The translations under genes and the position numbers were made by a program. Shown piece after piece: positions 1 to 64,000 of a stretch of 64,000 nucleotides of DNA. The notes under the pieces were generated by a model, which was given only the letters and a program-made list of their open reading frames with translations, made no database searches and was not told the DNA's origin. The stretch spans positions 525,419 to 589,418 of the forward strand of contig NZ_CP053069.1 of assembly GCF_013003965.1 (NCBI RefSeq). The letters are read 5' to 3'. Positions within the stretch are counted from its first letter, which is position 1. Each line of letters opens with the position of its first letter. The stretch comes from Usitatibacter rugosus. Its GTDB lineage: Bacteria; Pseudomonadota; Gammaproteobacteria; Burkholderiales; Usitatibacteraceae.

Positions 1-77
1 GTCCGGCGAAGCTCAGGCGCCCGCGGCTCCAGCGCTGGAGGGGCACGACGGCGGCGGCATGTGCGAGGGTCCACGGC

Positions 78-2204
78 ATGCCGCGATCGTGGCCGCCAAT
101 CATGGCGGTGAACGGGCGGAAAAGTGAATTTTCACCGGCGCCGTGGCGCGCCCCGGGAGGCGCGGGGCGGCTATACTGGCCGCGGCCATTTCCCGGGGGA
201 AGCGGAGTCGTGGCAGAAGCGGCACCAACGAAGCGGCTGGTCTCGTGTCCGTCGTGCGGAGCACCGCTGCGTTTTCGCGGTGCAACGTCGGTCGTCGCCG
301 TCTGCGCCTATTGCAAGGCGACTCTCGTCCGCGACGGCGTCAACCTCGAGAACATCGGCAAGCAGGCCGAGCTGCTCGAGGACGACACGCCGATCCAGAT
401 CGGCGCCGAGGGCAAGCACCGCGGCGTGGGCTTCACCGTCGTCGGGCGCATCCAGTACAAGTACAGCGCCGGCGTGTGGAGCGAGTGGCACGTGCTCTTC
501 CCCGGCAGCAAGGGCGCCTGGCTCTCGGATGCGAGCCGCGAGTACACGATCGCCTACCTCGTCCCGCCGCAGCCATTGCCCCCCTTCGAGCAGATGAAGC
601 CGGGGCAGAACCTCATCGTGAAGGGCGACAAGTGGTACGCGGGGGTCTACACCGTGACCAACGTCGACGCGGCCGAGGTGGTCGCCGGCCAGGGCGAGCT
701 CCCGTTCCAGTTCAAGTCCGGCTGGAAGGCGAACGTGGTCGACCTTCGCGGCGACGGCGCGCGCTTCGCCACCATCGACTACTCCGAGACGCCGCCGCAC
801 CTCTACGTGGGCGAGAAGCTGCCGTTCGACACGTTCTCGTTCTCGAACCTGCGCGATCCGGACCGCATTGGGTTCACCAAGGGCACCGCGCTCGCGTTCA
901 AGTGCGCGGGCTGCGGCGCTCCGATCGAGAAGCGCCTCACGACGACCGAGGTCGTGGCCTGCGACTCCTGCGGCTCGATCACCGACGTGAAGGGCACCAT
1001 CGGCGAGCTCGTGCAGAAGAACACGCGCAACGAGATGGCGGGCCGGCCCTACATCCCGCTCGGCACCGTGGGACGCTGGAAGAACGTGCGCTACGAGGTC
1101 GTGGGCTTCATGCGCCGCACGATCCGCGTCGACGGCATTCCGTATACGTGGGGCGAGTACCTGCTGCACAACGTGGAGCAGGGCTACGCGTGGTTCACCG
1201 AATACAACGGCCACTTCAACTACGCGAAGACCGCGGCGGAGATCCCCAAGTCCACCAGCGTCATGATGTCGCGCGGCCCGGCAGTGCGTTACCTCGGCCA
1301 CACGTTCGGGCATTTCTCGCGCTCCAAGCCGGCCGTCAGCTACCTCGTCGGCGAGTTCTACTGGATCGTGAAGCTGCAGGACGAGGCGATGTGCAACGAC
1401 TACGTCGACCCGCCGCTCATGCTCTCGTCCGAATCGACGGGTAACGAGATCACGTGGACGATCGGCGAGTACGTCGAGGGCCCGGAGCTGTGGAAGGCGT
1501 TCGGCCTCAAGGGCAAGCCGCCCAAGCCCGTGGGCGTGGCGCCGAACCAGCCCTCGCCGCACAAGGGCAAGGTCGGGCGCTACTGGCTCGCGTTCCTCGC
1601 TTTCCTGGTGGTCGGGTTCTTCGCGCAGATGCTGTTCTCCATGCTGCAGTCGGCGATCCGACCGAACCCCATCGCGTTCAGCACGGCGCCGGGACAGACC
1701 ACGCACACGGTGAGCCCCGTCTTCAAGCTGGGCGGCTTCGGCAGCAGTCGCGCGACGGTGCGTACCGAGACCTCGCTCAACGACCAATGGGTCTCGCTCA
1801 CGATGCGTCTCGTGGAGGCCGACAACGGCCGCGCCTACGAGCTCAAGCGCTCCGTGGGCTACCAGAACGTGGGCGGCGGCCGCAGCGGCAGCAGCGACGA
1901 CGTGGGCGAGATCCTCGGCGTTCCGCCCGGGCGCTACACGCTCGCCATCGACGCGCTGAGCCCTTCCGGAGCGCCCGCCACGCAGGGCAAGGTGCAGGTC
2001 TACCGCTCGAAGGTGGATTGGTCGAACTACTGGCTGTTCGCGTTCTTCCTGGTGCTCTGGCCATTGGGTGCCTGGGCGCGGTCCCATTCGTTCGAGAAGG
2101 AGCGCTGGTCGGAGAGCGACTATGCGCCGGGCGATGACGACGACGATGAAACGGGCACCGGCGGCCTGCTGAAGCAAGTGCTGGACGTGGTCGACGACGA
2201 CTGA
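78..2204 (+). CDS. DUF4178-like protein with two tandem modules, each headed by a CxxC...CxxC zinc-ribbon-like motif, then two C-terminal TM helices and an acidic D/E tail; true start may be the internal GTG near 210
   Basis: 708-aa ORF. Repeated CPSCGAP...CAYC and CAGCGAP...CDSCG modules followed by conserved W/G-rich segments. Hydrophobic stretches YWLAFLAFLVVGFF and YWLFAFFLVLWPLGAW. Possible SD GGGGGAAGCGGAG before the GTG at about 210. Sits beside DUF350 and speE genes. Confidence 0.55.
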   Translation: MPRSWPPIMAVNGRKSEFSPAPWRAPGGAGRLYWPRPFPGGSGVVAEAAPTKRLVSCPSCGAPLRFRGATSVVAVCAYCKATLVRDGVNLENIGKQAELLEDDTPIQIGAEGKHRGVGFTVVGRIQYKYSAGVWSEWHVLFPGSKGAWLSDASREYTIAYLVPPQPLPPFEQMKPGQNLIVKGDKWYAGVYTVTNVDAAEVVAGQGELPFQFKSGWKANVVDLRGDGARFATIDYSETPPHLYVGEKLPFDTFSFSNLRDPDRIGFTKGTALAFKCAGCGAPIEKRLTTTEVVACDSCGSITDVKGTIGELVQKNTRNEMAGRPYIPLGTVGRWKNVRYEVVGFMRRTIRVDGIPYTWGEYLLHNVEQGYAWFTEYNGHFNYAKTAAEIPKSTSVMMSRGPAVRYLGHTFGHFSRSKPAVSYLVGEFYWIVKLQDEAMCNDYVDPPLMLSSESTGNEITWTIGEYVEGPELWKAFGLKGKPPKPVGVAPNQPSPHKGKVGRYWLAFLAFLVVGFFAQMLFSMLQSAIRPNPIAFSTAPGQTTHTVSPVFKLGGFGSSRATVRTETSLNDQWVSLTMRLVEADNGRAYELKRSVGYQNVGGGRSGSSDDVGEILGVPPGRYTLAIDALSPSGAPATQGKVQVYRSKVDWSNYWLFAFFLVLWPLGAWARSHSFEKERWSESDYAPGDDDDDETGTGGLLKQVLDVVDDD

Positions 2205-2214
2205 AGGAGACATC

Positions 2215-2406
2215 ATGTTTCGCATGTATCTCGCATCTGCTGTCATCGCCTTCCTGTCGTACGGGACGGCGCAGTACAAGGGCTGGTCGATGTTCGCCTC
2301 GGAAGCGCAGGAGTTCGAGCGCCAGAAGGCGGGATCGTCGTCGTCGAGCTGGGGCCGCGGCAGCTCGGGCGGCGGCGGCTCCGGCGGTTCATCGGGTCAC
2401 AAGTAG
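2215..2406 (+). CDS. small hypothetical protein (63 aa) with N-terminal hydrophobic helix and Gly/Ser-rich C-terminal tail
   Basis: Strong SD AAGGAGA 7 nt before the ATG. Sits between the DUF4178 and DUF350 genes on the same strand. Tail SSSSSWGRGSSGGGGSGGSSGHK. Confidence 0.4.
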   Translation: MFRMYLASAVIAFLSYGTAQYKGWSMFASEAQEFERQKAGSSSSSWGRGSSGGGGSGGSSGHK

Positions 2407-2427
2407 GCAACGCAAGGGAGAAGAGCC

Positions 2428-2643
2428 ATGTTCGAGTACCTGAAGCCCGTAGCGCTCATCGGTTCCATCGTCTATTCGGTGATCGGGTTGCTCCTGGTCA
2501 TCGTCGGGTTCGTCGTGATCGACAAGATCACGCCGTACGACCTGTGGAAGGAGCTGATCGAGAACCGCAACCAGCCGCTCGCCACCGTCGTGGCGGCATT
2601 CGTGCTCGCCATCGCGATCATCGTGGCCGCGGCGATCCACTAG
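2428..2643 (+). CDS. DUF350 family small membrane protein
   Basis: 71 aa, two TM helices, sequence MFEYLKPVALIGSIVYSVIGLLLVIVGFVVIDKITPYDLWKELIENRNQ typical of DUF350. SD GGGAGAAG. Stop TAG overlaps the GTG of the next gene (TAGTG). Confidence 0.7.
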   Translation: MFEYLKPVALIGSIVYSVIGLLLVIVGFVVIDKITPYDLWKELIENRNQPLATVVAAFVLAIAIIVAAAIH

Positions 2644-4214
2644 TGTCCGAGCCCGTCACACCCGCGCAGGCGGGTGCCCAGACACCTCCGCTCCCAGGCG
2701 AGGTGCTGACCCGCGCCTTGCTCGGGTCGGTGTTCGTCATCGCCGCCTGCGGGCTCGTCTACGAGCTCATCGCGGCGGCGGCCTCCACCTACCTGCTGGG
2801 CGACTCGGTCACGCAATTCTCCGTCGTGATCGGCATCTACCTCGCGGCGATGGGCGTGGGCTCGTACGTCTCGAAGTACGTGACGAGCGGACTGATCGTG
2901 CGCTTCATCGACGTGGAGCTGATGATCGCGGTGCTGGGCGGCTTCTCGGCGGCGGTGATGTTCCTCTCGTTCGCCTATGCCGGGCCGGGCTTCCGCGTGG
3001 TGCTCTACGGGATCGTGGTGCTGGTGGGCATGCTCGTGGGCCTCGAGATCCCGCTCGTGATGCGGATCCTGCGCGACCGCCTCGGCTTCAAGGACCTCGT
3101 GGCGCAGGTGCTGACGTTCGACTACCTGGGCGCGCTCGGTGTGTCGATTGCTTTCCCGCTCCTGCTCGCGCCGCGGCTGGGGTTGATCCGCACCGCGTTC
3201 CTCTTCGGGCTGATGAACGCCGTCGTGGCCGCGTGGGCCGCGTGGGTGTTTCGCGATCGGCTCGCCGGCCGTGCGTCGGGCGTGGCCGCGCGCTGCGCCG
3301 TCGTGATCGCGCTGCTGCTGGGCGGCTTCATGTTCTCCGAAGAGCTCACGAAGCTCTCCGAGGACCGCCTGTACGTGGACCAGATCGTGCACGCGGAATC
3401 GAGCCGCGCGCAGCGCATCGTCGTGACCCGCTGGCGCGACGACTGGCGCCTGTACCTGAACGGCAACCTGCAGTTCAGCTCCATGGACGAGTACCGCTAC
3501 CACGAGGCGCTGGTGCATCCCGCGCTCGCCACCATGCCGCACGCACGGCGCGCGCTGGTCCTGGGCGGTGGCGATGGCCTCGCCGTGCGCGAGATCCTCA
3601 AGTACAAGAACATCGAAGCCGTGACGCTGGTGGACCTCGATCCCGCGATCACGAAGCTCTTTACCGAGTCGCCAGCGATGCGCGCGCTGAACCACGACTC
3701 GCTGAACGACCCGAAGGTGAAGGTCGTTAATGCCGACGCCTTCATCTGGCTCGAGAACTCGCGCGACTTCTTCGATTTCGTCGTGATCGACTTCCCCGAT
3801 CCCAGCAACCACTCGCTGGGCAAGCTCTACACCACGTCGTTCTACTCGATGCTGAAGCGCCGCCTCTCCGCGAAGGGGATGGCGGTGATCCAGTCCACCT
3901 CGCCGCTCTACGCGCGCAAGTCGTACTGGTGCGTGGTGACGACTCTCGAGGAAGCCGGCTTCGAGGTCACGCCCTTCCATGCGCTGGTGCCGTCGTTCGG
4001 CGAATGGGGCTTCATCATCGCCTCGCAGGAGCCGTGGATCCCGCCCGCGAAGTACGACGTGCCGGGCCTGCGCTTCATCACGCCCGAGATCCACGCCGCG
4101 CTGCTCGCCTTCCCCAAGGACATGGAGCGCGTGCCCACCGAAGTGAACCGCCTCAACAACCACGCGCTCGTCCGCTACTTCGAATCCGAGTGGCGCCGCG
4201 GCCCCGCCCAATAA
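2643..4214 (+). CDS. speE: polyamine aminopropyltransferase (spermidine synthase) fused to an N-terminal polytopic membrane domain
   Basis: GTG start overlapping the DUF350 stop. N-terminal roughly 200 aa with multiple TM helices (LLGSVFVIAACGLVYELIAAAASTYLLGDSVTQFSVVIGIYLAAMGVGSY). C-terminal spermidine-synthase fold motifs (LVLGGGDGLAVREILKY, VDLDPAITKLF, VVIDFPDPSN). Confidence 0.75.
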   Translation: MSEPVTPAQAGAQTPPLPGEVLTRALLGSVFVIAACGLVYELIAAAASTYLLGDSVTQFSVVIGIYLAAMGVGSYVSKYVTSGLIVRFIDVELMIAVLGGFSAAVMFLSFAYAGPGFRVVLYGIVVLVGMLVGLEIPLVMRILRDRLGFKDLVAQVLTFDYLGALGVSIAFPLLLAPRLGLIRTAFLFGLMNAVVAAWAAWVFRDRLAGRASGVAARCAVVIALLLGGFMFSEELTKLSEDRLYVDQIVHAESSRAQRIVVTRWRDDWRLYLNGNLQFSSMDEYRYHEALVHPALATMPHARRALVLGGGDGLAVREILKYKNIEAVTLVDLDPAITKLFTESPAMRALNHDSLNDPKVKVVNADAFIWLENSRDFFDFVVIDFPDPSNHSLGKLYTTSFYSMLKRRLSAKGMAVIQSTSPLYARKSYWCVVTTLEEAGFEVTPFHALVPSFGEWGFIIASQEPWIPPAKYDVPGLRFITPEIHAALLAFPKDMERVPTEVNRLNNHALVRYFESEWRRGPAQ

Positions 4215-4271
4215 AGGGGTCAGACCACTTTATTCATCGCTGTTCGAATAAAGTGGTCTGACCCCTTTATT
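4210..4271. repeat. palindromic element, inverted pair of the 25-bp unit AATAAAGGGGTCAGACCACTTTATT separated by 12 nt; includes the speE TAA stop
   Basis: Perfect 25-bp arms. Member of a six-locus family (see findings). No U-tract follows. Confidence 0.8.
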
Positions 4272-4279
4272 GTTCTTCC

Positions 4280-5905
4280 ATGCAACGCCGCGACTTTCTC
4301 CTCACCTCCGCCGCCCTCGCAGCTGCCGGTTGCGCGAAGGGTGATCCTCCGCTCCCGCCGGGCGAGATGCTGGCGACGAGCCACGCGCTGGGCCACCGGA
4401 TGCGCGATGGCGGGCTGCCGGCAGCGACCGAGAAGCGCAAGGCGAAGGTTGTGATCGTGGGCGCAGGCCTCTCGGGGCTCTGTGCGGCATGGCGGCTGCG
4501 GCGGGCGGGCTTCAGCGACTTCGAGATCCTCGAGCTGGAGAGCGCCCCCGGAGGCAACGCACGCTGGGGCGAGAGCGCCGTGACGCGCTACCCGTGGGGC
4601 TCGCATTACATCCCGCTGCCGACGCGCGAGTCACGGGCCTTGCGACTCCTGCTCGCGGAGCTGGGCGTGCTCCTCGGCGACCCCGAAGCGGAAACACCGC
4701 GCTATGAAGAGCGGGCCCTATGCCAGGCGCCGCAGGAACGCCTCTACCGCAACGGCACCTGGGACGAGCACCTCGTGCCGATCGCCGGTCGTTCGCGCGG
4801 CGAGGTCGAGGAGTGGGAGCGGTTCCAGCGCCGCATGCGGGAATTCCAGCAGCTGCGCGGCAAGGACGGACGCCGCGCGTTCGTGATTCCCGTGGAGCAT
4901 TCGTCGCGCGACCCGGCCATCCTCGCGCTCGACAGGATCACGATGGGTGCGTGGCTGCAGGCCGAGGGCTTCCACTCCGAGGCGGTGCGCTGGGTCGTGA
5001 ACTACGCGTGCCGCGACGACTATGGCTGCGAGTACCGCGTGGCGTCCGCCTGGGCGGGCATCCACTACTTCGCATGCCGCGTCGGTTCCGCGCGCGACGC
5101 CGACCACGACGCGGTGCTCACCTGGCCCGAAGGCAACGGCTTCCTCGTGCGGGAGCTCATGAAGCGCTACGCATTCGACGTGAAGCCCGCGGCGATCGTG
5201 CACCGCATGGAAGAGACCGCGAAAGGCGTCACGCTGACGGCATTCCTCGCTCGCGAGAACCGCTCCGTCGCCATCGAAGCCGAGCACGTGATCTGGGCAG
5301 CCCCTTTCGGATTCGCCGCGCGTGCCTTCGCCAACGCACCCCCACCCATCGCCGAGGCCCTTCGAAGCTACGACTACGCGCCGTGGATCACCGCCAACGT
5401 CGCGCTCTCGGAGCTGCCATACATCCACCACGGAGCGCCGCTCTCCTGGGACAACGTGCTCTACGACAGCCCGTCGCTCGGCTACGTCGTCGCCACGCAC
5501 CAGGGCCTCCAGGCGCGGCCCGGGCCGACCGTCCTCACCTGGTACCTCCCCCTCGCCACCGACACGCCCGCCGCGGGTCGCAAGCGCCTACTCGAAACGC
5601 CGCGCGAAGCCTGGGCGGAGATGGCTCTAGCGGAGCTGGCCAAGCCGCACCCCGAGATCCGCCAGATCGCCCAGCGCGTCGACGTCTTCGCCAACGGGCA
5701 CGCGATGGTGATCCCGAGGCCCGGACGCATCTGGGGCGGCGCAGCCCAGGTGATCGCTGCGCGCAAGGGCAGGGTCCACTTTGCCCACGCCGATGCAAGC
5801 GGCGTTTCCCTCGTCGAGGAGGCGGCCGATCGCGGGGTCGCCGCAGCCGAATCCACCCTGGCCAGTTTTAGCGTACGTACATCGAGCATGCGGTGGAATA
5901 GTTGA
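4280..5905 (+). CDS. Tat-signal FAD/NAD(P)-binding oxidoreductase, flavin amine-oxidase-like (possible polyamine oxidase)
   Basis: N-terminus MQRRDFLLTSAALAAAGCA (twin-arginine motif). Dinucleotide-binding motif VVIVGAGLSGLCAAWRL..ELE. 541 aa. Adjacent to the speE-like gene. Confidence 0.6.
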   Translation: MQRRDFLLTSAALAAAGCAKGDPPLPPGEMLATSHALGHRMRDGGLPAATEKRKAKVVIVGAGLSGLCAAWRLRRAGFSDFEILELESAPGGNARWGESAVTRYPWGSHYIPLPTRESRALRLLLAELGVLLGDPEAETPRYEERALCQAPQERLYRNGTWDEHLVPIAGRSRGEVEEWERFQRRMREFQQLRGKDGRRAFVIPVEHSSRDPAILALDRITMGAWLQAEGFHSEAVRWVVNYACRDDYGCEYRVASAWAGIHYFACRVGSARDADHDAVLTWPEGNGFLVRELMKRYAFDVKPAAIVHRMEETAKGVTLTAFLARENRSVAIEAEHVIWAAPFGFAARAFANAPPPIAEALRSYDYAPWITANVALSELPYIHHGAPLSWDNVLYDSPSLGYVVATHQGLQARPGPTVLTWYLPLATDTPAAGRKRLLETPREAWAEMALAELAKPHPEIRQIAQRVDVFANGHAMVIPRPGRIWGGAAQVIAARKGRVHFAHADASGVSLVEEAADRGVAAAESTLASFSVRTSSMRWNS

Positions 5906-5956
5906 CCCGCCCCAAGCGTTGACCCGTGGCGGGAATCCAAACCCAGGGAGAAGAAA

Positions 5957-6751
5957 ATGACCAAGGTTCGAGCAATCGCAGTGGCAACCCTGCTGGCCCT
6001 TCCGGCCGCGCAGGCAGCGGACATCGAAGCGGGCAAGGCCAAGGTGGCGGCGGTGTGCGGCGCCTGCCATGGCGTGGCGGGGGTGAGCGTCGGCGAGACG
6101 ATTCCCAACCTCGCCGCCCAGCGCGCCGGCTACATCGAGGCGCAGCTGAAGGTGCTCAAGGACGGCACGCGCAAGAACCCGGTCATGAACGCCATCGCGA
6201 GCCAGCTTACGGCCGACGAGATCTCCAACGTCGCGGCGTACTTCGCGTCCCTTCCGGGGGCAGGCGCGGCGGCCAAATCGGACTTCATGCCGCAGCTCAC
6301 GAAGACGGGCGTCACCTTCCCCGAGGGCTACGACAAGTCGTTCGTGAAATACCACACGATCAATTTCCCGGCCACGAAGCAGGTGCGCTACTACTTCGCC
6401 AACAAGGCGGCGGTGGACGCAGCCAGGGCGGGCAAGGATCTACCCAATGGCGCGTATCTCTTCGCGGAAGTGTGGTCGGCCAAGCTCGACGAGGCGAAGA
6501 ATCCGGTCAAGGGTGCCGACGGTTTCTTCGTCGCCGACAAGCAGCTCTTCTACACGGCGATGGCGCGCGATGCGGGCTGGGGCAAGGACATCCCCGACAT
6601 GCTGAAGAACGAGGACTGGAACTACGCCGTCTTCACGCTCGACAAGAAGCATCGCCCCAACGTGAACCAGGCCGAGTGCCTCGCCTGCCACAAGCCGCTG
6701 GACAAGGTGAGCTATACGTTCACGCTGAAGGAGCTGGCGGCGGCGAAGTAG
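5957..6751 (+). CDS. di-haem protein: N-terminal class I cytochrome c domain fused to a C-terminal cytochrome P460 (c-prime-beta) like domain
   Basis: Signal peptide, then first CxxCH (CGACHG) with the downstream Met typical of class I cyt c. Second CxxCH (CLACHKPLDKVSYTF) a few residues from the C-terminus, as in cytochrome P460 proteins. SD GGGAGAAG. Confidence 0.55.
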   Translation: MTKVRAIAVATLLALPAAQAADIEAGKAKVAAVCGACHGVAGVSVGETIPNLAAQRAGYIEAQLKVLKDGTRKNPVMNAIASQLTADEISNVAAYFASLPGAGAAAKSDFMPQLTKTGVTFPEGYDKSFVKYHTINFPATKQVRYYFANKAAVDAARAGKDLPNGAYLFAEVWSAKLDEAKNPVKGADGFFVADKQLFYTAMARDAGWGKDIPDMLKNEDWNYAVFTLDKKHRPNVNQAECLACHKPLDKVSYTFTLKELAAAK

Positions 6752-6760
6752 GGCGCGAGC

Positions 6761-7504
6761 TCAGCGGCTACGAAAACGCGGCTGGAAGGGCTGGCTCACC
6801 GCCAGCTTTTCCGGCCGGCCGACGAGGCGAAGGTCCATGCGGTCACCGTCGCGCTGGATCGAATCGATGCGCGACGCATTGACGATGGTCCCGCGATGCA
6901 CTTGCCAGAACGCCTCGGAATCGAGCCCGTCCACGAGCTCCTTGATCGAGCGCCGGATGTGCACCTCGCCGCGGTCGGTGACGACCTTCGTGTATTTCGC
7001 GTCCGCCTGGAAGTAGTGAACTTCCTCGACGGGGACGATGCGGATCCGGTTTCCCACCGTGGCCTGCACCCAACGGATGTGGCCCTTGCCGCTCGAATTC
7101 GCGAGGTCGCGCAGGAGCGATTCTAGGTCCGCCGGAACGCTCGTCATCCGCTGCCGAAGTCGCGCGACCGTGACGGCCAGGCGGCCGCCTTCGATCGGCT
7201 TCACGACGAAATCCACCGCGCCCTGCTCGAACGCGGCGATCGCGTGTTCCTGGAAGGCCGTCACGAAGACGACGTGCGCGCGCCCGGACACTAGCCGTGC
7301 GATTTCGAGGCCATTCAATCCGGGGACCTGAATGTCTAGGAAGAGAACGTCCGGCATGTGCTCTGCAATCGCGCGTGCGGCTTCCAGCCCGTCCGGTGCC
7401 TCCTCGACGTGCAGCTCCGGCCACAGTTCGGCAAGATGATCCCGGAGAGCCTGACGAAGCAGGGGTTCGTCCTCTACGACCAGTGCTCGCGGTGCCTCAG
7501 CCAA
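6761..7504 (-). CDS. LytTR-family response regulator (receiver plus LytTR DNA-binding domain)
   Basis: Receiver motifs LVVEDEP..DVLFLDIQVPGLNGLE. C-terminal LytTR region (IRIVPVEEVHYFQADAKYTKVVT). Overlaps the upstream kinase gene by 8 nt. Confidence 0.85.
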   Translation of the reverse strand: MAEAPRALVVEDEPLLRQALRDHLAELWPELHVEEAPDGLEAARAIAEHMPDVLFLDIQVPGLNGLEIARLVSGRAHVVFVTAFQEHAIAAFEQGAVDFVVKPIEGGRLAVTVARLRQRMTSVPADLESLLRDLANSSGKGHIRWVQATVGNRIRIVPVEEVHYFQADAKYTKVVTDRGEVHIRRSIKELVDGLDSEAFWQVHRGTIVNASRIDSIQRDGDRMDLRLVGRPEKLAVSQPFQPRFRSR

Positions 7505-8480
7505 GGGGCACCACCAGTTGCGCCTCGACGCCGGCGGGTTCCGCGTGTGAAAGCTCTACGTGCGCCCGGTCGCCATGCAAGCTCGCGAGCCTCTCACGGA
7601 GGTTCGTGAGCCCTGTGCCGGTGCCCATCTCCGCGCCGAACCCGAGGCCATCGTCGGTGACGCGCAGCACGAGCTGGCCGCCGCGGCTTTCCCCTGCGAT
7701 CACCACGCGGCCGCCCGCGGCGCGACGCTCGAGGCCGTGCTTCACGGCATTCTCGACCAGCGTCATCACGCTAAGCGGCGGGACGGACACGTCGTTCAGC
7801 GCGGTCGGCACGGCGATCTCGTACCGCAGGCGCTCGCCCATGCGGATGCTCATGATCGAAAGGTACGCCTCGGTGCGGGAGAGTTCCTGTCCCAGCGTCG
7901 AGCGGCCCGAGCGGACGTCGGGGATGCTGGTCTTCAGGTAGCGGATCAGGCTCTCCAGCATGCGGTCAGCGGCCGCCGCGTCGCTGCGTACGAGCTGCTG
8001 CACGTTTGCGAGCGTGTTGTAGAGGAAGTGGGGCTCGACCTGCGCCTGGAGCGCACTCAGGCGCAACTCCGCGAGTTGCCGTTCCTGCGTTGCACGCGAG
8101 AGAGCGTCGCGTTGCAGGATCGCTGTCACGAGGAGCGTCGCCGCGAGCAGTGCGGCCAGGCCGAGATCGAACGCGAGGTCGGCATTCGGAAACTTCATCG
8201 CGGCGTTGCTCCAGCGTAATGCGGCCGTCGCGATGGCCGCGCCGAGTGCGGACGCCACGAGCGCCAGCGCGACCTGGAAGCGGATATCGCGACGCGAGAG
8301 GTATGCAGTTGCCAGGACTAGGCCGGCATGCGCGATGGCGCACGCCAGGGCGAGCTGGAGAAAACGGCCCAGCCACGCACTCCATCCCGCGTAAGCGAAG
8401 GCGCAGCCCGCGACGATCGCCGCGGCGATCCACGCCGCGGGCGATCCGAACGGCGCCGAATCAGGATTCGCCGAAGCCAA
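7497..8480 (-). CDS. LytS/YehU-type sensor histidine kinase (membrane domain plus His_kinase/HATPase)
   Basis: About five N-terminal TM helices, then the H-box-like region LSALQAQVEPHFLYNTLANVQQLV and a GHKL ATPase region (VENAVKHG...DDGLGF). Confidence 0.8.
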   Translation of the reverse strand: MASANPDSAPFGSPAAWIAAAIVAGCAFAYAGWSAWLGRFLQLALACAIAHAGLVLATAYLSRRDIRFQVALALVASALGAAIATAALRWSNAAMKFPNADLAFDLGLAALLAATLLVTAILQRDALSRATQERQLAELRLSALQAQVEPHFLYNTLANVQQLVRSDAAAADRMLESLIRYLKTSIPDVRSGRSTLGQELSRTEAYLSIMSIRMGERLRYEIAVPTALNDVSVPPLSVMTLVENAVKHGLERRAAGGRVVIAGESRGGQLVLRVTDDGLGFGAEMGTGTGLTNLRERLASLHGDRAHVELSHAEPAGVEAQLVVPLG

Positions 8481-9051
8481 GGTTGCGGGGCGTCTTCGGA
8501 AGCGAGTCGGTGGAGGGGGTCTTCGCCGTGACGGGAACGGCGTCCCCCACGACCTCGAACTTCACGTTGCCGAGCCACAGCGCGCCTGCATCGGTCATCA
8601 GGACGCCCAGCGCGATCAGCTTCGCCTCGGGCGCGACGTCCAGCACGATCTCGTGGCGCGTCCAGCCCGTGGTGCCCATGATCGGGCGCTTGCCCATGTT
8701 GTCGAAGGCGAGCGTGCGGCCCGGCTCTCCATCCACGCGCATCCAGAGGCCGGCCCATTTACGCAAGCTCTCGGCACGAACGTCCGCGGAGAGGCGTACG
8801 CGCTTGCCGCGGAAGTCATCCGCGGCGAACTGCTGCATCATCGTGCCGAAGCCCTCGGTCGAGGTGCCCTTCGCCCGAAGATAAGCGGCGGGCTCGCGGT
8901 TCGGACCGCCGGAAGGGTCCACGCCCATCTGGTAGCTGTCCGGTTTGCTGCCCGCCATGAACCAGCCGGGTACCGTGGTCGATTCGGCGATGGCTGCGAA
9001 GGCCACCACCGAAGCGATGGCAAATGCGGCGATGAGGGATTTGAAGGTCAT
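8461..9051 (-). CDS. secreted hypothetical protein (first gene of the LytS/LytTR operon)
   Basis: Signal peptide MTFKSLIAAFAIASVVAFAAIA. No recognisable domain. Start chosen at the internal ATG that gives the signal peptide. Confidence 0.45.
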   Translation of the reverse strand: MTFKSLIAAFAIASVVAFAAIAESTTVPGWFMAGSKPDSYQMGVDPSGGPNREPAAYLRAKGTSTEGFGTMMQQFAADDFRGKRVRLSADVRAESLRKWAGLWMRVDGEPGRTLAFDNMGKRPIMGTTGWTRHEIVLDVAPEAKLIALGVLMTDAGALWLGNVKFEVVGDAVPVTAKTPSTDSLPKTPRNLGFGES

Positions 9052-9153
9052 GTCCAGGATCCTCGCTGTGAAGATGGCCACACCCTAGTACTGCGTCCCG
9101 CCCCGGAAAAGGGGATTGCGACGAAACCCGGCATCTGCGCGACGGATTCGGCG

Positions 9154-9504
9154 CTACGGATCGCCGCCGGCGCCGCCACCACTGTCGCCGCCACCGCCTC
9201 CGTCACCACCGCTCGCGCTTCCATCCTGCGCGTGATCGCCGGAGTGATCTCCATCTCCGATTCCCGGACCCGATGCCTGCGACCCGATGGCGATCTCGGC
9301 TGCGATATAGCCGATGAGCCCGCCGAGCCCGACCGATCCCAGCAAGGTGACGAGCGATCGCGTCATCGACCAATCGCTGAAATGCGGCCCGCCGATCATG
9401 GCGGCGGCAAGGCCTCCCACGAACAGCCCGCCCACGAGACCGATGCTGCGGTATCGCTCGACGATGGCGCTCGCTTCCCTGGGAGTGGTGTCGGTGGAGC
9501 TCAT
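9154..9504 (-). CDS. small membrane protein with Gly/Asp-rich C-terminal tail
   Basis: Two hydrophobic helices rich in Gly-zipper motifs. ATG overlaps the stop of the upstream gene (ATGA). Confidence 0.4.
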   Translation of the reverse strand: MSSTDTTPREASAIVERYRSIGLVGGLFVGGLAAAMIGGPHFSDWSMTRSLVTLLGSVGLGGLIGYIAAEIAIGSQASGPGIGDGDHSGDHAQDGSASGGDGGGGGDSGGGAGGDP

Positions 9505-10619
9505 CCTCTTGCCGGTTTCTCGGAGCGGGTCTTGTAGAACTTCAGGATAGCCTCCGCGGTGTCACTGACGAGATAGTCGGCCCAGAGGCCCGCGTACCAG
9601 TTGAAATTCGTCGTGATGCGCGTGCCGACCTTGATGGTGAGGCGTGTACCGCCGGCCTCCGGCGTCAGCGTGTAAGAAGTCTCCTCGAGATCGAAGTACT
9701 TCCCGCCGATGACGATGTGGTCGTCGAGCGAGCCGGGCGGAAATGAGTCCGGCCCGAACTTGTACACCCAGGCCACGCGCCGCTTCGGCTCCCACGCCGT
9801 GATCGTCTCCTCGAACGTCACGCCGCGCTCCCACTTGAGAGTGCGGGTGCCACCGACGCGTCCTTCGATCGTGCGTGCCTCGATCGGATAGGGAACGCCG
9901 ATCCGGTAAGCGAATCCTTCCGAGAGCTCGCTCGGCTGGATGTCGAGCGGGTAGTTGATGTGCTGCCACACGCTCTCGGGCTGCGCGGCGATGTGGACGC
10001 TGCGCGTGATCACCTGGTGCTCGGTGGGGCTCGGAAATTGGGCCTCCAGCGGACCACCTACCAGGGGTATCAGGAGAACTGCCGGAACCAGCTTCGAGCC
10101 GCGGCGCTTGGGCGGGGAGATGAAAGAGCCGACGATCGCGCCGATGATCCCCGCTACGAAGAAGAGCGGCGCGGCCATGACGATGCAGATGGAACCTTCG
10201 CGCAGGACGGCACCCGCCGTGAATACGAAGAGGGCGATGGAAAGGGTGGACAGCGCTCCCGTTCCGGCCACGCCTGCATTCGTGCGGCGCCTGGCGATGA
10301 ACCCCACGAGCACTCCGATGGCCAACGGGACGCCGACCAGGAACGATACGAGCATCAATCCGCTGGCGCTCGCCTCGCGAATCGAAAACACGTCCGCGAA
10401 AGTCTTGTAGGCCGCGACTCCATAGATCGCGCCGAGACCCAGGACGAGGAGGTACACGCCGATCATCATCAGCCCGCCGGCAATGTTCAGCGGCTTGGCG
10501 GTCTCGGGCTTCATGAGCACGGGCCGCCATTGGTCCCGTTCCTTGAAGTCCGCACCGCAGCCAGGACACTTGAACGCGTCCGGCGCGATCTCGCGAGCGC
10601 AGTTCGGGCAATAGGCCAT
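9501..10619 (-). CDS. zinc-ribbon / multi-TM / SRPBCC (polyketide-cyclase-like START/Bet v1 fold) fusion protein
   Basis: N-terminal YCPNCAREI...CPGCGADF, then about four TM helices, then a C-terminal roughly 150-aa SRPBCC-like domain (HIAAQPESVWQHI...WEPKRRVAWVYKF). ATG overlaps the upstream stop (TGATG). Confidence 0.55.
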   Translation of the reverse strand: MAYCPNCAREIAPDAFKCPGCGADFKERDQWRPVLMKPETAKPLNIAGGLMMIGVYLLVLGLGAIYGVAAYKTFADVFSIREASASGLMLVSFLVGVPLAIGVLVGFIARRRTNAGVAGTGALSTLSIALFVFTAGAVLREGSICIVMAAPLFFVAGIIGAIVGSFISPPKRRGSKLVPAVLLIPLVGGPLEAQFPSPTEHQVITRSVHIAAQPESVWQHINYPLDIQPSELSEGFAYRIGVPYPIEARTIEGRVGGTRTLKWERGVTFEETITAWEPKRRVAWVYKFGPDSFPPGSLDDHIVIGGKYFDLEETSYTLTPEAGGTRLTIKVGTRITTNFNWYAGLWADYLVSDTAEAILKFYKTRSEKPARG

Positions 10620-11290
10620 CAGGCCGTGGTCTTCGCGACCATCGCCTCTCTCGCAGCCGCCTCCGCCATGGGATTGAGCGTTGGCTCGCCGACCTTGCGC
10701 AGCGTGTTGCGGTCGGTGTGGTGGAAGGGTTCCGCCTGCCCCGGGATGATCAATATCGTGTCCAGCTCGTAGGACCACGTTCCATCCGGGTTGATCGTGA
10801 CCGTGACGGTGTAGCTGTCCGTTCGGAATGCATATTCGAGAAACGGATTCGACACGATGCCGTTCGTCGTGGACCCGCGCACTGCCTCGAGACGAAACGT
10901 CTTCGCATCCGCGGCCGCATGACCGACGGCCATCGCGACCTGCGCACGCGGGATCGAAAGCGTCTGGGTCACGGTGCCCGTCGCCGGCTCCCAGAGCCAG
11001 TAGCCCACCTGGTCGTGGAACGTCTCGACGTCGTTCGGCTTCACGATGCGCGTGTGATAGCGCAGCCCGTAGAAGAGTTGCGGCCCGTTGGTCTGCGCGT
11101 CGATCGGCTGCAGCTCCATGTGCTCGATGTACGCCTGCTTCTCGGGGCCGTCTTCCTTCGGGTTCACGTCGAGGCCGCGCGAACCGGCCCAGATGCCCGC
11201 CATCTTGGTGAGCGGTCCCAGGTTCGCGAGCGTGTTCGGGTCCGGCTCGGGCTCGGTGTAGATGTCCTTCGGATAGTTTTCCATGGTCAT
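10619..11290 (-). CDS. nitrobindin/THAP4-like haem-binding beta-barrel (DUF1794-like) protein
   Basis: GPLTKMAGIWAGSRG...YGLRYHTRI...VGYWLWEP pattern of the nitrobindin-type lipocalin-like barrel. Start taken at the ATGACC that overlaps the upstream stop (ATGA). Confidence 0.45.
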   Translation of the reverse strand: MTMENYPKDIYTEPEPDPNTLANLGPLTKMAGIWAGSRGLDVNPKEDGPEKQAYIEHMELQPIDAQTNGPQLFYGLRYHTRIVKPNDVETFHDQVGYWLWEPATGTVTQTLSIPRAQVAMAVGHAAADAKTFRLEAVRGSTTNGIVSNPFLEYAFRTDSYTVTVTINPDGTWSYELDTILIIPGQAEPFHHTDRNTLRKVGEPTLNPMAEAAAREAMVAKTTA

Positions 11291-11679
11291 TTCTTCGCCG
11301 TCGAGTTGCACTCGGTCTTTGCGGTGGCCATCAGGGATGGACGTTCTTTCTCCAGCTTCTTGCCGATCTCATTATTCGGCATTCCGGGATTGGCTTCCCG
11401 CATCTCCCTTTCGAACTTGCCGGAGTTCGCGGCCCACCAGGCGAGCTCGCACGCTCTCGTCTGGTCCGCGGCGAGCCGGGCGGGGTCCTCCTTCGTCCTC
11501 ACCAGGACGATGCCCACCACGAACGCGAAGGGAATCAGCGCGGCCAGGAGGTACCAGACCCGCTTGCGACGCCGGCTTTCGTCCCGCTCGAGCTCGTCCA
11601 CCAGCGCGCGCACATTGTGCACGGCCTCTTTTTCGCGGGCACGCAGCGGGTCGGCGGGATCGTTTGGCAGGGTGTTCAT
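11287..11679 (-). CDS. hypothetical single-pass membrane protein
   Basis: 130 aa with one TM helix (VWYLLAALIPFAFVVGIVLV). First gene of a four-gene translationally coupled operon. Confidence 0.4.
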   Translation of the reverse strand: MNTLPNDPADPLRAREKEAVHNVRALVDELERDESRRRKRVWYLLAALIPFAFVVGIVLVRTKEDPARLAADQTRACELAWWAANSGKFEREMREANPGMPNNEIGKKLEKERPSLMATAKTECNSTAKK

Positions 11680-11721
11680 CGTTCAGTCCTTTCTGTTCAT
11701 GACTATTTTGCTCCGTAGCGC

Positions 11722-12177
11722 CTAGGGGTAGGGACTGCCATCCTTGTGCACGAACCGGCCGTCGGAATTGGAGCTCATCAAGTCGATGTCCGAACAGGTG
11801 GTGAGGTCGTCCGGATTCCGCGAGCCCACTTCCAGGTAGAGGGCCACCGCGGAAGAGTTGTTCTTCAAATGATGACCGTTGCCCGTGCCCTTTGGAAAGG
11901 CCGCGCAATCGCCGGCGCGAAGCAGCGTCTCGCCGTTGTCCTCGACGAGCGTGAGCTCGCCTTCGAGCACATAGACGAATTCGTCTTCATGGCTGTGCCA
12001 GTGACGTTGGCTCGACCACCCACCGGGCGGAAGAGTCATCAGATTCACGCCGAAATCGCGAAGGCCGCCGGCGTCGCCCAGGCGGCGGCGAGTGCGATTT
12101 GCGCAAGGTGCATCGAATGGGGCCGGGTAGCCCGAGCCCTTTCGTACCGTAATGTCGGCGAGGTCGATCTTGGGCAT
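11722..12177 (-). CDS. cupin-domain protein
   Basis: Cupin motifs HWHSHEDEFVYVLEG and GDCAAFPKGTGNGHHLKN. Confidence 0.7.
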   Translation of the reverse strand: MPKIDLADITVRKGSGYPAPFDAPCANRTRRRLGDAGGLRDFGVNLMTLPPGGWSSQRHWHSHEDEFVYVLEGELTLVEDNGETLLRAGDCAAFPKGTGNGHHLKNNSSAVALYLEVGSRNPDDLTTCSDIDLMSSNSDGRFVHKDGSPYP

Positions 12178-12180
12178 GGG

Positions 12181-12588
12181 CTAGGGCGTGACGACCTGCT
12201 CGCGGCCGTTCTCGCTCCTCAGCTTCAGGGAGCTCGCTGTGCCCTTGGATTCCAGGATCACGTACGTGTCCTTCGTGCCCGTCGGCCCCGCGAAACTGAG
12301 GCCCGAAGACGGTTCCGACGCGGCGATCTTGACCGAGGGACGCCCGCGCTCGGTGATGAGTCGCAACAGGACGGTCTCGGCTTGCTCGTCACCGTTCGGT
12401 GACTTGGACGCGGGCAGGACCTTGATGCTCGCGCGGACGCGGCCTTCGGCGTCGACGATCTCTAGGCCGCGTGCTCGCAACACGGACGCGTCGCCTTGTG
12501 CGAACGCTGGTCGAAGCTGAAAGGAGATGGTGACGAGGAGCAGGACCAGATTCACGACGGTCAGGGCAAGCAAGGTTGCTCGGTTCAC
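12181..12588 (-). CDS. hypothetical membrane-anchored protein
   Basis: Start taken at GTG with a perfect AGGAGG 5 nt upstream. N-terminal TM helix ATLLALTVVNLVLLLVTISF. Confidence 0.45.
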   Translation of the reverse strand: MNRATLLALTVVNLVLLLVTISFQLRPAFAQGDASVLRARGLEIVDAEGRVRASIKVLPASKSPNGDEQAETVLLRLITERGRPSVKIAASEPSSGLSFAGPTGTKDTYVILESKGTASSLKLRSENGREQVVTP

Positions 12589-12631
12589 GACGACCTCCTC
12601 TTGTTCAGCGGCTAGCGGCTGTGCACACCCA

Positions 12632-13138
12632 TCAATTGCAGGATTGCTTCGCAAGCTCCTCGCCCAGCACGCGCCCGGAGGCTTCGGTGATCGGGGGCTT
12701 CTTCGTGGCATAGGCCCACCGGCAGATTCCGCGCGGCGCGCGCTGCATCAGCGAGTACTCGGCTTGGGGTGGATCCTTGGCACAACCTCCATGGGCCCAC
12801 GCATAGAGCACCGCGACCTCGGTCTGCCGCACGATCTTCCAGGTGAAGTCCTTGCAGTCGGGGCCGAAGCCGCGCCGCACCGCCTGGACGAGGCGATCGA
12901 GCGGAACGCGGGCCGCCGGATCCACGAAGAGTTGGCGCGTGACCAGCTCGCTCCAGTTGTGGACCGTTTCGCCGGGAAGGACGTATTCGTCCAGCTCCTG
13001 CTGCACGGTCTTCGCGGTGTATCCCGACTCCCACTTCTTCGAGAGGAGCTGGATTCCATCCGCGGCCCAGAGACCGGTGGCCATCGAGAGCAATCCCAGG
13101 GCGTACGCGCAGTTGAGCAACACTCTCTGCGAACTCAT
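12632..13138 (-). CDS. secreted hypothetical protein
   Basis: Signal peptide [25 protein letters not shown]. No known domain. Confidence 0.45.
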
Positions 13139-13485
13139 CGAAGGACCTTCTCCATGGATTTGCCCTTGGCGAGCTCATCCACGAGCTTGTCCATCTGTCG
13201 AATTCGTTGCATCAGCGGATCCTCGATGTCCTCCACGCGAATGCCGCAGATCAGGCCCTTGATGAGCGAGCTGTTCGGATTCATCGCCGGCGCCTGGGCA
13301 AAGAAGGTCTCGAAGTCGACCTTCTTCTTGATCTGACCTTGCAGGGCGGACTGGCTATAGCCCGTGAGCCAACAGATGACGCGGTCGACTTCTTCCTTCG
13401 TGCGGCCCTTGCGCTCGGCCTTCTGGACGTAAAGGGGGTACACGGTCGCGAAGGGCATGGTGAAGATTCGATGTCCCGGCATCAC
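13135..13485 (-). CDS. DUF2200-like protein
   Basis: 116 aa. Motif [38 protein letters not shown] closely resembles the DUF2200 family consensus as recalled. Confidence 0.5.
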
Positions 13486-14000
13486 GTCACCTGTTGATCT
13501 TCAATGCCGGCCCACCTGAGGGCCTCCGCGCGTTCGCCAAAGGTGAGGTATTGCGTGATCTTTCCGTTGCGAAACACGAAGCCATCGGCGAATCGTCCGT
13601 CTACCCAGTCAGTCGAGTCCTTCAAGCGAACCCGGACGTGGAGGTACACGACAAGTTTGTCTCCGTTCGCCAGGAATTTCTCGGGCTCGCAGGTTCCTTC
13701 GGCCCAGGTCCCGCGTCCTTTCGTGACGTGCTCTTGGACTTCCGCGATACCCCGATAGGTGCCGGCCGTTGGGAAGCCCTCGGGCTCGACGCGCACGATC
13801 TGCGGGTCGAGGTCCTTGGTTATCGTCTGCATGTCGTTGCGGTTGATTGCGGCGAAGAACTGTTTCAGGGCTTCAACTTCCGTGCTTATGCGACCTGGCG
13901 GAGGCGACTCGCGCTGTGCATCAGGATGGTTCGCTTGTCCTGGGTTGCGTTGGTTGAACTGGTCGTTGAGCCACTTGTCCTTCCAGAAGTCGTTGGACAT
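13482..14000 (-). CDS. NTF2-like (SnoaL/ketosteroid-isomerase-like) protein
   Basis: Internal ATG ([10 protein letters not shown]) chosen. [14 protein letters not shown]...GKITQYLTF pattern of the SnoaL-like fold. Confidence 0.55.
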
Positions 14001-14017
14001 TGTCCTACCCGCGAAAC

Positions 14018-14401
14018 CTAGAATGTGGTGACAAGGTCGTAGCTGTCGCTCTTCTGCTTCGCCTTCGTGAACGTCCACCCCTTGATCTTGTTGGACAGGC
14101 ACGTGCCGAAGGCCGAGCTCTGGAGCTTGGTATCCACGATCGTGATATCGGTCGTGGTGCCGTCGGTGTTCACCTTGAATCGCGCTGCCATGTTGCCGCT
14201 CACCTTCGGCTCCTTCTTCTTGGCCTCGTCCTTGCACTTGTCGATGTCGCCTTTCTTGAACACCATTTCCTTGGAGATGTCGCTCTTGGAGAGCTTCTCG
14301 ACTTCCTTGGTCTTGGTGACGCCCGGGATGCTCATCTGGGCGTAGGCGGGGACGGCGAAGGCGGCTGCGACTGCAAGCACTGCGAGTTTGGTAGTGGTCA
14401 T
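14018..14401 (-). CDS. secreted Lys-rich hypothetical protein
   Basis: Signal peptide MTTTKLAVLAVAAAFAVPAYA. Lower GC than its surroundings. Confidence 0.45.
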   Translation of the reverse strand: MTTTKLAVLAVAAAFAVPAYAQMSIPGVTKTKEVEKLSKSDISKEMVFKKGDIDKCKDEAKKKEPKVSGNMAARFKVNTDGTTTDITIVDTKLQSSAFGTCLSNKIKGWTFTKAKQKSDSYDLVTTF

Positions 14402-14518
14402 GAAAAGCTCCCTGGAGAATTGGAAAGCCGCCTCTGGAGGACGGTTCGTCGCAATGCTACCTCCGTGCCGGAAATTGCGCCGACGCGCCGGTCGCGCGCT
14501 CGAACCCGTAGCGGGGCC

Positions 14519-14905
14519 TCAGTGATATGAGCCTGGTAGCGATTTGAGAAGCCGCTGGTCATCGACTTTGACCGCGATCCCGCTGACGTATGCGGCAGAC
14601 CACGAGAAGGCGGTCACCCGCCGCCCCCCTTTTGCATTTACAACTGCGTTTGCACCGATCTTCTTGGCCTCGGCAGCCAACAGGGGATACAAGCTCACTG
14701 CGCTATCGTAGCCAGCTCGCGCGTCGGCTTGTACGGACCCGAGCACTTTGTATTCGATGCCAGCGGGAATTGCGGACTGCGTCACCAGGATCGGCCCTTC
14801 CCACACGGGCCCTCCAGGCGCAAGGGCGGTGGACGAAGACGTCGTCGAGCAGCCCGTGACCACGAGTAGCAGGGAAACCACGATACCGGCAGTCTTTGCG
14901 CTCAT
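14519..14905 (-). CDS. lipoprotein, possibly YbjQ/UPF0145-like
   Basis: AGGAG SD, then ATG. Lipobox LVVTGC. C-terminal KKIGANAVVNAKGG resembles YbjQ-family proteins (weak). Confidence 0.45.
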   Translation of the reverse strand: MSAKTAGIVVSLLLVVTGCSTTSSSTALAPGGPVWEGPILVTQSAIPAGIEYKVLGSVQADARAGYDSAVSLYPLLAAEAKKIGANAVVNAKGGRRVTAFSWSAAYVSGIAVKVDDQRLLKSLPGSYH

Positions 14906-14936
14906 TCGAGGCTCCTGTGAGGGTGAGTGACCTGGT

Positions 14937-15464
14937 TCATTTTGCGCTGATGTTGGCCTTGTCCCAGTCCTTGAACCAGGGCTTGAGGTCGTCCTGCGAC
15001 ATGGACACCTTCGACACGTGCACTTCGACGCAGTGGGTTCCAGCCGCCGCCGACACAAGATGCGCATGCAGGAGAACGGCTCCACTCGCGGGTGCCGCGT
15101 AGATGGCGATGAAGGTCTGAGCGTTGATGCGGGCCTTGTAGATCTGCGCCTGCGGTGGCACGCCGGGTCTTTTCGAAAGCGCTCCTATGGTCGAGCTGGC
15201 GCATTCGAGCGCGCTCATTCCGGCGTCGGCGGTCGGCATCAGGACGGATACGGTGTACGACCCTTCGGATCCCAGCAACCTCGCGTGAGGCTGCGTCGCG
15301 CTCATGGGATGACGCTCCATCTTCATCGCGGGAACGTTCGGCACGGTGATGGTGACGTCGGGGGACGAAACGTCGATGACCAGCTCACCCGCTCCGCAGA
15401 GTGGCGCGAACAGTGTGGCGATCGCGAGCGTTGCGAGCTTCACCAGGGTCATGCGAGTCTCCAT
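14937..15464 (-). CDS. secreted hypothetical protein
   Basis: Signal peptide MTLVKLATLAIATLFAPLCGA. No domain. Confidence 0.4.
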   Translation of the reverse strand: METRMTLVKLATLAIATLFAPLCGAGELVIDVSSPDVTITVPNVPAMKMERHPMSATQPHARLLGSEGSYTVSVLMPTADAGMSALECASSTIGALSKRPGVPPQAQIYKARINAQTFIAIYAAPASGAVLLHAHLVSAAAGTHCVEVHVSKVSMSQDDLKPWFKDWDKANISAK

Positions 15465-15536
15465 GGAGTTCGAGGTGAACCTACGTCAAGGCGAGGAACA
15501 ACGACGTCTTTCGGCGCTACCCGGAGCCGGGAAATT

Positions 15537-15563
15537 GAATAAAGTGGTCTGACCCCTTTATTC
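15537..15563. repeat. single copy of the palindromic unit (GAATAAAGTGGTCTGACCCCTTTATTC)
   Basis: Same 25-bp unit as at 4210-4271. Lies in a divergent intergenic region. Confidence 0.8.
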
Positions 15564-15590
15564 ACGCCGGTACGCCCCCATGTCCCCCGG

Positions 15591-16682
15591 ATGATGACCG
15601 TCGTCCTCGCGTTCCTGCACGTCTATATCGGCCTGCGCCTCCTGGCCCCTTTCCCGCTTCCCGTGCAGATCGCCGGCTGGGCTGTCCTGGCGGCCGTCCT
15701 CTGGTTCCTGCCCCGGGGCTTTCGCTTCCGCGGCGACAGCCCGTGGCGGATCTTCCTGCCCTGGGTGATGACGGGCGTCTTTTCGTCGTTGCTGGTGCTC
15801 ACCTTTGTGCGCGACTTCGCGCTGATCGGCCTCGCCATCGCCAACGCCCGCCTGCACGACGCGTGGGTGCAGCCCTCGGCCATCCTCGTCGCGGCACTCG
15901 TTCCGGTGGTCACGCTGATCGGCTATGCCATGGCGCGTCGGACAGCCCGCGTGACGGACGTGAAGGTGCCGATCGCCAACCTCCCCGCGGCGCTCGAGGG
16001 CTTCACCATCGCGCAGATCAGCGACATCCACGTCGGGCCGACGATCAAGAAACCCTACGTCGATGCGATCGTCGACCGCGTGAACGGCCTCAAGGCCGAC
16101 ATGGTGGCGATCACCGGGGATCTCGTGGACGGCAGCGTCGGCGAGCTCGCGAAAGACACCGCCCCGCTCGGCCGCCTCGCATCGCGCCACGGCACGTACG
16201 TCGTCACCGGCAATCACGAGTACTACTCTGGAGCGCGCGCTTGGGTCGCGGAGCTGCGAAGGCTCGGCGCGCAGGTGCTGATGAACGAGCACGTGGTTCT
16301 GGAGCATGACGGTGCCCAGGTCACCGTGGCCGGCGTCACCGACTACTCCGCGCATCACTTCGATGCCACGCAGAAGAGCGATGCCGTCGCCGCGTTGGAC
16401 GGCGCACCGGAAGGCGCGCCGAAGGTGCTGCTCGCCCACCAACCGCGCTCGGCTGCCAATGCCGCGCAAGCCGGTGCCGATCTGCAACTGTCGGGCCACA
16501 CGCATGGGGGTCAGTTCTGGCCTTGGAATCTCTTCGTGCGCCTGCAGCAGCCGTTCACCGCGGGCCTGCACAAGCTCGGCAAGATGTGGGTGTACATCAA
16601 TCGGGGCACGGGCTACTGGGGGCCGCCGAATCGATTCGGCATTCCTTCGGAGATCACGCGCATCCGCCTCGTCCGCGCCTAG
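15591..16682 (+). CDS. membrane-anchored metallophosphoesterase (calcineurin-like)
   Basis: N-terminal TM helices. Motifs DIHVGP, GDLVDG, GNHEY, SGHTHGGQ. Confidence 0.8.
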   Translation: MMTVVLAFLHVYIGLRLLAPFPLPVQIAGWAVLAAVLWFLPRGFRFRGDSPWRIFLPWVMTGVFSSLLVLTFVRDFALIGLAIANARLHDAWVQPSAILVAALVPVVTLIGYAMARRTARVTDVKVPIANLPAALEGFTIAQISDIHVGPTIKKPYVDAIVDRVNGLKADMVAITGDLVDGSVGELAKDTAPLGRLASRHGTYVVTGNHEYYSGARAWVAELRRLGAQVLMNEHVVLEHDGAQVTVAGVTDYSAHHFDATQKSDAVAALDGAPEGAPKVLLAHQPRSAANAAQAGADLQLSGHTHGGQFWPWNLFVRLQQPFTAGLHKLGKMWVYINRGTGYWGPPNRFGIPSEITRIRLVRA

Positions 16683-17827
16683 AGCGGGAAGCCGGGGTCG
16701 GGCCACGTGCCCGGAGGCGCCACGCCCGCTTGCACGTATTTGCGCATCCCCGCATCGGTGAGCGCATAGCCCCAGTTGATGAGCTGACCCTGCTCCTTCG
16801 CCGAGAACTCGTTCAGTCGCGTGCGGATGTGCTGCAGCGCTCCTGAGGCGGCAGAGTCATGTGTCATCGGCGAGCCGGCCTGGTAGTTGTCGATCCGCGT
16901 CGTAATGCCCCAGTAGGTCCCCTTCTTCGTCGCGGGCCTCGTCGGGTTCTCGAGACCTTCCTCCTGCGTCTGCTTGAACTCCTGCATGAGCCACCGCTTG
17001 CGAAGCGCTCGAGTCTGGTCACTCACGATGTCGAGGACGCGGATCGCCTGGCGCGTCCAGTCCGTATGCGGTTCGGCTTCGGCATCGAGTGGCGCACCGG
17101 CATCGGAGACCAGCACCGTCGAGCAGCGCTTCCAGATCGCCTCCAGCCCCATGTTGTCGTAGACGCCGCCGTCCGTGAGCATGAGGCACTCCTTGAGGTC
17201 GTCTCGGCTGCCGAGCTTCGCGTTCGGGAACACCGTCCAGTCCGAAGGCTTGAACTCCAGCTCCACGGGTGAGAGCACCGGCGGAAACGCACTCGATGCC
17301 GCGACCACGCGCGCGACAGGGATGTACGGATTCTGGATCTCGCCGATCTTGTAGTCCGCGATCCGCTTCCTCTCCATGCGCACCGACGATCCGGTCTGCA
17401 GGCTCGTCGCGTAGAAGATGAAGCGCGGTGTCTTCCCCTTCTCGAACTCGGGGATCGACGCGAGCTTCGCGCCGTGGAAAAGACTCTCGTCGTATTTCTC
17501 GGTCACCTTGTCGGAGATCGTGCTGAAGACCGAGAGGAACCCCTCGATACCGGCAAAGACGTCGAGGGTCGTGCTCGCCATCTCACGCACGGGCTTGGCG
17601 ATCACAGGTGCGAAGTTCGTCGCCACGCCGCTGCTCGACCACTGAAGGTCCTTCCAGCGCGTCGCAAGCACGCCGTTCAGGATGGACCCGCCCGAGACGC
17701 TCGTGATGACGTCGATCTTTCGCAGCCAGCCGAGCTCGTTCAGGCGCCAGAGGCTGCCCAGGCTGAAGAGCATCGCGCGGTAGCCGCCGCCGGAGAGGGC
17801 GAGGCCGGTGTCGAGTGGGTCGGGCAT
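16679..17827 (-). CDS. patatin-like phospholipase
   Basis: Oxyanion-hole motif LSGGGYRAML. Ser motif ITSVSGGS. Catalytic Asp region LTDGGVYDNMG. Last gene of a three-gene operon. Confidence 0.8.
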   Translation of the reverse strand: MPDPLDTGLALSGGGYRAMLFSLGSLWRLNELGWLRKIDVITSVSGGSILNGVLATRWKDLQWSSSGVATNFAPVIAKPVREMASTTLDVFAGIEGFLSVFSTISDKVTEKYDESLFHGAKLASIPEFEKGKTPRFIFYATSLQTGSSVRMERKRIADYKIGEIQNPYIPVARVVAASSAFPPVLSPVELEFKPSDWTVFPNAKLGSRDDLKECLMLTDGGVYDNMGLEAIWKRCSTVLVSDAGAPLDAEAEPHTDWTRQAIRVLDIVSDQTRALRKRWLMQEFKQTQEEGLENPTRPATKKGTYWGITTRIDNYQAGSPMTHDSAASGALQHIRTRLNEFSAKEQGQLINWGYALTDAGMRKYVQAGVAPPGTWPDPGFPL

Positions 17828-17846
17828 GGGTGTATCTCCTCGGCGC

Positions 17847-19346
17847 TCAGCGCAGGAAGTAGTCGATGTATCCCGGGGTCGCGATCACCCCGGCCTGCAG
17901 GGCCTCGGCGCTCGGTTGCTCGTTCACGTCAGAGATGACGACGCGCTCTTTCGTCTTCGCCCGCAATGCGTTGAAGAGCGGCGTGGCGGGCATGTCCCAG
18001 CCCGTCTTGCCTTGCTTGCTGGCAGTCGCTTTGTCCAGGGGGATGAAGGCGACGAGGTTGTCCTTCGTCATGAGCTCGAGGCCGCCAGCCTTCAGCGTCG
18101 CGTTGTGGCTGCAGTGGTGCCCGACCTTGTAGAAGACCGTCCGGCCGAGCAGCTCGTGGGCCGGGCAGGGCGTCGTGCGATTCGGAACCTGGAAATTGAC
18201 GGTCGCCCACGATTGCCAGTTGCCTACTTGGGCATCGGCCGGGAAGAGCAGGATGTCACGCGTCTGGATGCATTCGATGGCGAGCACGAGACTCGTGTTG
18301 TTGGTGTCGTTGTCGAGGTCCAGGGCGAGCTGCCCGAAGGCGCTCAGCCAGTCCTCGTCGATTCGGCGCCATGCTTCGCTGGGCTTGTCGTAGGTCGCGT
18401 CGACGAACGGCTGGATCTCCGCGAAGTACGTCCTGGACTGGCCGGCCACCGGCCGCGCGATGCGATGCTCGGCGGCAAAGGGATGGCAGAGCTCGTCTCC
18501 TTCCCCTCCCGGCGCGACCGCGGCGCCCAGCGAGTCGAGGCCGGCCGTGCCCATGCGCGAGAGGTGGTAGATCACGTCGTCCTTCTTCATCTGCTGCGTG
18601 ATCGCACTGGTCTTGAGGAAGCGCGGGTCGCGCGGCGGCCCGAGCACGTAGAACCGGAATCCGGGCAGCTCCTTCTCGACGAACGGCTCACTACCCGGTT
18701 CGAGGAAGCGCAGGTCCTGCGCCTCCTTGCCGCGTAGCTTGAGGTACGCCACGGCGTCGGCGACCTTCTTCCCCTCGATGGAGTCGTCGTCGTTCGTGAA
18801 GCCAAGCAGCTCCGACACGCCGGCAAGAGGTGCGGCTCCGGCGAAGGAGCTGGAGAGGGCCATCTCGAGCTTCGCCTTGGCGACCTTCTTCGCCTCCTTC
18901 AGTTTCCGGGCGTCGGCTTGGGAGAGGTTCTCCGCCCAGCTCATCCACACGGCGCCGAAGTCGATGTCGTCGTTGAAGACCTTCCGCGCCTGGTTGAAGC
19001 CCGAGAGGTGATCCTTGTGCTCGTGTGTGCCGACCACGACGTCGAGGCGTGCGCGGTCCTGGCCGTCCTTCGCAGTGTCGCGGATGTGCTCGACCACGGC
19101 GGTCATCGCCTTCGCGTCGCGTGCGAGCGCCCCGCAGTCGATCAGCATCTGGAAGGGCACCCTGCCCGGGCGCGGGAACGTGAGCAGGAAGCAGTCGCCC
19201 AGCCCGTGCCGGTACATGCGCACGCGTGCACGGTAGCTTTGAGGCGTGCCGGGTGCCTTGATCGGACCCAGCGAGCCCGCCGGTGCTGCCAGCTTCTTCT
19301 TGGTGGTGATGCGCTTCTTCGAGGTGGGCTTCCGCTGGGTGGCCAT
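17847..19346 (-). CDS. MBL-fold metallo-hydrolase with a Lys-rich N-terminus
   Basis: HxHxDH motif (GTHEHKDHLSG) and downstream YKVGHHCSHN. N-terminus MATQRKPTSKKRITTKKK is basic. Start 8 nt after the stop of the upstream gene. Confidence 0.75.
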   Translation of the reverse strand: MATQRKPTSKKRITTKKKLAAPAGSLGPIKAPGTPQSYRARVRMYRHGLGDCFLLTFPRPGRVPFQMLIDCGALARDAKAMTAVVEHIRDTAKDGQDRARLDVVVGTHEHKDHLSGFNQARKVFNDDIDFGAVWMSWAENLSQADARKLKEAKKVAKAKLEMALSSSFAGAAPLAGVSELLGFTNDDDSIEGKKVADAVAYLKLRGKEAQDLRFLEPGSEPFVEKELPGFRFYVLGPPRDPRFLKTSAITQQMKKDDVIYHLSRMGTAGLDSLGAAVAPGGEGDELCHPFAAEHRIARPVAGQSRTYFAEIQPFVDATYDKPSEAWRRIDEDWLSAFGQLALDLDNDTNNTSLVLAIECIQTRDILLFPADAQVGNWQSWATVNFQVPNRTTPCPAHELLGRTVFYKVGHHCSHNATLKAGGLELMTKDNLVAFIPLDKATASKQGKTGWDMPATPLFNALRAKTKERVVISDVNEQPSAEALQAGVIATPGYIDYFLR

Positions 19347-19354
19347 GGTCGTCC

Positions 19355-21307
19355 TTACGCGGAGATGTTGTGGAGGGCGGCAAACGGTTCCTTGCCTTCT
19401 CCGTAGTACGTGACTGCGAGCGGACTGTTCTCCATCGCCTCCTTGAACTTGATGTTGCGAAGGAGCCGCGCCTTGTCGTGCAGGCCCTTGCCGATCACGT
19501 AGGTCACCTTCGATTCGTCGAGGTCGATGACGAGCGTGCTCCCGCACCGGATCGTGTGGCTCTGGCCTTCGTGCTCCATCGTCTCGGTCTGCAGGATGGT
19601 CACGAAGACCTGGTTCAGGGCGCGGCCGTCCTCGCGCGCGCGCCGCGCTTCGCGGAGGCTCCGCACTGAAAAGACCGGCATGCCATTGCGGCGGACCCTC
19701 ACGCCTTCGGGCGCCTGGTATTCCGCCAGCGCCAATCCTGTGAGGCGTTGCAGCAACTCGGCCTTGACCACGGCGTTCTGGATGAAATTGTGAAGGTCGA
19801 TCCGGATCTGCCGCGTTTCTTTCCAGATCTCCTTGCGCGTCTTGAGGTAACGCAGCTTGTCCACGTGAGTACGCAGCTTGATGTCGTTGATGAAGCGCGC
19901 GAGCATTCCCTCGACCTCCCCAGGCTCCCGCTCCGGATCCTCCCCGGGTCGCGCCCAGCGCAAACTGTCCTCGGAGAGTGTGCGGATGTCCTCGGGGTAG
20001 ATGCCACGCCGGCGGAACGCCTCGATGAATGCCACGCGATAGCCACGCTGGTCTTCGGGGTAGAGATCCATGTCCGCAGTGACGAGGGCGCGGAGGTACT
20101 CGCCGAACGTGAGGTCCACGGGCGGACAGTAGTCGAGCGCACGGATACACATGTTGAGGACGTGGCTGGCGGCCATGGCGGCTTCGTCGGCGAGTCGGTT
20201 CACGAGATCGGGGTGGAGGTCACCCTGTTGCAGTACGCCTGTGCCTCCAGAAGCGAGTCGCACAAGGTCGCGCGTGCGGCCTTTGTAGATCGCCAGGAAA
20301 GCATCGAAGATCGCCGCGACCAGGATGGCGCCGCGCTCGTGGACCTCCAGCGTATCGTCGAGCTCCGTGGGGTCGGGGACATGCCGTACCCATTTCTTGT
20401 CGGCATCGAAGCGGCCGATGGCATCGCGCAGCGCCCCGTGCGTTCCGCGCGCGAGCCCGAACTGCGCTGCAAGCTGGGCGAGGAGGTTGTCGCTTTCGAG
20501 GTTTCCGCGCGTCTTGGCGATCTGATGCGCGATGATCTCGGGGAAGGTGAAGTGCTGGAAGAGCGCGACGAGGTCTGCGAAGGCCTCGTGGAAGGCGAGC
20601 ACGTCCGGGTTCGTCGCTTCCAGGAAATACTCATGGAATCCGTCCAGCAGCGCGTGCGTCGTTTCGTGCGCAACGATGTCGTGCGAAAGGCACGTGAACA
20701 CCATGCCTCGCGGAAACTGCCCCGTGCTGCGGTCCTCGGTCGCCGGGAAGTAGCCGCACAGGATCGAGAACTTGCCGCGGCTGTAGTACGCATTGGCCAT
20801 GCGCATCGCGTGCGGGTAGATGCGTAGCCGGCGGACGAACTGCTCGTCATCGCTGAGATGCGTTCCTTTCTCGAAGCGGTCCGCCCAGAAGGCCTTGCGG
20901 CCAAGTGCGCGTTCAAAGTGATCGATTGTCGTCATTGCCACCGCGTAGACCATCTGCTGGTGGAACTGGGGATTCCCCTCGGAGGGGCCGTAGCCGTCTT
21001 CAGCCAGGACGAAAGGATGATCGAGGTCCACCGGTGCATAGAAGCATTGGCTTGCGGGATCGTAGTCGACGACCTCGACGTACTCGCCGATCGGTCCGCG
21101 TTCGAGCTTCTCCCACGGCACGCGGTAGGTGATCTCGCTGACCACGGCGGTATCGAGGCTGGTGGCGAGGCTCGGGTCGAACGCATAGCCGCGCAGCGCG
21201 CGATGCGTCGGCTGCTGGGGCTGCGACGCCATGTGGCGCGGCGCCTTGGCCGGGCCCGACCAGGCCACCTGGACGACATTGCGATTCGCGGGTTTGCGGT
21301 TTGCCAT
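19355..21307 (-). CDS. thermolysin-motif (HExxH ... EAxxD gluzincin) metallopeptidase-like protein with no signal peptide
   Basis: IVAHETTHALLDGFHEY followed 19 aa later by HEAFADLVA (thermolysin-type third ligand spacing). 650 aa. N-terminus not signal-like. Confidence 0.6.
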   Translation of the reverse strand: MANRKPANRNVVQVAWSGPAKAPRHMASQPQQPTHRALRGYAFDPSLATSLDTAVVSEITYRVPWEKLERGPIGEYVEVVDYDPASQCFYAPVDLDHPFVLAEDGYGPSEGNPQFHQQMVYAVAMTTIDHFERALGRKAFWADRFEKGTHLSDDEQFVRRLRIYPHAMRMANAYYSRGKFSILCGYFPATEDRSTGQFPRGMVFTCLSHDIVAHETTHALLDGFHEYFLEATNPDVLAFHEAFADLVALFQHFTFPEIIAHQIAKTRGNLESDNLLAQLAAQFGLARGTHGALRDAIGRFDADKKWVRHVPDPTELDDTLEVHERGAILVAAIFDAFLAIYKGRTRDLVRLASGGTGVLQQGDLHPDLVNRLADEAAMAASHVLNMCIRALDYCPPVDLTFGEYLRALVTADMDLYPEDQRGYRVAFIEAFRRRGIYPEDIRTLSEDSLRWARPGEDPEREPGEVEGMLARFINDIKLRTHVDKLRYLKTRKEIWKETRQIRIDLHNFIQNAVVKAELLQRLTGLALAEYQAPEGVRVRRNGMPVFSVRSLREARRAREDGRALNQVFVTILQTETMEHEGQSHTIRCGSTLVIDLDESKVTYVIGKGLHDKARLLRNIKFKEAMENSPLAVTYYGEGKEPFAALHNISA

Positions 21308-21465
21308 CGGCTTCCCTTTCTAATTGTTCTTGTTAGCGCGCCATCTTTGCGCCGGGATGTTCCAGGGAATACGGCAATTCCGGCGGGCACGAACGGGAAA
21401 ATTCACACCGCGTGCAGAGATGGCCGGCCTAGGATTGACGGCGTCGCGCACCTGGGAGGTCAAAA

Positions 21466-23673
21466 ATGAAAAGAAGCTCGACGCTGGCGCTATTGCTCTG
21501 CCTTTCGCTGTCCACGGCAAATGCAGCCGATGCCGTGCCCGTCGTTCAGGCCACGCCACATCTCGCAAGCCAGGCCCGCGAGAACCTCAAGGCAGATCCC
21601 TTCCTCTTCGAGGATGTGATCATGAAGGCGGGGGCAGCCGCCTTCCAGTCCAGCTGCGAGGAAATCAAGAAGACAAAATCGGATTTCGATTGCGCACCCG
21701 GCAAGCTGGGTGCGGGATCCAACCGTACGGGAGAGGACCAGAAAGCCCAGGTCGATGCTCGAGTCTGGCAGGCGCAGTTCATGTCCCTCCTGTCGGCGGA
21801 GCGACTCGAGCGTCTGTTGGGCCCCTATCAAGCGGCGCTGAACGACCGATACAAGTTCTGCGGGAATACGCGCCCGCAGATCCACACCATCGGCTTCCAG
21901 CCGGAGCTGGTGTTCGAGGCGAGGAGCGATTCTCGCCCGACGAGCGCTGGCGAACGCGCGGTGCGTATTCCCATCGATGGCTTTGCCCTCGATCCGCGTT
22001 GCGTCGTGATGGGAATCCAGATCTCGGGCACGGTGCCCGTCTCGCGATATGGCAGTCGCACCGAGCGCAGCGAAAAAGAAAAAAACTCGGACTTCTATGT
22101 CACCGAACCCACGCCCGATCGGCCGGACACGGCCAATGTCATTCTGCTGGAGCCGTATCTCGATCGACTCAAGACGGGCGACATGCTGACGATCTCGGTG
22201 AGCTTCAGCGAGCGATACCCTCCGGATGAAAAGAAACCGCGGAAGGTTGCCTACTCCAAGCGCGCCTTCACCTTGTTCGAGATTGGTGACTACCGCCAGG
22301 TCTACCAGAAGGATCGGATCGGTCCCCATAGCGCATTTCCGCTTACCGAAGAGGAAATCGACAGCCTCTACGGGCCGCTCATCGCCAAGAACTACTTCGC
22401 CGTGCGGATCTCCATTCGCAACCCCGGAGCCACGGCGAAGCTTGTCAGCAGCGGAGGGATTCGGGTCACGGGAACGGCCCGCGTCGAACCGGAGCCGGGC
22501 TCCGGTGAGCCGCCGTTCGCCATGCCACTCACGCTCGTTCCCCACAGCCTCCAGGAGATCTATTCGATCCTCCAGGACCAGGAGGTTGACCAGGTGCGGC
22601 CCCGGACCTTCCGGGCGCTCGAGCTCGTGGGTGCGCTCGCAACCGGCATCGCCGCGATTACTTCTCCGGGCATCCAGACGACGAAGAACCTCGGTCTCTT
22701 CACCGGGCTGGTAATCCCCGAAACGAAAAGGGCCTGGCCGGATCGCTGGCCGGGCTACCAGAAGAACCTGGTGCGCGACGCGATGCCCGACCTCATCAAG
22801 GTGGGCCCGAATTCGAGGACGGAACAGCCGAAGGTCCTCTTCTTCCCGAAAAAGGACATCGACGGCATGGTGTCGGATCCGTACCTCTTCGGTCGGATCA
22901 GCGGTAGCGATACTCCCGATGGCGATATCCGCAACGCGAAGCCGAAGACATACGTTATAGCGGTGAGCTTCGACAACCTTTCGATCCGGCTCGAAGACCT
23001 TTTCGAGGTGGAGAATCCGGCCATTCGCGACAAGTACCTCGATCTCCTGGGCGAGGTCCCCGCGTTGATCGGAAAGCTCGAGCTCCTACGCCCTTGGTCG
23101 ACGCAAGCGACCGGCGCGAAGCTGTTCGATCTTCCGAGCGGCACCTGGAATGATGCGCAGACCGCGTTGACGGAAGCGGCGAAGAGCGTGACAGCCCATG
23201 CCGACGCGACGACCAAGGCGGATCTCGATGGCAATGTCATCAAGCCCCTGAAGCTGCTCGTCGATGGAGTCAAGCCTGGCGACGCGAAATCGAAGCTGAA
23301 AGCGGATCTGTTCGGCAACGGCAAGGCGGGCGTCGAGGCGCTCAAGCAGGCGCGGGAGACCCTCGAGGGCGTGCGCTCGCGACTCAACACCGAGGGCGAT
23401 CCGTCGGCGTACAAGCCGCGCGTCGACGAGGCGGGTGCTACGGCTACCGCGGCCAAGAATGCGCTGGCCTACTACCAGCTGGTGTCCAAGGCCGTGGCGG
23501 ATTCCGTGCAGCCTCTCAAGGATCTCGACGCGGCGCTGAAGGTGTTGAAGGCGAAGCCGGCAGATGCGGCCGCGAAGACTGCCCTGGACGGCGCGGCGAC
23601 GAATCTGAAGGGCATCCTCAAGAACGTCGCCGACAACAAGCCCGCCGAAGGAATCTCCCTGGCGCTCCAATAG
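21466..23673 (+). CDS. large secreted hypothetical protein (735 aa) with a helical Lys/Ala-rich C-terminus
   Basis: Signal peptide MKRSSTLALLLCLSLSTANA. No recognisable catalytic motif. Lower GC and atypical codons. Divergent from the peptidase operon. Confidence 0.55.
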   Translation: MKRSSTLALLLCLSLSTANAADAVPVVQATPHLASQARENLKADPFLFEDVIMKAGAAAFQSSCEEIKKTKSDFDCAPGKLGAGSNRTGEDQKAQVDARVWQAQFMSLLSAERLERLLGPYQAALNDRYKFCGNTRPQIHTIGFQPELVFEARSDSRPTSAGERAVRIPIDGFALDPRCVVMGIQISGTVPVSRYGSRTERSEKEKNSDFYVTEPTPDRPDTANVILLEPYLDRLKTGDMLTISVSFSERYPPDEKKPRKVAYSKRAFTLFEIGDYRQVYQKDRIGPHSAFPLTEEEIDSLYGPLIAKNYFAVRISIRNPGATAKLVSSGGIRVTGTARVEPEPGSGEPPFAMPLTLVPHSLQEIYSILQDQEVDQVRPRTFRALELVGALATGIAAITSPGIQTTKNLGLFTGLVIPETKRAWPDRWPGYQKNLVRDAMPDLIKVGPNSRTEQPKVLFFPKKDIDGMVSDPYLFGRISGSDTPDGDIRNAKPKTYVIAVSFDNLSIRLEDLFEVENPAIRDKYLDLLGEVPALIGKLELLRPWSTQATGAKLFDLPSGTWNDAQTALTEAAKSVTAHADATTKADLDGNVIKPLKLLVDGVKPGDAKSKLKADLFGNGKAGVEALKQARETLEGVRSRLNTEGDPSAYKPRVDEAGATATAAKNALAYYQLVSKAVADSVQPLKDLDAALKVLKAKPADAAAKTALDGAATNLKGILKNVADNKPAEGISLALQ

Positions 23674-23683
23674 CGCGACCGAA

Positions 23684-24478
23684 CTATGACCGTCGGCCCA
23701 GGACTCGCCGAAGCATCACGAGCGTGGCGAAGAAGGCGAGTCCGCCACCCCCGAACATCAGGATCTCGAACGGCCAGAGATTGTGGGAAGTGGGATCGCG
23801 CGACGTATCGATGACGATCCTCCCTACGACAACCGCCATGACAACCAGCGGTAGCGCAGCGAGCCAGCGCCACGGGCCGTGCCACTTCCAGATCGCAAAC
23901 AACGGCCCGAGCACGATCAAGACGACGAATCCCATCACCGCCAATCCGAAGCCCGACAAGAGCAGCGCCGAGGAGGCGGAGCTCCCCGATCGCGATTCGG
24001 TGCGCTCCTTCTTCACGATGGCCTCGTTCTCGAGGATGAGGTCCGTCACCCATTGCGCACGCGGCGGCGCCTCGGGACCGGGCAGGCCACTCCCGCGCAC
24101 ATCGACCGGAAAGCGCGCGACCTCGAATTCCTTGTAGGGCTTCCCGCCGCCGGCGCGAATGCGCACCTCTTCGACGCGCCCTTCGCCGTTGAGCGAGAAC
24201 CAGCCGAACGTGGTGCCGGAGCCGTCGTAGGCCCGCGAGACGTTGGTCTTCACGCGCGCGAGGGGCTGGCCTCCGGAGTAGGGCGTCGTCCAGAGCCGGA
24301 TATCCACCGCGCCGGAATACTCGATACGAAGGAACACCGGCTCATCGATGCCGACGACGGCCGGCATGGGCGGGCTCGTCTCGACGACCTTCACGCGCAG
24401 CTCTGCCGCCGCGCCGAGGGCCAGCGCGAACAGCGACGCGAAAAGAAGAAGGCCGCGTCGAGCGCGAGCCGGGCTCAC
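23684..24478 (-). CDS. hypothetical protein with signal peptide, periplasmic domain and C-terminal TM helices
   Basis: Signal peptide LLLFASLFALALGAAA. Three C-terminal hydrophobic helices. Confidence 0.45.
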   Translation of the reverse strand: MSPARARRGLLLFASLFALALGAAAELRVKVVETSPPMPAVVGIDEPVFLRIEYSGAVDIRLWTTPYSGGQPLARVKTNVSRAYDGSGTTFGWFSLNGEGRVEEVRIRAGGGKPYKEFEVARFPVDVRGSGLPGPEAPPRAQWVTDLILENEAIVKKERTESRSGSSASSALLLSGFGLAVMGFVVLIVLGPLFAIWKWHGPWRWLAALPLVVMAVVVGRIVIDTSRDPTSHNLWPFEILMFGGGGLAFFATLVMLRRVLGRRS

Positions 24479-25263
24479 GCCGTTCCGCGCACCGTGAGCG
24501 CGCGAGCCAGCAGGGCGATCGATCCGTCGGCAGCGGTGGGCAGCTTGGCGCGCAGCCGATCGCGCAGCTTGGCGCGGGTGGCCTCGTCGAGCGACATCGC
24601 ATACGCGGGTGCCGGTCCCTGGCCGCCGAGGAACGGCTGCCAGTACTCGTCGAAGCTCGCGAAGGGCGTCGGGATGTCGATGGCGCCCGTCTCGACGTTC
24701 TTGAATCCCGCCGCCGTGAAGGCGCTCGCGAGTCCCGGCGCGGTGACGAGCTGGAAGCGCACGCTCTCGTTCGCCGAGGCCGCTTCCGGGTTGATCTCCA
24801 CGGCCGCATCCCAGAAGTAGCGCATGAGGTCCATGCGGCCGGTGTAGTCCCAGATGTACGCCGCGATGGTGCCGTCCGGCGTGATCACGCGCTTCATCTC
24901 GGCCAGCGCCGCGCGCGCATCGGGCACGAAGTTGAGCACGAGCGCGGATACCACGACGTCCACCGAAGCGTCACCGAGGGGGATCGATGCGGCGTTGCCC
25001 TGCAGGAAAGTGGCGCGGCCCGCGAGGTTCTCCGCGGCCGACTTGAGGAATCCTTCGGAGGGCTCGACCCCTGTCACGCTCGCGGGCGACCCGTGGTCCG
25101 CGATCGCCGCGCAGAGCGCCCCGGTGCCACAGCCCACGTCGAGCCACCGGCGTGCCGCGGGAACGCCCAGCCACGAGACGAAGCGCGGAGCGACCTGCCG
25201 GCTCCACCGCCCGACGTAGCGTTCGTAGAGGTCTCCCTGCTTCCAGTTGTCGGACACACTCAT
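24475..25263 (-). CDS. class I SAM-dependent methyltransferase
   Basis: Motif I LDVGCGTGAL, post-I VTGVEPSE, motif II VDVVVSALVLNFV. Confidence 0.75.
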   Translation of the reverse strand: MSVSDNWKQGDLYERYVGRWSRQVAPRFVSWLGVPAARRWLDVGCGTGALCAAIADHGSPASVTGVEPSEGFLKSAAENLAGRATFLQGNAASIPLGDASVDVVVSALVLNFVPDARAALAEMKRVITPDGTIAAYIWDYTGRMDLMRYFWDAAVEINPEAASANESVRFQLVTAPGLASAFTAAGFKNVETGAIDIPTPFASFDEYWQPFLGGQGPAPAYAMSLDEATRAKLRDRLRAKLPTAADGSIALLARALTVRGTA

Positions 25264-25274
25264 CGATGTCTTCC

Positions 25275-25299
25275 AATAAAAGGGTCTGACCCTTTTATT
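25275..25299. repeat. perfectly palindromic variant of the unit (AATAAAAGGGTCTGACCCTTTTATT); contains the M20 gene TAA stop
   Basis: Lies in the 31-nt spacer between two co-directional genes. Confidence 0.8.
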
Positions 25300-26557
25300 G
25301 ATTGGCGCTGAGCCAGTCCAGCGTGAGGGCGCACTGCAGCTTCACGCCGAGCTTCAGGCAGTTCTCGTCGAGGTAGAAGCGCGGGCTGTGGCCGGGCGCG
25401 GAATCGTTGATCGCCGTGGTGGCCGGCGTGCAGCCCAGGCGATAGAAGAGGCCGGGCACTTCCTTCTGGAAGAACGAGAAGTCCTCGGCGCCACACACCT
25501 TGTCCACGACGCCCACGTTCTTTTCACCCGCGATGCGGCCCAGCGTCGGGATCGCCCATTCGGTCAACGCGGGATGATTCACCGTCACGTCGTAGCCGCG
25601 CTTGATCGATACCGAAGCCTTGGCGCCGCCCGCGGCCGCGATCATCTCGCTGATGCGCTTCACGTGCTCGTGGATGCTGTCGCGCTGCTGCTCGTCGAAC
25701 GTGCGGATGGTGCCTTCCATGCTCACGTCGTCGGGGATGATGTTGTCGCGGTTGCCGCCGTGGATGCTGCCCACGGTCACGACCGACGGCTCCTTCGCGA
25801 TATCCATCTTGCGCGAGACGATCTGCTGCAGCCCCATCACGATCTGCGCGCTGGTGACGATGGGATCGACGCCGCGCCACGGCTGCGCCCCGTGCGTCTG
25901 CACGCCCTTCACGAAGACCTTGAACTTGTCCGACGAGGCCATCATCGGCCCCACGCGGTAGCCGACCTGGCCCGTGTGGTGGTTCGACGTGACGTGAAGC
26001 CCGAAGATCGCCTGCACGTCCGGATTCTTGAGCGCGGCTTCCTTGATCATCAGTTGCGCACCGCCTTCTTCTTCATCGGGAGCGCCTTCCTCCGCGGGCT
26101 GGAAGATGAACTTCACGGTGCCGGGAATCTTGTCCCGCATGCCGGAAAGGATCTCCGCCACGCCCATCAGGATGGAGGTGTGCGCGTCGTGGCCGCACGC
26201 GTGCATCACGCCGCACTGCGCGCCGTTCCACTCCGTCGTTACCTGGCTCTTGAAGGGCACATCGACCAGCTCCTTCACGGGCAGGGCGTCGATGTCGGCG
26301 CGAAGCGCGACCACGGGTCCAGGCTGGCCACCCTTGAGGACGCCGATCACGCCGGTGTGCGCGATCTTCTCCTGCACCTCGATGCCGGGCAGCGACCTGA
26401 GGTGCGCGGCCAGCAGCTTGGAGGTGCGGAACTCGCGGTTGCCGAGCTCCGGGTTCTGGTGGAGGTCACGTCGCCACGCGATCACCTTGGCCTCGATCTT
26501 CTCGGCGGCGGTGGCGATGGCTTCGTCGAAGGGGAAGGCGCGGTCGGGTGCGTTCAT
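25295..26557 (-). CDS. M20D-family amidohydrolase (aminoacylase/hippurate-hydrolase-like)
   Basis: ACGHDAHT, FQPAEE, HG..PW and similar M20 motifs. 420 aa. Confidence 0.85.
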   Translation of the reverse strand: MNAPDRAFPFDEAIATAAEKIEAKVIAWRRDLHQNPELGNREFRTSKLLAAHLRSLPGIEVQEKIAHTGVIGVLKGGQPGPVVALRADIDALPVKELVDVPFKSQVTTEWNGAQCGVMHACGHDAHTSILMGVAEILSGMRDKIPGTVKFIFQPAEEGAPDEEEGGAQLMIKEAALKNPDVQAIFGLHVTSNHHTGQVGYRVGPMMASSDKFKVFVKGVQTHGAQPWRGVDPIVTSAQIVMGLQQIVSRKMDIAKEPSVVTVGSIHGGNRDNIIPDDVSMEGTIRTFDEQQRDSIHEHVKRISEMIAAAGGAKASVSIKRGYDVTVNHPALTEWAIPTLGRIAGEKNVGVVDKVCGAEDFSFFQKEVPGLFYRLGCTPATTAINDSAPGHSPRFYLDENCLKLGVKLQCALTLDWLSANQ

Positions 26558-26612
26558 GGGGCCATTCTAATCCCGCGGTTAGAATCCGGCAGAGACCCGA
26601 GAGGAGTGCGCC

Positions 26613-27014
26613 ATGATCGTCCGAGCCCTTGCCATCGCCTTGCTTTGCGCCGTACTGATCCCTGCCCATGCCGACGAGCCGAAGCCCCGCGGCATCCAGT
26701 TCCAGCGCGACCTGCCCAACATCCCGGGCAAGAAGATCGTCACCGTGGTCGTCGAATACCCACCGGGCGGGAAGACCCCTTCGCACCGCCATGCGCCTTC
26801 CGCCTTCATCTATGCCTATGTATTGTCGGGCTCGATCCGCAGCAAGGTCGATGACGGTCCCGCCAGGGTGTACGAAGAGGGCGAGGATTTCTTCGAGGAG
26901 CCGGGCGCCCACCACGTGGTGAGCGAGAACGCGAGCAAGACGCGGCCGGCGAAGATGCTCGCGGTCTTCATCGTCAATGCGGGCGAGCCGCTCACCACGA
27001 TGGACCCGAAATGA
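26613..27014 (+). CDS. secreted cupin-domain protein
   Basis: Signal peptide. Cupin motifs PSHRHAPSAFIYAYVLSG and FFEEPGAHHVVSEN. Confidence 0.65.
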   Translation: MIVRALAIALLCAVLIPAHADEPKPRGIQFQRDLPNIPGKKIVTVVVEYPPGGKTPSHRHAPSAFIYAYVLSGSIRSKVDDGPARVYEEGEDFFEEPGAHHVVSENASKTRPAKMLAVFIVNAGEPLTTMDPK

Positions 27015-27030
27015 ACCGGAGACGCTCCCG

Positions 27031-27996
27031 ATGACAACAACCATCCGTCTCGTGCTCGGTGCCGCGCTGTTCGCTGCCACCGCCGCATTTGGCCAGGCCT
27101 TCCCCAACAAGCCGATCACGCTCGTCGTTCCGGTGGCGCCCGGCGGAATTCTCGACACCGTCGCTCGCATGATCGCGCCCGAGATGTCGAAAGCGCTCGG
27201 CCAGCCGATCGTCGTGGACAACAAGCCGGGAGCGAGCGGCAATATCGGCGCCGCGATCGTTGCGAAGGCAAAGCCCGACGGTTACACGCTGCTCGTCGGC
27301 TACTCGATGTTCCACGTCGGCAACCCGTCGATGTTCAAGGAGCTGCCATGGGATCCCGTGAAGGACTTCTCCTCGGTCGCGATGCTCGTCGTCTCGCCGC
27401 ATGTGCTCGCGGTGCATCCGTCGGTGCCCGCGAACAACCTGAAGGAGCTGGTGGCGCTCGCGAAGGCGAGCCCCGGGAAGTTGAACTACGCCACGCCCGG
27501 CAGCGGCTCGGTGCCGCACGTCGGCATGGAGCTCTTCAAGCAGCAGACGGGCACCGATTTCACGCACGTCCCCTACAAGGGCTCGGGCCCGGCGATGCAG
27601 GACGTCATCGCGGGCAATGTGCAGGTCACTGTCGCTACGCCGCCGTCGCTGCTCCAGTTCGTGCTGGCCGGGCGGATGCGCGCGCTCGCGGTCGCCGCGA
27701 AGACACGTCATCCGTTGTTGCCCGACGTGCCCACCGCGGCGGAGCAGGGCTTCCCCGCCTTCGAGCTCGAGGCGTGGGTGGCGTTGTTCGCGCCCGCGGG
27801 CACGCCGCCCGATGCAATCGCGAAGCTGACTGCCGCCGCGAAAGCGGCGCTCGCCAACCCCGAGGTCGCCGAGAAGACGCGCGCCACGGGGATGACGATG
27901 CGCTACCTCACCCCCACGGAGCTGGATGCCGTGGTGAAGACCGACCTCGCGTACTGGTCGAAGGTGATCACCGACGCGAAGATCAAGGCGGACTGA
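27031..27996 (+). CDS. Bug-family (TctC-like) tripartite tricarboxylate transporter periplasmic binding protein
   Basis: Signal peptide, then FPNKPITLVVPVAPGG and the conserved ..GYTLLVG.. motif. Internal ATG chosen. Confidence 0.8.
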   Translation: MTTTIRLVLGAALFAATAAFGQAFPNKPITLVVPVAPGGILDTVARMIAPEMSKALGQPIVVDNKPGASGNIGAAIVAKAKPDGYTLLVGYSMFHVGNPSMFKELPWDPVKDFSSVAMLVVSPHVLAVHPSVPANNLKELVALAKASPGKLNYATPGSGSVPHVGMELFKQQTGTDFTHVPYKGSGPAMQDVIAGNVQVTVATPPSLLQFVLAGRMRALAVAAKTRHPLLPDVPTAAEQGFPAFELEAWVALFAPAGTPPDAIAKLTAAAKAALANPEVAEKTRATGMTMRYLTPTELDAVVKTDLAYWSKVITDAKIKAD

Positions 27997-27997
27997 C

Positions 27998-28657
27998 ATG
28001 AGCACCGACAAGAACGTCGCCCGCGCGGCGAAGCTGGAGTGTGCCGCGATCAGCGATGCGCTGGACCGCCTGCGCATCGCCGGCCAGTGCTATCGCATCG
28101 TGGCGATCGACAAGAAATTCCGCATGGCCGGCCGCGCCTTCACGATCCTTTATCGACCCGCGACCGTCACCACCGGCAACGTCGGCGAGTACATCGACGA
28201 CGTCCCGCCCGGCAGCGTGATCGTGATCGACAACCAGGGCCGCGACGACGTCAGCACCTGGGGCGGGATCCTCACCGAGACAGCCCATCACAAGGGCATC
28301 GCCGGAACGCTCGTCGATGGTCTCGTGCGCGATGCCTCCGCGTGCCTCGAGCTGGGCTACCCCATCTACGCGCGTGGCCACTGGATGCGCACCGGCAAGG
28401 GCCGCATCGAGCTGGCCGGACTGCAGGTGCCGGTTACCATCGGCCAGGTGTGCGTCTCGCCTGGCGACCTCGTTCGCGGCGATGCGGATGGCGTGGTCGT
28501 CGTGCCGCAATCGCGCGAGGACGAGGTGCTGAAGATCGCCGAGGAAGTCGCCTCGGCGGAGACGCGCGTGCGGGAGATGGTGCGCGGTGGGATGCGGATG
28601 GACGAAGCGCGAAAGATCGTGAAGTATCACGACCTCCAGAGACCGACCGATACCTGA
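27998..28657 (+). CDS. RraA-family protein (RraA / 4-hydroxy-4-methyl-2-oxoglutarate aldolase like)
   Basis: GDVIVIDNQG..DVSTWGGILT and GTLVDGLVRD motifs. Start 1 nt after the Bug gene stop. Confidence 0.8.
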   Translation: MSTDKNVARAAKLECAAISDALDRLRIAGQCYRIVAIDKKFRMAGRAFTILYRPATVTTGNVGEYIDDVPPGSVIVIDNQGRDDVSTWGGILTETAHHKGIAGTLVDGLVRDASACLELGYPIYARGHWMRTGKGRIELAGLQVPVTIGQVCVSPGDLVRGDADGVVVVPQSREDEVLKIAEEVASAETRVREMVRGGMRMDEARKIVKYHDLQRPTDT

Positions 28658-28665
28658 GGACCGCC

Positions 28666-30048
28666 ATGAAGACGATGCGCTCGCTTCTCATCGGCGTGGC
28701 GATGGCCACCGCCATCCTCCCGGCCATCGCCCAGCAGCCCGCGAAATGCCAGCTCGCGAAGATCGCGGAGTGGCCGGTTCGATTCGTCGGAAACAATCCG
28801 GTTATCGACGGTGCTATCAACGGCAAGAAGATCACGATCCTCCTGGACACCGGCTCCTACGTGAGCCTGGTCATGAAGGCATCGGCGGAGAAGCTCGGGT
28901 TGAACCTGAGGGGGACGGGCCAGTTCGCGGGCGGCTTCGGCGGCTCGACGCCGATCTTCGTGACGAATATCGAGGAGATGCGTATCGGCGAATCGGTGCG
29001 GAAGAACTGGCGTGTGCGCGTCGCGGGCGAAGGCGCTCCTCCGTTCGACTTCATCCTCGGCGACGATTTCTTCAGGCAGGTCGATCTCGAGTTCGACTAC
29101 GCCAAGGGCGTGGTGCGCGTCTTCCAGCCGGAGAACTGCAAGAGCGCCTTTCTCGGATATTGGGATGCGAACGCGCAGGTGCTGCCGATGTTGAACGACA
29201 AGCAACATGTCGTGGTGCCCATCAAGATCAATGGCCGCGAGGGAAGGGCCACGCTCGACAGTGGCGCCGCGGGCTCGCTCGTTTCGCTTGCATTCGCGGA
29301 GAGCGTGGGCATCACGAAGGATTCCCCGGGCGTCCTTCCGGGCGGATGCTCGTCCGGCATGGGAGGCACGGGCCTGCGCAACTGGGTGTCCCGGTTCGAC
29401 TCGGTGTCCATCGGCAACGAGACGATCCGCGATCCGATGCTCCGCATCCAGGATTACTCGACGACGGACATGAGGCAGGCGTCCGACATGTTCCTTGGCA
29501 CCGATTTCCTGAAATCGCACCGCGTGTACATCGCGCGAAGCCAGGACAAGGTGTACTTCTCGTATACCGGCGGGCAAGCGTTCACAGCGACGCCCGGCGT
29601 CGATTGCGACAAGCGCGAGGCCGACAAGGGCACGCCGGAGCTGCTGGCGTCCTACCAGCAGGCGCTCGCGGCCAACCCGAATGACACGAAGACGCTGATG
29701 CAGCGCGCGGACCTTCGCCGTCGCACGGGCGATTCGCCGGGCGCGATGGCCGACCTCGACGCGGTGATCAAGCTGGAGCCGACCAACGGTGTGGCACTCG
29801 CAATGCGCGCGTCGATGCGGGCGCAGGCGAAGGACATCGATGGCTCGCTCGCCGATTCCGAAGCGGCGATTGCGCAAGGGATTCGCATGGCGCCGATGTA
29901 CGCGAACCGCGGGGCGATGTATCGATCCAAAGGCAATTGCGAGCGCGCGATCGTGGAGTACGAGGAGGCGCTGAAGATCGATCCCAACCTGCAGTCCGCG
30001 CTGCGCGGACGCGATGCGTGCCGCAAAGGTGAAGCGAAGAACGAGTGA
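28666..30048 (+). CDS. secreted tandem retropepsin-like aspartic protease domains with C-terminal TPR repeats
   Basis: Signal peptide. Two D-T/S-G-A motifs (ILLDTGSYV and TLDSGAAGS). C-terminal TPR-like helices (AMYRSKGNCERAIVEYEEALKIDPN). Confidence 0.65.
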   Translation: MKTMRSLLIGVAMATAILPAIAQQPAKCQLAKIAEWPVRFVGNNPVIDGAINGKKITILLDTGSYVSLVMKASAEKLGLNLRGTGQFAGGFGGSTPIFVTNIEEMRIGESVRKNWRVRVAGEGAPPFDFILGDDFFRQVDLEFDYAKGVVRVFQPENCKSAFLGYWDANAQVLPMLNDKQHVVVPIKINGREGRATLDSGAAGSLVSLAFAESVGITKDSPGVLPGGCSSGMGGTGLRNWVSRFDSVSIGNETIRDPMLRIQDYSTTDMRQASDMFLGTDFLKSHRVYIARSQDKVYFSYTGGQAFTATPGVDCDKREADKGTPELLASYQQALAANPNDTKTLMQRADLRRRTGDSPGAMADLDAVIKLEPTNGVALAMRASMRAQAKDIDGSLADSEAAIAQGIRMAPMYANRGAMYRSKGNCERAIVEYEEALKIDPNLQSALRGRDACRKGEAKNE

Positions 30049-30061
30049 CGCAAAAATGTAG

Positions 30062-30090
30062 TTGACACGTTCGTGGCGCGCGACTAAAGT
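30062..30090 (+). promoter_or_regulatory. sigma70-like promoter TTGACA-N17-TAAAGT
   Basis: -35 TTGACA at 30062-30067, 17-nt spacer, -10 TAAAGT at 30085-30090. Confidence 0.5.
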
Positions 30091-30096
30091 TCGCTC

Positions 30097-30322
30097 CCTC
30101 ATTCAACACAGCACGACTATTAACCGGACATGAAACACAGCCTTCACATCAACCAGACGCAACCACGCGCTTCCGAGCCGCGGGTCGGGACCTTTGCGTC
30201 CTGCCTACGCGACGGTGCGACGTATCGCGACTACTCCGGGAGGATGACGGCCTAAAACCCGCTCATCCATCGTGCTGTGACACGAAGCCCGGAGATCGAA
30301 AGACTCCGGGCTTTTTGCTTTT
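30097..30322 (+). ncRNA. candidate small RNA (about 220 nt), 6S-like long-range closing helix, ends at an intrinsic terminator
   Basis: Predicted promoter just upstream. 5' CACAGCACGA (30107-30116) pairs with 3' TCGTGCTGTG (30270-30279). Terminator hairpin CCCGGAG..CTCCGGG plus CTTTTTGCTTTT. No ORF. Confidence 0.4.
30288..30322 (+). terminator. rho-independent terminator
   Basis: GC stem CCCGGAG/CTCCGGG followed by a T-run. Confidence 0.65.
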
Positions 30323-30334
30323 CTTGCGTTGTTT

Positions 30335-30360
30335 GTCATTCCCGCGAAAGCGGGAATCGC
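30335..30360. repeat. dRS3-like palindrome GTCATTCCCGCGAAAGCGGGAATC (ATTCCC-N8-GGGAAT, GAAA tetraloop hairpin)
   Basis: Second copy at 41820-41848. Confidence 0.7.
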
Positions 30361-30453
30361 TCTTTAACAATTCGGATGTGGTCTATTGGCGCCCGCCGTA
30401 TTTGGCGGCGGGCGCAACGGGCAGGTATCGCCCATGAATTTCATTTCATCAAT

Positions 30454-30530
30454 GCCCCGCTGGCGGAATCGGCATACGCGCTGGTCTCAGGAACCAGTCC
30501 TTCCGGGTTCGAATCCCGGGCGGGGTACCA
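30454..30530 (+). tRNA. tRNA-Leu(CAG)-like, non-canonical: class I length (77 nt) with a 5-nt variable loop instead of the long Leu variable arm
   Basis: Hand-folded cloverleaf: acceptor GCCCCGC/GCGGGGT, Leu-type D-arm GGCGGAATCGGCATACGCG, anticodon loop CTCAGGA, T-arm CCGGG-TTCGAAT-CCCGG, A73, encoded CCA. Confidence 0.5.
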
Positions 30531-30536
30531 ATCAAC

Positions 30537-30614
30537 ACCCTTGTAGCTCAGCGGATCGAGAGCGCCTGGCTACGAACCAGGAGGACGGGAGTTCGATTCT
30601 CTCCGAGGGTGCCA
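30537..30614 (+). tRNA. tRNA-Arg(ACG)
   Basis: Acceptor ACCCTTG/CGAGGGT (A1:U72, one G-U). D-arm GCTC-AGCGGATCGA-GAGC. Anticodon arm CCTGG-CTACGAA-CCAGG. T-arm GGGAG-TTCGATT-CTCTC. G73 and CCA. Confidence 0.65.
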
Positions 30615-30615
30615 T

Positions 30616-30691
30616 GCCTTCCTAGCTGGTCTGGTGACAGCGCCGCGCCGAAATCGCGGAGAGCTCCGCTCGAAACGGAGGGGAGGCACCA
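30616..30691 (+). tRNA. tRNA-Phe(GAA)-like, non-canonical (C33, T-loop CTCGAAA); starts 2 nt after the Arg tRNA
   Basis: Full cloverleaf: acceptor GCCTTCC/GGGAGGC, D-arm GCTG-GTCTGGTGA-CAGC, anticodon arm CCGCG-CCGAAAT-CGCGG, 4-nt variable, T-arm CTCCG-CTCGAAA-CGGAG, A73 and CCA. Confidence 0.45.
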
Positions 30692-30760
30692 CGTTGTCGG
30701 ACATGCAACTTCATGCACTTAAGTCCATTAAGTCCATGAAGCTGCATCTCGGAAGTCCAC

Positions 30761-30834
30761 GGTGATCTTGGTGTAGCGACAGCACATCGCGCTGTGAACG
30801 CGAAAGGTCCGGTTCGATTCCGGCGATCACCCCA
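30761..30834 (+). tRNA. tRNA-His(GTG) with encoded G-1, C73 and CCA; T-stem slightly irregular
   Basis: G-1 then GTGATCT..GATCAC, C, CCA. Anticodon loop CTGTGAA. T-loop TTCGATT. Confidence 0.55.
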
Positions 30835-30991
30835 CTCACGTACAGCAGGGACCACATCCGCATGCGCCTCGAAAGAGGCACACCAGATTCGTCTGGAACG
30901 CATCGCAGAGGGCGAGGCTCGTGAGTCCTCCCTGGCGCGCTCGCCCGAAGTCGGAGGGGCGCGTACCGCGGTACGGGAAGGACGGATACAG

Positions 30992-31065
30992 GGCGACCTA
31001 GCTCAGCTTGGGAGAGCGCCGGCGAAAGCCGGAGGTCGTGGGTTCGAATCCCATTGTCGCCACCA
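30992..31065 (+). tRNA. tRNA-Ala-like cloverleaf whose anticodon loop is replaced by a GAAA tetraloop (74 nt, no anticodon)
   Basis: Acceptor GGCGACC/TGTCGCC, A73, CCA. Ala-type D-arm TAGCTCAGCTTGGGAGAGC. Anticodon arm CCGGC-GAAA-GCCGG. T-arm GTGGG-TTCGAAT-CCCAT. Confidence 0.45.
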
Positions 31066-31136
31066 TTGCATAGCTCAGTCTGGAAGAGCGATCGGCTGAT
31101 AACCGACTGTCGCGGGTTCGACTCCCGCTGCAAACC
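31064..31136 (+). tRNA. tRNA-Ile(GAT)-like with a defective acceptor stem; overlaps the CCA of the upstream tRNA-like; no encoded CCA
   Basis: D-arm GCTC-AGTCTGGAA-GAGC. Anticodon arm ATCGG-CTGATAA-CCGAC. T-arm GCGGG-TTCGACT-CCCGC. Acceptor has only 5 bp (TTGCA/TGCAA). Confidence 0.4.
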
Positions 31137-31433
31137 TCGCGCGGAAGCGCTTGTGCGATGACAGCAGTACCCGGAACCGTCCCCGCGAAGCAGTGCATCG
31201 CTTCGCAGCGCGGACCGGCTTGCGCACCGATGCGTGCGCGATGGATGGAGCGGCAACAGCCGGACGACGCGTCGCTCGCGAGGCGCGGCCGCTTCCCCCA
31301 TCGCGGCGCCCGGAGCCCGCCGGATCGGCGTGGGGCGGTTCCACCCTATTCGTGGTTCAAGGAGCAGTCGCAGCAACAAGGAGCAGTCGCAGTAGAAGCA
31401 TCCATTTGTCCAACAGAGGAAAGGAGGTTGATC

Positions 31434-32567
31434 GTGTTTGGGAAATACCATGTGAAGAAGGACGAGCGAGCGCTCCTGTTCCGCAAAGGAGACTTCGTTC
31501 GCGTGCTCGGTCCTGGGGAGCACAAGGTTCCGTTCTTCGGCGGCTATGAGGCCGAGAAGTATTCGGTCGACAAGCCGCTGTTCGAGCACCGCCTCGCGGA
31601 GTACCTGCGCAAGGCGGAACCGGAAGCGGTCGAACGCGAGTTCGTCGCCCTGGAGCTCGGCCCGATGGAAGTAGGCCTGCGCTACGAGAACGGCGTGCTG
31701 GCGGAAGTGCTCGCACCGGAGACGCGTCGCCTGTACTGGAAGGGCTTCGTGGAGATCCGTTTCGAGACCTTCGACATCACGCGCGATTTCGCCATCGCGC
31801 CGGCGCTCGCGCGCCAGCTCGCGGCCGGTTCGGTGCGTGGCTCGCGCGTCGCAGGCACCGAAGGCGTCTTCGCGGTGCAGGTGCCGCAGTACCACGTCGG
31901 CGTGCTGTACGTGGACGGCAAGGTCGAGAAGCTGCTCGATGCCGGCCTGCATGCCTACTGGAAGTACCACCGCGACCTGCGCGCGGAGCTCGTGGACCTT
32001 CGCCTCCAGTCGCTGGAGGTGGCGGGCCAGGAGATCCTCACGAAGGACAAGGTGTCGCTGCGGGTGAACCTGAACGCGGGGTATCGCGTGACGGACGTGC
32101 GGGTCGCCTACGCGAAGCAGGCCAAGCCGATGGACTACCTGTACAAGGAGCTCCAGTTCGGCCTGCGCGCGGCGGTGGGCACGCGCACCCTGGACGAGCT
32201 GCTCGAGAACAAGGGCGTGATCGACGAGGTGGTCGAGCGCCACATCAAGCGCCGCGTCGAAGGCTTCGGCCTCGAGGTGGACTCGGTCGGCGTGAAGGAC
32301 ATCATCCTGCCGGGTGACATGAAGCTGATCCTGGCGAAGGTGGTGGAGGCGGAGAAGGTGGCGCAAGCCAACGTGATCCGCCGCCGCGAGGAAACGGCGG
32401 CGACGCGTTCGCTGCTGAACACCGCCAAGGTGATGGAGGACAGCCCGATCGCCCTGCGCCTGAAGGAGCTGGAAACGCTGGAGAAGGTCACCGAGAAGAT
32501 CGACAAGATCTCGGTGTTCGGAGGCCTCGACGGCGTGCTGAAGGATCTCGTGAAGATCCGTGCATGA
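31434..32567 (+). CDS. SPFH/band-7 family protein
   Basis: GTG start 6 nt after AGGAGG. SPFH-type domain. C-terminal coiled-coil region. Confidence 0.75.
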   Translation: MFGKYHVKKDERALLFRKGDFVRVLGPGEHKVPFFGGYEAEKYSVDKPLFEHRLAEYLRKAEPEAVEREFVALELGPMEVGLRYENGVLAEVLAPETRRLYWKGFVEIRFETFDITRDFAIAPALARQLAAGSVRGSRVAGTEGVFAVQVPQYHVGVLYVDGKVEKLLDAGLHAYWKYHRDLRAELVDLRLQSLEVAGQEILTKDKVSLRVNLNAGYRVTDVRVAYAKQAKPMDYLYKELQFGLRAAVGTRTLDELLENKGVIDEVVERHIKRRVEGFGLEVDSVGVKDIILPGDMKLILAKVVEAEKVAQANVIRRREETAATRSLLNTAKVMEDSPIALRLKELETLEKVTEKIDKISVFGGLDGVLKDLVKIRA

Positions 32568-32665
32568 CCCCAGCCCGCTGGAGACGTCCGGTCGGCTGGG
32601 CTTTTTCTTGAATCCGAACGGCCCGGGCGCCGCGTCCTAGCTGGACACCGAGGACGGGAGGCTTC

Positions 32666-33577
32666 ATGCGTCACGCCGTGTTCGCGCTGGCCGCGCTGCT
32701 TCTTGCCGCATGCCATTTTCCCGAGCCGAAGGTCGGCCTCGCAGGTCCGTTGCCCCTCGACCTCACCTACCGGGAGGCCCGCGGCGGCCTCGTGATCCTG
32801 ACCGGCCGCGTGGACGACCGCGAGGACGTGGACTTCATCCTCGACACGGGCGCCCCGGTGAGCGTGCTCCTCGACGGCAAGCGGACCACGAAGCTGGGCC
32901 TCGATACTCGCCTCGCCGTCCCGCTCGGCAACCCCAACAATCCCGCGACACCCACGGGCGTCCTTCGCGGCGATACGCGCATCGCGTTCAACGGCGTCAC
33001 GCTCTTGGGACTCACGGTCGTGGTCATTCCCGAGAAGTCGATGCCGTGCAGTGAGCGCTTCGACGAGATCGGCTTCGCCGGCGTGATCGGCGCGGATCTC
33101 TTCCGAAAGTTCGTCGTGGAGATCGATCCCGTCGCCAAGCGCGTTCGCCTGCACGACCCCGCCAAGTGGCAGCCTTCGCCGGGCGCCTCCATCGTTCCCA
33201 TCGCGTTCCGCGACGGCCACCCGTTCACGATGGTGAAAGTGCGCCTGCCTTCGGGTGACACCGTCTCCGAGGACATGAACATCGACATCGGCATGAACGG
33301 CTCGATCTCGCTCGTAGCCGGTAGCCACCCCGCCATCGTCATGCCGAAGGACGGCAAGCCGGGCAACTCGTGCTTCGTGAACGGCGCGCGCAGCGAGATG
33401 ATCGGGGCTCCGCTCGACGTGACGCTCGGCACGAAGAGCTTCCGCGTCGAGGCGCCGCGCTATACCGAGTACCTGAATGCGGTGAGCGACAAGCGCGGCG
33501 GCACGCTCGGCGTGAAGCTCTTCCAGGGCGAGCGCCTCACCATCGACTATCCCGGCAAACGCATAGTGGTAGGATAA
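32666..33577 (+). CDS. lipoprotein, retropepsin-like aspartic protease
   Basis: Lipobox LLAAC. Motif FILDTGAPVSVL. Second half also pepsin-like (IDIGMNGSISL). Confidence 0.65.
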   Translation: MRHAVFALAALLLAACHFPEPKVGLAGPLPLDLTYREARGGLVILTGRVDDREDVDFILDTGAPVSVLLDGKRTTKLGLDTRLAVPLGNPNNPATPTGVLRGDTRIAFNGVTLLGLTVVVIPEKSMPCSERFDEIGFAGVIGADLFRKFVVEIDPVAKRVRLHDPAKWQPSPGASIVPIAFRDGHPFTMVKVRLPSGDTVSEDMNIDIGMNGSISLVAGSHPAIVMPKDGKPGNSCFVNGARSEMIGAPLDVTLGTKSFRVEAPRYTEYLNAVSDKRGGTLGVKLFQGERLTIDYPGKRIVVG

Positions 33578-33661
33578 TTGCTGTAGTTCGGACCCCAGCT
33601 GATTGGCCAGGAATCGTCCGCAAGCCGTTCGATTCCACAACCATCACGCTCGAGGTCCGCC

Positions 33662-35764
33662 ATGCGCCGCTCGCCTTTTCCCCTTGTCGTTCTCTCCGCG
33701 CTGTTCGCGCACTCCGCCTTCGCGCAGCAATCCCCGCCGAAGGAGCAAACGCTCCCCGAAGTGAAGGTCACCGCCGCCGTCGAGGAGACCGCGACCGGTC
33801 CCGTCGGCGGCTATAACGCGAAGCGCTCCTCCACCGCGACCAAGACCGACACGCCGCTTGCCGAGACGCCGCAGTCCGTGACGGTGGTCACGCGCGAGCG
33901 CATCGAGGAGATGGGCGCGACCAACCTGCAGGACGCGCTCAACTACGCCGCGGGCGTGCGCCCCGACGCGTTCGGCGTGGACTCCCGCTCCGACGGCGTC
34001 CTCGTGCGTGGTGGCTACCCCGACGAATATCGCGACGGGCTTCGACGTCTCTTCGGCTACTACACCAGCACGGCTCGCGTCGATCCTTACGCCCTCGAGC
34101 GCATCGAGGTGCTTCGCGGGCCTTCGGCGATGCTCTACGGCCAGGGCACGACGGCCGGCATCATCAACATGGTGTCGAAGCGCCCACTCGCCGAGAATTT
34201 CCGCGAGATCGGCGTGCAGTACGGCACGTGGGACCGCAAGCAGGTCATGGCCGATCTCACCGGCCCGCTCACGAGCGACGGCAAGTGGCTCTACCGCATC
34301 ACGGGCCTGCTGCGCGAATCCGACACGCAGGTCGACTACGTGCCGGACGACCGCAAGATGATCGCCCCGGCGCTCACGTGGAAGCCGAACAGCGACTTCA
34401 CGATCACCTTCCTCGCGAACTGGCAGAAGGACGAGACCGGCTCCACGCTGCAGTTCTTCCCGTGGCAGGCGGTGCGCGGGCCGAACCCCAACGGCCAGGT
34501 GCCGACCAGCCGCTTCATCGGCGAGCCGGGCTTCGACCGCTACGACACCGAGCGCTCCGAGGCGGGCTGGACGCTCGACTACAAGCTCAATCGCGACTGG
34601 ACGTTCCACCAGACGGCGCGCTACTCGCGGAACGAAAACGAGTACTTCACGCTGTACTCGGACTCGTTCACCTCGCCCGGCAACGTGTTCCTCGATCCCG
34701 CGCAGCGCGTGATCGACCGCTTCGGCGAGGGCACGATCCGCAAGAACAGCCTGGTCGCCGCGGACCAGAACCTCGAGGGCAAGATCCGCCACGGCATCTT
34801 CCAGCACACACTGCTGGCCGGCGTCGATGCGCTGCGCTTCCGCGAGGAGTCGAAGAGTGCCTCGAACTACCCGCCCGTCTACGGCGGCACGGTCCCGCCG
34901 ATCGACATCTACAACCCCATCTACACGGGCTTCGACGTCGGGCCGCTCGCCGACCTGCCGAAGACGAAGATGCGTTCCATCGGCGTCTACCTGCAGGACC
35001 AGGTGAAGATCGACAAGCACTGGATCGTCGTGGCCGGCGTTCGCCACGACGAGGTGACGAGCTCCGTCGAGGGCCTGGACGACGACAAGGACGACGCGAC
35101 CACCTACCGTGCGGGCCTCATGTACCTCACCGACTCGGGCTGGTCGCCCTACGTGAGCTACAGCGAGTCGTTCACGCCGATGGCCGGCATCAACACCACG
35201 ACGCTTGATCGCTTCAAGCCGTTGCGCGGCGAGCAATACGAGGTCGGCGTGAAGTTCCAGCCCGCCAACGCGCCGTACAGCTTCACGGCCGCCGCGTACA
35301 ACCTCAAGGAAGAGAACCGCGTCCTCGAGCTGACGCCGGGTGTCGTCACGCAGGTCGGCGAGACGAAGACCAAGGGCGTCGAGCTCGAGCTGGCCGGGCG
35401 CATCCTCTCCGCCCTCGACGTCGTCGTGAACTACAACTGGATCGACAACGACGAGCAGCTCGACACGCTGCCGAAGAACCAGTTCTCCGCATGGGGCACG
35501 TATCGCTTCACCGGCGGCATGAAGGGGCTCTCGGCCGGCCTCGGCGTGCGCTACCTTTCGAGCTTCAAGGACAAGAGCGCGCCGGTGACGCCGTCGAACA
35601 CGCTGGTGGACGCGATGATCGCGTGGGACACGGGTCCTTGGCGCTTCGCGATCAACGGGCAGAACCTCGCCGACAAGATCTACGCGAGCACCTGCCTCGA
35701 CCGCGGCGATTGCTTCTACGGAGCGCGGCGCACGATCGTGGGCAGCGTCTTCTACCGCTTCTGA
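33662..35764 (+). CDS. TonB-dependent outer-membrane siderophore-type receptor
   Basis: Signal peptide. TonB-box-like ETATGPV. Plug domain. Beta-barrel motifs. C-terminal YRF. Confidence 0.85.
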   Translation: MRRSPFPLVVLSALFAHSAFAQQSPPKEQTLPEVKVTAAVEETATGPVGGYNAKRSSTATKTDTPLAETPQSVTVVTRERIEEMGATNLQDALNYAAGVRPDAFGVDSRSDGVLVRGGYPDEYRDGLRRLFGYYTSTARVDPYALERIEVLRGPSAMLYGQGTTAGIINMVSKRPLAENFREIGVQYGTWDRKQVMADLTGPLTSDGKWLYRITGLLRESDTQVDYVPDDRKMIAPALTWKPNSDFTITFLANWQKDETGSTLQFFPWQAVRGPNPNGQVPTSRFIGEPGFDRYDTERSEAGWTLDYKLNRDWTFHQTARYSRNENEYFTLYSDSFTSPGNVFLDPAQRVIDRFGEGTIRKNSLVAADQNLEGKIRHGIFQHTLLAGVDALRFREESKSASNYPPVYGGTVPPIDIYNPIYTGFDVGPLADLPKTKMRSIGVYLQDQVKIDKHWIVVAGVRHDEVTSSVEGLDDDKDDATTYRAGLMYLTDSGWSPYVSYSESFTPMAGINTTTLDRFKPLRGEQYEVGVKFQPANAPYSFTAAAYNLKEENRVLELTPGVVTQVGETKTKGVELELAGRILSALDVVVNYNWIDNDEQLDTLPKNQFSAWGTYRFTGGMKGLSAGLGVRYLSSFKDKSAPVTPSNTLVDAMIAWDTGPWRFAINGQNLADKIYASTCLDRGDCFYGARRTIVGSVFYRF

Positions 35765-35765
35765 T

Positions 35766-37253
35766 TCACCAGCGGCAGTTGCCCTCGCCGAACTCGTTGG
35801 CGATCAGGGGGACGACGGCGGCAAGGCCCAGGCCCGCCCACGCCGTGCGGCAGTCGGGCTTGCGCGCGTTCTCGATCGCGATCTGCTCCTTCGTCTTGCG
35901 CTCGGGCGGCGGCGGCATCGGGAAGGGCATGATCGCGCGGTTGCCGCTGCCTTCGCGTGCCATCTCACGCGCGCGCCGCAACGCGGAATCTCGATCGAGG
36001 CCGGGCTTGGAGCTGAACGGATCGTAGTCGGAGGTCGGCTCCGGCGGCGCGATGCCGGGACGATCGCGCGGATTGAACGGCATCGGAGGCGCGGGTGGAG
36101 GAATGCCCGTCGGGCCGCTGCGTTCCGGCGTTCGTGCATCCGGGCGCTCGGTTGTCGTGGGCGTGGGCGACGTCGGTGCGCGGCTCGGTGCAGCCGTCGG
36201 TGCCGGTGTGTCGCGAATCTCCGGCGGTGCGGCGAGATCGCGTGACCGCTGCGTGCTGTCGCCGCGCGTGCGATCCGACGGCGGCACCTGCACGGGCACC
36301 GGGACCGCGGGCACTTCGACCGGCTTCGCTTCCACCGGCGGCGTGACGAATCGCTCGATCACCGGCGCGGGCACGGCAGGCATCGACACCGGCGGAATCT
36401 CCACGGGCCTGATGTCGACGGGCGGCGCGGGTGCGGGCATGGGCGGCGGCGCCTTCGGTGCGACGAGCGGTGCGGCAACCGCAGGCGCTTCAACCGGCGC
36501 GCGGTCGATGCGCGGCGGCGTCGCGCGCTCGAGCGCCGCGGGCGCAGACGGAATGGGAATGGGCGGTGCCGGAATCACGGGCGCGGGGGGCGGAGGCTCG
36601 GGCGGCGCCGGCACGACGGGTACTGGCACCGGCGGAGCTTCAGGCGGTGGTGTTGGCGAAACGGGCAGCGTGATCGGCGCCGGCGGCGGCGGAGGCTGAA
36701 GCAGCTCTGGTCGTCGTTCCGGCACGACAACGCGATCCATCAACGGCGGAATCACGACCGGCGTCTCCACCTTCGCGGGCTCGGTGCGTTGCGGCGCGGG
36801 CGGCGTCTCCGGTGGAGGTGCGGGCGCGGGTGCCGGCGGCGGAGGGGGTGCGGCAATCTCCGGAGCGGGACGAACCTCCTCCTGCGGAGCGCTCACGGGC
36901 GGTGCGACCGGGGAGATGGCGGGCTCCGGCGCGGCGGCGGGCTTCGGAGGTGCGGGACGCGGTGCGGGCGCGGGCCTCGCACCGGGCGTGAGGTACGTGT
37001 CGCGAAGCGAACGATCGGGCTTCAGTGCGGGCGGGGCCGGCGTGAACGCCTCGCGAATCACGACATCGAGCGAGCCCCAGATCGCGCGGCCCTGCGGGCT
37101 GCCGCCACTCGGCGCCCCGAACAGGAGGATCGCCATCGTGTGCAGCAGCATCGAGAGGATGATGAATTCCCCGAGCGGCGCCGGCTCGATGGAGCGCCAC
37201 GGGCCCCGCGAGCGCGGGCCGAAGGGGGAACGGAATGAGTCGGTGAAGGCCAA
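35766..37253 (-). CDS. proline-rich membrane-anchored protein (TonB-like architecture but lacks a recognisable TonB C-terminal domain)
   Basis: N-terminal TM helix EFIILSMLLHTMAILLF. Long PAPxPP low-complexity region. Convergent with the receptor gene. Could be partly an artefact of GC-rich sequence. Confidence 0.4.
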   Translation of the reverse strand: MAFTDSFRSPFGPRSRGPWRSIEPAPLGEFIILSMLLHTMAILLFGAPSGGSPQGRAIWGSLDVVIREAFTPAPPALKPDRSLRDTYLTPGARPAPAPRPAPPKPAAAPEPAISPVAPPVSAPQEEVRPAPEIAAPPPPPAPAPAPPPETPPAPQRTEPAKVETPVVIPPLMDRVVVPERRPELLQPPPPPAPITLPVSPTPPPEAPPVPVPVVPAPPEPPPPAPVIPAPPIPIPSAPAALERATPPRIDRAPVEAPAVAAPLVAPKAPPPMPAPAPPVDIRPVEIPPVSMPAVPAPVIERFVTPPVEAKPVEVPAVPVPVQVPPSDRTRGDSTQRSRDLAAPPEIRDTPAPTAAPSRAPTSPTPTTTERPDARTPERSGPTGIPPPAPPMPFNPRDRPGIAPPEPTSDYDPFSSKPGLDRDSALRRAREMAREGSGNRAIMPFPMPPPPERKTKEQIAIENARKPDCRTAWAGLGLAAVVPLIANEFGEGNCRW

Positions 37254-37289
37254 GGGTGCCGGGTCGGGTGCTCTCCCGGCATTTTACGG

Positions 37290-40200
37290 TCAGTCTCCCG
37301 ACTGCGCCTTCACCTTGGACGCGATGACGACCGCCGGCGGACGCGGCAAGCGGCCGCGGGCGCGGTTGTACAGTTCCACGCTCTTGCGATACAGGAAGCG
37401 AATGCCGGTGAGCGTGAGGAACGCCTCGCCCAGGGTGAGCGCCATCGCGATGGCGGTGAACCGGCGCTCGGCCCTCCAGTGGAACTTCGCGAAGAAGCGG
37501 TCCTTGGAGATCTCGATCGAGTCGTAGAACGTCGGCACGACGAGGAGCGTGAGCAGCGTGGAGGTGATCGTGCCGCCGATGATCGCCACGGCCATCGGGC
37601 GGTAGAACTCGCCGCCTTCGCCCACGCCGATCGCGACCGGCATCATGCCGGCGATCAGCGCGAACGTGGTCATGACGATCGGGCGCAGGCGGACGCGGCC
37701 GGCGTGCATGAGCGCATCCTCGCGGTCCACGCCCTGCGCCTCTTCCTTGCGCGCGCAGTCGAGCAGCAGGATCGCGTTCTTCGCCACCAGGCCCATCAGC
37801 ATGATGATGCCGATGAAGCTCATGAGGTTGAGCGAGCCGCCCGTGATCTTCAACGCCAGCACCACGCCGATCAGCGACAGCGGCAGCGAGAGCATCACCG
37901 GCAGCGGCGCCGTGAACGAGCCGAACTGCATCACCAGCACCAGGTACATGAGCGCGATGCCCATGATCAGCGCCGTGAACATCTCGCTGAACACCTCGGC
38001 CTGGTCCCGCGAGGCTCCGCCCAGCGTGAGGCCGTAGCCGGTCGGGTAGTCGATGGATTTCGCGATCTTCATCGCATCGGCCGTGACCTCGCCCGAGGCG
38101 CGGCCCGACACGTTGGCCGAGACCGTGACCGTGCGCTTGCCGTCCAGGTGCTGGATCTGCGCCGGGCCCTTGCCCATGGAGATCGTGGAGATCTGGTCCA
38201 GCGGCACCATCATGTTGGTGCCCGTGACCGCGACCGGAAGGTGCTCGATGTTGCTGGCGTCGATGCGGTCGTCCGGATGCAGGCGCACGGCGACATCCCG
38301 CGTCTCGCCCGTGGGATCGACCCAGTCGCCGACTTCGACACCGGCGAACGCGACGCGAAGCGCCTGCGCCGCATCGCCCACGGCGATGCCGAGCTGGTTC
38401 GCGAGGCCCCGGTCGAGCTCGATCTTCAGTTCGTCCTTCGGATCCTGCTCCGAGAGGCCGACGTCAACCGCGCCCGGGATCTTCTTCATCTTCTCCATGA
38501 ACTCGTTGGTGATCGCCATGAGGCGGCGCGAGTCGGGGCCGGAGAACTGGATCTGCACGGGCTTGCGCACGCCGTTGTTGAGGTCGTCGAGCACGACGTA
38601 CTCCGCGCCGACCAGCGACTCGAGCCGCTTGCGAAGGTCCTTCGCGATGTCCCAGGCCTTGCGGTTGCGCTCCCAGGTCTTGCCGAGGTCCACGTAGACG
38701 CGCCCGCCGGTGGCGTTCACGTTGCTGTTGGTGGCCTTCACCTCGGGGATCTGGCGCGCGATCTCCGCGCCTTTCTCGACCTTCAGCTTGTTGTATTCGA
38801 GGCTCGCGGATGACGGCGTGCGGATGTCGATCGCGATCGTGCCGTAGTCGGACTGCGGCAGGAACGTGGAATCGCCCCACTTGATCTGGATGCCGAGGGC
38901 GACCACGAGGCTGGTGATCGCGATGACCGCCATCCACTTGCGGTGGTGCAGGGCCCACGCGATCACGTTGCCGTAGCGGTCGGCCTGGTGGTCGAACCAC
39001 GTGTTGAAGCGGGCGAGCTGCTTGCTGATGCCCGTCTTCTCCTGGTGCTGGTAGCCGACCGGGTCGCCCCAGTAGGCCGAGAGCATCGGGTCCAGCGTGA
39101 AGGAGATGAAGAGCGAGACCAGCACCGAGGCCGCGACGGTGAGCGCGAAGGGGCGGAACCACTCGCCCGCGCCGCCGCCCATGAAGGCCACGGGGATGAA
39201 CACGGCGATGATGGCGAACGTGGTCGCGGTGACGGCGAGGCCGATCTCGGCCGTGCCCACCTGGGCCGCGGTGCGTCTATCCGCACCTCGTTCCATGTGC
39301 CTCACGATGTTTTCTCGAACGACGATCGCATCGTCGATCAGTACCCCGATCGCCAGCGAGAGGCCCAGCAGCGTCATGAAGTTGAGCGTGAAGCCGCAGA
39401 TCCACACGGCGATGAACGCCGCGATCACCGACGTGGGGAGCGAGGTCGCCGTGATCAGCGTGGAGCGCCACGAGTTGAGGAACGCGTAGACCACGAAGAT
39501 GGTGAGGCCGGCGCCGAAGATCAGCGCGTCGATCACGTTGCGAAGGCTGCTCTCCGCGTCCTTGCCGCCGTCCTGCGTGACCTCGAGCTTGGTGCCCGCG
39601 GGCAGCGTCCTGTTGATCTCCTCGACCATCTTGCGAACCTTGTTCGCGACGGTGACGGTGGAGGCGTCGCGCGAGCGCGTGACGGACAGGCCCACGTTGG
39701 GGTGGGCGTTGCGCAGGCTCATGCCCGTGAGCTCGGCGAAGCCATCCTGCACCACGGCCACCTGGCCCAGGCGCACGATCTGCGAGCCGTTGCGCTTGAC
39801 GACGATGTCCTCGAATTCCTTCGGCGTCTCGATGCGGCCCACGAGGCGGATGGACTGCTCGTCCAGGTTGCCCTTCACGCGGCCAACCGGCGCCGTCGTG
39901 TTCTGCATGCGGAGAGCATTCACCACGTCAGTGACGGAGGTGTTGTATTCGCGCAGGCGCTCGGCGCGCAGCAGCACGGAGAGCTCGCGGCGCAGCGACC
40001 CGTTCACGTACACGACCGCGACACCGTCGATGCCGCGCATTTGATCGGCGAGCACGTCCTCGGCAAGGCGCGAGATCTCGGCGTGCGTCTGCTTCTGCGC
40101 GGAGAGCGCGAGCTGCATGATCGGCTGCGCGGAGGGGTCGATGCGCGTGAGAATCGGCTCGCGCATCTCGATCGGCAGCTTGTAGCGCACGGAGTTGATC

Positions 40201-40532
40201 GAGTTGCGGATCTCGTCCGAGGCCTCGACCATGTTCTTCTTGAAGTTGAAGATGATCACGATCTGCGCCTGGCTCTCGGAGGCCGTGGAACGGATCTGGT
40301 AGACCTGCGAGATGCTCTGCAGCGATTTCTCGATGCGGTTGACGACCTCGCGTTCCACCGTCTCGGGCGAGGCGCCCGGGTACGGGATCGTGACCACCAT
40401 CACGGGCTGGTCGACGTCCGGGATCTGGTTCACGCGCAGCTTCTTCAGGGCGAGCAGCCCCAGGCACATCAGCGCGATGATGATGACGACCGTCGAGACC
40501 GGCCGCTTGATGGCGAAGTCGGAAAGGAACAT
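37290..40532 (-). CDS. RND efflux transporter permease (AcrB/AcrD/AcrF family)
   Basis: 1080 aa, 12 TM, typical AcrB N-terminus MFLSDFAIKRPVSTVVIIIA. Confidence 0.9.
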   Translation of the reverse strand: MFLSDFAIKRPVSTVVIIIALMCLGLLALKKLRVNQIPDVDQPVMVVTIPYPGASPETVEREVVNRIEKSLQSISQVYQIRSTASESQAQIVIIFNFKKNMVEASDEIRNSINSVRYKLPIEMREPILTRIDPSAQPIMQLALSAQKQTHAEISRLAEDVLADQMRGIDGVAVVYVNGSLRRELSVLLRAERLREYNTSVTDVVNALRMQNTTAPVGRVKGNLDEQSIRLVGRIETPKEFEDIVVKRNGSQIVRLGQVAVVQDGFAELTGMSLRNAHPNVGLSVTRSRDASTVTVANKVRKMVEEINRTLPAGTKLEVTQDGGKDAESSLRNVIDALIFGAGLTIFVVYAFLNSWRSTLITATSLPTSVIAAFIAVWICGFTLNFMTLLGLSLAIGVLIDDAIVVRENIVRHMERGADRRTAAQVGTAEIGLAVTATTFAIIAVFIPVAFMGGGAGEWFRPFALTVAASVLVSLFISFTLDPMLSAYWGDPVGYQHQEKTGISKQLARFNTWFDHQADRYGNVIAWALHHRKWMAVIAITSLVVALGIQIKWGDSTFLPQSDYGTIAIDIRTPSSASLEYNKLKVEKGAEIARQIPEVKATNSNVNATGGRVYVDLGKTWERNRKAWDIAKDLRKRLESLVGAEYVVLDDLNNGVRKPVQIQFSGPDSRRLMAITNEFMEKMKKIPGAVDVGLSEQDPKDELKIELDRGLANQLGIAVGDAAQALRVAFAGVEVGDWVDPTGETRDVAVRLHPDDRIDASNIEHLPVAVTGTNMMVPLDQISTISMGKGPAQIQHLDGKRTVTVSANVSGRASGEVTADAMKIAKSIDYPTGYGLTLGGASRDQAEVFSEMFTALIMGIALMYLVLVMQFGSFTAPLPVMLSLPLSLIGVVLALKITGGSLNLMSFIGIIMLMGLVAKNAILLLDCARKEEAQGVDREDALMHAGRVRLRPIVMTTFALIAGMMPVAIGVGEGGEFYRPMAVAIIGGTITSTLLTLLVVPTFYDSIEISKDRFFAKFHWRAERRFTAIAMALTLGEAFLTLTGIRFLYRKSVELYNRARGRLPRPPAVVIASKVKAQSGD

Positions 40533-40535
40533 GGC

Positions 40536-41696
40536 CTAGCTCCCCTTGGCGGTGGAGGTCGCGGCGGCGGCCGAAGGCGGCGTGTTGGTGGCGGTGTTCT
40601 CGGTCGTGGGCGAGCCGGGGCCCTGCACGAGCTGGCCGTCCTTCAGGAGGGCCGTCGGGTAGCGGATCACCTTGTCGCCTTCGGTGAGCCCGGTCTTCAC
40701 CGCGTAGTCGCCGGTGCGCGGATCGCGGTCACCGAGGGCGATCTGCGCCTTCTGCAGCTTGGAATCCTTCACGCGCCAGGCGGACGCCTTGTCGCCGTCG
40801 CGCACGATCGAGGTGGCGGGAATGGTGAGGCCGGTCGTGCTGGCCGCTTCGACGCGGCCTTCGGCATAGAGGCCCGCGAGGCGCGGCTGCTTCTGGCCGG
40901 TGAAGTCCACGAGTACTTCCACCTGGCGCGTCGTCGCGTTGGCGGCCGGGTTCACGCGGCGCACCTTGCCGCTGAACTCCTCGTTGCCGTAGCCGTTCAC
41001 GCGGAAGCTCGCGGCCTGGCCGGCCTTCACGTCGCCGATCTGGTCGGCGGAGACCATGCCCTCGAAACGCATGCTGGTGGGGTCGATGACCTTCAGCAGC
41101 TCCTTGCCCATTTGTGCCGTGTCACCGGCGGAGACCTTGCGGTCGGAGACCACGCCGTCGAACGGAGCGCGAACCACCGTGCGCTCGAGCTGCTGGCGGG
41201 CCTGCACCACGCGGGCCTTGGCGGCCTCGACTTCGCTCTGCGTGGTGTTGCGGCGGATCTCGGAATCCTCCATCGCCTGCGCGGAGGTCATGCCCGAGGT
41301 ACGCAGCGTCTTCATGCGCTCCAGCTGGCGCTGCGCCTGGTCGTAGGCGAGGTCGGCGGCGCGCGCGGCGCTCTCGGCGGAGGCCAGGAGGTCGCGGATG
41401 GAGGTGTCATCCAGGCGCACGAGGGGATCGCCACGCTTCACCACGTCCCCGTTCTCGCGCATCACCTGCAGCACGATCGCCTGCACTTCGGCGCGGAGGT
41501 CGGCACGGCGCTCGGGCTGGATCGACCCGGTGATCGACGGGCCGGAGGCGAGCGCGGTGTTACGGACGGTTACCGTGTCCTCGGCGGAGAGCAGCAGGGC
41601 AGGCGCTTCGGCACCCTTCTGGGGCGCGGCGGGGCCCTTCGTGCAGGCGGCCACGGTGAGGGCCGCCACGAGGGCGAGGGCGATGCGAGGGGACAT
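40536..41696 (-). CDS. RND efflux periplasmic adaptor subunit (MFP, lipoprotein)
   Basis: Lipobox TVAAC. HlyD/biotinyl-like and beta-barrel regions. Immediately upstream of the permease gene. Confidence 0.85.
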   Translation of the reverse strand: MSPRIALALVAALTVAACTKGPAAPQKGAEAPALLLSAEDTVTVRNTALASGPSITGSIQPERRADLRAEVQAIVLQVMRENGDVVKRGDPLVRLDDTSIRDLLASAESAARAADLAYDQAQRQLERMKTLRTSGMTSAQAMEDSEIRRNTTQSEVEAAKARVVQARQQLERTVVRAPFDGVVSDRKVSAGDTAQMGKELLKVIDPTSMRFEGMVSADQIGDVKAGQAASFRVNGYGNEEFSGKVRRVNPAANATTRQVEVLVDFTGQKQPRLAGLYAEGRVEAASTTGLTIPATSIVRDGDKASAWRVKDSKLQKAQIALGDRDPRTGDYAVKTGLTEGDKVIRYPTALLKDGQLVQGPGSPTTENTATNTPPSAAAATSTAKGS

Positions 41697-41819
41697 GGAG
41701 GCTTTCCTGGAATTCTTGGTATGGCGCGGAGGGTAGCTCCCCCGGTTTCACCCCGCCAGACACAAGCGACGAACTGCAGGTTTCGGGGGGTGAATTGTAA
41801 GGTATCGAGGGTGAAAACG

Positions 41820-41848
41820 CGTCATTCCCGCGAAGGCGGGAATCCCGG
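41820..41848. repeat. second dRS3-like palindrome CGTCATTCCCGCGAAGGCGGGAATCCCGG; contains the S41 peptidase stop codon
   Basis: ATTCCC-N8-GGGAAT with a GAAG loop. Confidence 0.7.
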
Positions 41849-43225
41849 CTCCATCACGGTGTCGATCCCACGCCGGTAATCGTCGAATTTCCAGGCCACG
41901 GGCCGCTTCGGGGAAAGGTCGCCCGCGGGGACTTCGAAGGGGTAGTTCAGCCAAAAGCAGCGGGAGAGGTCGGACCAGCCGCAGCCGTTCTCCCAGTCGT
42001 GGTATCCGGTCGCGAAGAAGACCCGGATCTTCGAGTTGGGCAGCACGATCGGGGAGCCGGCCTCGGCCCAGAACTGGAGGCGGTCGCCGAGCCTTTCGCC
42101 GAGGATCACGGCTCGGTCGCCCGCGAAGTACTTGGCCCGCGCGGCCGTGACGAGCGCGGCGGAGAACGTGCCGTGGTCGGTGAGGATGTAGACCTTCCCG
42201 TCGCCCGCGACCTTCTTCGGAAGCTCCTTCGTGAAGGTGAGGGTCTTCGTGTAGTCGCCGCCGCCGTTGAAGCGCAGGTCGAGGACCGCGAACTTGAGCG
42301 TGCCGGGCGCGATCGTGGCCATCAGCTTCGCGAGCTGGTCGCCGAGATCGCCGCGATCGTCGTCCGACGTTGCGTTGAGGTGGATGTAGAGGCCGTCGCC
42401 GGGCAGCGCGATGTGGAAGAGGCTGTGGTCGGGATCGCGCAGGACGAGCGGCAGGTCCTGGCGATCGGGGAGCACCGTGGCCCACGGCGCATCCTCGGTG
42501 GTCTGCTGCTGCGGGGCGTAGTCCCGTTCGGGGAAGGGATAGGCCTTCTCGGGATCCGGCGGCGTGGAGGCCAGCACGATCGTTTCCGGGGCGCCCTTCG
42601 CCGATTCGAACGTGAGCTCGAGCTTGTCGTTGGGCATCCGCGGCCAAACGCCTGCGAAGACCGTGGGAGATACGAGGAAGGCGGGGATCGTCGCCTTCGC
42701 GTGGTCCGCGGTGCCGCTCACGTACGGCGTGAACGCGGCGAGCAGCTCCTCGGGCGTCTTGCCGTTGATGCGCAGCACCTTGCGGCCGACGAGATCCGCC
42801 TGCGGTTGCGCCGCGCGGATGACGAAAAGTCCTTCCTCGAACCACTGCACGCGAATCGGCGCGCGCTGGATCCTTCGCAGGCGGCGGCCCACCGTCGTGT
42901 GTCCATTGCCGGCGATCGCGACGAGGCGTGCGACTTCCATCTCGAGCTGCGCGGGGGTGAGCGTCGCGGATTTCGTCAGGAGAACCTGGCGCTCCGCCTC
43001 GAACTTCGCCGCGGCCTCGGGGGTGAAACTGCGGTCGTATTTGGGCAGGAGGGCGAGGAACTCGAGGTCCTGGCGCATCGCGACGGCGCTGTTCTCCGGG
43101 GCCGGGAAGCCGGGATGTTCCACCTCGGGATAGAAGCGCCCCATGAAGGAGAAATACAGCGCGCCCAGCAACAACCCGATACCGCCCAGCAACAGGACTG
43201 CCACGATCGCGACGCGTTTCTTCAT
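41822..43225 (-). CDS. S41-family peptidase (C-terminal processing/tail-specific-protease-like), membrane-anchored
   Basis: N-terminal TM helix. Central PDZ-like and S41 catalytic region (GGGDYTKTL..ILTDHGTFSAALV). Confidence 0.6.
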   Translation of the reverse strand: MKKRVAIVAVLLLGGIGLLLGALYFSFMGRFYPEVEHPGFPAPENSAVAMRQDLEFLALLPKYDRSFTPEAAAKFEAERQVLLTKSATLTPAQLEMEVARLVAIAGNGHTTVGRRLRRIQRAPIRVQWFEEGLFVIRAAQPQADLVGRKVLRINGKTPEELLAAFTPYVSGTADHAKATIPAFLVSPTVFAGVWPRMPNDKLELTFESAKGAPETIVLASTPPDPEKAYPFPERDYAPQQQTTEDAPWATVLPDRQDLPLVLRDPDHSLFHIALPGDGLYIHLNATSDDDRGDLGDQLAKLMATIAPGTLKFAVLDLRFNGGGDYTKTLTFTKELPKKVAGDGKVYILTDHGTFSAALVTAARAKYFAGDRAVILGERLGDRLQFWAEAGSPIVLPNSKIRVFFATGYHDWENGCGWSDLSRCFWLNYPFEVPAGDLSPKRPVAWKFDDYRRGIDTVMEPGFPPSRE

Positions 43226-43347
43226 GGATGATTGGATGCGGTGATGTGTTGCTCTGGATTCCTTAGTTGCCGGCGGCCCCTTATTCAGTTCCCTATTTGC
43301 AGAAAATTACGTCGAAGGCGACGGGACCGGCAGCAGACCATCAGAAC

Positions 43348-44280
43348 ATGGTTCACCGCAAACTGGTCTTGGTTCCGGGTCGCGCGCCGAGGGGGAAGGA
43401 TTCGGCCGCGTTGCGACGGGAATGGCTGCAGGCGCTGGGGAGCGGCCTGCAGGATGCGGGCATCGATCGCCCGATCGACGAGGCCGACGTCCGCTTCGCC
43501 TTCTACGGCGACGTGCTCGACGCGCAGACCGAGGTGAAGGACCCCGCGGCGGAGGTGGTCGGGGGCGCGCATGCCACGCAGCCCGAGCGCGTCTTCGTGG
43601 GCGCCGTGCTGGAGGAAGCGCGCAAGGAAGCCGCGATCACGAAGGCGGAGCTCGCGGCGATCGGCGGCGTGCACATGATGCAGCGCGGTCCGCTGCACTG
43701 GGAGTGGTCCCAGGCCGTGATCAAGGCCATCGACCGCCATGTGCCCGGAGGCAACGGTGCGACGATCGCGCTCGCGGCCCACGACGTGTACCAGTATCTC
43801 CACAACCCCGGCTTCGCGAAATCCGTCGATGACGTCGTGAGGCGCTCGATGCCGTCGGACGAGGATGCGGTCGTCGTCGCCCACTCGCTGGGCTCGGTGA
43901 TCGCCTACAACCTGCTCAAGATGGAAGGCGGCGAACGGCGCTGGAGGGTCCCGCTCTTCGTGACGCTGGGCTCGCCGCTCGCGATCACCGCGATCCGCAA
44001 TTCGCTCGGCGCGCGGGAATTTCCTTCCTGCGTGCGGCAATGGTTCAACGCCTTCGACGAGCGCGACACCGTGGCCGTCTATCCGCTCGACAAGCGCAAC
44101 TTCAACGTCGAGCCCGAGGTTATCGCCAACAAGGCCGACGTCGACAACGACACCGAGAACCACCACGGCGCCTCGGGCTACCTGTCGGACCGGGGCGTCG
44201 CGGAAAAAATAATGGGGTCAGACCCTAATTGCGGATCGCTTCCTCGAGGAGGCGACCGACGACGATCATCTGGGGAATGA
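43348..44280 (+). CDS. alpha/beta-fold hydrolase (putative lipase/esterase)
   Basis: Internal ATG chosen. Nucleophile elbow VVAHSLGSV. About 310 aa. Confidence 0.55.
   Translation: MVHRKLVLVPGRAPRGKDSAALRREWLQALGSGLQDAGIDRPIDEADVRFAFYGDVLDAQTEVKDPAAEVVGGAHATQPERVFVGAVLEEARKEAAITKAELAAIGGVHMMQRGPLHWEWSQAVIKAIDRHVPGGNGATIALAAHDVYQYLHNPGFAKSVDDVVRRSMPSDEDAVVVAHSLGSVIAYNLLKMEGGERRWRVPLFVTLGSPLAITAIRNSLGAREFPSCVRQWFNAFDERDTVAVYPLDKRNFNVEPEVIANKADVDNDTENHHGASGYLSDRGVAEKIMGSDPNCGSLPRGGDRRRSSGE
44204..44230. repeat. degenerate copy of the palindromic unit (AATAATGGGGTCAGACCCTAATT)
   Basis: Core GGGGTCAGACCC conserved. Overlaps the ends of two convergent genes. Confidence 0.5.
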
Positions 44281-45031
44281 CGAAGCCGAAGCGCTCGAAG
44301 GCGGCGCCGATGCCGGGATCGGGCGCGGGCGGCGCGTCCATTGTTGGAACGATGGCATCCGCGGCGCGGGACATGGCCGCGCGAATCGTGGCGACGCCGC
44401 GATCGATGGAGCCGTCGCGGAAGCGCGGCAGCAGGCACGTCACGAGCAGCGCGAGAAACTGCGGCCGATGGCCGAAGTGGCGGTAAAGGCTTTGCACGAC
44501 GCGCGGTCCGTTGGCACTGCCGGGCGCCGCGACCAACTCCAGGAGGGCGCTCACCTCGGGGGATAGATCGGCGGGAGCCGTCATCGCCACGAGGGGACCC
44601 GGAGCCACGGGTGGTGACCACGCGCAGGCATCGAGAGCAACGGAAGCCTTGGCACCACCCAGCACGCGTGAGAGGCACGTCACGGTGAGCAAGTTCACCG
44701 GATTCGCGAGGTTGTAGGCGCGGGCGACGATGCGAATCTCCTCGATCGCCGCATCGTCCACGCCCAGTGCCGTGAGCGCCTCGCGGGGAAACGCAGCAAT
44801 CGGATCGAGCGGCGTTTCCCCGGCGATCTTCCACGCCGTCTCCTGCAGCCGACCCGACTTCCACGCCGGGCCGATCGCGCCCCACGTCCACTCGAGGCCG
44901 CCGGGCAGCGTGGCCAGGTGGCGGAAGATCAGCGCCACCATCGGTACCGCGCCCAGCCGCCGCATCTCCGCGTAGATGCGCGCCTTCTCGCCCGAGGCCG
45001 CGCTTTCCGCGAGCTCCGGCAGCAACGCCAC
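44225..45031 (-). CDS. hypothetical protein (possibly DehI-like), last gene of the catabolic operon
   Basis: GTG start overlapping the upstream TAG stop (TAGTG). Domain call is by weak recollection only. Confidence 0.35.
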   Translation of the reverse strand: MALLPELAESAASGEKARIYAEMRRLGAVPMVALIFRHLATLPGGLEWTWGAIGPAWKSGRLQETAWKIAGETPLDPIAAFPREALTALGVDDAAIEEIRIVARAYNLANPVNLLTVTCLSRVLGGAKASVALDACAWSPPVAPGPLVAMTAPADLSPEVSALLELVAAPGSANGPRVVQSLYRHFGHRPQFLALLVTCLLPRFRDGSIDRGVATIRAAMSRAADAIVPTMDAPPAPDPGIGAAFERFGFVIPQMIVVGRLLEEAIRN

Positions 45032-46008
45032 TACTGGACCTTGATGTTGTTGCGGCGTGCGACGTCGCCCCACTGAGCGAGCGTGCCCTTCGTGAACACC
45101 AGCCACTGGTCGCGCGGCATGTTGTCCACGACGAGGCCGGCGGCGACGATCTTCGCCTGGATGTCCGGATTGGAGAGGACCTTGCGAAGGTCCGCGGAGA
45201 TCTTCGCCACGACATCCGGCGGCGTCGATTTCGTCGCGACCATGCCGCCCCAGCCTTCACCGGCGAAGCCCGGGTAGCCCAGCTCGGCGATCGTCTGCAC
45301 GTCCGGCAACTGCGGAGCGCGCGATGAGCCGGTCGACGCGAGTGCGCGCAACTTTCCGCTCTTGATGTGCGGCAGGTTCGCCGGCACGCCATCGACGGAG
45401 AGCTGGATCTGGTTGCCCAGCATGTCCTGCACGACCTGCGCGCTGCCCTTGTACATCACGCCCTGGATGTCCACGCCCGCGGTCTGCTTGAAGAGCTCGC
45501 CGGTCAAATGCTGCGTGGTGCCCGCGCCGGGGTAGCCCCAGTTCAGCTTGCCGGGATTCGCCTTGGCGGCATCGACCAGCTCCTTCAGCGATTTGTACGG
45601 CGCCTGGTCGTTGGCGACGATGATGAGCGGGTTCCGGAAGATCGGGCCGATCAGCACGAAATCGTTGAAGGGGTCGTAGGGAAGCTTGTCGATGATCGCG
45701 GGGTTCACGACCATCGCGGCGCTGGTGCCCATGAGCAGTGTGTAGCCGTCGCCCTTGGCTTCGCGCGCGGTCACCATGCCGGGGATGGCGGCACCCCCGC
45801 CGATGTTGTCGATCACGACGGGCTGGCCCCACTCGCGGCCGAGCGCCTCGCCGACGATGCGAGCGGCGATGTCCGTCGCCTGCCCCGCGGGGTAGGGGAC
45901 GATGAGCTTCACGGGCTTGTCGGGGAATTTCTGGGCCCACGCGGTGGCGCCGACGGTGGCCAGCAGCAGCGCGAACGCCGCGGATGCGATGCGTCGAATC
46001 ATGTTCAT
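45031..46008 (-). CDS. Bug-family (TctC-like) periplasmic binding protein
   Basis: Signal peptide, QKFPDKPVKLIVPYPAGQ, GYTLLMG. Confidence 0.8.
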   Translation of the reverse strand: MNMIRRIASAAFALLLATVGATAWAQKFPDKPVKLIVPYPAGQATDIAARIVGEALGREWGQPVVIDNIGGGAAIPGMVTAREAKGDGYTLLMGTSAAMVVNPAIIDKLPYDPFNDFVLIGPIFRNPLIIVANDQAPYKSLKELVDAAKANPGKLNWGYPGAGTTQHLTGELFKQTAGVDIQGVMYKGSAQVVQDMLGNQIQLSVDGVPANLPHIKSGKLRALASTGSSRAPQLPDVQTIAELGYPGFAGEGWGGMVATKSTPPDVVAKISADLRKVLSNPDIQAKIVAAGLVVDNMPRDQWLVFTKGTLAQWGDVARRNNIKVQ

Positions 46009-46889
46009 CTCCTCGTTGCGTTTCGTTCGGCGCGCTCGATCACCTTGCGCGCAATCTTGATGTGGACCAGGTCGATCATCCGCCCGTCCTTCGTTTTGAC
46101 CGCACCCTGCCCGGCTTCACCCGCGGCGGCCATGGCTTCCAGCACTTCGCGCGCCCACGCCAGCTGCTCCGCGGACGGCGAGAAAACTTCGTTGGCGATC
46201 GCCACCTGCGTGGGATGGATCGCCATCTTGCCCTCGAACCCGAAGGATGCCGCGTGGCGCGAAGCCGCGCGCATGCCATCCGGATTCGCGATGTCGAAGT
46301 ACGGGCCGTCGATCGGCGCCAGTCCGTACGCCCGCGCGGCGTTGGCGATGCGCGCCAGTGCGAAGTCGAACCGCGGCTCACTGCCTGCGAGGTTGACGGG
46401 CGAGGGGAGCACGCCGACATCGAGTTGGTAGTCGCCCGATCCGAAGATCATCGCGCCCAATCGGCCGCGGCAAGCGGCGATGGCCTCGGCATTCGCCACC
46501 CCCTTCGCGGTTTCCACCAGCGCGGCGATCGCGACCGGCTGCGTGCGCTTCGACGCCATCTCGCCCTCGTGCAACAGCTCGCTCGCGGTGGCGACGTCGT
46601 CGGGCGTCTCGCACTTCGGCAGGATGACGCGGTCCAGGCGCGCGCAGGCGGCCAGCTCCCGGAGGTCCGAAGCCGCCCATTGCGTGCCGAGGTCGTTCAC
46701 GCGCACGCAGAGGATGCGCTTGCCCCAATCCAGCGTGTTGATCGCCGCGATCGCCTTCGCACGCCCCTCGACCTTGAGCGACGGGATGACGGCATCCTCG
46801 AGGTCGATGAAGACCGCGTCGGCGTCGGACTGCGCGCCCTTCTCGAGGAAGCGCGGGTTGGTCGCGGGGACGGCGAGCAGCGACCGCAC
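46005..46889 (-). CDS. HpcH/HpaI-CitE family lyase (citrate-lyase beta / malyl- or citramalyl-CoA-lyase-like)
   Basis: GTG start after AGGTGA. LLAVPATNPRFLEKG..DAVFIDLEDAV..LPKCE motifs of CitE-like enzymes. Confidence 0.7.
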   Translation of the reverse strand: MRSLLAVPATNPRFLEKGAQSDADAVFIDLEDAVIPSLKVEGRAKAIAAINTLDWGKRILCVRVNDLGTQWAASDLRELAACARLDRVILPKCETPDDVATASELLHEGEMASKRTQPVAIAALVETAKGVANAEAIAACRGRLGAMIFGSGDYQLDVGVLPSPVNLAGSEPRFDFALARIANAARAYGLAPIDGPYFDIANPDGMRAASRHAASFGFEGKMAIHPTQVAIANEVFSPSAEQLAWAREVLEAMAAAGEAGQGAVKTKDGRMIDLVHIKIARKVIERAERNATRR

Positions 46890-46891
46890 GG

Positions 46892-47851
46892 CTAGCCCTT
46901 CACCTGGGGATCGTTCGGATTCTCGCGGCCCTTCTTCATGATGATCTCGCGCGTGTTGCCGGCGCCGCGATGGCTTTGCACCGGGATGCCCAGCTTGGCG
47001 GCGATTTCGTGCGCGGCTTCCTGGACCTTGATCGGGTTCATGCCGGTCTTCACGCCGCTCTCCTCCAGCATCGTCACGAGATCTTCCAGGGGAAAATTCC
47101 CGCATGAGCCCGCGGAGCTGGGGATCGCCATGCCGCCGCCGATGCCGCAGATGGCCCCTTCCATCCAATGCACGCCCGCGTCCATGGCGGCGAGGATGTT
47201 GGCCGTGGCCATGCCGGACATGTTGTGGATGTGGAAGCCCAGCTCGATGCCGGGAAACTTCGCGTAGAGGCGCTTGTAGAGTCGGTTCACGTGCGCGGGG
47301 TCTTCCATGCCGAGGGAGCCCGCGAGGTACTGGCGCTTGATGCCGGCGTTGAAGAACTCGCCGACGATCTTCTCGACGTCCTCCTCGGGGATGAGCCCTT
47401 CGTACGGGCACCAGAAGGCCATGCCGATGGCGGCCACGAACGGGATGTTGTTCTGCTCGGCGAGGCGGAACATCTGGATGTTCTGCGCGACGCACTCCTC
47501 GTTGGTCATGTTCTGGTTGTGCTGTGTGTACGTCTCGCTGACGGTGATGAGCCCGAGCATCTCGCCCACCTTGGCTTCGATGGCGCGGTGCGCCCCGCGC
47601 ACGTTCGGCGCCTGGCCGCGGTAGACCGTCCCGGGCTTGCGCGTGATCTTCGCGAAGACGTCCTCCGCATCCTTCATGTTCGGCACCACCTTCGGATGCG
47701 CGAAGGAGGCCACCTCCACGACGGGAACGCCGAGCTCGCTCAAACGATTCGAAAACCAGACCTTGGTGTCCGTGTCGATCCACTTCGGCAGGCTCTGCAG
47801 GCCGTCTCGCGGGGCGACGTCGACCAGCAGCATTTTTTCGGGGAGGTGCAT
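46892..47851 (-). CDS. HMG-CoA-lyase-like DRE-TIM aldolase
   Basis: MHLPEKMLLVDVAPRDGLQS start. HMGL-like fold motifs (GFHIHN). Confidence 0.8.
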   Translation of the reverse strand: MHLPEKMLLVDVAPRDGLQSLPKWIDTDTKVWFSNRLSELGVPVVEVASFAHPKVVPNMKDAEDVFAKITRKPGTVYRGQAPNVRGAHRAIEAKVGEMLGLITVSETYTQHNQNMTNEECVAQNIQMFRLAEQNNIPFVAAIGMAFWCPYEGLIPEEDVEKIVGEFFNAGIKRQYLAGSLGMEDPAHVNRLYKRLYAKFPGIELGFHIHNMSGMATANILAAMDAGVHWMEGAICGIGGGMAIPSSAGSCGNFPLEDLVTMLEESGVKTGMNPIKVQEAAHEIAAKLGIPVQSHRGAGNTREIIMKKGRENPNDPQVKG

Positions 47852-47865
47852 GGTGTCTTCCTGTT

Positions 47866-48552
47866 TCAGAAACCGTCGAAGGTGGCGAACTCGCTCGCCG
47901 GGGCGCGCTCGGTGACGAGCTTGTTCTCGGGGGCGCTCGGGTCCTCGTGGCCGAGGGCCATGCCGCAGACGATGATCTCGTCCTGCGGGATGTTCATTTG
48001 CGCGCGCAGTACCGCGTGCACGTTGGCGAGCGCGGCTTGCGGGCACGTGTCGAGGCCCAGGCCGCGCGCGGCGATCATCACGGCGCCCAGGTAGATGCCG
48101 AGGTCGAGCCAGCTTCCGATCTCGAGGTCCTCGTCGAGCGTGAAGATGAGACCCACGGGCGCGTCGAAGAAGTCGTAGTTGCGGCGGCGTTGCTTCTCGG
48201 TCGCCTCGAAGTCGCCCTTCCTGATGCCCATCAGGCCGTAGAGGTCCCAGCCGATCTTGCGGCGCCGCCCGAGGAAGGGCTCGCGCCAGTTCACCGGGTA
48301 GTAATTCCACTCGCGCTTGTGCGCTTCGTCGCCGTCGCGGTCGAGGGCGGCATGGATGGCCTTCGAGACCGCGAGGCGCTTTTCGCCCGCGATCACGCGC
48401 ACCTTCCACGGCTGGATGTTGCTGCCCGAGGCGCTGCGGGAGGCGAGCGTGAGGATCTCCTCGACGGTGGCGCGCGGCACGGGCGTCGGCAGGAACGCGC
48501 GGATCGAGCGGCGCGTGCGGATCGCTTCGTGGGCGCTGATCGCCGTCGTCAC
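47866..48552 (-). CDS. nitroreductase-family protein
   Basis: RRSIRAFLPTPV...SGSNIQPW nitroreductase motifs. Confidence 0.75.
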   Translation of the reverse strand: MTTAISAHEAIRTRRSIRAFLPTPVPRATVEEILTLASRSASGSNIQPWKVRVIAGEKRLAVSKAIHAALDRDGDEAHKREWNYYPVNWREPFLGRRRKIGWDLYGLMGIRKGDFEATEKQRRRNYDFFDAPVGLIFTLDEDLEIGSWLDLGIYLGAVMIAARGLGLDTCPQAALANVHAVLRAQMNIPQDEIIVCGMALGHEDPSAPENKLVTERAPASEFATFDGF

Positions 48553-48866
48553 GGAATGCGCAGGTCCACCAGCGGCCCGTGCTGCTGGGCGCCGTACACG
48601 TCGCGATCGAAGGCGGATCCGCTGCCGTGCTCGCCCGTCGTCCTCGGCACCGTGATCTTGATGGCCCGCACGCGCTCGAACGGCATGATGCGCACGAGGT
48701 CTTCGGCCACGCCGTAGAGCGGCGCGATGGCCTTCGCGGAGAGGGCGCCCGAGCCGATCACGCGGTCGTAGACGGCGCGGTCGTTGAACATGAGGTCGAT
48801 CGTGATCTGGAAGGGGCCGGCGTTCTTGCTTCTCATCACGTCGGCCAATTCACCTAGCGTTGACAC
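48549..48866 (-). CDS. DUF4387-like small protein (usual partner of AtuA/DUF1446)
   Basis: 105 aa, GTG start. Position after the AtuA-family gene. Confidence 0.45.
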   Translation of the reverse strand: MSTLGELADVMRSKNAGPFQITIDLMFNDRAVYDRVIGSGALSAKAIAPLYGVAEDLVRIMPFERVRAIKITVPRTTGEHGSGSAFDRDVYGAQQHGPLVDLRIP

Positions 48867-48876
48867 TTGATTAGCC

Positions 48877-49000
48877 CCCTAAGGCGAAAGGCGTCCTCCG
48901 CAGATAAACACAGATAAACGCGGATAAACCCTGTATTGGGCTTGGCTCTGCATGGTTTTATCTGCGTGTATCTGTGTTTATCTGCGGAGGGAGCCTTTAG
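48877..49000. repeat. AT-richer 120-bp imperfect palindrome with three direct GATAAAC repeats per arm, in the AtuA-DUF4387 intergenic space
   Basis: Left arm CCTAAGGCGAAAGGCGTCCTCCGCAGATAAACACAGATAAACGCGGATAAACC mirrors right arm GGTTTTATCTGCGTGTATCTGTGTTTATCTGCGGAGGGAGCCTTTAGG. Confidence 0.7.
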
Positions 49001-49002
49001 GT

Positions 49003-50361
49003 TTAAATAGATTCAAGTTCCAGCGGGAACAGCGCGAGCTGATCGTCCACGTCCATGAGGTGATAGACGCTGAACTCGTAAACCGCACCGGCGGAAGTAT
49101 CGGAAGGAGAAGCCGGGAACGCGAGGTTGCCCGCCGTCGTCTTGCGCCCCGGGAACGGGCAATGCAGCAGGGACGATCGCGCGAGAGAGAGCACGTGGTC
49201 CGCGATCTCCTGCGTCTTTCCGATCGCTTCCACCATCGCGCCCACCTCATGCGGGATGTTGTTGCGCTCCGGTTCCAGCAGGCCGAGCACGGCGTCGCGG
49301 CCGTAGTAGCGAAAGCCGAGCTTGTAGTCGCTGTCGGGAACGCCGCCGAGGTTGCGCTTCACGGCGGCGCGCACCGTCTCCTCGATAATCGGGAGGTTCG
49401 CGATCACGGTACGGTCGCGGATGCCGGCGATGGTGAACGAGCGGAAGCCCGCGAGACGCGCGCCTTCCAGCTTGATGCGAAGCCGCGGCGTGGGAATGAA
49501 ACGCGAGCCGGAGACGCGCACGGTCTGCTCGTCGACCTGCTCGAAATCCGCGCCCGTCATGTCCACGTCGCCCTCGGGCTCGTAGAGGATGTGCGGGTTG
49601 CCCTGCTCGTACATCGTGTGGGCGGCCACCGAGTCCGGCGTGCAGATGCGCTGCTTGTGCAGCGGGCGGACGAGGAAATGGTCCTTGCGGATCGTCCCCA
49701 GCAAGCTGTCGTTCGGGGCGAGCGGGATCGCGCACTGCGCTCCGCATTCCATGATCTTCGCCATGTGAAGCGCCAGGCCCGGATCGAAGCCGCGGGCGAT
49801 GGGGAGCGCCGCGTAGATCGCGGTGTCGCACGAACGGCCGGTGAGCACCACGTCCGCGCCCTTGTCGAGCGCGTGGGCGAAAGGATCCGTTCCCATCTGG
49901 CCGACGATGCGCACGCTGTCCATCACGGCTTCTTCCGTGAGCTCGGGGACATCCGCCATCGGGACGATCTTCTTCGCGCGCACGGCATCGCGCACGCGTT
50001 CCTTGGGGATCTCCGAGTGGATGGTCGCGAGCTTGAAGTGCAGGCCTTCGTCGCGCGCGATCTCCAGCAGGATCTTCTTGAAGAGCTGGAGGTTGGGCTC
50101 CCCGCCGCCCATGCCCGCGGAGCCGATCACCAGCGGCACCTTCGCGGCGCGCGCGTTCTTGAGTGCCAGGCCCAGGTCGCGGCGGATCTGCGGCGGCTTC
50201 ACGAGCGATTGGCCGGAGCCGAGGTAGAACGGGCCCGGGTCCGTGGAGCCGGCGTCGGCGCCGACCATCGCGGGATCGAGCTCGCAGCCGGCCGCGAGGC
50301 TGCTGGCTTCGAAGCCGTAGCCCAGGCAGCCATTCACCGAAACGATGCGCATCTCCTGCAT
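49003..50361 (-). CDS. AtuA-family (DUF1446, acyclic-terpene-utilisation-like) protein
   Basis: MQEMRIVSVNGCLGYGFEASSL start typical of the AtuA family. 453 aa. Confidence 0.6.
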   Translation of the reverse strand: MQEMRIVSVNGCLGYGFEASSLAAGCELDPAMVGADAGSTDPGPFYLGSGQSLVKPPQIRRDLGLALKNARAAKVPLVIGSAGMGGGEPNLQLFKKILLEIARDEGLHFKLATIHSEIPKERVRDAVRAKKIVPMADVPELTEEAVMDSVRIVGQMGTDPFAHALDKGADVVLTGRSCDTAIYAALPIARGFDPGLALHMAKIMECGAQCAIPLAPNDSLLGTIRKDHFLVRPLHKQRICTPDSVAAHTMYEQGNPHILYEPEGDVDMTGADFEQVDEQTVRVSGSRFIPTPRLRIKLEGARLAGFRSFTIAGIRDRTVIANLPIIEETVRAAVKRNLGGVPDSDYKLGFRYYGRDAVLGLLEPERNNIPHEVGAMVEAIGKTQEIADHVLSLARSSLLHCPFPGRKTTAGNLAFPASPSDTSAGAVYEFSVYHLMDVDDQLALFPLELESI

Positions 50362-50363
50362 GG

Positions 50364-51341
50364 CTACTGCTCCACCTTGATACCGGACTGCTTGATGAAG
50401 TTGTTCCAGTACGGCGCTTCGGCCTTGATGAAATCGCCGAGCTGCTTCGAGTCCATCACCATCGACTCCAGCTCCTGGGCTTTCAGCTTCTCCTTCATCG
50501 AGTCCGTGCGCATGGCTTTCATCGCCGCGTCGGAGAGCTTGGCGACGACGGGCGTGGGCGTGCCCGCGGGCGCCATCAGCACCAGCCACGCATGCGCGCG
50601 AAGGTCCTCGTAGCCGAGCTCCTTGGTGGTCGGCACATCGGGCAGCGTGGCGAGGCGCTCGGGTGACGTGACGAAGATGGGACGAAGCTTGCCGCCGCGA
50701 ATGAGCGGCAGCGCCGCGGCCACCGTGTCGGAAACGAAGAGCACCTGGCCCCCGGCGACATCGGTCATCGACTGGCTGCTGCCCTTGTAGGGAATGTGCT
50801 GCGAATTCTTGACGCCCATCCGGTAGAGGAACATCTCGGAGGCCAGGTGCGTGATGGTCCCCTGGCCGGACGAGCCGAAGTTGGTGGGGCCGGCCTTCAG
50901 GCGCGCGACGAGCTCCTTGAAGTCCTTCGGTGCTTCGGGCGTGTTGGCGACCACGAGGATGTACCAGGCCTTGGAGAGGCCTGCGATGGGCGTGAAGTCC
51001 TTCTCGGCCGTGTACTTCGCCAGCGGGTTCAGCGCGGGGTTGGTCACGAGCGTGCTCGTGGTGCCGAGCGTGATGGTGTAGCCATCCGCGGGCGAGCGCG
51101 CGACCGATTCCGTGCCGACGATGCCGCCTCCGCCCGGACGGTTGTCCACGATCACGGTGCCGCCGATGAGCGGGCCCATGTCGTTGGCGACCAACCGCGC
51201 CATCACATCGCTGCCCGTTCCGGGCGCGAAGGCGACGACGATCTTGACGGGGCGCTCGGGAAAGTCGGCTGCGGCGATGAAGGGGATGGCGAGTGCTGCG
51301 CCGGCGACGAGGCGCGCGACCGATTTCACGAAGCGGGGCAT
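50364..51341 (-). CDS. Bug-family (TctC-like) periplasmic binding protein
   Basis: Internal ATG after GGAG. Signal peptide MPRFVKSVARLVAGAALAIPFIAAA. The ORF-track N-terminal extension is translation of the palindromic repeat. Confidence 0.8.
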   Translation of the reverse strand: MPRFVKSVARLVAGAALAIPFIAAADFPERPVKIVVAFAPGTGSDVMARLVANDMGPLIGGTVIVDNRPGGGGIVGTESVARSPADGYTITLGTTSTLVTNPALNPLAKYTAEKDFTPIAGLSKAWYILVVANTPEAPKDFKELVARLKAGPTNFGSSGQGTITHLASEMFLYRMGVKNSQHIPYKGSSQSMTDVAGGQVLFVSDTVAAALPLIRGGKLRPIFVTSPERLATLPDVPTTKELGYEDLRAHAWLVLMAPAGTPTPVVAKLSDAAMKAMRTDSMKEKLKAQELESMVMDSKQLGDFIKAEAPYWNNFIKQSGIKVEQ

Positions 51342-51360
51342 TGCGATCTCCGGGGGCGGA

Positions 51361-51450
51361 ATTGGCGAAATCAGGGTCAGACCACCATTTTCGTTTCTGG
51401 CCACTCGACCGGCCGCGAAAATGGTGGTCTGACCCTGATTTCGCCAATTT
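51361..51450. repeat. variant inverted pair of the palindromic unit (33-bp arms AATTGGCGAAATCAGGGTCAGACCACCATTTTCG, 23-nt spacer) in the divergent GntR / catabolic-operon promoter region
   Basis: Shares the GGTCAGACC core with the other five loci. Confidence 0.75.
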
Positions 51451-51491
51451 CAGATTGACTTTGTCCGTTTGTCCGTACAATATGCCGGGGC

Positions 51492-52256
51492 ATGAAGATT
51501 GTCAACGACGTCCGCCCCACCACGATGTACGCCGCCCTCGCGCGCCAGCTCACCGGCGAGATCGAATCGGGCCGCTACAAGGTCGGGCAGAAGATCCCCA
51601 CCGAGGCCGAGCTGCAGCAGCGCTTCGACGTGAGCCGCCACACGGTTCGCGAGGCGCTGCGCGATCTCAAGGACCGGGGGCTGCTCACCGCCCGCGCCGG
51701 CATCGGCACGGTGGTGCGCGCCAAGGGCTCCTCCACGCGTTTCATGCAGGGCATCGGCACGCTGAAGGAGCTCATCCAGTTCGTCGAAGCCACGCGCATG
51801 CAGGTGCTGAAGCGCCGCGTGCTCGTCGCGGATGACGATCTCGCCGAGCGCCTGGCGGTGAAGGCCGGCCAGGAGCTGCACGAGGCCTTCGTGCTGCGCT
51901 TCCTGCCGAAGGAAACGGCTCCGGTGGCCTCCATGTACATCTACGTGCGCGCCGAGCACGGCAACGTCCTCGACCACATCGACAAGGCGGGCCAGCCGGT
52001 CTTCAGCCTGGTCGAGAAGCACCACGGCGTTCGCATCGTGGAGGTGCGCCAGCAGATCGTCGCCTCGAACCTCGAGCCCTCGGAGGCGCGCGTGCTGAAG
52101 GCGCGCACCAGCACGCCCGCGCTGAACATCTCGCGCCAGTATTTCGACAACCAGGATCGCATGGTGATGGCGAGCGTCGGCCTCTATCCCAGCGACCGGT
52201 TCAGCCACAACACGAAGTTCCGAATCCAGAGCCTGGACGAGAAGGAAGCCCCATGA
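51492..52256 (+). CDS. GntR-family transcriptional regulator, HutC/UTRA subfamily
   Basis: wHTH region EAELQQRFDVSRHTVREALRDL. C-terminal UTRA-like domain. Confidence 0.85.
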   Translation: MKIVNDVRPTTMYAALARQLTGEIESGRYKVGQKIPTEAELQQRFDVSRHTVREALRDLKDRGLLTARAGIGTVVRAKGSSTRFMQGIGTLKELIQFVEATRMQVLKRRVLVADDDLAERLAVKAGQELHEAFVLRFLPKETAPVASMYIYVRAEHGNVLDHIDKAGQPVFSLVEKHHGVRIVEVRQQIVASNLEPSEARVLKARTSTPALNISRQYFDNQDRMVMASVGLYPSDRFSHNTKFRIQSLDEKEAP

Positions 52257-53386
52257 AACCCCTCAACGGCGTGCGCATCGTCTCGGTGGAGCAGTTCGGA
52301 GCGGCGCCCTATGGCTCGATGTTCCTCGCCGATCTGGGTGCGGAAGTGATCAAGGTGGAGAACGCGGCCATCGGCGGCGACCCCGCGCGCAAGACCGGCC
52401 CGTACTTGCTGGGCGACACCGACAGCGAATATTTCCAGACCTGGAACATGAACAAGAAGAGCGTCACGCTCGACCTTCGCACGCCCGAGGGCAAGGCGTC
52501 GCTCGAGAAGCTCGTGATGAGCGCCGAGGTGGTGCTGAACAACCTGCGCGGCGACCTGCCCGCGAAGATGGGCCTGGACTACGCGGCGCTCTCGAAGCTC
52601 AAGCCCGCGATCGTCTGCGTGCACTTGTCCGCGTACGGGCGCGACAACGAGCGCGCCTCGTGGCCGGGCTACGACTATTTGATGCAGGCCGAAGCGGGGC
52701 TGATGCACCTGACGGGTGAGCCCGACGGCCCGCCCACGCGCATCGGCGCGCCTTCGATGATCGACCACACCACGGGCCTCACCGCGATGGTGGGCCTGCT
52801 CTCCGCGCTGATCCAGGCGCGCGCGACGGGCAAGGGCTGCGACGTCGACACGTGCCTCTTCGATGCCGCGCTGCATCAGCTCGGCTATGCCGCGATCTGG
52901 TATCTCAACGAGGGCTACACGCCGGAGCGCCAGACGCGCAGCGCGCACTTCTCCGTGGCGCCGGTGCAGACGTTCCCCTCCGCCGACGGCTGGATCTTCG
53001 TGATGTGCCTCACGGACAAGTTCTGGAACGCGCTGCTGGGTGTGTTGAATCAGCCGGCGATCACCGCCGACGCGCGCTTCGCCAACCAGAAGTCGCGCCT
53101 CGAGAACCGTGACGCGCTCACGAAAGCCCTCGATGCCGAGTTCCAGAAGCATCCGACCACGCATTGGCTGAAGGTGCTGGGCGGCGTGCTGCCGATCGCG
53201 CCGGTCTACGAATTGAGCACCGCGCTCGACAGCCCCTTCCTCCGCGCGACCGACATGATCAAGACCGTGCCGCATCCCGCGCGCGCCGATCTTCGCGTGC
53301 TCGCCAATCCCATCAAGATCAACGGGAAGCGTTTGTCGCAGGAAGTCTGTTCGGCACCGGGCGCCGACAACGCCGCGATTCTGTAA
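52253..53386 (+). CDS. CaiB/BaiF-family (type III) CoA transferase
   Basis: GVRIVSVEQFGAAPYGSMFLADLGAEVIKVE N-terminus. ATGA overlap with the GntR gene. Confidence 0.85.
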   Translation: MKPLNGVRIVSVEQFGAAPYGSMFLADLGAEVIKVENAAIGGDPARKTGPYLLGDTDSEYFQTWNMNKKSVTLDLRTPEGKASLEKLVMSAEVVLNNLRGDLPAKMGLDYAALSKLKPAIVCVHLSAYGRDNERASWPGYDYLMQAEAGLMHLTGEPDGPPTRIGAPSMIDHTTGLTAMVGLLSALIQARATGKGCDVDTCLFDAALHQLGYAAIWYLNEGYTPERQTRSAHFSVAPVQTFPSADGWIFVMCLTDKFWNALLGVLNQPAITADARFANQKSRLENRDALTKALDAEFQKHPTTHWLKVLGGVLPIAPVYELSTALDSPFLRATDMIKTVPHPARADLRVLANPIKINGKRLSQEVCSAPGADNAAIL

Positions 53387-53390
53387 GACG

Positions 53391-53453
53391 AATAAAGGGG
53401 TCAGACCACTTTATTGCGAACGACGAGCAATAAAGTGGTCTGACCCCTTTATT
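53391..53453. repeat. palindromic element, inverted pair of the 25-bp unit with a 13-nt spacer, just after the CoA-transferase TAA stop
   Basis: Arms identical to those at 4210-4271. Confidence 0.8.
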
Positions 53454-53459
53454 CGTCCT

Positions 53460-54293
53460 TCACGTACGTTTGGTGTTGGGGGCCTTCTTGGCCAGCTCGC
53501 CCAGCTCCTGGCCGAACTTCAGCGAGGCGAGGGTGAGGGCCTGCTCGAGGGCGGCGCTCGACGCGTCGTGGTAGCGAAGGCCCGCGGGGGATTCGATGAA
53601 ATCCACGTAGCGGCCGAGGTCCGCGTCGGACACGCCGCGGTACATGTACGCGTACGTGGCAATCATGAGGCGTTCCATCATGAGCGCCATCTGCGGGCGC
53701 TCCGCGTCGAATTCGCGGCGCAGCTTCGCGGCGATCTCCGCTTCGCCGCCGGTGGCCATCGCGGCTCCGTAGGCGATCGCGATCGTCATGTTGCCCATGG
53801 CCTTGGCGGTCGCGTTGCCCGCGTCGAGCGCGGAGGTCATGCGCTTCACCAGCGCGAGCCGCGACTCGGGCACCTTCTTCACGAACTCCGCGATCGCCTG
53901 CTGCTGGCGTTGCGTGGCGGCGGAGTCGGCGTTGTCTCCGAACTTCTCCTCGATGCCCGTGAGGCGCTTGCCGATATCGCTCGAGAGCCAGATCAACACT
54001 TCGGCTTCGTCGGCGCCCGTCATCTCCTTGTCGAGGACGAGGCGCACGTCGCGGCGCAGGTTGTCGGCGGAAAACGAGGTTGCGGCCTTCTTGAGGCCGT
54101 TGCGGTCGACGAGCACGCCGGATTTTCCGAGCTCGGTCTCGAGGCCGGAGAGGATCAGCGTGTCGTAGTGCTCGAGCTGCTTCCACAGCCCCGACTTCTT
54201 CATCAGCTCGTCGGTGCGGCGGGTGTCCTGTGCGAACGCGCCGCCCGAAGGCAGCAGGGTGAGCGCGAGGAGCGCGAGGAAGATCCGGATCAT
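53460..54293 (-). CDS. DUF2059-like secreted protein
   Basis: Internal ATG MIRIFLALLALTLLPSGGAFA (signal peptide). YVDFIESPAG motif. Paralog at 55346-56194. Confidence 0.55.
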   Translation of the reverse strand: MIRIFLALLALTLLPSGGAFAQDTRRTDELMKKSGLWKQLEHYDTLILSGLETELGKSGVLVDRNGLKKAATSFSADNLRRDVRLVLDKEMTGADEAEVLIWLSSDIGKRLTGIEEKFGDNADSAATQRQQQAIAEFVKKVPESRLALVKRMTSALDAGNATAKAMGNMTIAIAYGAAMATGGEAEIAAKLRREFDAERPQMALMMERLMIATYAYMYRGVSDADLGRYVDFIESPAGLRYHDASSAALEQALTLASLKFGQELGELAKKAPNTKRT

Positions 54294-54770
54294 GTGTCGT
54301 TGCCCAGGACCATCGCCACGGCCTTCACGAGCCCGCTCATCTGGAAGGGTTTGCTCACGTAGCCGTCCGCTCCGGCGGCGAGTCCCGCGCTCACGTCCTT
54401 GGCGGAGGACTTGGCGGTCATCATGATCACGGGAAGCTTCTCGAAGCGCGGATGCTTGCGCAACCGCACCAGGAGATCCAGGCCGTTGGCGTCGGGCAGC
54501 GTCACGTCGAGCAGGATGATGTCCAGCTCCTCGCCGCGTTTCAGCGCCGCGTTGATCTCCGCGAGGTTCGACGCGAAACGCACCTCGTAGCCCGCGCGGC
54601 CGAAGATGTCGCCGAGCAACGCGCGCAGCGCCGCGTCGTCTTCGATCGCCAGCACGACGTATTTCGTCTTGTTCCGGGGCGGGATACGCGCCGACGCACG
54701 CCGCGCCAGGTTGACGAGGAACCCGGACTTCTCGAGTTGGGCAGTTTCGGTCACCCGCCATTTTAGCGCG
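54290..54770 (-). CDS. stand-alone receiver-domain response regulator with a conserved N-terminal extension (start uncertain, TTG or GTG)
   Basis: Receiver motifs VVLAIEDD, DIILLDVTLPDANG, MMTAKS, GADGYVSKPF. No output domain. Paralog at 59557-60099. Confidence 0.55.
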
Positions 54771-54799
54771 CGGATCGGCTTCAACCGAATTGCACTTGT

Positions 54800-55342
54800 A
54801 TGATCGGCGCGATGAGACCGACCGCACGCGCCCTGGCCGCCGCCGCCGTGTTTTCCTTCGTGTTTCCCGCCCCGGCGCAGGCGCAGAAGCTGCCCAACCT
54901 GGTCGAGATCACGCCCCGGCTCTTCACCTCCGGCCAGCCGGGCGCCGACGCGCTGGGCGACCTCAAGGCGCAGGGCTTCGAAGCGGTGATCTACCTCGCG
55001 CCGCCCACCGTCTCCGACGCCGTGAAGGACGAGCCGCTGATCCTCGCGAGGCAGGGGATCACGTACGTGAACATCCCGATCCGCTTCAGCGACCCCACGG
55101 AGGCGGATTTCGAGACCTTCGCCGCCGTCGTGTCGAGCCTCGCGCCGCGCAAGGTCCTGGTGCACTGCCAGGTCAACATGCGCGCGTCGTCGATGGTCTT
55201 CCTCTACCGGGCGATCAAGCTGAAGGAGCCGCCGGATGCGGCGTACAAGGCCGTGGCGCAGGTCTGGTCGCCCCACGGGCCGTGGAAGAAGCTGATGGAG
55301 GCGCAGCTCCGGAAGAACGGCATCGCGTTCGAGCCGTACTGA
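54800..55342 (+). CDS. secreted phosphatase-like protein (DSP/PTP-like, HCxxxxR-type motif)
   Basis: Signal peptide. Motif VLVHCQVNMRASSM. Confidence 0.45.
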   Translation: MIGAMRPTARALAAAAVFSFVFPAPAQAQKLPNLVEITPRLFTSGQPGADALGDLKAQGFEAVIYLAPPTVSDAVKDEPLILARQGITYVNIPIRFSDPTEADFETFAAVVSSLAPRKVLVHCQVNMRASSMVFLYRAIKLKEPPDAAYKAVAQVWSPHGPWKKLMEAQLRKNGIAFEPY

Positions 55343-55345
55343 ACC

Positions 55346-56194
55346 CTACGCGGGCTTGCGTTCCTTCCGCTGCTTCGCGATCTCGCCGAACTGCTTGCCG
55401 AACTCCCGCGAGGCCTGCGAGATGGCCTGCTCCAGCGCCGCGGCCGTGGCGTCGTAGAACTTGAGGCCGGCGGGCGACTCGACGAAGTTCACGAAGCGCT
55501 CCAGGTCCTCGTCGTCCAGCGACTGGTACTGGTGCGCGTAGCGGGCGACGGCGCCCTGCCGCATGGCGTGGGCGATGTTGTCGCGCCGCGCCTCGAGGCC
55601 TCGCTTGATGAGATCCACGTCGGCGACGGAGAGGTCCAGCGAGCTCATCACGCCGTACATGATGCTGGTGAGGATGTTGGTCACGGTCCGCGTCGACGCC
55701 TCGCCGAGTGCCAACGCGCTGCCCAGGCGTCGCAGGAGAGCAACCCGCGTCTCCGTGAGGCCCTTCCTCGCGTCGGCCACCTGGCCCACGAGCTGGCGCT
55801 CGGGCATCGTGACCGTGATCTCCGCGTACTTCACGTCGATGGCGGCGATGCGCCGGCCGAGGTCGGTGTCCAGCCACGTAAGCACCGCTGATTCATCCGC
55901 GGGCGAGAGGATCTTGCCGAGCGAGGCGCGCACCTCGCCCCGCAGCCGCTGCGGGTTGAACGACGTCGAAACGATGGAGCGAAGCTGCGTGCGCTCCTCC
56001 GGGGTGAGGTCCTTGCCGCGGCGGTTCTGCACCGAATCCGCGATGCCTTCCTCCACGCCGCGAAGCACGAGCTTCTCGAATTGCCCGATCTGGGCGTTGA
56101 GCCCGGACTTCTGCATGAGCTCGTCCGTGCGGGCTCCCGACGCTGAAAGTGCCACGCAAGCCGCGGCTGCCGCCGCCCATCGAAATGCTGCCAT
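55346..56194 (-). CDS. DUF2059-like secreted protein (paralog)
   Basis: Signal peptide MAAFRWAAAAAACVALSASGA. FVNFVESPAG motif. Alignable with the 53460-54293 product. Confidence 0.55.
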   Translation of the reverse strand: MAAFRWAAAAAACVALSASGARTDELMQKSGLNAQIGQFEKLVLRGVEEGIADSVQNRRGKDLTPEERTQLRSIVSTSFNPQRLRGEVRASLGKILSPADESAVLTWLDTDLGRRIAAIDVKYAEITVTMPERQLVGQVADARKGLTETRVALLRRLGSALALGEASTRTVTNILTSIMYGVMSSLDLSVADVDLIKRGLEARRDNIAHAMRQGAVARYAHQYQSLDDEDLERFVNFVESPAGLKFYDATAAALEQAISQASREFGKQFGEIAKQRKERKPA

Positions 56195-56315
56195 TGCCTC
56201 TCCTTTTGGAGGCATCATTTTAGCGAGAGGAATCGCGAAAAACGTGGGGAAAATCCCCCCGGAACAGAGGGGAAGTCAAGGTAAACAATTAAATAAGTCC
56301 CTAGGCATAAGAGGC

Positions 56316-56840
56316 ATGGAGGTCCATAGTGATCGACGTATGCGAAACACTCCTCTCCTGAATATCGTCGACACGCTGCAACTGCAGCCCCGCTTCTTCA
56401 CCCTCGTCGGCGCGCTCCGTGGTGCCGGCCTCGAAGTGCTCCTGCGCAGCGCCGGACCCTTCACCCTCTTCGCCCCCGTGGACAGCGCCTTCACCGCGCT
56501 CGAGCCCGAGCTGCGAGACGGCCTGGCCCGCGACTTCAACCGCATGCGCGCGGTGCTCGAATACCACCTGCTGCGTAACACGCTCCTGGCCTCCGATCTT
56601 CGCCACGGCCTCGCGAAGACCGTCGAAGGCACCGCGCTTCGCATCGGCGCCACGGACGACGGCTTCACCGTCGACCACGCCAACGTCGAGCGCACGCAGA
56701 TCCATTGCAGGAACGGCGTGATCCACGCGATCGACGCCGTCATCATGCCGGGCTATCGCCCACCGGTTGTTGCAGCCGCGCTGGAGGAATCCGCGTGGTC
56801 AGGTCGCAGGCGCACCCCGCAAAAGAGGGTGCTCGTATAG
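56316..56840 (+). CDS. fasciclin (FAS1) domain protein
   Basis: FTLFAPVDSAF and GVIHAIDAVIMP FAS1 motifs. Confidence 0.6.
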   Translation: MEVHSDRRMRNTPLLNIVDTLQLQPRFFTLVGALRGAGLEVLLRSAGPFTLFAPVDSAFTALEPELRDGLARDFNRMRAVLEYHLLRNTLLASDLRHGLAKTVEGTALRIGATDDGFTVDHANVERTQIHCRNGVIHAIDAVIMPGYRPPVVAAALEESAWSGRRRTPQKRVLV

Positions 56841-56870
56841 GTTTCGGTAAAAGTGATCAGCAACACATTC

Positions 56871-56902
56871 AGAGAGCCCGGCATCGACCGGGCGCTTTTT
56901 TT
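56871..56902 (+). terminator. rho-independent terminator after the first fasciclin gene
   Basis: GCCCGG-CATCGA-CCGGGC then GCTTTTTTT. Confidence 0.55.
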
Positions 56903-56926
56903 CCAGCAGCCAGTCAGGAGCTCACC

Positions 56927-57355
56927 ATGAATACCCAGGATCAGGACATCGTCGCGAACGCCGCGAACTCCCCCGATTTCTCCATCTTCTCCAACGCGCT
57001 TCGCGCCGCCGGCCTCCAGGCCGCGTTCAAGGCCGAAGGCCCGTTCACGGTCTTCGCCCCGACCGATGCCGCCTTCGAGAAGCTGCCTCCGGGCGCCGTG
57101 AACCTGCTGCTGAAGGACAAGGCGCGCCTCGCGAGCATCATCAATTTCCACGCCACGCGCGGTGTCATGCACGCGGTGGACATCAAGACCCACGACCTCC
57201 CGAGCCTCCAGGGCGAGACGCTGGCCCTCCAGGTGAGCGGCTCGGACCTCGACATCGGCTACACCGTGAACGGCGCCAAGGGCTCGAAGAAGGAGATCGA
57301 GTCCTCCAACGGCATCCTCCACGGCATCGACACGGTGATGATGCCGGCAGGTTGA
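56927..57355 (+). CDS. fasciclin (FAS1) domain protein
   Basis: AGGAGC SD. FTVFAPTDAAF and GILHGIDTVMMP motifs. Confidence 0.7.
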   Translation: MNTQDQDIVANAANSPDFSIFSNALRAAGLQAAFKAEGPFTVFAPTDAAFEKLPPGAVNLLLKDKARLASIINFHATRGVMHAVDIKTHDLPSLQGETLALQVSGSDLDIGYTVNGAKGSKKEIESSNGILHGIDTVMMPAG

Positions 57356-57404
57356 ACCTCGGGGCCGTCACGGCCCCGACACATTGCGGCGTTGAAATGC
57401 GGGC

Positions 57405-58121
57405 ATGCTTCCCTTCCCCAAGGCGGAACCGGCCCGCTTCAGCCTCGAGCCGGGGCTGCTCGGATCGATCCTGCGGCACGCCAGGCCCCTCGGCCACAAC
57501 GAGGACGCGTCCAACCTCAACCTCGGCTTCGGCTTCGTCTACTACGGTCTTGTAAGGGCGCTGCGCCCGAAGCACATCGTGGTGATCGGGTCTGGCTTCG
57601 GCTTCAGCGTCGTGTGCCTGGCGCTCGGCCTCAAGGACAACGGGGTGGGGCAGCTGAGCTTCGTCGACCCCTCGTACTCCTTCCTCAAGGACGGCCTGCT
57701 GCGCACCGTGGGCGGCACGGACCAGTGGAACGAGCCTGACCGCGTGCGCGAGCACTACGCGCGCTTCGGCGTGGAAGAGTGGGTCCGGCACTACAAGATG
57801 ACGAGCGCGGAGTTCTTCTCGCTCTACCGCGGGCGCAACCTGCCCGCGATCGACATCGCCTTCATCGACGGCAACCACTCGTACGAGGACGTGCAGCACG
57901 ACTTCGTGGAGACGGTGCGCAACTCCCACCGCGACACGTACATGCTGCTGCACGACACCAACATCTACGTGCGCGAGCTCGTGCGCCACGCGGGCGTGAA
58001 GCGGTGGCTGAAGCGCGTCGGCACCGACCGCAAGGCCTTCGAGATCGTGGACTTTCCCTTCGCTTCGGGCGTGGCCCTCGTGAGGGTGCTATGCGACGCG
58101 AGCTGGCAACCCGGGGATTGA
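57405..58121 (+). CDS. TylF/MycF/CmcI-like class I SAM-dependent O-methyltransferase
   Basis: IVVIGSGFGFS and FIDGNHSYEDV motifs. Confidence 0.7.
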   Translation: MLPFPKAEPARFSLEPGLLGSILRHARPLGHNEDASNLNLGFGFVYYGLVRALRPKHIVVIGSGFGFSVVCLALGLKDNGVGQLSFVDPSYSFLKDGLLRTVGGTDQWNEPDRVREHYARFGVEEWVRHYKMTSAEFFSLYRGRNLPAIDIAFIDGNHSYEDVQHDFVETVRNSHRDTYMLLHDTNIYVRELVRHAGVKRWLKRVGTDRKAFEIVDFPFASGVALVRVLCDASWQPGD

Positions 58122-58804
58122 TCGCCACCGCGCTGGTCCTGCTGGCGCTCGCGGGCGCGTACACGTTCTGGCGTTACTTCTGGTTCTTCCGCGACCCGCC
58201 GCGCACGCCCCCGGCCGAGGCCGGCATCCTCTCGCCCGCGGACGGAACGGTCGTGTACGTGAAAGTGGTCGAGCCCGGAGCCGAGGTGGTGAGCATCAAG
58301 CAGGGGGTCGCCGCGACGCTGAAGGACATCACGCGCGAGGACATGGCGCAGCGGAAGATCGTGATCGGCATCTTCATGAGCCCGTTCGACGTCCACTACA
58401 ACCGCGCACCGCTCGCGGCCACCGTGAGCTCCATCCGCAAGTACCCGGCGAGTGCGGAGGGCAACGTGAGCATGACGGCGATGCACTGGCGCAGCATCCT
58501 CGGGATGGAGCCGCGCTACACGGGGAGCATGCACATCGTGCAGAACGAGCGGACCGTGACGCGCCTCGAAGGCGAGTACCGCGGGGAGGCCACGCCGATC
58601 TACGTGGTGCAGATCGGCGCCCTCACGGTGAGCGGGATCGACAGCTATTTCGCGCCGGGCCAGTCCGTGGGCCGGGGCGAGACCTTCGGGATGATCCGCG
58701 TGGGCTCCCAGGTGGACCTCGTGGTCCCCTGGCGGGAGGGCCTCGCGGTGCAGGTGAAGCCGGGGGACCGGGTGACCTCCGGCGAGACGCTCCTGATCCG
58801 CTAG
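58091..58804 (+). CDS. phosphatidylserine-decarboxylase-related protein (Psd-like)
   Basis: N-terminal TM helix. IFMSPFDVHYNRAP and C-terminal GS-containing region typical of small Psd-like proteins. Overlaps the methyltransferase gene by about 31 nt. Confidence 0.55.
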   Translation: MRRELATRGLIATALVLLALAGAYTFWRYFWFFRDPPRTPPAEAGILSPADGTVVYVKVVEPGAEVVSIKQGVAATLKDITREDMAQRKIVIGIFMSPFDVHYNRAPLAATVSSIRKYPASAEGNVSMTAMHWRSILGMEPRYTGSMHIVQNERTVTRLEGEYRGEATPIYVVQIGALTVSGIDSYFAPGQSVGRGETFGMIRVGSQVDLVVPWREGLAVQVKPGDRVTSGETLLIR

Positions 58805-59015
58805 GACTACAGCCGAAACCTCTCCCGGCACGCCGGTTCAGCTAGTGGTACTATTCGCCTGCAGGATCTCAAGAGACGAAGTTTCCGTCTTGTCCCTCCC
58901 AGCCGCCTACCGGTGGCTCCGTAGTGGCAGTCAATTCCCTCCTGATCATCGTGACCGTCGCCGCGCTCGGCTTGCGCGCACCATCGCAGTACATTTTGAG
59001 TAAAGGAAACACGAC

Positions 59016-59219
59016 ATGGCTTCAGGTACCGTCAAGTGGTTCAACGACGCTAAAGGTTTTGGCTTCATCACCCCGGAAGGCGGCGGACCCGACCTCTTCG
59101 CTCACCACAGCGAGATCCAGGGCACGGGCTTCAAGTCGCTGAAGGAAGCGCAGAAGGTCGAGTTCGAAGTGCGCCAGGGACCGAAGGGTCCGGCCGCCGG
59201 CAACATCCGCCCGCTGTAA
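59016..59219 (+). CDS. cspA: cold-shock protein (CspA family)
   Basis: [34 protein letters not shown] with RNP1/RNP2 motifs. 67 aa. Confidence 0.9.
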
Positions 59220-59223
59220 GGCG

Positions 59224-59403
59224 ATGCCGAAACCGAACTACGCATTCCAGAAACGCCAGCGCGAGCTAGCGAAGAAGCAGAAGAAGGAAGCCAAGCAGAG
59301 GGCCAAGGACGCGGAGAAGCAGCCATCCGAGGGCGCAACGCCCGAAGGTGATGATCCCGCGGCCGAGCCGGCTGCCGATGCTCCGAAACCCGCTTCGGAA
59401 TGA
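59224..59403 (+). CDS. small Lys/Glu-rich protein (59 aa) co-transcribed with cspA
   Basis: MPKPNYAFQKRQRELAKKQKKEAKQRAK... Weak AAGG SD. Followed directly by a terminator. Below the ORF-track length cut-off. Confidence 0.3.
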   Translation: MPKPNYAFQKRQRELAKKQKKEAKQRAKDAEKQPSEGATPEGDDPAAEPAADAPKPASE

Positions 59404-59414
59404 CGTTCGTGCAA

Positions 59415-59447
59415 AGAAAAAAGGAGGCTTCGGCCTCCTTTTTTTCG
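59415..59447 (+). terminator. rho-independent terminator (bidirectional A-run/T-run)
   Basis: AAAAAAGGAGGC-TTCG-GCCTCCTTTTTTT. Confidence 0.75.
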
Positions 59448-59556
59448 TTCGCGTTTCCGTAACGCAGGATTAGCACCCGCTTATCCGGATCGGGCGTCTA
59501 CTCGGCTCATCCATTGCGCTTGGGGGCGCCATGTCGATTGAACCGGATGCCTGGGC

Positions 59557-60099
59557 CTAGGCAATGCCCAGTACGAGCTGCACCGACTTGAGGAGGGCAC
59601 TCAGCTTGAACGGCTTGCTCACGTAGCCGTCGGCACCCGCGACGAGGCCTTCGGCCACTTCGTTGGGACCGGCCAGGCCCGTCACCATGATCACCGGCAG
59701 CGTGTTGAGCTGCGGGTGGCCGCGGATGGCCTGCAGGATCGTGAGGCCGTTGGCGTCGGGCAGCTCGCGGTCGAGCAGGAGCACGTCGATCTCGGTGCCG
59801 CGGCGCAGCGCCTGGTTGATCTCGGCCTTCGTCGTGGCCCAGCGCACCTCGAAGCCGTGGGTCATGAAGACGTCGATCAGCAGCTGGCCCAAGTCGGGAT
59901 CGTCCTCGATCACCTGCACGACGTATTGCGTCCCGTTCTTGCGTTCGATGCGGATGGGCGACTGCTTGGTGAAGCTCACCATATAGCCCTGGCTCTCGAG
60001 CTGCGGGGTTCCTACCAACGCTTCCTCGTGCGCGCGTTCCACCTCTTCCACGGTGGGGATGGGCGCGAGGGCATCGGCGAGGGTGAAGTCGCGGTCCAT
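59557..60099 (-). CDS. stand-alone receiver-domain response regulator with a conserved N-terminal extension (paralog of the 54290-54770 product)
   Basis: YVVQVIEDD, DVLLLDRELPDANG, MVTGL, GADGYVSKPF. N-extension QLESQGYMVSF aligns with QLEKSGFLVNL of the paralog. Confidence 0.7.
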   Translation of the reverse strand: MDRDFTLADALAPIPTVEEVERAHEEALVGTPQLESQGYMVSFTKQSPIRIERKNGTQYVVQVIEDDPDLGQLLIDVFMTHGFEVRWATTKAEINQALRRGTEIDVLLLDRELPDANGLTILQAIRGHPQLNTLPVIMVTGLAGPNEVAEGLVAGADGYVSKPFKLSALLKSVQLVLGIA

Positions 60100-60218
60100 A
60101 AGCGAATACTAACCTTCGAAGGAGAAGTAGTTACATCGGGCAGCTTGTAACAGCCCGGAACCCAAGCTGTAGGCAGCCTGTCTTTCAGGGGTCCAGCGGA
60201 TCCCACGGAGATCGGGCT

Positions 60219-61724
60219 ATGGCCATCCGGCTTTGCAATATCGTCGCATTCCTCGCGTGCTTCGCCGCCAGCCAGGCCTTCGCCGGCATCACGCTCCTGT
60301 CCCCCACCCCACAGCGCGCCAAGCTAGGCGAGACGTTCGCCCCGCTCCAGGTGCGGGTGACCGACGACGCGGGCAATCCCATGGTGGATGCGGCGGTTCG
60401 CTATTCGGTACCGACGCCGCCATTCGGTGGAGTCGATACGACGTCCAATGCGGGATGCATCATCGACGCCGGCAAGCTGTGCACCACGCGCACCGATGCC
60501 CAGGGCATCGCCTCCACCCATCCGCTGACGGCCGCGCAGGCGCGGACGCAGCCGAACACGATCCGGTTCGGCCTCGAGGGCGGTAACTACCAGGCCACTG
60601 CCGAGCTTTTCGTCGATCCCGCGATCCCTCCGATGACCATCACGGTGGCGTCCGGCGCGAACCAGAGCACCGCGGTTGGCACGGCATTCCCGCAGCCCTT
60701 CGTGGTTCGCGTCCTGAGCGCGTCGGGGAGTCCCGTTGCGGGCGCACGCGTGACCTTCACCGGCACGGTGTCGGGAGTGGTCAATAGCGCCACGCTCGAC
60801 TTCAACGGCGAGCTGAACACCACCGTGACCACCGATGCGAACGGCCTGGCGAGCGCCTTCGCGCGAGTCGTGAGGGGGATCGGCCCCGGCATCGTTCGCG
60901 CCCAGGTGACCGATACCAACGCAAACATCGTGCTCACCGTCGACATTCCTTACACCTCGACGACCTTCGACGGCCGCAGCGACCTCGACCTCGAGAACAT
61001 GTGGTGGTCCGGCTTCGCGGAGAACGGCTGGGGCTTGAGCATCGCGCAGCGCAGCGACCGGCTCTTCCCTGTGCTCTACGTCTATGACGACAACGGCAAC
61101 CCGACGTGGCGCGTGATCGAGGAGGGCGGCTGGGGCGGCGGTGCGCGCTACGAGTTCTACATCGCAGCGCAGTTCAAGCCGAAGGGCTCGCCGTATTACG
61201 CGTACGACACGTCGCGCTTCGTCATCGGCGATCGCGGTCCCGCCACCACGATCCAGTTCCACTCGCCGATCGCGGCGAACCTGTCGTTCCTGATGGACCA
61301 GAACTTCCCGCCGAGGCCGACGAACAAGAACATCACGCCGATGGATTTCGGCGCGGACGTTCCGAATCGCATGCCCGGCATCGGCGGTATGTGGTGGGGT
61401 GGCCCGTCGCAGGCCGGCTGGGGCATCTCGCTCATGGAACAGCCAGGCGGTGTCTTCGCGGTGTGGTTCACGTATGACGCGAACGGCGATCCGACGTGGT
61501 TCGTGATGCCCACCGGCACGTGGGAGAACGACACGACCTACTCCGGGACGCTCTTCAAGACCCACAGCTCGCCGTGGTTCGCCGTGCCTTATGATTCGTC
61601 CAAGTTCCAGATCACGTCGGTGGGCACGTTCCGGTACCGCTTCGCCAACGTGAACAACGCGACGTTCGAGTGGACGGCGGAAGGGCACTCGGGGTCGATG
61701 CCGCTCGTGAGGATCGAGTTCTAA
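60219..61724 (+). CDS. secreted protein: two Ig-like (Big_1-type) domains plus an undescribed C-terminal tandem W-rich repeat
   Basis: Signal peptide. Big_1-like LGETFAPLQVRVTDDAGNP. Repeats MWWSGFAENGWGLSIAQ...PTWRVIE and MWWGGPSQAGWGISLME...PTWFVMP. Confidence 0.6.
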   Translation: MAIRLCNIVAFLACFAASQAFAGITLLSPTPQRAKLGETFAPLQVRVTDDAGNPMVDAAVRYSVPTPPFGGVDTTSNAGCIIDAGKLCTTRTDAQGIASTHPLTAAQARTQPNTIRFGLEGGNYQATAELFVDPAIPPMTITVASGANQSTAVGTAFPQPFVVRVLSASGSPVAGARVTFTGTVSGVVNSATLDFNGELNTTVTTDANGLASAFARVVRGIGPGIVRAQVTDTNANIVLTVDIPYTSTTFDGRSDLDLENMWWSGFAENGWGLSIAQRSDRLFPVLYVYDDNGNPTWRVIEEGGWGGGARYEFYIAAQFKPKGSPYYAYDTSRFVIGDRGPATTIQFHSPIAANLSFLMDQNFPPRPTNKNITPMDFGADVPNRMPGIGGMWWGGPSQAGWGISLMEQPGGVFAVWFTYDANGDPTWFVMPTGTWENDTTYSGTLFKTHSSPWFAVPYDSSKFQITSVGTFRYRFANVNNATFEWTAEGHSGSMPLVRIEF

Positions 61725-61741
61725 CGCGGTAGGGAGGAAGC

Positions 61742-63223
61742 ATGGCCCTGTGGCTTCGGAATGTCGTCGCGTTCCTGGCGTGCTTCATCGCCAGCCAGGC
61801 CTTCGCGGCGGTCACGCTTCTCTCCCCGACGCCGCAGCGCGCCAAGCTGGGCGAGACGTTCGCCCCGCTCCAGGTCCGGGTGACCGACGCCACGGGCAGT
61901 CCCGTGGCGAACGCGGTGGTCCGCTACTTGGTCACGGTGAACAGTCCCCTCGCGACCACGTCCGAAGAGGGATGCTTCACCGAGCTCGGCACGTTCTGCA
62001 CGACCCGTACCGATGCCCAAGGCATTGCCTCCACCCATCCCCTGAGGACCACGTCCGCGTCAACGCAACCCGGGACGGTCTACTTCGCCCAGGGGGACGG
62101 GCCCTACGAGGTTTTCGCCGAGCTCTTCGTCGATCCCGTGGTGCCGCCGATGGCCGTCACGGTGGTCTCCGGCGCGAACCAGAGGGCGGCGGTCGGCTCG
62201 CCGTTGCCGCAGCCGTTCGTGGTCCAGGTGCTCAGCTCGTCCGGCGCACCCGTCGTGGGGCAGTCGGTCACTTTCCGCTATCTCAGCGGCGCGTCGCTGG
62301 ACTTCAACGGGTCGACCAACGTCACCACCACCACCAACGCGAACGGACTGGCGAGTGCCTCCGCGCGGATCTCGATGGGCATCGGGCCGGGCATGGCACG
62401 CGTGCAGTTCTTCGACACGAACGCAAGCATCTTCCTCACGCTCGACATCCCCTACACCTCGACCACGGCCGACGGCCGCAGCGACCTCGACCTCGAGAAC
62501 ATGTGGTGGTCCGGCTTCGCGGAGAACGGCTGGGGCCTGAGCATCGCGCAGCGCAGCGACCGCCTGTTCCCGGTGCTCTATGTGTATGACGAGAGCGGCA
62601 ACCCGACGTGGCGCGTGATCGAGGGCGGCGGCTGGGGATCCAATTCCCGCTACGAGAACTACATCGCCTACCAGTACAAGCCGAAGGGCTCGCCGTACTA
62701 CGCGTACGACGCCTCGCGCTTCGTCGTAGGCGATCGCGGTCCCGCCACAACGCTGCGCTTCCATTCGGAGATCGCCGCGAGCCTCGACTTCTCGCCCAAT
62801 CCGAACGTTCCCGGCACGCAGCACAAGGCGATCTCCCCGATGGACTTCGGAGCGGACGTTCCGCCTCGCCTGCCCGGCATCGGCGGCATGTGGTGGGGCG
62901 GCCCGTCGCAGGCCGGCTGGGGCATCTCGCTCATGGAGCAGCCCGGCGGCGTCTTCGCGGTGTGGTTCACGTACGACGCGAACGGTGACCCGACGTGGTT
63001 CGTGATGCCAACCGGTGCGTGGGAAAACGACACGACGTACTCAGGGACGCTCTACAAGACCCACAGCTCGCCTTGGTTCGGCGTGGCTTACGACTCGTCG
63101 AGGTTCCAGATCACGTCGGTGGGCACGTTCCGGTATCGCTTCGCCAACGTGAACAACGCGACGTTCGAGTGGACGGCGGAGGGGCATTCCGGCTCGATGC
63201 CGCTCGTGCGGATCGAGTTCTAG
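61742..63223 (+). CDS. tandem paralog of the preceding Ig-like / W-rich-repeat secreted protein
   Basis: High identity to the 60219-61724 product over its full length. GGGAGG SD. Confidence 0.6.
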   Translation: MALWLRNVVAFLACFIASQAFAAVTLLSPTPQRAKLGETFAPLQVRVTDATGSPVANAVVRYLVTVNSPLATTSEEGCFTELGTFCTTRTDAQGIASTHPLRTTSASTQPGTVYFAQGDGPYEVFAELFVDPVVPPMAVTVVSGANQRAAVGSPLPQPFVVQVLSSSGAPVVGQSVTFRYLSGASLDFNGSTNVTTTTNANGLASASARISMGIGPGMARVQFFDTNASIFLTLDIPYTSTTADGRSDLDLENMWWSGFAENGWGLSIAQRSDRLFPVLYVYDESGNPTWRVIEGGGWGSNSRYENYIAYQYKPKGSPYYAYDASRFVVGDRGPATTLRFHSEIAASLDFSPNPNVPGTQHKAISPMDFGADVPPRLPGIGGMWWGGPSQAGWGISLMEQPGGVFAVWFTYDANGDPTWFVMPTGAWENDTTYSGTLYKTHSSPWFGVAYDSSRFQITSVGTFRYRFANVNNATFEWTAEGHSGSMPLVRIEF

Positions 63224-63233
63224 CCCCGTCCGT

Positions 63234-63908
63234 TCAAGCCGTTGCAGGCTTCTGCAGCGGCTCCGCGATCATCCGGTTCAGTCGATCGAGCAGCGTGAAC
63301 AAGCTCTCGATACCGTAGCCCGCGACGAAAGCGAGCGCGAGCGGCAGCGAGAGCGTGGTAGCCATCACGGCTCCCGGCGTGGCCGAGTAGAACCAGCCGA
63401 TCACAATGCCCGCCACACCGCCCGAGGCGATGCGAACGGCCGCCTCGAGGGGGTTCATGGCCGGCACGCGCACGTTGGTGATGTTGCGCATCAGGAAGAT
63501 GGCGGCGCCGAGGAGGCCGTAGGCGAAGGGCAGGATCCACGTGACCCGCATCGACATGCTTTCCTTGAGGGCGGGAATCCGGGCGTACTCCGTGCCGGTA
63601 TCGGACAGGAGCATCCCGTTGCCGGTCGGGAACAGGACATTGAGATAGAAGCAATTGTCGCCACTGACATCCGCGATGATGTGCTTCATCCAGGCGGGGA
63701 AGCCTCCCGCATTCTCCGGAAGCTGGACGCCGCCCTCGGGGTCCACGGCGCAGATCTCCGCGGGCGCGAGAGGGCCGGGGGGCTTCGTTCCGTCGTAGGG
63801 CAAGTCCGATAACGCCTTGCCCTCCGCCTTTCCCTTGTCACCCTTGCGCCCGTCTTCGGCGGCCATGGCGGAGGGCAGCAGCCACGAAAAGCCCGGCACG
63901 AGCGGCAA
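63234..63908 (-). CDS. hypothetical membrane protein (may extend upstream beyond the listed ATG)
   Basis: 224-aa ORF with three C-terminal TM helices. No domain recognised. Open reading frame continues toward the window end. Confidence 0.35.
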   Translation of the reverse strand: MPLVPGFSWLLPSAMAAEDGRKGDKGKAEGKALSDLPYDGTKPPGPLAPAEICAVDPEGGVQLPENAGGFPAWMKHIIADVSGDNCFYLNVLFPTGNGMLLSDTGTEYARIPALKESMSMRVTWILPFAYGLLGAAIFLMRNITNVRVPAMNPLEAAVRIASGGVAGIVIGWFYSATPGAVMATTLSLPLALAFVAGYGIESLFTLLDRLNRMIAEPLQKPATA

Positions 63909-64000
63909 CGCCGTGGCCTTCCTCGCGTCGTTGAAGGTGTTGAAGAGCTTGCCGTTGATCAGCCGCAGCTCGGTGATCTCCTGGTGGAATTTGTCGAAGA

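Follow-up and report, generated by a model that had tools for sequence, protein, structure and literature searches.

The 64-kb stretch of Usitatibacter rugosus DNA analysed here (the window) carries a short palindrome at six loci, which raises the question of whether these sequences are mobile repeats, operators of a nearby regulator, transcription terminators or sites for some other host protein. A sequence-only reading had left three possibilities side by side, a REP-like element, a regulon of operator sites, or both; our analysis supports the first and speaks against the other two. We consider it very probable that the six loci form a family of non-autonomous palindromic repeats of REP/REPIN type. 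Elements of this kind are ordinary; what is new is finding one in this soil betaproteobacterium.

All six loci are present where the sequence-only reading had placed them, to within 1 nt (Table 1). GGTCWGACC matches the window nine times against 0.64 expected, always at the six loci named, and none of 100 shuffles reached nine. The 25-mer AATAAAGKGGTCWGACCMCTTTATT, allowing up to three mismatches, lies at 4210, 4247, 15538, 25275 (two mismatches), 53391 and 53429, with 0 matches expected, and relaxed patterns found no copies in the window beyond the six loci. The window holds nine units at six intergenic loci, or about one locus per 10.7 kb. The unit is a 25-nt imperfect palindrome around the core GGGGTCAGAC(C), repeated and extragenic as REP sequences are, with A/T-rich arms in a genome of 66% GC. 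The five exact copies have one stem mismatch in common (GGGGTCAGACCAC), so that they read GGGG...CCAC or the complement GTGG...CCCC; because the same mismatch recurs in all five, they are copies of one another and not independently selected sites. The longer variant at 51360-51449 has the 12-mer GGGTCAGACCAC in common with the main family. The unit consensus, nnAAnAAAGGGGTCAGACCCCTTTnTTnn, has no GTAG or GT[AG]G head at the hairpin foot, which places it outside the GTAG REP super-family (RAYT Groups 2/3). Its stem shows covariation: the arms occur as the pairs AACAAAG/CTTTGTT (48 copies), AATAAAG/CTTTATT (34) and AAGAAAG/CTTTCTT (13), double changes fill 139 cells versus 67 in shuffles, and the covariation score is 0.242 versus at most 0.092 in slid controls.

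Table 1. Repeat loci in the 64-kb window (positions are those of the window).
Element	Position	Strand	Description
REPIN doublet	4209-4272	.	27-nt arms, 100% complementary; left unit AATAAAGGGGTCAGACCACTTTATT at 4210-4234, inverted copy AATAAAGTGGTCTGACCCCTTTATT at 4247-4271; the two 25-mers are separated by a spacer of 12 nt
REP singlet, exact	15538-15562	.	T-form orientation, AATAAAGTGGTCTGACCCCTTTATT; divergent intergenic region
REP singlet, 2 mismatches	25275-25299	.	perfect palindrome here, AATAAAAGGGTCTGACCCTTTTATT
Decayed REP singlet	44204-44230	.	AATAATGGGGTCAGACCCTAATT at 44208-44230; between convergent genes
REPIN, second sub-family	51360-51449	.	34-nt arms AATTGGCGAAATCAGGGTCAGACCACCATTTTCG
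REPIN doublet	53382-53462	.	units 53391-53415 and 53429-53453; palindrome extends to 36-nt arms

None of the repeat loci matched an Rfam family, the only Rfam matches within the window being five tRNAs. A literature search with the core sequence matched only unrelated primers, and blastn of an 81-nt query against a plasmid collection gave no real matches. Viral contigs yielded only 14 stretches with the repeat, which is therefore not a phage feature.

The arrangement of the units is that of REPINs, with inverted doublets in a preferred orientation forming one long hairpin. All three doublets in the window run from A-form to T-form, with arms 94-100% complementary and predicted folding energies between -50 and -77 kcal/mol. 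The RNA of 4209-4272 folds at -50 and -56 kcal/mol with z about -10, that of 53382-53462 at -58 and -61, and that of 51360-51449 at -74 to -77; the arms of this last doublet, 51360-51393 and 51416-51449, are 100% complementary around a 22-nt spacer. Singlets fold weakly (z of -1.4 to -2.3 for the exact unit). The same orientation prevails well outside this genome: the 19-mer is present in at least 120 stretches of metagenome sequence, and among the 120 metagenome loci listed, 40 of 44 close pairs run from A-form to T-form and none the opposite way. Core-to-core spacing in these listed loci has modes at 37-38 and 64-66 nt, and the window doublets measure 37 and 38 nt. The long variant had seemed a candidate for a unique element, with an exact copy in 0 of 174 fetched loci, but related sub-family doublets occur in metagenome loci L068 and L156.

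The REP-like interpretation draws on three observations: doublet orientation is fixed, orthologous sites are empty or carry variants, and the exact unit flanks RAYT-type Y1 genes in related DNA. On metagenome contig L065, exact 25-mers in inverted orientation flank the gene of a 233-aa IS200-like Y1/HUH tyrosine transposase that scores 39.4 bits against Pfam Y1_Tnp (cut-off 23) and matches NCBIfam NF047646, 'REP-associated tyrosine transposase', at E 4e-22 and 78.5 bits, below the cut-off of 80. The same flanking arrangement is found in L050, isolate GR16-43 (L165), L006, L013 and L022; the last three are candidate phyla radiation (CPR) and Phycisphaerae metagenome-assembled genomes (MAGs), and the units beside the RAYTs of L050 and GR16-43 are of a sub-type. 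In all six RAYT genes reached from the repeat, the GTCAGAC form lies upstream and the GTCTGAC form downstream. The motif GGGGTCAG occurs at one or both flanks of 11 out of 11 RAYT genes examined, namely at both flanks of the six REP-seeded ones and, as GGGGTCAG-type repeats, on one side or both of the five homologues fetched by protein similarity. The encoded proteins combine a Y1_Tnp domain, conserved HUH and RY motifs, a Y-x3-NP motif ('RYIELNP') and a C-terminal extension, and the L065 protein matches known structures at E 0.019 (4er8) and E 0.013 (ISDra2 TnpA, 2xm3). All 30 genome matches are MAGs, which raised the question of an assembly artefact; the presence of the motif in the isolate GR16-43 and on megabase contigs rules this out. 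No RAYT gene was found in the 64-kb window, and the 120 RAYT homologues listed include no named Usitatibacter protein, a weak negative since most of these entries are nameless. We infer that the U. rugosus genome encodes a cognate RAYT.

These associations invite comparison with TIRtrons (Di Nocera, De Gregorio and Rocco, 2013, PMC3733652), RAYT-like Y1 genes (TIRYTs) of very wide taxonomic spread whose flanking inverted repeats have GGGGWSAS in common (PMC3733652, PMC6006769). The RAYT genes described here likewise have inverted repeats with this motif, in the form of the core GGGGTCAG, and likewise occur in very distant taxa. Some TIRYT repeat families are also self-complementary, moderately abundant and found as dimers or clusters (PMC3733652). 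In contrast to TIRtrons, the unit here is a compact 25-nt self-complementary sequence, amplified as classic REP singlets and REPIN doublets, and an identical 25-mer is present in several phyla. TIRYTs correspond to subclass 2.1 (Quentin et al., 2018, PMC6006769) and RAYT Group 1 (Bertels et al., 2017, PMC5581495). Judging by DNA motif and by the length of the proteins, our RAYTs probably belong to this branch. Subclass 2.1 genes, unlike those here, were described as having no REP-like sequences next to them (PMC6006769).

The system also resembles the REPIN-RAYT systems of Pseudomonas and Enterobacteria (Bertels and Rainey, 2011, PMC3116915) in its extragenic inverted REP doublets with a spacer that form long hairpins, in doublets better conserved than two of the three singlets, in a single RAYT gene flanked by the repeat and in presence and absence that vary among relatives. 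It differs from them in that the conserved part is the central core and not a GTAG or GT[AG]G head, in its A/T-rich arms within a GC-rich genome and in belonging to another RAYT branch, whose examples here are 24-55% identical. With the E. coli REP/BIME system and TnpA_REP (PDB 4ER8; PMC3479197, PMC8266576) it has in common the HUH/Y1 nuclease fold family and a hairpin substrate, whereas sequence similarity is marginal and the recognition elements are different.

How far this hairpin extends is suggested by the 25-mer AATAAAGGGGTCWGACCCCTTTATT, which is identical in MAGs of Patescibacteria, Planctomycetota, Acidobacteriota, Binatota, Bdellovibrionota and Pseudomonadota and abuts RAYT genes that are only 42% identical to each other, on both sides in the Phycisphaerae MAG L013 and on one side in the Vogelbacteria MAG L006. 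Tentatively, and with the odds against us, we propose that the GGGGTCWGACCCC hairpin serves one very broad RAYT clade as its recognition element, nearly unchanged while the proteins diverged to 24-55% identity, and that this clade has given rise to true REPIN populations in some lineages, including Usitatibacteraceae. If so, this would contradict the published picture of Group 1 (subclass 2.1) RAYTs as having no association with REPs and would define a pan-bacterial REP super-family beside the GTAG and CGTC ones. The repeat offers a sequence-defined case that ties RAYTs, probably of the least understood and most widespread branch (TIRYT, Group 1), to an amplifiable hairpin, and since the complete genome of isolate GR16-43 contains an intact REP-RAYT pair, this branch becomes approachable by biochemistry.

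The proposal that the units are operators starts from the gene at 51492-52256, which encodes a GntR+UTRA regulator of the HutC sub-family; the units would form a DasR/dre-like regulon, with a dimeric repressor bound to the GGTC-W-GACC dyad. One element does lie in the divergent promoter region of this gene, as had been read from the sequence, and the core has a superficial likeness to the dre consensus TGGTCTAGACCA (PMC4398421, PMC4333415), which also forms a GGTC...GACC palindrome with a HutC-type regulator gene nearby. That likeness, on which the suggestion of a DasR/HutC-type operator was built, stops at the spacing: half-sites are 1 nt apart in GGTC-W-GACC, one base fewer than the 2 nt of dre, and the odd-centred core does not fit the dre geometry TGGTCT-AGACCA, a 16-bp dyad with adjacent half-sites (PMC4398421). 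The stem mismatch common to the copies moreover breaks the dyad symmetry that a dimer would want, only two of six sites lie in divergent promoter regions and four of six are located at the 3' ends of genes or in tight gaps between co-directional ones, and the motif, unlike dre, is tied to transposase genes and occurs in unrelated phyla. Comparison with relatives contradicts the operator reading. The CaiB of the window is a 100% match to Usitatibacter rugosus. Relatives L166-L168 and L170 have a CaiB that is 95-96% identical, the same gene order and the same 254-aa GntR, yet the 51360-51449 element is absent from their orthologous loci and from that of GR16-43, whereas a neighbouring promoter/operator block of 27 nt, TTGTCCGTTTGTCCGTACAA, hardly varies. 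The almost invariant block next to the long element (CTTTGTCCGTTTGTCCGTACAATATGC) has a TTGT-N4-ACAA dyad over the -10 box, and the conserved box reads TTGTCCGTACAA. With the element missing and the neighbouring block preserved, we reject the HutC-operator idea and leave it almost no probability.

Turnover of the kind expected for REP/REPIN sequences is seen at the CaiB 3' site too, where L166-L168 and L170 carry a different unit and GR16-43 has a doublet of its own sub-type. Only one empty site is clean, and because its flanks have diverged no target-site signature is readable there. Every lineage examined has its CaiB 3' site occupied, which could alternatively reflect selection for a hairpin at that position.

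That occupancy also bears on the idea that the units are kept mainly by host selection, as bidirectional intrinsic terminators or protective hairpins at mRNA 3' ends, with their spread being incidental. In the palindrome a G/C stem is enclosed by an A-rich and a T-rich arm, two loci are situated between convergent genes, and REPs of other bacteria have been suggested to contribute to transcription termination and to the stabilisation of mRNA (PMC3733652). The sequence-only reading had denied any U-tract, which is not accurate, for a weak T-rich tract, CTTTATT, closes the unit; this makes a poor U-tract, however, and singlet hairpins are mismatched and fold weakly. A simple terminator scan picks up only one doublet, and four of six loci are not at transcription-unit ends: two lie in divergent promoter regions, which have no need of a terminator, and two (4210 and 25275, not the single locus noticed earlier) lie between co-directional genes, 8 and 11 nt before the next start codon with no room for a promoter. 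Canonical terminators in the window, such as 56876-56893 and 32586-32601, have other sequences, and under selection for termination neither the identical stem mismatch nor the constant orientation of the doublets would be maintained. We regard this explanation as improbable. Still less probable is that the units serve another conserved host DNA-binding protein, such as a nucleoid protein or a topoisomerase, a role that has been suggested for the BIMEs of E. coli. REPs and BIMEs are described as binding sites for several proteins (PMC2817692), and a 13-nt core is conserved across phyla with 36-70% GC; this conservation is, however, explained by the co-occurring RAYT clade, since six of six REP-seeded RAYTs are flanked by GGGGTCWGAC in fixed orientation. 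No candidate host protein was identified, and CPR genomes with RAYT-flanking repeats only have no dispersed copies within 20 kb.

A REP/REPIN-type family would work as follows, by analogy with REP-RAYT and IS200/IS605 systems that have been characterised. The hairpin would be recognised in single-stranded DNA, cut and rejoined by a RAYT-type HUH/Y1 transposase, here presumably of the TIRYT (Group 1) branch with genes flanked by GGGGWSAS inverted repeats. Two inverted units with their spacer, the REPIN, are the likely replicative form, and singlets may be its decaying remnants. New copies would insert into short gaps between genes and into the final few codons of coding sequences, where TAA/TTA in the A/T-rich arms can turn into a stop codon; effects on host expression, through hairpins at mRNA 3' ends or in the TctC leader, would be secondary. 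In annotation, such sites are best labelled REP/REPIN repeats and not regulator operators or terminators.

The first doublet fills the 65-nt gap between a speE-like gene (2544-4214, +) and the gene of a TAT-signal FAD amine oxidase (4280-5905, +), and the speE-like stop, TAA at 4212-4214, lies within its left unit. The 25275 singlet separates two minus-strand genes, an M20 peptidase (25295-26557) and a methyltransferase (24475-25263), and contains the M20 stop (TAA, 25295-25297); judged against homologues, the M20 protein looks about normal in length at its C-terminus. Claimed as a third such case, CaiB proved different, its stop (53384-53386) preceding the 25-mer by 4 nt and falling at the margin of the extended palindrome, which abuts the stops of both convergent genes, CaiB-type CoA-transferase (52253-53386, +) and DUF2059 (53460-54827, -). 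The third gene end with an embedded stop is instead that of the minus-strand gene 44225-45106, whose TAG is supplied by the right arm of the degenerate copy; the codon-position GC plot has the plus-strand ORF 43267-44280 continuing through this element, and its arm type, TAATTAGGG...CCCTAATTA, also occurs in close relatives. The repeats reshape gene ends by supplying these three stops; REP ends that supply stop codons are also described for GTAG REPs (PMC3733652). We attribute the embedding to TAA or TAG in the A/T-rich arms combined with insertion at gene 3' ends. Insertion into a TAA/TTA target, as suggested earlier, is not supported: the single clean insertion site has no TAA, and sub-families without TAA in the arm sit 7-29 nt past stops. 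No upstream stop codon is present at the 15538 copy, which lies between the divergent genes of a signal-peptide protein (14937-15464, -) and a metallophosphoesterase (15591-16682, +); a plus-strand ORF at 15018-15542 is spurious by the codon-position GC plot. The long variant has the TctC start (about 51343, -) on one side and, on the other, the -35 box of the GntR-UTRA gene (51492-52256, +). A hairpin of -75 kcal/mol now stands in the likely leader of the TctC transporter gene. The CaiB tail is about eight residues shorter than in most orthologues, and in GR16-43 the last seven residues of CaiB (GVRLPLS) are encoded by the repeat.

The six palindromic loci of the window form a genuine repeat family of the REP/REPIN type, of the GGGGWSAS/TIRYT kind, in which single palindromic units (REPs) occur beside inverted doublets with a spacer (REPINs), and this family carries no GntR regulon. 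All six lie where the sequence-only reading had placed them: GGTCWGACC has 9 matches across the 64 kb, where dinucleotide-preserving shuffles predict 0.64, the degenerate 25-mer has 6 where none is predicted, and relaxed pattern searches of the window returned no additional copies. The A/T-rich arms are conspicuous because the window has a G+C content of 65.8%.

Repeat loci and other features of the window (window coordinates)
Position	Feature	Flanking genes	Gene arrangement	Stop codons
4210-4271	REPIN doublet	speE-like, then FAD amine oxidase (start 8 nt past element)	co-directional	speE-like TAA 4212-4214, within element
15538-15562	singlet, exact	signal-peptide protein / metallophosphoesterase	divergent	
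25275-25299	singlet, 2 mismatches	M20 peptidase, then methyltransferase (start 11 nt past element)	co-directional	M20 stop 25295-25297, within element
~44204-44230	decayed copy	ORF 43267-44280 / gene 44225-45106	convergent	TAG of gene at 44225, within element
51360-51449	long-armed inverted repeat; 34-nt arms, 100% complementarity, 22-nt spacer	TctC / GntR-UTRA	divergent	
53391-53453	REPIN doublet	CaiB / DUF2059	convergent	both adjoin extended palindrome
48880-49005	126-nt imperfect inverted repeat; 52-nt arms, 85% complementary, 22-nt spacer	AtuA-like (49003-50361, -) / DUF4387 (48549-48866, -)	co-directional	
30062-30090	good sigma-70-like promoter			
30454-31133	cluster of five tRNA genes (Rfam RF00005)			

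The unit AATAAAGGGGTCAGACCACTTTATT, with arms also written AATAAAG...GGGGTCAGACCAC and with GGGGTCAGAC as the portion distinguished from the A/T arms, is an imperfect palindrome in which position 8 (G) lies opposite position 18 (A). This stem-breaking mismatch is identical in all five exact copies, in either orientation, and such a shared defect argues for copying from a common template and not for independent selection of terminators or symmetric operators. The long variant and the main unit have the 12-mer GGGTCAGACCAC in common. The central A or T sets the polarity of a unit, and all three window doublets run GTCAGAC then GTCTGAC. This architecture fits that of REPINs, inverted doublets that give a hairpin and are better conserved than singlets (PMC3116915); two of the three window singlets are degraded, the one at 15538 being exact. 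RNA folding gives -50 to -61 kcal/mol for the doublets and -74 to -77 kcal/mol for the long variant (z of roughly -10 to -13). The perfect palindrome at 25275 is somewhat more stable than its shuffled versions (z about -3.5 to -4); the exact singlet and the decayed copy at 44204 gain little or nothing in stability over theirs. The absence of a GTAG head places the repeat outside the canonical GTAG REP super-family.

The family extends far beyond U. rugosus (Betaproteobacteria, Nitrosomonadales, Usitatibacteraceae), one of whose proteins matches the window's CaiB at 100% identity. A scan of the 25-mer against one genome per GTDB species gave 30 stretches, all from soil or groundwater MAGs and none from isolates, and every one carries the perfect palindrome AATAAAGGGGTC[AT]GACCCCTTTATT. 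These MAGs span 36-70% G+C, with Vogelbacteria, Saccharibacteria, Vicinamibacterales, Phycisphaerae, Binatia, Bdellovibrionales, Coxiellaceae and Burkholderiales among the assignments; this constancy of the 25-mer across phyla is the only aspect of the family that is unusual, and modestly so. The asymmetric, window-specific 19-mer AAAGGGGTCAGACCACTTT occurs in at least 120 metagenome stretches (median G+C 0.64 among the matches listed). Close pairs in the metagenome loci are ordered 'A then T' in 40 of 44 cases and 'T then A' in none, with core-to-core spacing modes of 37-38 and 64-66 nt (37 and 38 in the window doublets). Compensatory arm changes define sub-families (AACAAAG/CTTTGTT, AATAAAG/CTTTATT, AAGAAAG/CTTTCTT), and a second doublet sub-family, AAGAAWTAGGGTCAGACCAMCATTYC, similar to the window's long variant, shares metagenome contig L156 with the AATAAAG type. 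In a set of 88 distinct units, 83% of the cells are paired, both sides change in 139 cells vs 67 in shuffles, and the covariation score is 0.242 vs at most 0.092 with slid partners; since the rows were chosen by their core, this supports, short of proof, a conserved dyad or hairpin symmetry. In several MAGs (L002, L006, L010, L012, L022) one to three additional right halves stand in tandem behind the unit at a period of 15-19 nt (as in ...CAGACCCCTTTATTA CAGACCCCTTTATTA), and additional AATAAAG left halves at times precede it; these copies could come from hairpin slippage or aberrant processing.

The repeat is also tied to genes for RAYTs, the REP-associated Y1/HUH tyrosine transposases. In three CPR/Phycisphaerae MAG loci (L022, L006, L013) a protein of ~224 aa, with Pfam Y1_Tnp (E ~1e-12), the HUH motif MPNHWHLVL and a YQGRYKS motif, is encoded directly between two 25-mer copies. 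In metagenome locus L065, exact window units in inverted orientation bracket a 233-aa gene that terminates at a TAA within the right-hand unit, and AAGAAAG sub-family units bracket the gene of L050 in the same way. Both proteins pass Pfam Y1_Tnp and have as their sole NCBIfam match NF047646, 'REP-associated tyrosine transposase' (78.5 bits for L065, slightly below the cut-off of 80); their similarity to ISDra2 TnpA and E. coli TnpA_REP in a PDB search is marginal. A homologue 55% identical, from the isolate Betaproteobacteria bacterium GR16-43, lies between AATAAAGGGGTCAGACTCCTTTATT and its inverted copy, and here too the gene's stop codon falls within the repeat. In all six cases the gene has the GTCAGAC form on its upstream side and the GTCTGAC form on its downstream side, the relative orientation found within doublets. 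Homologues 45-47% identical have GGGGTCAGACTCGA-type repeats upstream, one of them (L174) with an additional downstream doublet; two CPR homologues have terminal repeats AATGGGGTCAG(T/C)C only, with no dispersed copies in the surrounding 20 kb. GGGGTCAG persists though RAYT protein identity drops to 24-26%. No RAYT gene lies within the 64-kb window, and the biochemistry of IS200/IS605 and TnpA_REP is the model from which transposition by this branch is inferred. On a CPR contig (L176 10001-12612), two different Y1_Tnp genes 1.3 kb apart have separate, unrelated flanking hairpins, AATGGGGTCAGTC... and GGAGGGCTACCCTCC. In L171, 1.1 kb downstream of the RAYT homologue, a group II intron reverse transcriptase gene (4810-6057; RVT_1 + GIIM) interrupts a PALP-domain gene.

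Terminal inverted repeats sharing GGGGWSAS have been described around RAYT-like 'TIRYT' genes, as 'TIRtrons', and some of these families consist of self-complementary repeats of moderate abundance, grouped in dimers or clusters (Di Nocera et al., PMC3733652); GGGGTCAG of the present repeat matches this consensus. TIRYT genes correspond to subclass 2.1, or Bertels' Group 1 RAYTs (Quentin et al., PMC6006769), the most widely distributed branch (PMC6006769; PMC5581495), beside which Quentin et al. found no REP-like sequences (PMC6006769).

Of the earlier proposals, a REP-like element, a set of HutC/DasR-type operators for the neighbouring GntR regulator, or both, the first is borne out by the shared mismatch, the fixed doublet orientation and the exact units bracketing the L065 RAYT. 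The operator reading is rejected on four counts: conservation, geometry, placement and distribution across phyla. Orthologous sites were compared in four close-relative contigs (L166-L168, L170; CaiB 95-96% identical) and in GR16-43 (L169), where local gene order is mostly kept: TctC (-), GntR (+), CaiB (+), DUF2059 (-) in the metagenome contigs, a nitroreductase gene replacing TctC in GR16-43. The 90-nt element is absent upstream of the GntR gene in all five, and the intergenic region is 62-64 nt long in the metagenome contigs. Beside the missing element, the block CTTTGTCCGTTTGTCCGTACAATATGC (51453-51484; conserved box TTGTCCGTTTGTCCGTACAA) is almost invariant; it holds the GntR TTGACT -35 and TACAAT -10 boxes and a TTGT-N4-ACAA dyad, inverted in GR16-43 to TTGTACGGACAA. 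This block is the likely GntR/HutC operator, a far better candidate than the repeat for autoregulation. Positions 51505-51477, on the opposite strand, resemble a promoter for TctC, and transcription from there would place the inserted hairpin in the TctC leader.

The sequence-only reading had set aside classical terminators. A terminator function leaves several features of the REP/REPIN family unexplained: the copies in divergent promoter regions, the spacing of 8-11 nt to the next start codon, the stem mismatch common to the copies and their fixed orientation. Ordinary terminators of other sequence exist in the window. A secondary role as RNA hairpins may exist. The proposal that three copies embed the stop of the upstream gene stood for speE-like and M20; the CaiB stop merely adjoins its palindrome, and the gene at 44225 adds a TAG. 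A forward-strand ORF apparently terminating in the 15538 element is spurious by codon-position G+C. The M20 C-terminus is apparently full length, so this case is uninformative. Across metagenome loci, arms of the AATAAAG sub-family overlap 10 of 21 nearby stops and sub-families without TAA in the arm lie 7-29 nt past stops; embedding thus reflects arm sequence and nearness to gene ends. GTAG REP ends likewise frequently supply TAG stops (PMC3733652).

The CaiB 3' end holds a lineage-specific repeat variant in every lineage examined. The closest relatives have one unit, TAATTAGGGTCAGACCCTAATTA (L166 3819-3841), which supplies the stops of both convergent genes through its TAA and TTA ends; in L170 the variant is decayed, and GR16-43 has a doublet of its own sub-type (L169 7123-7217). 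Most of 120 CaiB orthologues end in ...VLGxxxAAAD (384-387 aa), those of U. rugosus and its nearest relatives in ...AAIL about 8 residues earlier, and the GR16-43 tail, GVRLPLS, is repeat-encoded. These differing variants and tails point either to long persistence with in-place replacement or to repeated invasion of a recurrent insertion hot spot at the extreme 3' end.

The window contains a further inverted repeat, at 48880-49005, which fills an intergenic gap and shows no sequence relationship to the REP family; each arm has three GATAAAC-type repeats (CAGATAAAC, CAGATAAAC, CGGATAAAC). The tRNA gene cluster lies downstream of the sigma-70-like promoter.

Follow-up and report, generated by a model that had tools for sequence, protein, structure and literature searches.

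The three consecutive hydrolase genes of Usitatibacter rugosus analysed here, which we term A, B and C, represent one form of a two-gene module that is widespread and horizontally mobile. The conserved unit is the A-B pair, a protease gene followed by a hydrolase gene, and not the A-B-C trio; the pair is apparently undescribed. We infer, at a probability of roughly one half, that A-B, with or without a lipase, constitutes an undescribed conflict system of the abortive-infection type, directed against phages or plasmids.

The window, by which we mean the whole 64,000-nucleotide stretch of U. rugosus DNA that was analysed, carries the three genes on the minus strand with gaps of 8 nt (A/B) and 19 nt (B/C), and the open reading frames lie exactly where the sequence-only reading had placed a three-gene operon (Table 1). 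The mechanical reading frame of B extends farther upstream; its start is taken as an ATG that has a GGA(C)G box and lies 8 nt past the stop of A, and that of C lies 19 nt past the stop of B with GGAG ahead of it. The region 5' of A was searched for the sigma-70 consensus without a match. All three proteins are devoid of hydrophobic N-terminal or transmembrane stretches and of export signals, and all retain their catalytic residues. The surrounding stretch (11.3-24.5 kb) had been described as lower in GC, which holds only slightly (0.636 against 0.658 for the whole window). The divergent 735-aa gene, described as a secreted neighbour, does encode a signal peptide and gave no match in a Pfam search, but it never accompanies the A-B module at the other loci compared. 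Both the GC stretch and this neighbour are irrelevant to the module.

Table 1. Features of the A-B-C operon in the U. rugosus window (positions within the window).
Feature	Position	Strand	Details
Gene A, predicted cytoplasmic thermolysin-fold zinc metallopeptidase	19355..21307	-	650 aa; 100% identical to U. rugosus DSM104443_00553
A, highly conserved peptidase core	19958..21220	-	residues ~30-450; NAYY edge strand at 172, invariant H323
A, zinc-binding/catalytic motif HETTH-x22-EAFAD	20573..20668	-	HETTH 214-218, EAFAD 241-245
A, fast-evolving C-terminal helical and beta-sheet domain, candidate sensor/regulatory	19358..19957	-	residues 451-650
Gene B, predicted MBL-fold metallo-hydrolase, ComEC-like subtype	17847..19346	-	499 aa; ~170-residue insertion
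B, N-terminal basic disordered tail	19224..19346	-	41 aa, 10 K/R, 0 D/E; ends in conserved APGTPxxYRAR
B, MBL motif 2, HEHKDH	19008..19025	-	residues 108-113
B, C-terminal ComEC-type motifs	18096..18305	-	TNNTSLVL, FP(G/A)DAQ, KVGHHxSHNAT; residues ~348-417
Gene C, patatin-like phospholipase, accessory module component	16679..17827	-	382 aa; Pfam PF01734
Divergent intergenic region 5' of A, presumed promoter region	21308..21465	.	AGGGAAG ribosome-binding site before ATG

Judged from its sequence, the product of gene A is best placed in a distinct family inside the thermolysin fold. An HExxH motif, a third-ligand Glu in an ExxxD helix and a two-lobed thermolysin fold assign it to the thermolysin-like gluzincins (MEROPS clan MA, M4-like), and its profile alignments to the thermolysin-like structure 1npc and to ECE-1 are weak but centred exactly on the conserved motifs. 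H214, E215, H218, E241 and D245 are invariant in alignments of 79 and 92 sequences. The thermolysin-type zinc site recognised earlier is thus present as HETTH and EAFAD, but the spacing given for it was wrong: 22 residues intervene in A, against 19 between HExxH and Glu in thermolysin. The window protein matches no Pfam family and stays below the gathering score of Peptidase_M4 (PF01447/PF02868), for which a tandem relative, P0297, scores 26.7 bits (against 22.4) and P0318 scores 20.9. Only 11-18% of residues are identical between A and the thermolysin-like metallopeptidases (MEROPS M4; M36 fungalysin), and A differs from them in being cytoplasmic, in an extra variable C-terminal domain of ~200 aa and in its constant MBL gene partner. 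It is no secreted zymogen, as it has neither an FTP/PepSY propeptide (Pfam) nor a signal peptide, in line with the sequence-only reading. The conservation of A is bipartite. Among 79 sequences from many phyla, mean pairwise identity in the core is 0.5-0.8 per 25-residue block; beyond a sharp boundary at residue ~450 identity falls to 0.16-0.45, and many homologs align over residues ~30-455 only. The catalytic core averages about 66% pairwise identity, which is unusually high for an immune gene. The C-terminal domain has no sequence relative in the PDB and yields weak hints of an NTF2-like fold. An N-terminal S8 subtilase is fused to A in 49 of 148 representatives, about a third of the family clusters, and in one case the fusion runs S8-A-GDPD; the window copy lacks the S8 domain.

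Gene B probably encodes a ComEC-like MBL-fold hydrolase and is a predicted nuclease, a substrate suggested by motif-level likeness to ComEC only. The HxHxDH motif with downstream Asp and His ligands (D371, H410/H411) places it in the metallo-beta-lactamase superfamily, and across 75 sequences H110, D112 and H113 never vary and H108 almost never does; N349, N350, D371, H410, H411 and S413 in the C-terminal part are invariant too. The protein scores below the Pfam gathering thresholds of Lactamase_B and Lactamase_B_2 (18.8 vs 27 and 14.6 vs 22.7 bits), and a paralogous partner at another locus (L085) passes Lactamase_B (35.6 vs 22.7). The basic N-terminus noted earlier was borne out along with the MBL assignment: 10 K/R and no D/E occur in the first 40 residues, and 111 homologs keep a tail of this kind (median length 43 aa, 26% K+R, net +10). 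Profile searches of the PDB matched Apyc1, CPSF, RNase J and ComEC. With ComEC/Rec2, exemplified by E. coli YcaI (GNNHSCVV, LLTGD, VPHHGS), B has in common the motif pattern HxHxDH, NNxSxV, (T/P)GD and HH(G/x)S. The profile matches to ComEC structures are weak, and hhalign aligned the N-terminal block to the ComEC/Rec2 MBL domain (E 2.9e-4, only 40% probability), the similarity being statistically weak beyond motif 2. Unlike ComEC, B is soluble, lacks the competence membrane domain and has the ~170-residue insertion and the basic tail. Its best HMM matches, all sub-threshold, are MBL components of defence systems and cover motifs I-II: LmuA of the Lamassu LmuA-MBL type (3.5e-9) and the DRT RT-associated MBL (RTasMBL, 3e-4) in PADLOC, 6A-MBL (1.6e-7) in NCBIfam, and AVAST Avs1a (1.3e-4), which was matched in both libraries. 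That these are its nearest HMM relatives counts towards a role in conflict; the scores, however, of 30.8 and 20.9 bits are far under the 220 and 420 bits that the respective families require, the alignment is restricted to the N-terminal ~115 residues, and the partners that define those systems (SMC-like LmuB, a STAND NTPase, a reverse transcriptase) are absent.

In ~77 of 83 independent loci (~93%) B is the next gene downstream of A, a recurrence far in excess of chance. The gap at other loci is typically -8 to +30 nt, and the pairwise identities of A and B co-vary (r about 0.74). The trio taken earlier as the unit holds in part: A and B are essentially always together, but a patatin gene adjoins them in only ~19% of loci (18 of 97 others). 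Gene A was found in the genomes of at least 573 species, drawn from 14 or more phyla; its family comprises 4,021 clusters at 50% identity, and copies from Betaproteobacteria, Acidobacteriota, Chloroflexota and Planctomycetota are 69-89% identical. It was found on 55 plasmids, 34 of them conjugative, and conjugative plasmids of rhizobia and agrobacteria often carry the pair; integrases, IS elements and Tn3 adjoin several module copies. These plasmid records and flanking mobility genes, together with an A-B pair on an 'UNVERIFIED bacteriophage' contig, would also be expected if the module served its mobile element rather than the host, through plasmid addiction, exclusion or anti-defence. We regard this as improbable: in the species sample the majority of copies sit on chromosomes between housekeeping genes, with no mobility gene adjoining, no antitoxin-like small gene is conserved, and the dubious contig is the only one of 50,697 phage records with the pair.

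Gene C is a patatin-like phospholipase, as had been proposed, scoring above threshold for PF01734 (5.6e-15, 56.5 bits vs 27.7) and carrying the motifs GGGYR at 13 (oxyanion hole GGGxR), SVSGG around 45 (nucleophile Ser) and DGG at 219. Roughly one locus in four has a lipase-type gene beside the A-B pair, in most cases within 400 nt and in the same orientation, either upstream or downstream; besides patatin these are Tle1-like/DUF2235 (PF09994; 6 of 97) and PLD-like (1 of 97) genes. Unrelated lipase-type enzymes are interchangeable next to the A-B core. CBASS with the patatin CapV and the T6SS lipase Tle1 also destroy membranes by means of a patatin or a Tle1-like alpha/beta-hydrolase. A CBASS assignment was rejected for the window operon, in which only A, B and C are present, with no CD-NTase cyclase or second-messenger receptor, and C matches no PADLOC model, the patatin models included. 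A T6SS lipase effector locus was likewise rejected, since no VgrG, PAAR, Hcp or immunity gene is found among the recurrent or immediate neighbours. More broadly, protease, nuclease and lipase could form a set of exported toxins used in competition with other bacteria or with eukaryotes, delivered into rival cells via a T6SS or another contact-dependent route. The partners do belong to classic T6SS lipase effector families (Tle1-like, patatin and PLD-like, by Pfam PF09994 and PGAP names), and A, B and C lack Sec signals as T6SS cargo does. Such export nevertheless seems improbable: VgrG, PAAR, Hcp, immunity or secretion genes do not recur by the module and occur in none of 15 annotated contexts, conservation extends to no candidate immunity gene and is strict for the protease and the MBL protein but not for the lipase, and the pair is also found in Chloroflexota, Deinococcus, Actinobacteria-like MAGs and Cyanobacteria, lineages that to our knowledge generally lack a T6SS.

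The genomic neighbourhoods differ between plasmids and chromosomes. Defence genes are clearly associated with the module in 8-9 of the 15 annotated contexts, mostly plasmids. Next to it lie CBASS and Hachiman genes (L087), Abi, CBASS/SAVED and AAA/HNH genes (L090), Hachiman and a restriction endonuclease (L093), two SIR2 genes with an AAA/exonuclease (L089), TIR-AAA_35/WD40 (L003), DUF4238 with an integrase (L091), an ATPase with S8 and ThiF (L096) or two CHAT genes (L098); the CBASS systems at L087 and L090 have their own effectors. Septu-like genes also occur beside the module on plasmids. In an unbiased chromosomal sample of 80 GTDB species the association with defence genes is weak: housekeeping genes for transporters, dehydrogenases, peptidases and PBPs make up most of the immediate neighbours, and only roughly 10% of the neighbours match PADLOC models, a figure that stands without a background rate for comparison. 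The defence interpretation is consequently plausible and not established, and the toxin or abortive-infection-type effectors guessed at earlier fit the plasmid contexts. The housekeeping neighbours, several of them peptidases (M1 twice, M3, M19 and M29, with M20 in the window), agree with an accessory module for intracellular turnover or repair outside conflict, for instance recycling protein, nucleic acid and membrane in starvation or repairing DNA-protein crosslinks, as do the very strong conservation of the catalytic core of A and the basic, proposed DNA-binding tail on the predicted MBL nuclease B. We consider this rather unlikely, since the distribution is patchy and transfer-driven, different phyla and conjugative plasmids sharing near-identical copies, the module lies within defence islands on plasmids, the C-terminal domain of A is hypervariable, and swapping of unrelated lipases and fusion of subtilases would be needless for a repair pathway. 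The A-B pairing, its breadth and mobility, the swapped destructive partners and the defence-island contexts favour a conflict system, as do the bipartite conservation of A and the retention of catalytic residues in proteins lacking export signals. Against it stand the chromosomal neighbours, the position of the window copy among cupin, SnoaL, metallophosphoesterase and M20 genes, a core of A unusually conserved for an immune gene, and the absence of an NTPase or other classical sensor.

For such a conflict system we propose the following mechanism. A and B would form the core, to which lineages add a phospholipase-type enzyme (here C), fuse a subtilase to A, or both. The module would be kept latent in the cytoplasm until the C-terminal domain of A or the insert of B, both of them variable, senses a trigger. 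Once active, the protease would dismantle the infected cell's protein, nucleic acid and membrane, either itself or through licensing of B and the lipase. What the analysis shows is the gene order, the folds and motifs, the conserved A-B pairing, the interchangeable lipase partners, the mobility and the defence-island setting on plasmids; we infer the defence function of the module, its sensing component, its substrates and the order of activation. A stronger version, which we hold to be doubtful, is that A-B(-lipase) is a new, very widespread abortive-infection family acting as a proteolytic executioner cascade. Here A would sense the invader via its hypervariable C-terminal domain and license the ComEC-like nuclease together with a phospholipase of interchangeable type and/or a fused subtilase; the cell's protein, DNA and membrane would be demolished at once, a bacterial analogue of caspase-driven cell demolition that dispenses with every known sensor NTPase and nucleotide signal.

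A mechanistic parallel is the Lit protease of the E. coli e14 element, an abortive-infection zinc metalloprotease that acts without partners. It resembles the proposed mechanism in being a latent cytoplasmic HExxH protease that a phage product activates and that cuts a conserved host target, but no sequence or fold relationship between A and Lit has emerged, A matching no PADLOC model, and Lit works alone, with no MBL or lipase partners. IetAS, a defence pair of an ATPase and an S8 subtilase, likewise uses a cytoplasmic subtilase as a defence component, comparable to the S8 domain on one third of the A family; the A-B module differs in having no ATPase partner, and the window copy has no S8. 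The model libraries searched were PADLOC 2023 (PADLOC-DB 2.0), NCBIfam 2026 (NCBIfam 20) and Pfam. The operon contains no SMC, STAND, RT or cyclase gene and does not belong to the defence systems modelled in PADLOC or NCBIfam, and our literature searches found no paper describing A-B(-C). The earlier view that the trio matches no described system is upheld, with A matching no model in PADLOC or NCBIfam, C none in PADLOC and B matching below threshold only.

The A-B pair is large, widespread and unstudied, and A has neither a Pfam family nor a PADLOC or NCBIfam model. That systematic defence screens have missed it would follow from its absence from the toolkits of the usual screening hosts. If the module is a defence system, a thermolysin-fold protease would join the repertoire of immune proteases, several unrelated lipase-type enzymes would be seen to plug into one core, and the module would make protease-licensed multi-effector cell suicide readily testable. 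Should the module serve another purpose, the conservation of a cytoplasmic thermolysin-like protease at about 70% identity across phyla still implies a conserved intracellular substrate.

The operon of the window comprises three minus-strand genes, encoding a thermolysin-type zinc peptidase (A), an MBL-fold hydrolase (B) and a patatin (C), whose ORFs occupy exactly the positions given by the sequence-only reading; a plausible ribosome-binding site stands ahead of each. A and B match DSM104443_00553 and DSM104443_00552 of U. rugosus, respectively, at 100% identity, and promoter and terminator scans around the operon gave nothing useful. The thermolysin-type site reported for A is present as HETTH (residues 214-218) and EAFAD (241-245), but the gap between them is 22 residues and not 19. 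The MBL motif HEHKDH of B (residues 108-113) and its basic N-terminus, whose first 40 residues contain 10 K/R but neither D nor E, were likewise found as described, and the patatin-like nature of C is supported by a Pfam patatin match (5.6e-15) and the presence of GGGYR, SVSGG and DGG. A motif and hydrophobicity check bore out the claim that A has no signal peptide, and neither a signal peptide nor a membrane segment was found in A, B or C. The rival proposal that the three enzymes constitute an exported toxin set we regard as very unlikely.

Coordinates of the features discussed, in the window and in two homologous loci
Feature	Position	Strand	Length	Remarks
A, thermolysin-type zinc peptidase	19355-21307	-	650 aa	
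B, MBL-fold hydrolase	17847-19346	-	499 aa	ATG 8 nt past A stop
C, patatin	16679-17827	-	382 aa	ATG 19 nt past B stop
Metallophosphoesterase	15591-16682	+		calcineurin-like, membrane-anchored; Pfam 1.3e-13
Rejected ORF	15558-16706	-	382 aa	
Divergent protein	21466-23673	+	735 aa	clear signal peptide MKRSSTLALLLCLSLSTANA
Zinc-ribbon/SRPBCC-like ORF	9501-10778	-	425 aa	
tRNA array	30454-31136		~700 bp	six tRNA genes
High-GC stretch	35000-38000			GC 0.71
L085, two modules	6970-16505			Variovorax saccharolyticus
L094, A-B pair	3653-6602			MT836994.1

Pfam gave no match for A, and single-sequence and profile searches against the PDB returned non-significant matches only, though on the right motifs; the family profile aligned, non-significantly, with a thermolysin-like protease (HExxH...E) and with ECE-1 (NAYY strand). 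A first AF2 model, whose alignment was shallow and limited to sequences of 69% identity or more, reached a pLDDT of 57 and was unusable. The model was rebuilt from an alignment enriched with distant (tandem) relatives from the profile search, which gave a pLDDT of 80.2 and a pTM of 0.87, and its first Foldseek match was vibriolysin, with probability 1.0. Some tandem-type relatives pass the Pfam Peptidase_M4 threshold and others approach it. On the strength of the vibriolysin match, the profile alignments and these tandem relatives, A is identified as a cytoplasmic gluzincin of thermolysin fold; its active site is complete, and its sequence family lies outside the Pfam models. Its likeness to thermolysin (M4) is one of fold: A fails M4 sequence membership and does not have the hallmark of M4, the secreted zymogen.

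Pairwise identity across phyla is 0.5-0.8 over residues 26-450 of A and 0.16-0.45 over residues 451-650, and in many relatives the match is confined to residues ~30-455. The C-terminal domain (451-650), in the predicted model a helical bundle with a five-stranded sheet, had no significant sequence or structural relative among PDB sequences or in Foldseek. The 148 family representatives comprise 89 proteins with only the A part, 49 in which a subtilase (Pfam S8 2.5e-27) precedes A at the N-terminus, and 10 tandem A'-A proteins; members of ~900 aa, considered as patatin-A fusions, proved to be truncated S8-A proteins. In one protein of 1498 aa (P0475), three parts are fused, namely S8 subtilase, A and a domain of the glycerophosphodiester phosphodiesterase (GDPD) type, the last being another lipid-headgroup-related enzyme attached to the core. 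In the tandem proteins (~1200 aa; P0241-P0360) the second copy always keeps HExxH and the first has HQxxH, HDxxH or HSxxH in some; this pattern suggests that the tandem forms are pseudo-dimers in which one protomer is dead and that, by extension, single-copy A may work as a dimer.

B is sub-threshold for MBL in Pfam, and in the family alignment HxHxDH, an invariant D371 and the HH pair 410/411 are retained. In HMM searches it comes closest to the MBL components of defence systems (PADLOC LmuA at 3.5e-9, RTasMBL and Avs1a; NCBIfam 6A-MBL at 1.6e-7), all of these matches being weak and limited to the N-terminus; B falls well short of the cut-offs set for the defence MBL families and is without their partner genes. 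A PDB search with the B family profile brought up Apyc1, CPSF, RNase J and ComEC. Towards its C-terminus B carries TNNTSLVL, FPGDAQ and KVGHHxSHNAT, which share the pattern of GNNHSCVV, LLTGD and VPHHGS in YcaI, an E. coli protein of the ComEC family; hhalign of B against YcaI aligned the N-terminal block only, and phmmer against the PDB gave no match for the ComEC likeness of the C-terminal half. A basic tail (median 43 aa, 26% K+R, net charge +10), ending in a conserved APGTPxxYRAR motif, is common to the family. We describe B as an MBL of ComEC-like pattern and infer from its motifs that it is a putative nuclease.

Close homologs of A number more than 8,000; the best 120 are 69-89% identical and come from different phyla. 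Scanning a single genome for each species turned up at least 573 carriers, and among representatives at 50% identity an exhaustive search gave 4,021 clusters. The linkage initially proposed for all three genes holds for A and B, with B directly downstream of A in ~77 of 83 fetched loci (exceptions being mostly contig ends) and the identities of the two proteins co-varying (r ~0.74), but it does not extend to the patatin: of 97 other loci, only 18 have one next to the pair, on the upstream or downstream side. A Tle1-like/DUF2235 alpha/beta-hydrolase takes its place in six loci (Pfam 1e-67 to 1e-77) and a PLD-like gene in one. None of the window's other neighbours recurred across the fetched loci. 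In L085, a patatin, a tandem A'-A (1198 aa), an MBL protein (460 aa), an A (671 aa) and a second MBL protein (480 aa) follow one another as two adjoining modules in a single operon-like stretch. The pair was also observed in putative phage DNA, a 9.5-kb contig from human faeces labelled 'UNVERIFIED: Bacteriophage sp.' (L094), where A has a divergent C-terminal domain. In four loci of Acidobacteriota/Thermoanaerobaculia (L020, L024, L026 and L031) the module is flanked by Zn_peptidase_2 (PF04298) upstream and DUF2007 downstream; Zn_peptidase_2, DUF2007 and PhoD neighbours were set aside as module parts, being local synteny of closely related Acidobacteriota only.

The plasmids that carry A number 55, of which 34 are conjugative, and plasmid copies of the module often sit within defence islands. 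In R. leguminosarum the module has a CBASS on one side and Hachiman (DUF1837 + helicase) on the other, and in R. rhizogenes it lies between Abi, CBASS/SAVED and ImmA-HTH genes and a pair of AAA and HNH genes. In A. tumefaciens it adjoins Hachiman and a restriction endonuclease; in M. extorquens CM4, two SIR2 genes and an AAA+exonuclease pair; in Deinococcus, DUF4238 and an integrase; in Hymenobacter, ATPase+S8 and ThiF genes; in Bradyrhizobium, CHAT proteins; and in an Anaerolineales MAG, TIR-AAA_35/WD40 genes. Such carriage could also reflect a function serving the mobile element itself, a reading to which we give very little credence. In an unbiased chromosomal sample (78 and 71 loci), the longest flanking ORFs encode chiefly transporters, dehydrogenases, peptidases and cell-wall enzymes, and about one-tenth, a figure that comes without a background rate, match PADLOC (MADS, Mokosh, PtuA, MTase, kinases). 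Around the window copy lie genes for cupin, SnoaL, metallophosphoesterase and M20 proteins. An accessory turnover or repair module may also be envisaged, which we regard as rather unlikely.

Several further features of the window were recorded. The metallophosphoesterase gene is convergent with C, downstream of the patatin, and overlaps its stop by 4 nt; metallophosphoesterase genes near the module in L085 and L089 are probably a coincidence. The opposing 382-aa ORF was rejected as a gene, being the shadow of this plus-strand gene. Neither it nor the divergent 735-aa protein ever accompanies A elsewhere, and both were rejected as module parts; the latter had no Pfam, PADLOC or NCBIfam match and no link to the module in any other genome examined. 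The 425-aa ORF has N-terminal zinc-ribbon and C-terminal SRPBCC/polyketide-cyclase-like matches, all below Pfam thresholds. The tRNA array (Leu-CAG, Arg-ACG, Phe-GAA, His-GTG, an aberrant call that has a 2-nt anticodon and runs into the following gene, and Ile-GAT) sits in a lower-GC stretch (~0.62 at 29-32 kb) and could be a tRNA island or mobile-element edge. The high-GC stretch stands distinctly above the rest of the window and has a strongly positive GC skew.

The original claim that the operon matches no described system was upheld: no model in PADLOC 2023 or NCBIfam 2026 covers A, C is a bona fide patatin yet matches no PADLOC model, and no description of the A-B pair was found in the searchable literature. 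Therefore, the pair represents a candidate defence module in which known enzyme folds occur in an undescribed combination. We consider, with a probability of about 0.5, that the A-B module is a conflict system of the abortive-infection kind, because its distribution is patchy and driven by transfer, it is carried on plasmids and, where defence islands exist, is embedded in them, its enzymatic core is strictly kept while the destructive partners are non-homologous and interchangeable, a hypervariable domain is borne by the otherwise invariant protease, B shows affinity to defence MBLs, and the enzymes are cytoplasmic and able in principle to destroy protein, nucleic acid and membrane. In the cascade that we infer for such a system, A would sense a trigger and be activated, and would then license B and the lipase.

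Follow-up and report, generated by a model that had tools for sequence, protein, structure and literature searches.

The stretch of DNA analysed here, hereafter called the window, comprises 64,000 nucleotides of Usitatibacter rugosus DSM 104443, and near its middle, between positions 30062 and 30322, lies a compact unit made of a promoter, a mini-gene of 41 codons and an intrinsic terminator, followed on the same strand by a second leader segment containing a boxA, by six genes for tRNAs or tRNA-like RNAs and by a gene for a Band-7/SPFH protein (Table 1). The anatomy of this sequence is directly observed, and so is the way in which it is conserved in the ten homologues that we recovered, which include those of U. 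palustris and of Betaproteobacteria bacterium GR16-43 (other loci carry our own numbers, such as L002). The first-pass annotation had described a separate unit of about 220 nt running from promoter to terminator. These homologues confirm it and show that it is conserved, as all of them share the TTGACA promoter, the ATG-initiated short open reading frame (sORF) and the same terminator. The unit is most likely an unannotated leader, and this description replaces the earlier one of a 6S-like small RNA.

Table 1. Position of the leader, its predicted structural elements and the downstream genes in the window
Feature	Coordinates	Strand	Description
Promoter	30052..30090	+	A-tract 30052-30056; -35 TTGACA 30062-30067; 17-nt spacer; -10 TAAAGT 30085-30090
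P1 5' arm ("closing helix")	30107..30116	+	CACAGCACGA; perfect complement of 30270-30279; forms in minimum-free-energy fold
Segment 1	30124..30128	+	CCGGA; abuts start codon; can pair with segment 2 (helix P2)
Leader sORF	30130..30255	+	41 codons, MKHSLHINQTQPRASEPRVGTFASCLRDGATYRDYSGRMTA; stop TAA 30253-30255; from ORF list
Segment 2	30234..30240	+	CTCCGGG; last base of codon 35 plus codons 36-37; ends 12 nt before stop
Hairpin H2	30242..30268	+	GGAUGACGG/CCG-UCAUCC; in minimum-free-energy and consensus folds; sORF stop codon in loop
P1 3' arm, alternatively hairpin H3	30270..30285	+	P1 arm TCGTGCTGTG 30270-30279; H3 = UCGUG-CUGUGA-CACGA, adjoins terminator
Intrinsic terminator (candidate attenuator)	30285..30322	+	Inverted repeat; U-tract TTTTTGCTTTT
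Segment 3	30288-30294	+	CCCGGAG; terminator 5' arm
Segment 4	30304-30310	+	CTCCGGG; terminator 3' arm
Hairpin at boxB position	30339..30356	+	TTCCCGCGAAAGCGGGAA; just 5' of boxA; REP-like repeat
boxA	30359..30370	+	GCTCTTTAACAA; rRNA-operon type; predicted site for Nus-factor antitermination complex
boxC-like G/T-rich stretch	30370..30383	+	ATTCGGATGTGGTC; 5' arm of long-range stem with GACCACATCCGCAT 30850-30863
Hairpin H4	30389..30415	+	GCGCCCGCCG-N7-CGGCGGGCGC; inverted repeat; conserved
Six tRNA/tRNA-like genes	30454..31136	+	ARAGORN and Rfam tRNA matches
Band-7/SPFH protein gene	31158..32567	+	Pfam PF01145, E = 2.4e-29; ORF as listed

The promoter had been recognised as near-consensus sigma70, and it deserves that description: it is the sole sigma70-like site between 29500 and 32000 (shuffled sequences gave a mean of 0.5), and the TTGACA with its 17-nt spacer is found in ten of ten homologues, with -10 variants that read TAAAGT, TAGAGT, CACGAT, CACCAT or CAACAT. 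The A-tract resembles an UP element, a G+C-rich discriminator (TCGCTCC) directly follows the -10, and transcription is predicted to start near 30097. Equally sound is the report of a clean intrinsic terminator, in which AAGCCCGGAG (30285-30294) pairs with CTCCGGGCTT (30304-30313) across a 9-nt loop ahead of the U-tract, with a folding energy of -20.2 kcal/mol; it is fully paired (100%) and invariant in the ten homologues, with an identity of 0.94 among lineages. The scan tool missed this terminator because the loop that it tolerates is limited to 8 nt. When a 19-mer from the terminator was used to scan metagenomes, seven matches were obtained, namely three full elements, one 3' remnant (L037) and three chance hits, while a scan of a genome collection with the 19-mer TCCGGGAGGATGACGGCCT returned 29 matches, 28 of them attributable to chance in unrelated phyla and only one, that of GR16-43, real. 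A plasmid origin was rejected, as there was no plasmid match, and so was a phage origin, as matches to phages reflected generic tRNA similarity only and a scan of viral contigs was empty.

On account of its length of about 220 nt, its own promoter and terminator and the pairing of its 5' and 3' ends, the unit had been likened to 6S RNA (SsrS), with the reservation that it could be something else, and it is the reservation that our results uphold. The pairing of the ends is real in the window, where the two arms of P1 are perfectly complementary over 10 nt (we estimate the chance expectation at ~0.03 within 226 nt), but its conservation is only partial, since P1 is 76.8% paired across the ten homologues, with three pairs changed on both sides and five broken in some sequences, and is degenerate or weak in four of them (L032, L042, U. 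palustris and L047). The predicted transcript folds stably (-89.4 kcal/mol, z = -5.85 against shuffles), but both the minimum-free-energy fold and the RNAalifold consensus are branched, with P1, P2, interior hairpins, H2 and the terminator, and an alternative fold of the leader takes the form of a three-way junction; the rod with a central bubble expected of 6S RNA was not found. The Rfam model of this RNA (RF00013) had no match at E<=10 in 29900-31400 and none at its gathering score in the whole window. A threshold of E<=10 brought up no other 6S family in the window either, and for L043 and L001, the two homologues searched, the 6S models gave nothing up to E<=5; neither positions 30062-30322, at E<=10, nor these homologues matched an Rfam family of any kind. 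In addition, 6S RNA is a core housekeeping gene, whereas this element belongs to an inserted cassette that is missing at the related site L033, is absent from two related rtcB loci (L044 and L046), is linked in cis to the genes downstream, and holds a conserved, translatable sORF. A 6S or 6S-like, RNA-polymerase-binding RNA is contradicted by these tests, and we rejected this identity, which is extremely unlikely in view of the Rfam results, the branched fold and the pattern of conservation.

A conserved short reading frame

The first-pass annotation described the ~220 nt after the promoter as devoid of reading frames. This is incorrect, as a 41-codon frame opens there with an ATG, and no homologue has lost its start, its frame or the position of its stop. 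The ATG and the open frame are present in ten of ten, the length is 41 codons in seven, 42 in two and 31 in one, and the stop codon always falls 12 or 15 nt after segment 2. The distance from the ATG to segment 2 is 104, 74 or 101 nt, which is always 2 mod 3, and all indels are multiples of three. At 63% G+C an open frame is weak evidence in itself, with P ~0.4 for each lineage, and frame 2 too is mostly open. The encoded peptide, in turn, evolves neutrally, with a pN/pS of about 1 (range 0.7-2.7), variable columns distributed 24/20/19 over the three codon positions without any third-position bias, and an interior identity of 0.46 among lineages; hardly anything in the window's peptide recurs in those of U. 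palustris and L047. A start, frame and stop that are kept while the peptide drifts constitute the pattern expected of a leader peptide. We found no Shine-Dalgarno sequence at a workable spacing before the sORF, only GGA or GGAG 0-2 nt from the ATG, and no obvious regulatory codon run common to the ten homologues; a His at codon 6 occurs in eight of the ten leaders and an N-terminal MK(H/R)xLH is frequent, neither being universal.

It could be argued that the 41-residue product is itself a functional small protein of the RNA-repair system, and that the terminator merely ends its gene. The conserved start, frame and length, the in-frame indels, some synonymous substitutions (such as a Ser codon that reads TCC in the window and AGC in L032), an S-G-x-M motif that recurs at the C terminus along with the frequent N-terminal one, and the fact that a gene was called in U. 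palustris and in one metagenome would all agree with this. The pN/pS values and the lack of a third-position bias do not, nor do the nearly unrelated peptides of U. palustris and L047, which together led us to downgrade this candidate. The codons for the conserved "S-G" lie in segment 2, which is invariant in its nucleotides, so that the constraint is more simply placed at the RNA level. The peptide matched no family in Pfam or NCBIfam, a profile search with the peptide alignment yielded a single match (P0093) among 5.8 billion proteins, and P0093, from the metagenome in question, and the U. palustris frame are the only two instances in which the sORF was called as a gene. A functional small protein is therefore very unlikely to be the explanation.

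Cargo genes and the downstream leader

The six tRNA-like genes have the anticodons CAG, ACG, GAA and GTG, a malformed anticodon loop in one case, and GAT, and they are candidates for the class termed Band-7-associated tRNAs (b7a-tRNAs). A gene similar to tRNA-His(GUG) is present in four of the five cassettes with readable cargo. The true start of the Band-7 gene probably lies downstream of the listed 31158; gene calls for its homologues in L002 and GR16-43 give proteins of 377-378 aa. The linkage of the leader to its cargo is directly observed. At seven loci (GR16-43, L032, L036, L041, L042, U. palustris and L047) the element lies directly upstream of a co-directional rtcB, and these seven show three different upstream neighbours, while in the window and L002 it lies upstream of the boxA, the tRNA-like genes and the Band-7 gene; the last two also adjoin each other in GR16-43. 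In all loci examined the cargo is co-directional with the leader. A tblastn search found no RtcB in the 64-kb window, whose copy has lost rtcB; GR16-43, U. palustris and five metagenomic loci carry the gene in their homologous cassettes. As L033 represents an empty site, the whole cassette is an insert. An assignment of the cassette proteins to a defence system was rejected, since PADLOC returned no match for the Band-7 and RtcB proteins and gave only weak AAA matches.

Between the terminator and the cargo, a scan for sigma70-type promoters found none in the window, L043, L047 or L001, and inspection by eye revealed no convincing sigma54 match (GG-N10-GC) before the cargo. Without a sigma70-like promoter of its own, the cargo needs read-through of the terminator, and the fixed position of the element upstream of co-directional, promoterless rtcB or tRNA-like genes argues for a cis-acting leader or attenuator rather than for a free-standing regulatory RNA.

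The segment between terminator and cargo is reminiscent of the leaders of rRNA operons. Its boxA is identical to the one in the rrnH leader of E. coli, has a single occurrence in the window when up to one mismatch is allowed (0.02 expected), and is found in eight of ten homologues, U. palustris and L047 being the exceptions. A hairpin stands just upstream at the boxB position; its sequence has a second copy at 41825 in the window and two copies in L039, and different hairpins occupy the same spot in L036, L041, L042 and GR16-43. Downstream, the G/T-rich stretch and its distant complement form a 14-nt inverted repeat (93% complementary) that brackets four tRNA-like genes in the manner of an rRNA processing stalk, and GR16-43 has an equivalent pairing of TTCGGATGTGGTC with GACCACATCCGAA around rtcB and two tRNAs. 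No homologue lacks H4, in which a G:C pair has become C:G in U. palustris. The likeness extends to the promoter, with its A-tract and G+C-rich discriminator. It differs from an rRNA leader in that tRNA-like genes or rtcB are driven instead of rRNA, that a leader ORF and its terminator come first, and that two homologues lack the boxA.

Alternative pairings and a candidate attenuator

Four short segments are the only near-invariant parts of the element: CCGGA at the ATG, CTCCGGG within the sORF, and the terminator arms CCCGGAG and CTCCGGG. Segment 1 together with the ATG has an identity of 0.84 among lineages, against 0.46-0.48 in its flanks, and segment 2, with 0.95, is an exact copy of the core of the 3' arm of the terminator. 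That each pairing is feasible can be read directly from the sequences. Segment 2 can pair either with segment 1, as in the RNAalifold consensus, where segment 1 meets its TCCGG, or with segment 3 as an antiterminator of 7 bp; over the alignment, the 1:2 pairing is possible in 96% of cells, the 2:3 pairing in 100% (ten of ten homologues) and the 3:4 pairing in 100%. The resulting choice of 1:2 plus 3:4 versus 2:3 is the classical attenuator layout, in which, on the folding models, P2 could act as an anti-antiterminator and occlude the start region. The 2:3 helix adds about -11.5 kcal/mol and closes a three-way junction with H2 and H3. H2 is 90.8% paired, with three pairs changed on both sides, at a sequence identity of only 0.55, and the CGUG/CACG stem of H3 is present in ten of ten homologues (94% of cells paired) and forms in folds of truncated RNA. 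Because segments 1 to 4 are invariant, their own pairings have no covariation support, and the invariance could stem from another constraint such as a protein site.

The effect of a ribosome was modelled by folding the RNA with the footprint masked and the 3' end truncated before segment 4. In seven of the ten homologues, most placements of the P-site leave the 2:3 pairing in the minimum-free-energy fold of this RNA. Elsewhere the pairing is more restricted: L039 shows it here and there as far as codon 31, and the window's copy and L002 show it only while the ribosome occupies one of the first four codons. Once the P-site reaches codon ~31-32 or beyond, the pairing is lost in essentially every homologue. 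With -20 kcal/mol against about -11.5 kcal/mol, the terminator is the stronger structure and always wins over the antiterminator at equilibrium, so that any switching effect must be kinetic.

Two further resemblances were set aside. Of 13 positions in H3 (CATCGTGCTGTGA), 12 agree with the anticodon stem-loop of the tRNA-His-like gene further downstream (CATCGCGCTGTGA), and H3 might be taken for a mimic of a tRNA-His anticodon arm. By our estimate, however, chance would give about 0.4 matches of this quality in the stretch, and the L036 group, L032, U. palustris and L047 do not conserve the loop of H3; we did not rely on the resemblance. The complementarity of 30164-30178 with 31139-31153 is not conserved in L002 and was treated as chance.

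With a confidence a little above even, we lean towards the view that 30062-30322 would act as a ribosome-dependent transcription attenuator of an RtcB/Band-7/b7a-tRNA RNA-repair cassette, that is, as an attenuator of the trp-leader type at the head of an RNA-repair operon. From the sequence we infer that the strong sigma70 promoter would start an RNA near 30097 and that the 41-codon ORF would be translated while RNA polymerase proceeds to the terminator. A ribosome in step with the polymerase, standing at the last codons or the stop, would cover segment 2 and melt H2, the terminator would form, and only the leader RNA of ~220 nt would be made. If the ribosome were held up or stalled at an earlier point of the ORF, segment 2 would be free to pair with the 5' arm of the terminator, closing the three-way junction with H2 and H3, and the polymerase would read through. 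In the window's copy at least, segment 1 and P1 could sequester segment 2 when no ribosome is present. The read-through RNA, bearing an rrn-type boxA, should then load the Nus complex, which would shield the long untranslated tRNA-like array from Rho, and would deliver rtcB in most relatives and the tRNA-like array with the Band-7 gene in U. rugosus. The signal would presumably be impaired translation, for example through damaged tRNA or rRNA, or through ribosome-targeting toxins or drugs. A narrower version, in which the leader is a dedicated sensor of tRNA damage and stalling at early codons (such as the His at codon 6) after the matching tRNAs are cut by anticodon nucleases induces both RtcB, as the ligase that would reseal them, and spare or decoy tRNA-like genes, is doubtful.

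The main competitor to attenuation is a free-standing non-coding RNA of ~220 nt with a leaky terminator, which would act in trans or as a structural partner of the RNA-repair proteins, its ORF being incidental. The stable fold, the promoter and terminator of its own, conservation at the nucleotide rather than the protein level, the poor ribosome-binding context, the near-total neglect of the ORF by gene callers and a frame 2 that is mostly open as well would all fit such an RNA, and leader RNAs with functions in trans are on record (as indicated in PMC7298713). It would leave unexplained, however, why the ATG, the frame, the 41-codon length and the position of the stop survive an almost complete turnover of the interior, why segment 2 repeats a terminator arm at a constant spacing from the stop, and why the cargo has no promoter of its own; moreover, no conserved single-stranded "seed" is common to the ten homologues. 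We regard it as unlikely. A mixed form is possible, in which the terminated product of the attenuator doubles as a small RNA, as rnTrpL does in Sinorhizobium.

Known systems and implications for RNA repair

The type of switch proposed here is a known one, and its place, in front of RNA-repair and tRNA-like genes, a new one. The attenuators of amino-acid operons (such as trpL, hisL and pheM) oppose 1:2 plus 3:4 to 2:3 pairings and rely on a leader peptide and an intrinsic terminator. The leader studied here shares with them the four-segment layout, the stop codon near segment 2, the intrinsic terminator and the lack of a second promoter, but it has neither a regulatory codon run nor a good Shine-Dalgarno, its segment 1 lies at the start codon instead of inside the ORF, its antiterminator is only 7 bp long and is helped by two intervening hairpins, and its cargo serves RNA repair rather than biosynthesis.

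A precedent is armZ of Pseudomonas aeruginosa, which has been termed RtcB-like and is controlled by the leader peptide PA5471.1, for which attenuation in response to stalled ribosomes was proposed (PMC12057347). Both systems combine a short leader ORF, predicted terminators and an RtcB-like gene, with read-through proposed upon ribosome stalling, so that expression would report stress on translation. They differ, as far as they can be compared by description, in that ArmZ is an anti-repressor, whereas the cargo here is either a genuine RtcB ligase or a set of tRNA-like genes with a Band-7 gene, and in that most copies here have an rrn-type boxA after the attenuator.

The b7a-tRNA neighbourhood goes back to Burroughs and Aravind (2016), whom bioRxiv 10.1101/312249 quotes on it. 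It is recognisable here in the Band-7/SPFH gene beside tRNA-like genes and in the rtcB adjacent to them in relatives, the difference being the loss of rtcB from the window's copy. The description in the available text of bioRxiv 10.1101/312249 covers proteins and tRNA-like RNA and does not mention a leader sORF, an attenuator or a boxA, and the function of these tRNA-like genes is given there as lacking experimental validation.

In E. coli, rtcBA is reported to respond to translation damage. Enterobacteria rely for this control on a protein sensor, RtcR with sigma54, and to our knowledge the way in which RtcB expression is controlled in bacteria without RtcR is largely unknown.

With regard to annotation, a conserved sORF and its leader have been missed by gene callers and by Rfam; two cultured species, U. 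rugosus and U. palustris, carry them. The design of an rRNA-style boxA and processing stalk appears to have been reused for a stress cassette. If the attenuator is real, it would tie RtcB and the Band-7-associated tRNA-like genes directly to the state of the translation machinery, and would extend the idea of a leader peptide that reads ribosome trouble from the control of drug efflux, as with armZ, to genuine RNA repair. Were the more doubtful sensor of tRNA damage also to hold, these bacteria would possess an inducible, RNA-encoded response of tRNA backup and repair in place of the RtcR/sigma54 sensor, and the enigmatic Band-7-associated tRNAs would gain a testable role.

Promoter, terminator and relatives of the leader

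In Usitatibacter rugosus DSM 104443 the stretch at 30062-30322 is located between the gene of an aspartyl-protease/TPR protein (DSM104443_00561, 100% identical) and a six-gene tRNA/tRNA-like array, and in the first-pass annotation it had been taken for a 6S-like small RNA. Much of that description held: TTGACA-N17-TAAAGT is the sole sigma70-like site on either strand of 29500-32000, the two decamers said to join the ends of the RNA pair exactly, and the intrinsic terminator has a 10-bp G+C-rich stem, a 9-nt loop, a TTTTTGCTTTT tail and a stability of -20.2 kcal/mol, and was not flagged by our terminator scan because the latter permits loops of up to 8 nt. The stretch had also been described as free of ORFs, which proved wrong, as an ATG-initiated ORF of 41 codons is present. 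The leader RNA folds strongly (-89.4 kcal/mol vs. -62.5 for shuffles, z = -5.85). A 6S RNA, to which the end pairing had been thought to point, is extremely improbable and was rejected: the stretch matches neither 6S nor any other Rfam family at E<=10, its counterparts in U. palustris and Betaproteobacteria bacterium GR16-43 are likewise without an Rfam match, and both single-sequence and consensus predictions are branched instead of forming a rod with a central bubble.

Searches with neighbouring proteins and with DNA patterns led to nine further full copies, ten including that of the window: L002 (a metagenome copy ~95% identical to the window); GR16-43 (L001); U. palustris (L043); and the homologous loci L039, L036 and L041; L032 and L042; and L047. 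In seven loci rtcB lies directly 3' of the element. On the upstream side these loci differ, with three kinds of neighbour among them, so it is the downstream cargo, and not the protease gene, with which the element moves. Two Usitatibacter-like rtcB loci, L044 and L046 (~7880-8000; RtcB identity 76-78%), lack the leader altogether, so only some rtcB genes of the family have it. Another locus, L037 (2522-2800), carries a 3' remnant consisting only of segment 2, two hairpins and an identical terminator, preceded by a 20-codon ORF (MTHRPFLIDDQPVSGRARAA) and a 23-nt inverted repeat (AATTAGGGGTCAGACCACTAATT) and followed by what appears to be a convergent gene; this remnant suggests that the 3' module is separable and reusable.

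Features of the leader and cassette, with identity among six lineages and pairing from RNAalifold and explicit pair counting
Feature	Position	Identity	Cells paired	Remarks
Upstream aspartyl-protease-domain gene	28039-30048
Promoter	30062-30090
5' UTR		0.48
P1, end helix	30107-30116/30270-30279		76.8%	some compensatory change; degenerate in four homologues
Segment 1, CCGGA (+ ATG)	30124-30128	0.84
ORF (interior)	30130-30255	0.46
Segment 2, CTCCGGG	30234-30240	0.95
P2, CCGGA of segment 1 : TCCGG of segment 2			96%
H2, stop codon in loop	30242-30268	0.55	90.8%	three pairs changed on both sides
H3, small CGUG/CACG hairpin	30270-30285		94%	abuts terminator
Terminator (segments 3 and 4)	30285-30322 (segment 3, 30288-30294; segment 4, 30304-30310)	0.94	100%	invariant
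REP-like hairpin	30339-30356
boxA	30359-30370
Conserved hairpin	30389-30415
tRNA or tRNA-like array	30454-31136			six genes
Stretch between tRNA-like genes 4 and 5	30848-30990
Band-7/SPFH gene	31158-32567			3' of array
Downstream aspartyl-protease-domain gene	32666-33577

Reading frame and alternative pairings

All ten copies keep TTGACA with its 17-nt spacer, an ATG preceded by CCGGA, a stop codon 12 or 15 nt 3' of the CTCCGGG heptamer, and the same terminator. The ORF measures 41 codons in seven copies, 42 in two and 31 in one, and the distance from ATG to heptamer (104, 74 or 101 nt) is always 2 modulo 3, every indel thus being frame-preserving. Within this frame pN/pS lies between 0.7 and 2.7, codon positions 1/2/3 hold 24/20/19 of the variable columns, and the peptides encoded in U. 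palustris (MDLLNHTTNKHL...VSGSMAKG) and L047 (MKRHLHPQMNQL...ISGSAMMA) share with that of the window almost only residues encoded by invariant nucleotides. An ORF that persists, with its length and limits, although its product drifts has the look of a leader peptide; that it encodes a functional micro-protein seems improbable to us.

Segment 2 exactly repeats the core of the terminator 3' arm and in all ten sequences is able to pair with CCCGGAG of the 5' arm, so that the modelled layout is one of 1:2 plus 3:4 against 2:3. With H2 and H3 the predicted 2:3 helix makes up a compact three-way junction, which it closes, adding about -11.5 kcal/mol. RNAs ending before segment 4 were folded with 29 nt masked as a ribosome footprint, codon by codon. 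In seven homologues this helix was part of the minimum-free-energy structure at the majority of ribosome positions, and in L039 it occurred sporadically as far as codon 31; in the window copy and L002 it formed only with the ribosome in the first four codons, P1 and P2 winning otherwise. With the P-site at ~codon 31-32 or beyond it was lost in essentially all homologues. Once segment 4 was present, folding favoured the terminator at equilibrium in every case, and any regulation must therefore be kinetic.

The most economical reading, toward which we lean modestly, is that the leader is a ribosome-dependent transcription attenuator. A ribosome finishing the leader ORF would cover segment 2 and the terminator would form, while a late or stalled ribosome would leave segment 2 free to capture the terminator 5' arm, and the RNA-repair cargo would be expressed. 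We go no further than this because the ORF has no properly spaced Shine-Dalgarno, the antiterminator is short, and the key switch pairings are invariant, hence without covariation support. A trans-acting or structural small RNA in which the ORF is incidental is unlikely, if less so than a micro-protein, and would be compatible with a dual role of the terminated leader.

The cassette and its presumed read-through transcript

In the homologous locus L033 the two flanking protease genes adjoin, with 51 nt between them (the second is 70% identical to its window counterpart), and window 30049-32665 is therefore an inserted cassette. This intergenic spot is where the RNA-repair cassette has inserted in several Usitatibacter-like genomes. 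Burroughs and Aravind 2016, quoted in bioRxiv 10.1101/312249, described an RtcB/Band-7/"b7a-tRNA" association in RNA repair, with which the neighbourhood agrees. A search of the window found no rtcB; the leader, the tRNA-like genes and the Band-7 gene are retained.

A sigma70-type scan found no promoter between terminator and cargo in the window, U. palustris, L047 or GR16-43, so the cargo appears, on sequence grounds, to depend on read-through from the leader's promoter. Past the terminator come a hairpin, a boxA, a G/T-rich stretch and a conserved hairpin. The first hairpin, in the window a REP-like repeat, occupies the position of a boxB; this repeat (TTCCCGCG(A/G)A(A/G)GCGGGAA) is dispersed, with a second window copy at 41825-41842 and two in L039. 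The boxA (GCTCTTTAACAA) is of the exact rRNA-operon type, identical to that of the E. coli rrnH leader, with 0.02 occurrences expected in the window. From the established role of boxA and Nus factors, we infer that boxA would shield the long untranslated array from Rho in the read-through RNA. The G/T-rich stretch has its complement 466 nt downstream, past the fourth tRNA-like gene, and in GR16-43 the same long-range pairing brackets rtcB and two tRNAs.

Several array genes are unusual. The Leu(CAG) gene, of only 77 nt, seems not to have room for the long variable arm that a true tRNA-Leu carries, another has a malformed anticodon loop (ARAGORN '???', 2-nt anticodon), and the His(GTG) gene reads as G-1, C73 and encoded CCA, its D-arm being unusual. 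In U. palustris and GR16-43, too, there is a tRNA-His(GTG)-like gene, placed 3' of rtcB, and L002 has one as well; its place is taken in L041 by Pro(CGG), Met(CAT) and Asp(GTC). The H3 region (30268-30280, CATCGTGCTGTGA; loop CUGUGA) is identical at 12/13 positions to the anticodon stem-loop of the tRNA-His-like gene (30785-30797), a likeness we estimate at about chance expectation; the loop CUGUG is kept in GR16-43 and not in the L036 group, L032/L042, U. palustris or L047. The ~140 nt between tRNA-like genes 4 and 5, which open on the 3' strand of the long-range stem (GACCACATCCG), are conserved in L002 (2252-2395) and GR16-43 (10166-10310), have no Rfam match, and possibly represent a structured RNA of the cassette not described before. 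Sub-threshold Rfam matches to YrlA (31.2 bits, gathering score 69; 31019-31119, across tRNA-like genes 5 and 6) and, 3' of rtcB in GR16-43, to Deinococcus Y RNA (20 bits; 9198-9317, with a visible T-arm-like GCGGGTTCGAGTCCCGC) would fit the presence of RNAs resembling tRNAs or Y RNAs near RtcB genes.

Proposed attenuation and RNA repair

Attenuation would fit the function of the cargo and has a precedent: in P. aeruginosa armZ, described as RtcB-like, is under the control of the leader peptide PA5471.1, for which attenuation responding to stalled ribosomes has been proposed (PMC12057347). The class of mechanism is well known; the leader itself would be a new example, and the databases and literature searched held no Rfam family, protein family or publication describing it. 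It would connect RtcB and the unvalidated Band-7-associated tRNAs with a translation-sensing switch, in two cultivable species.
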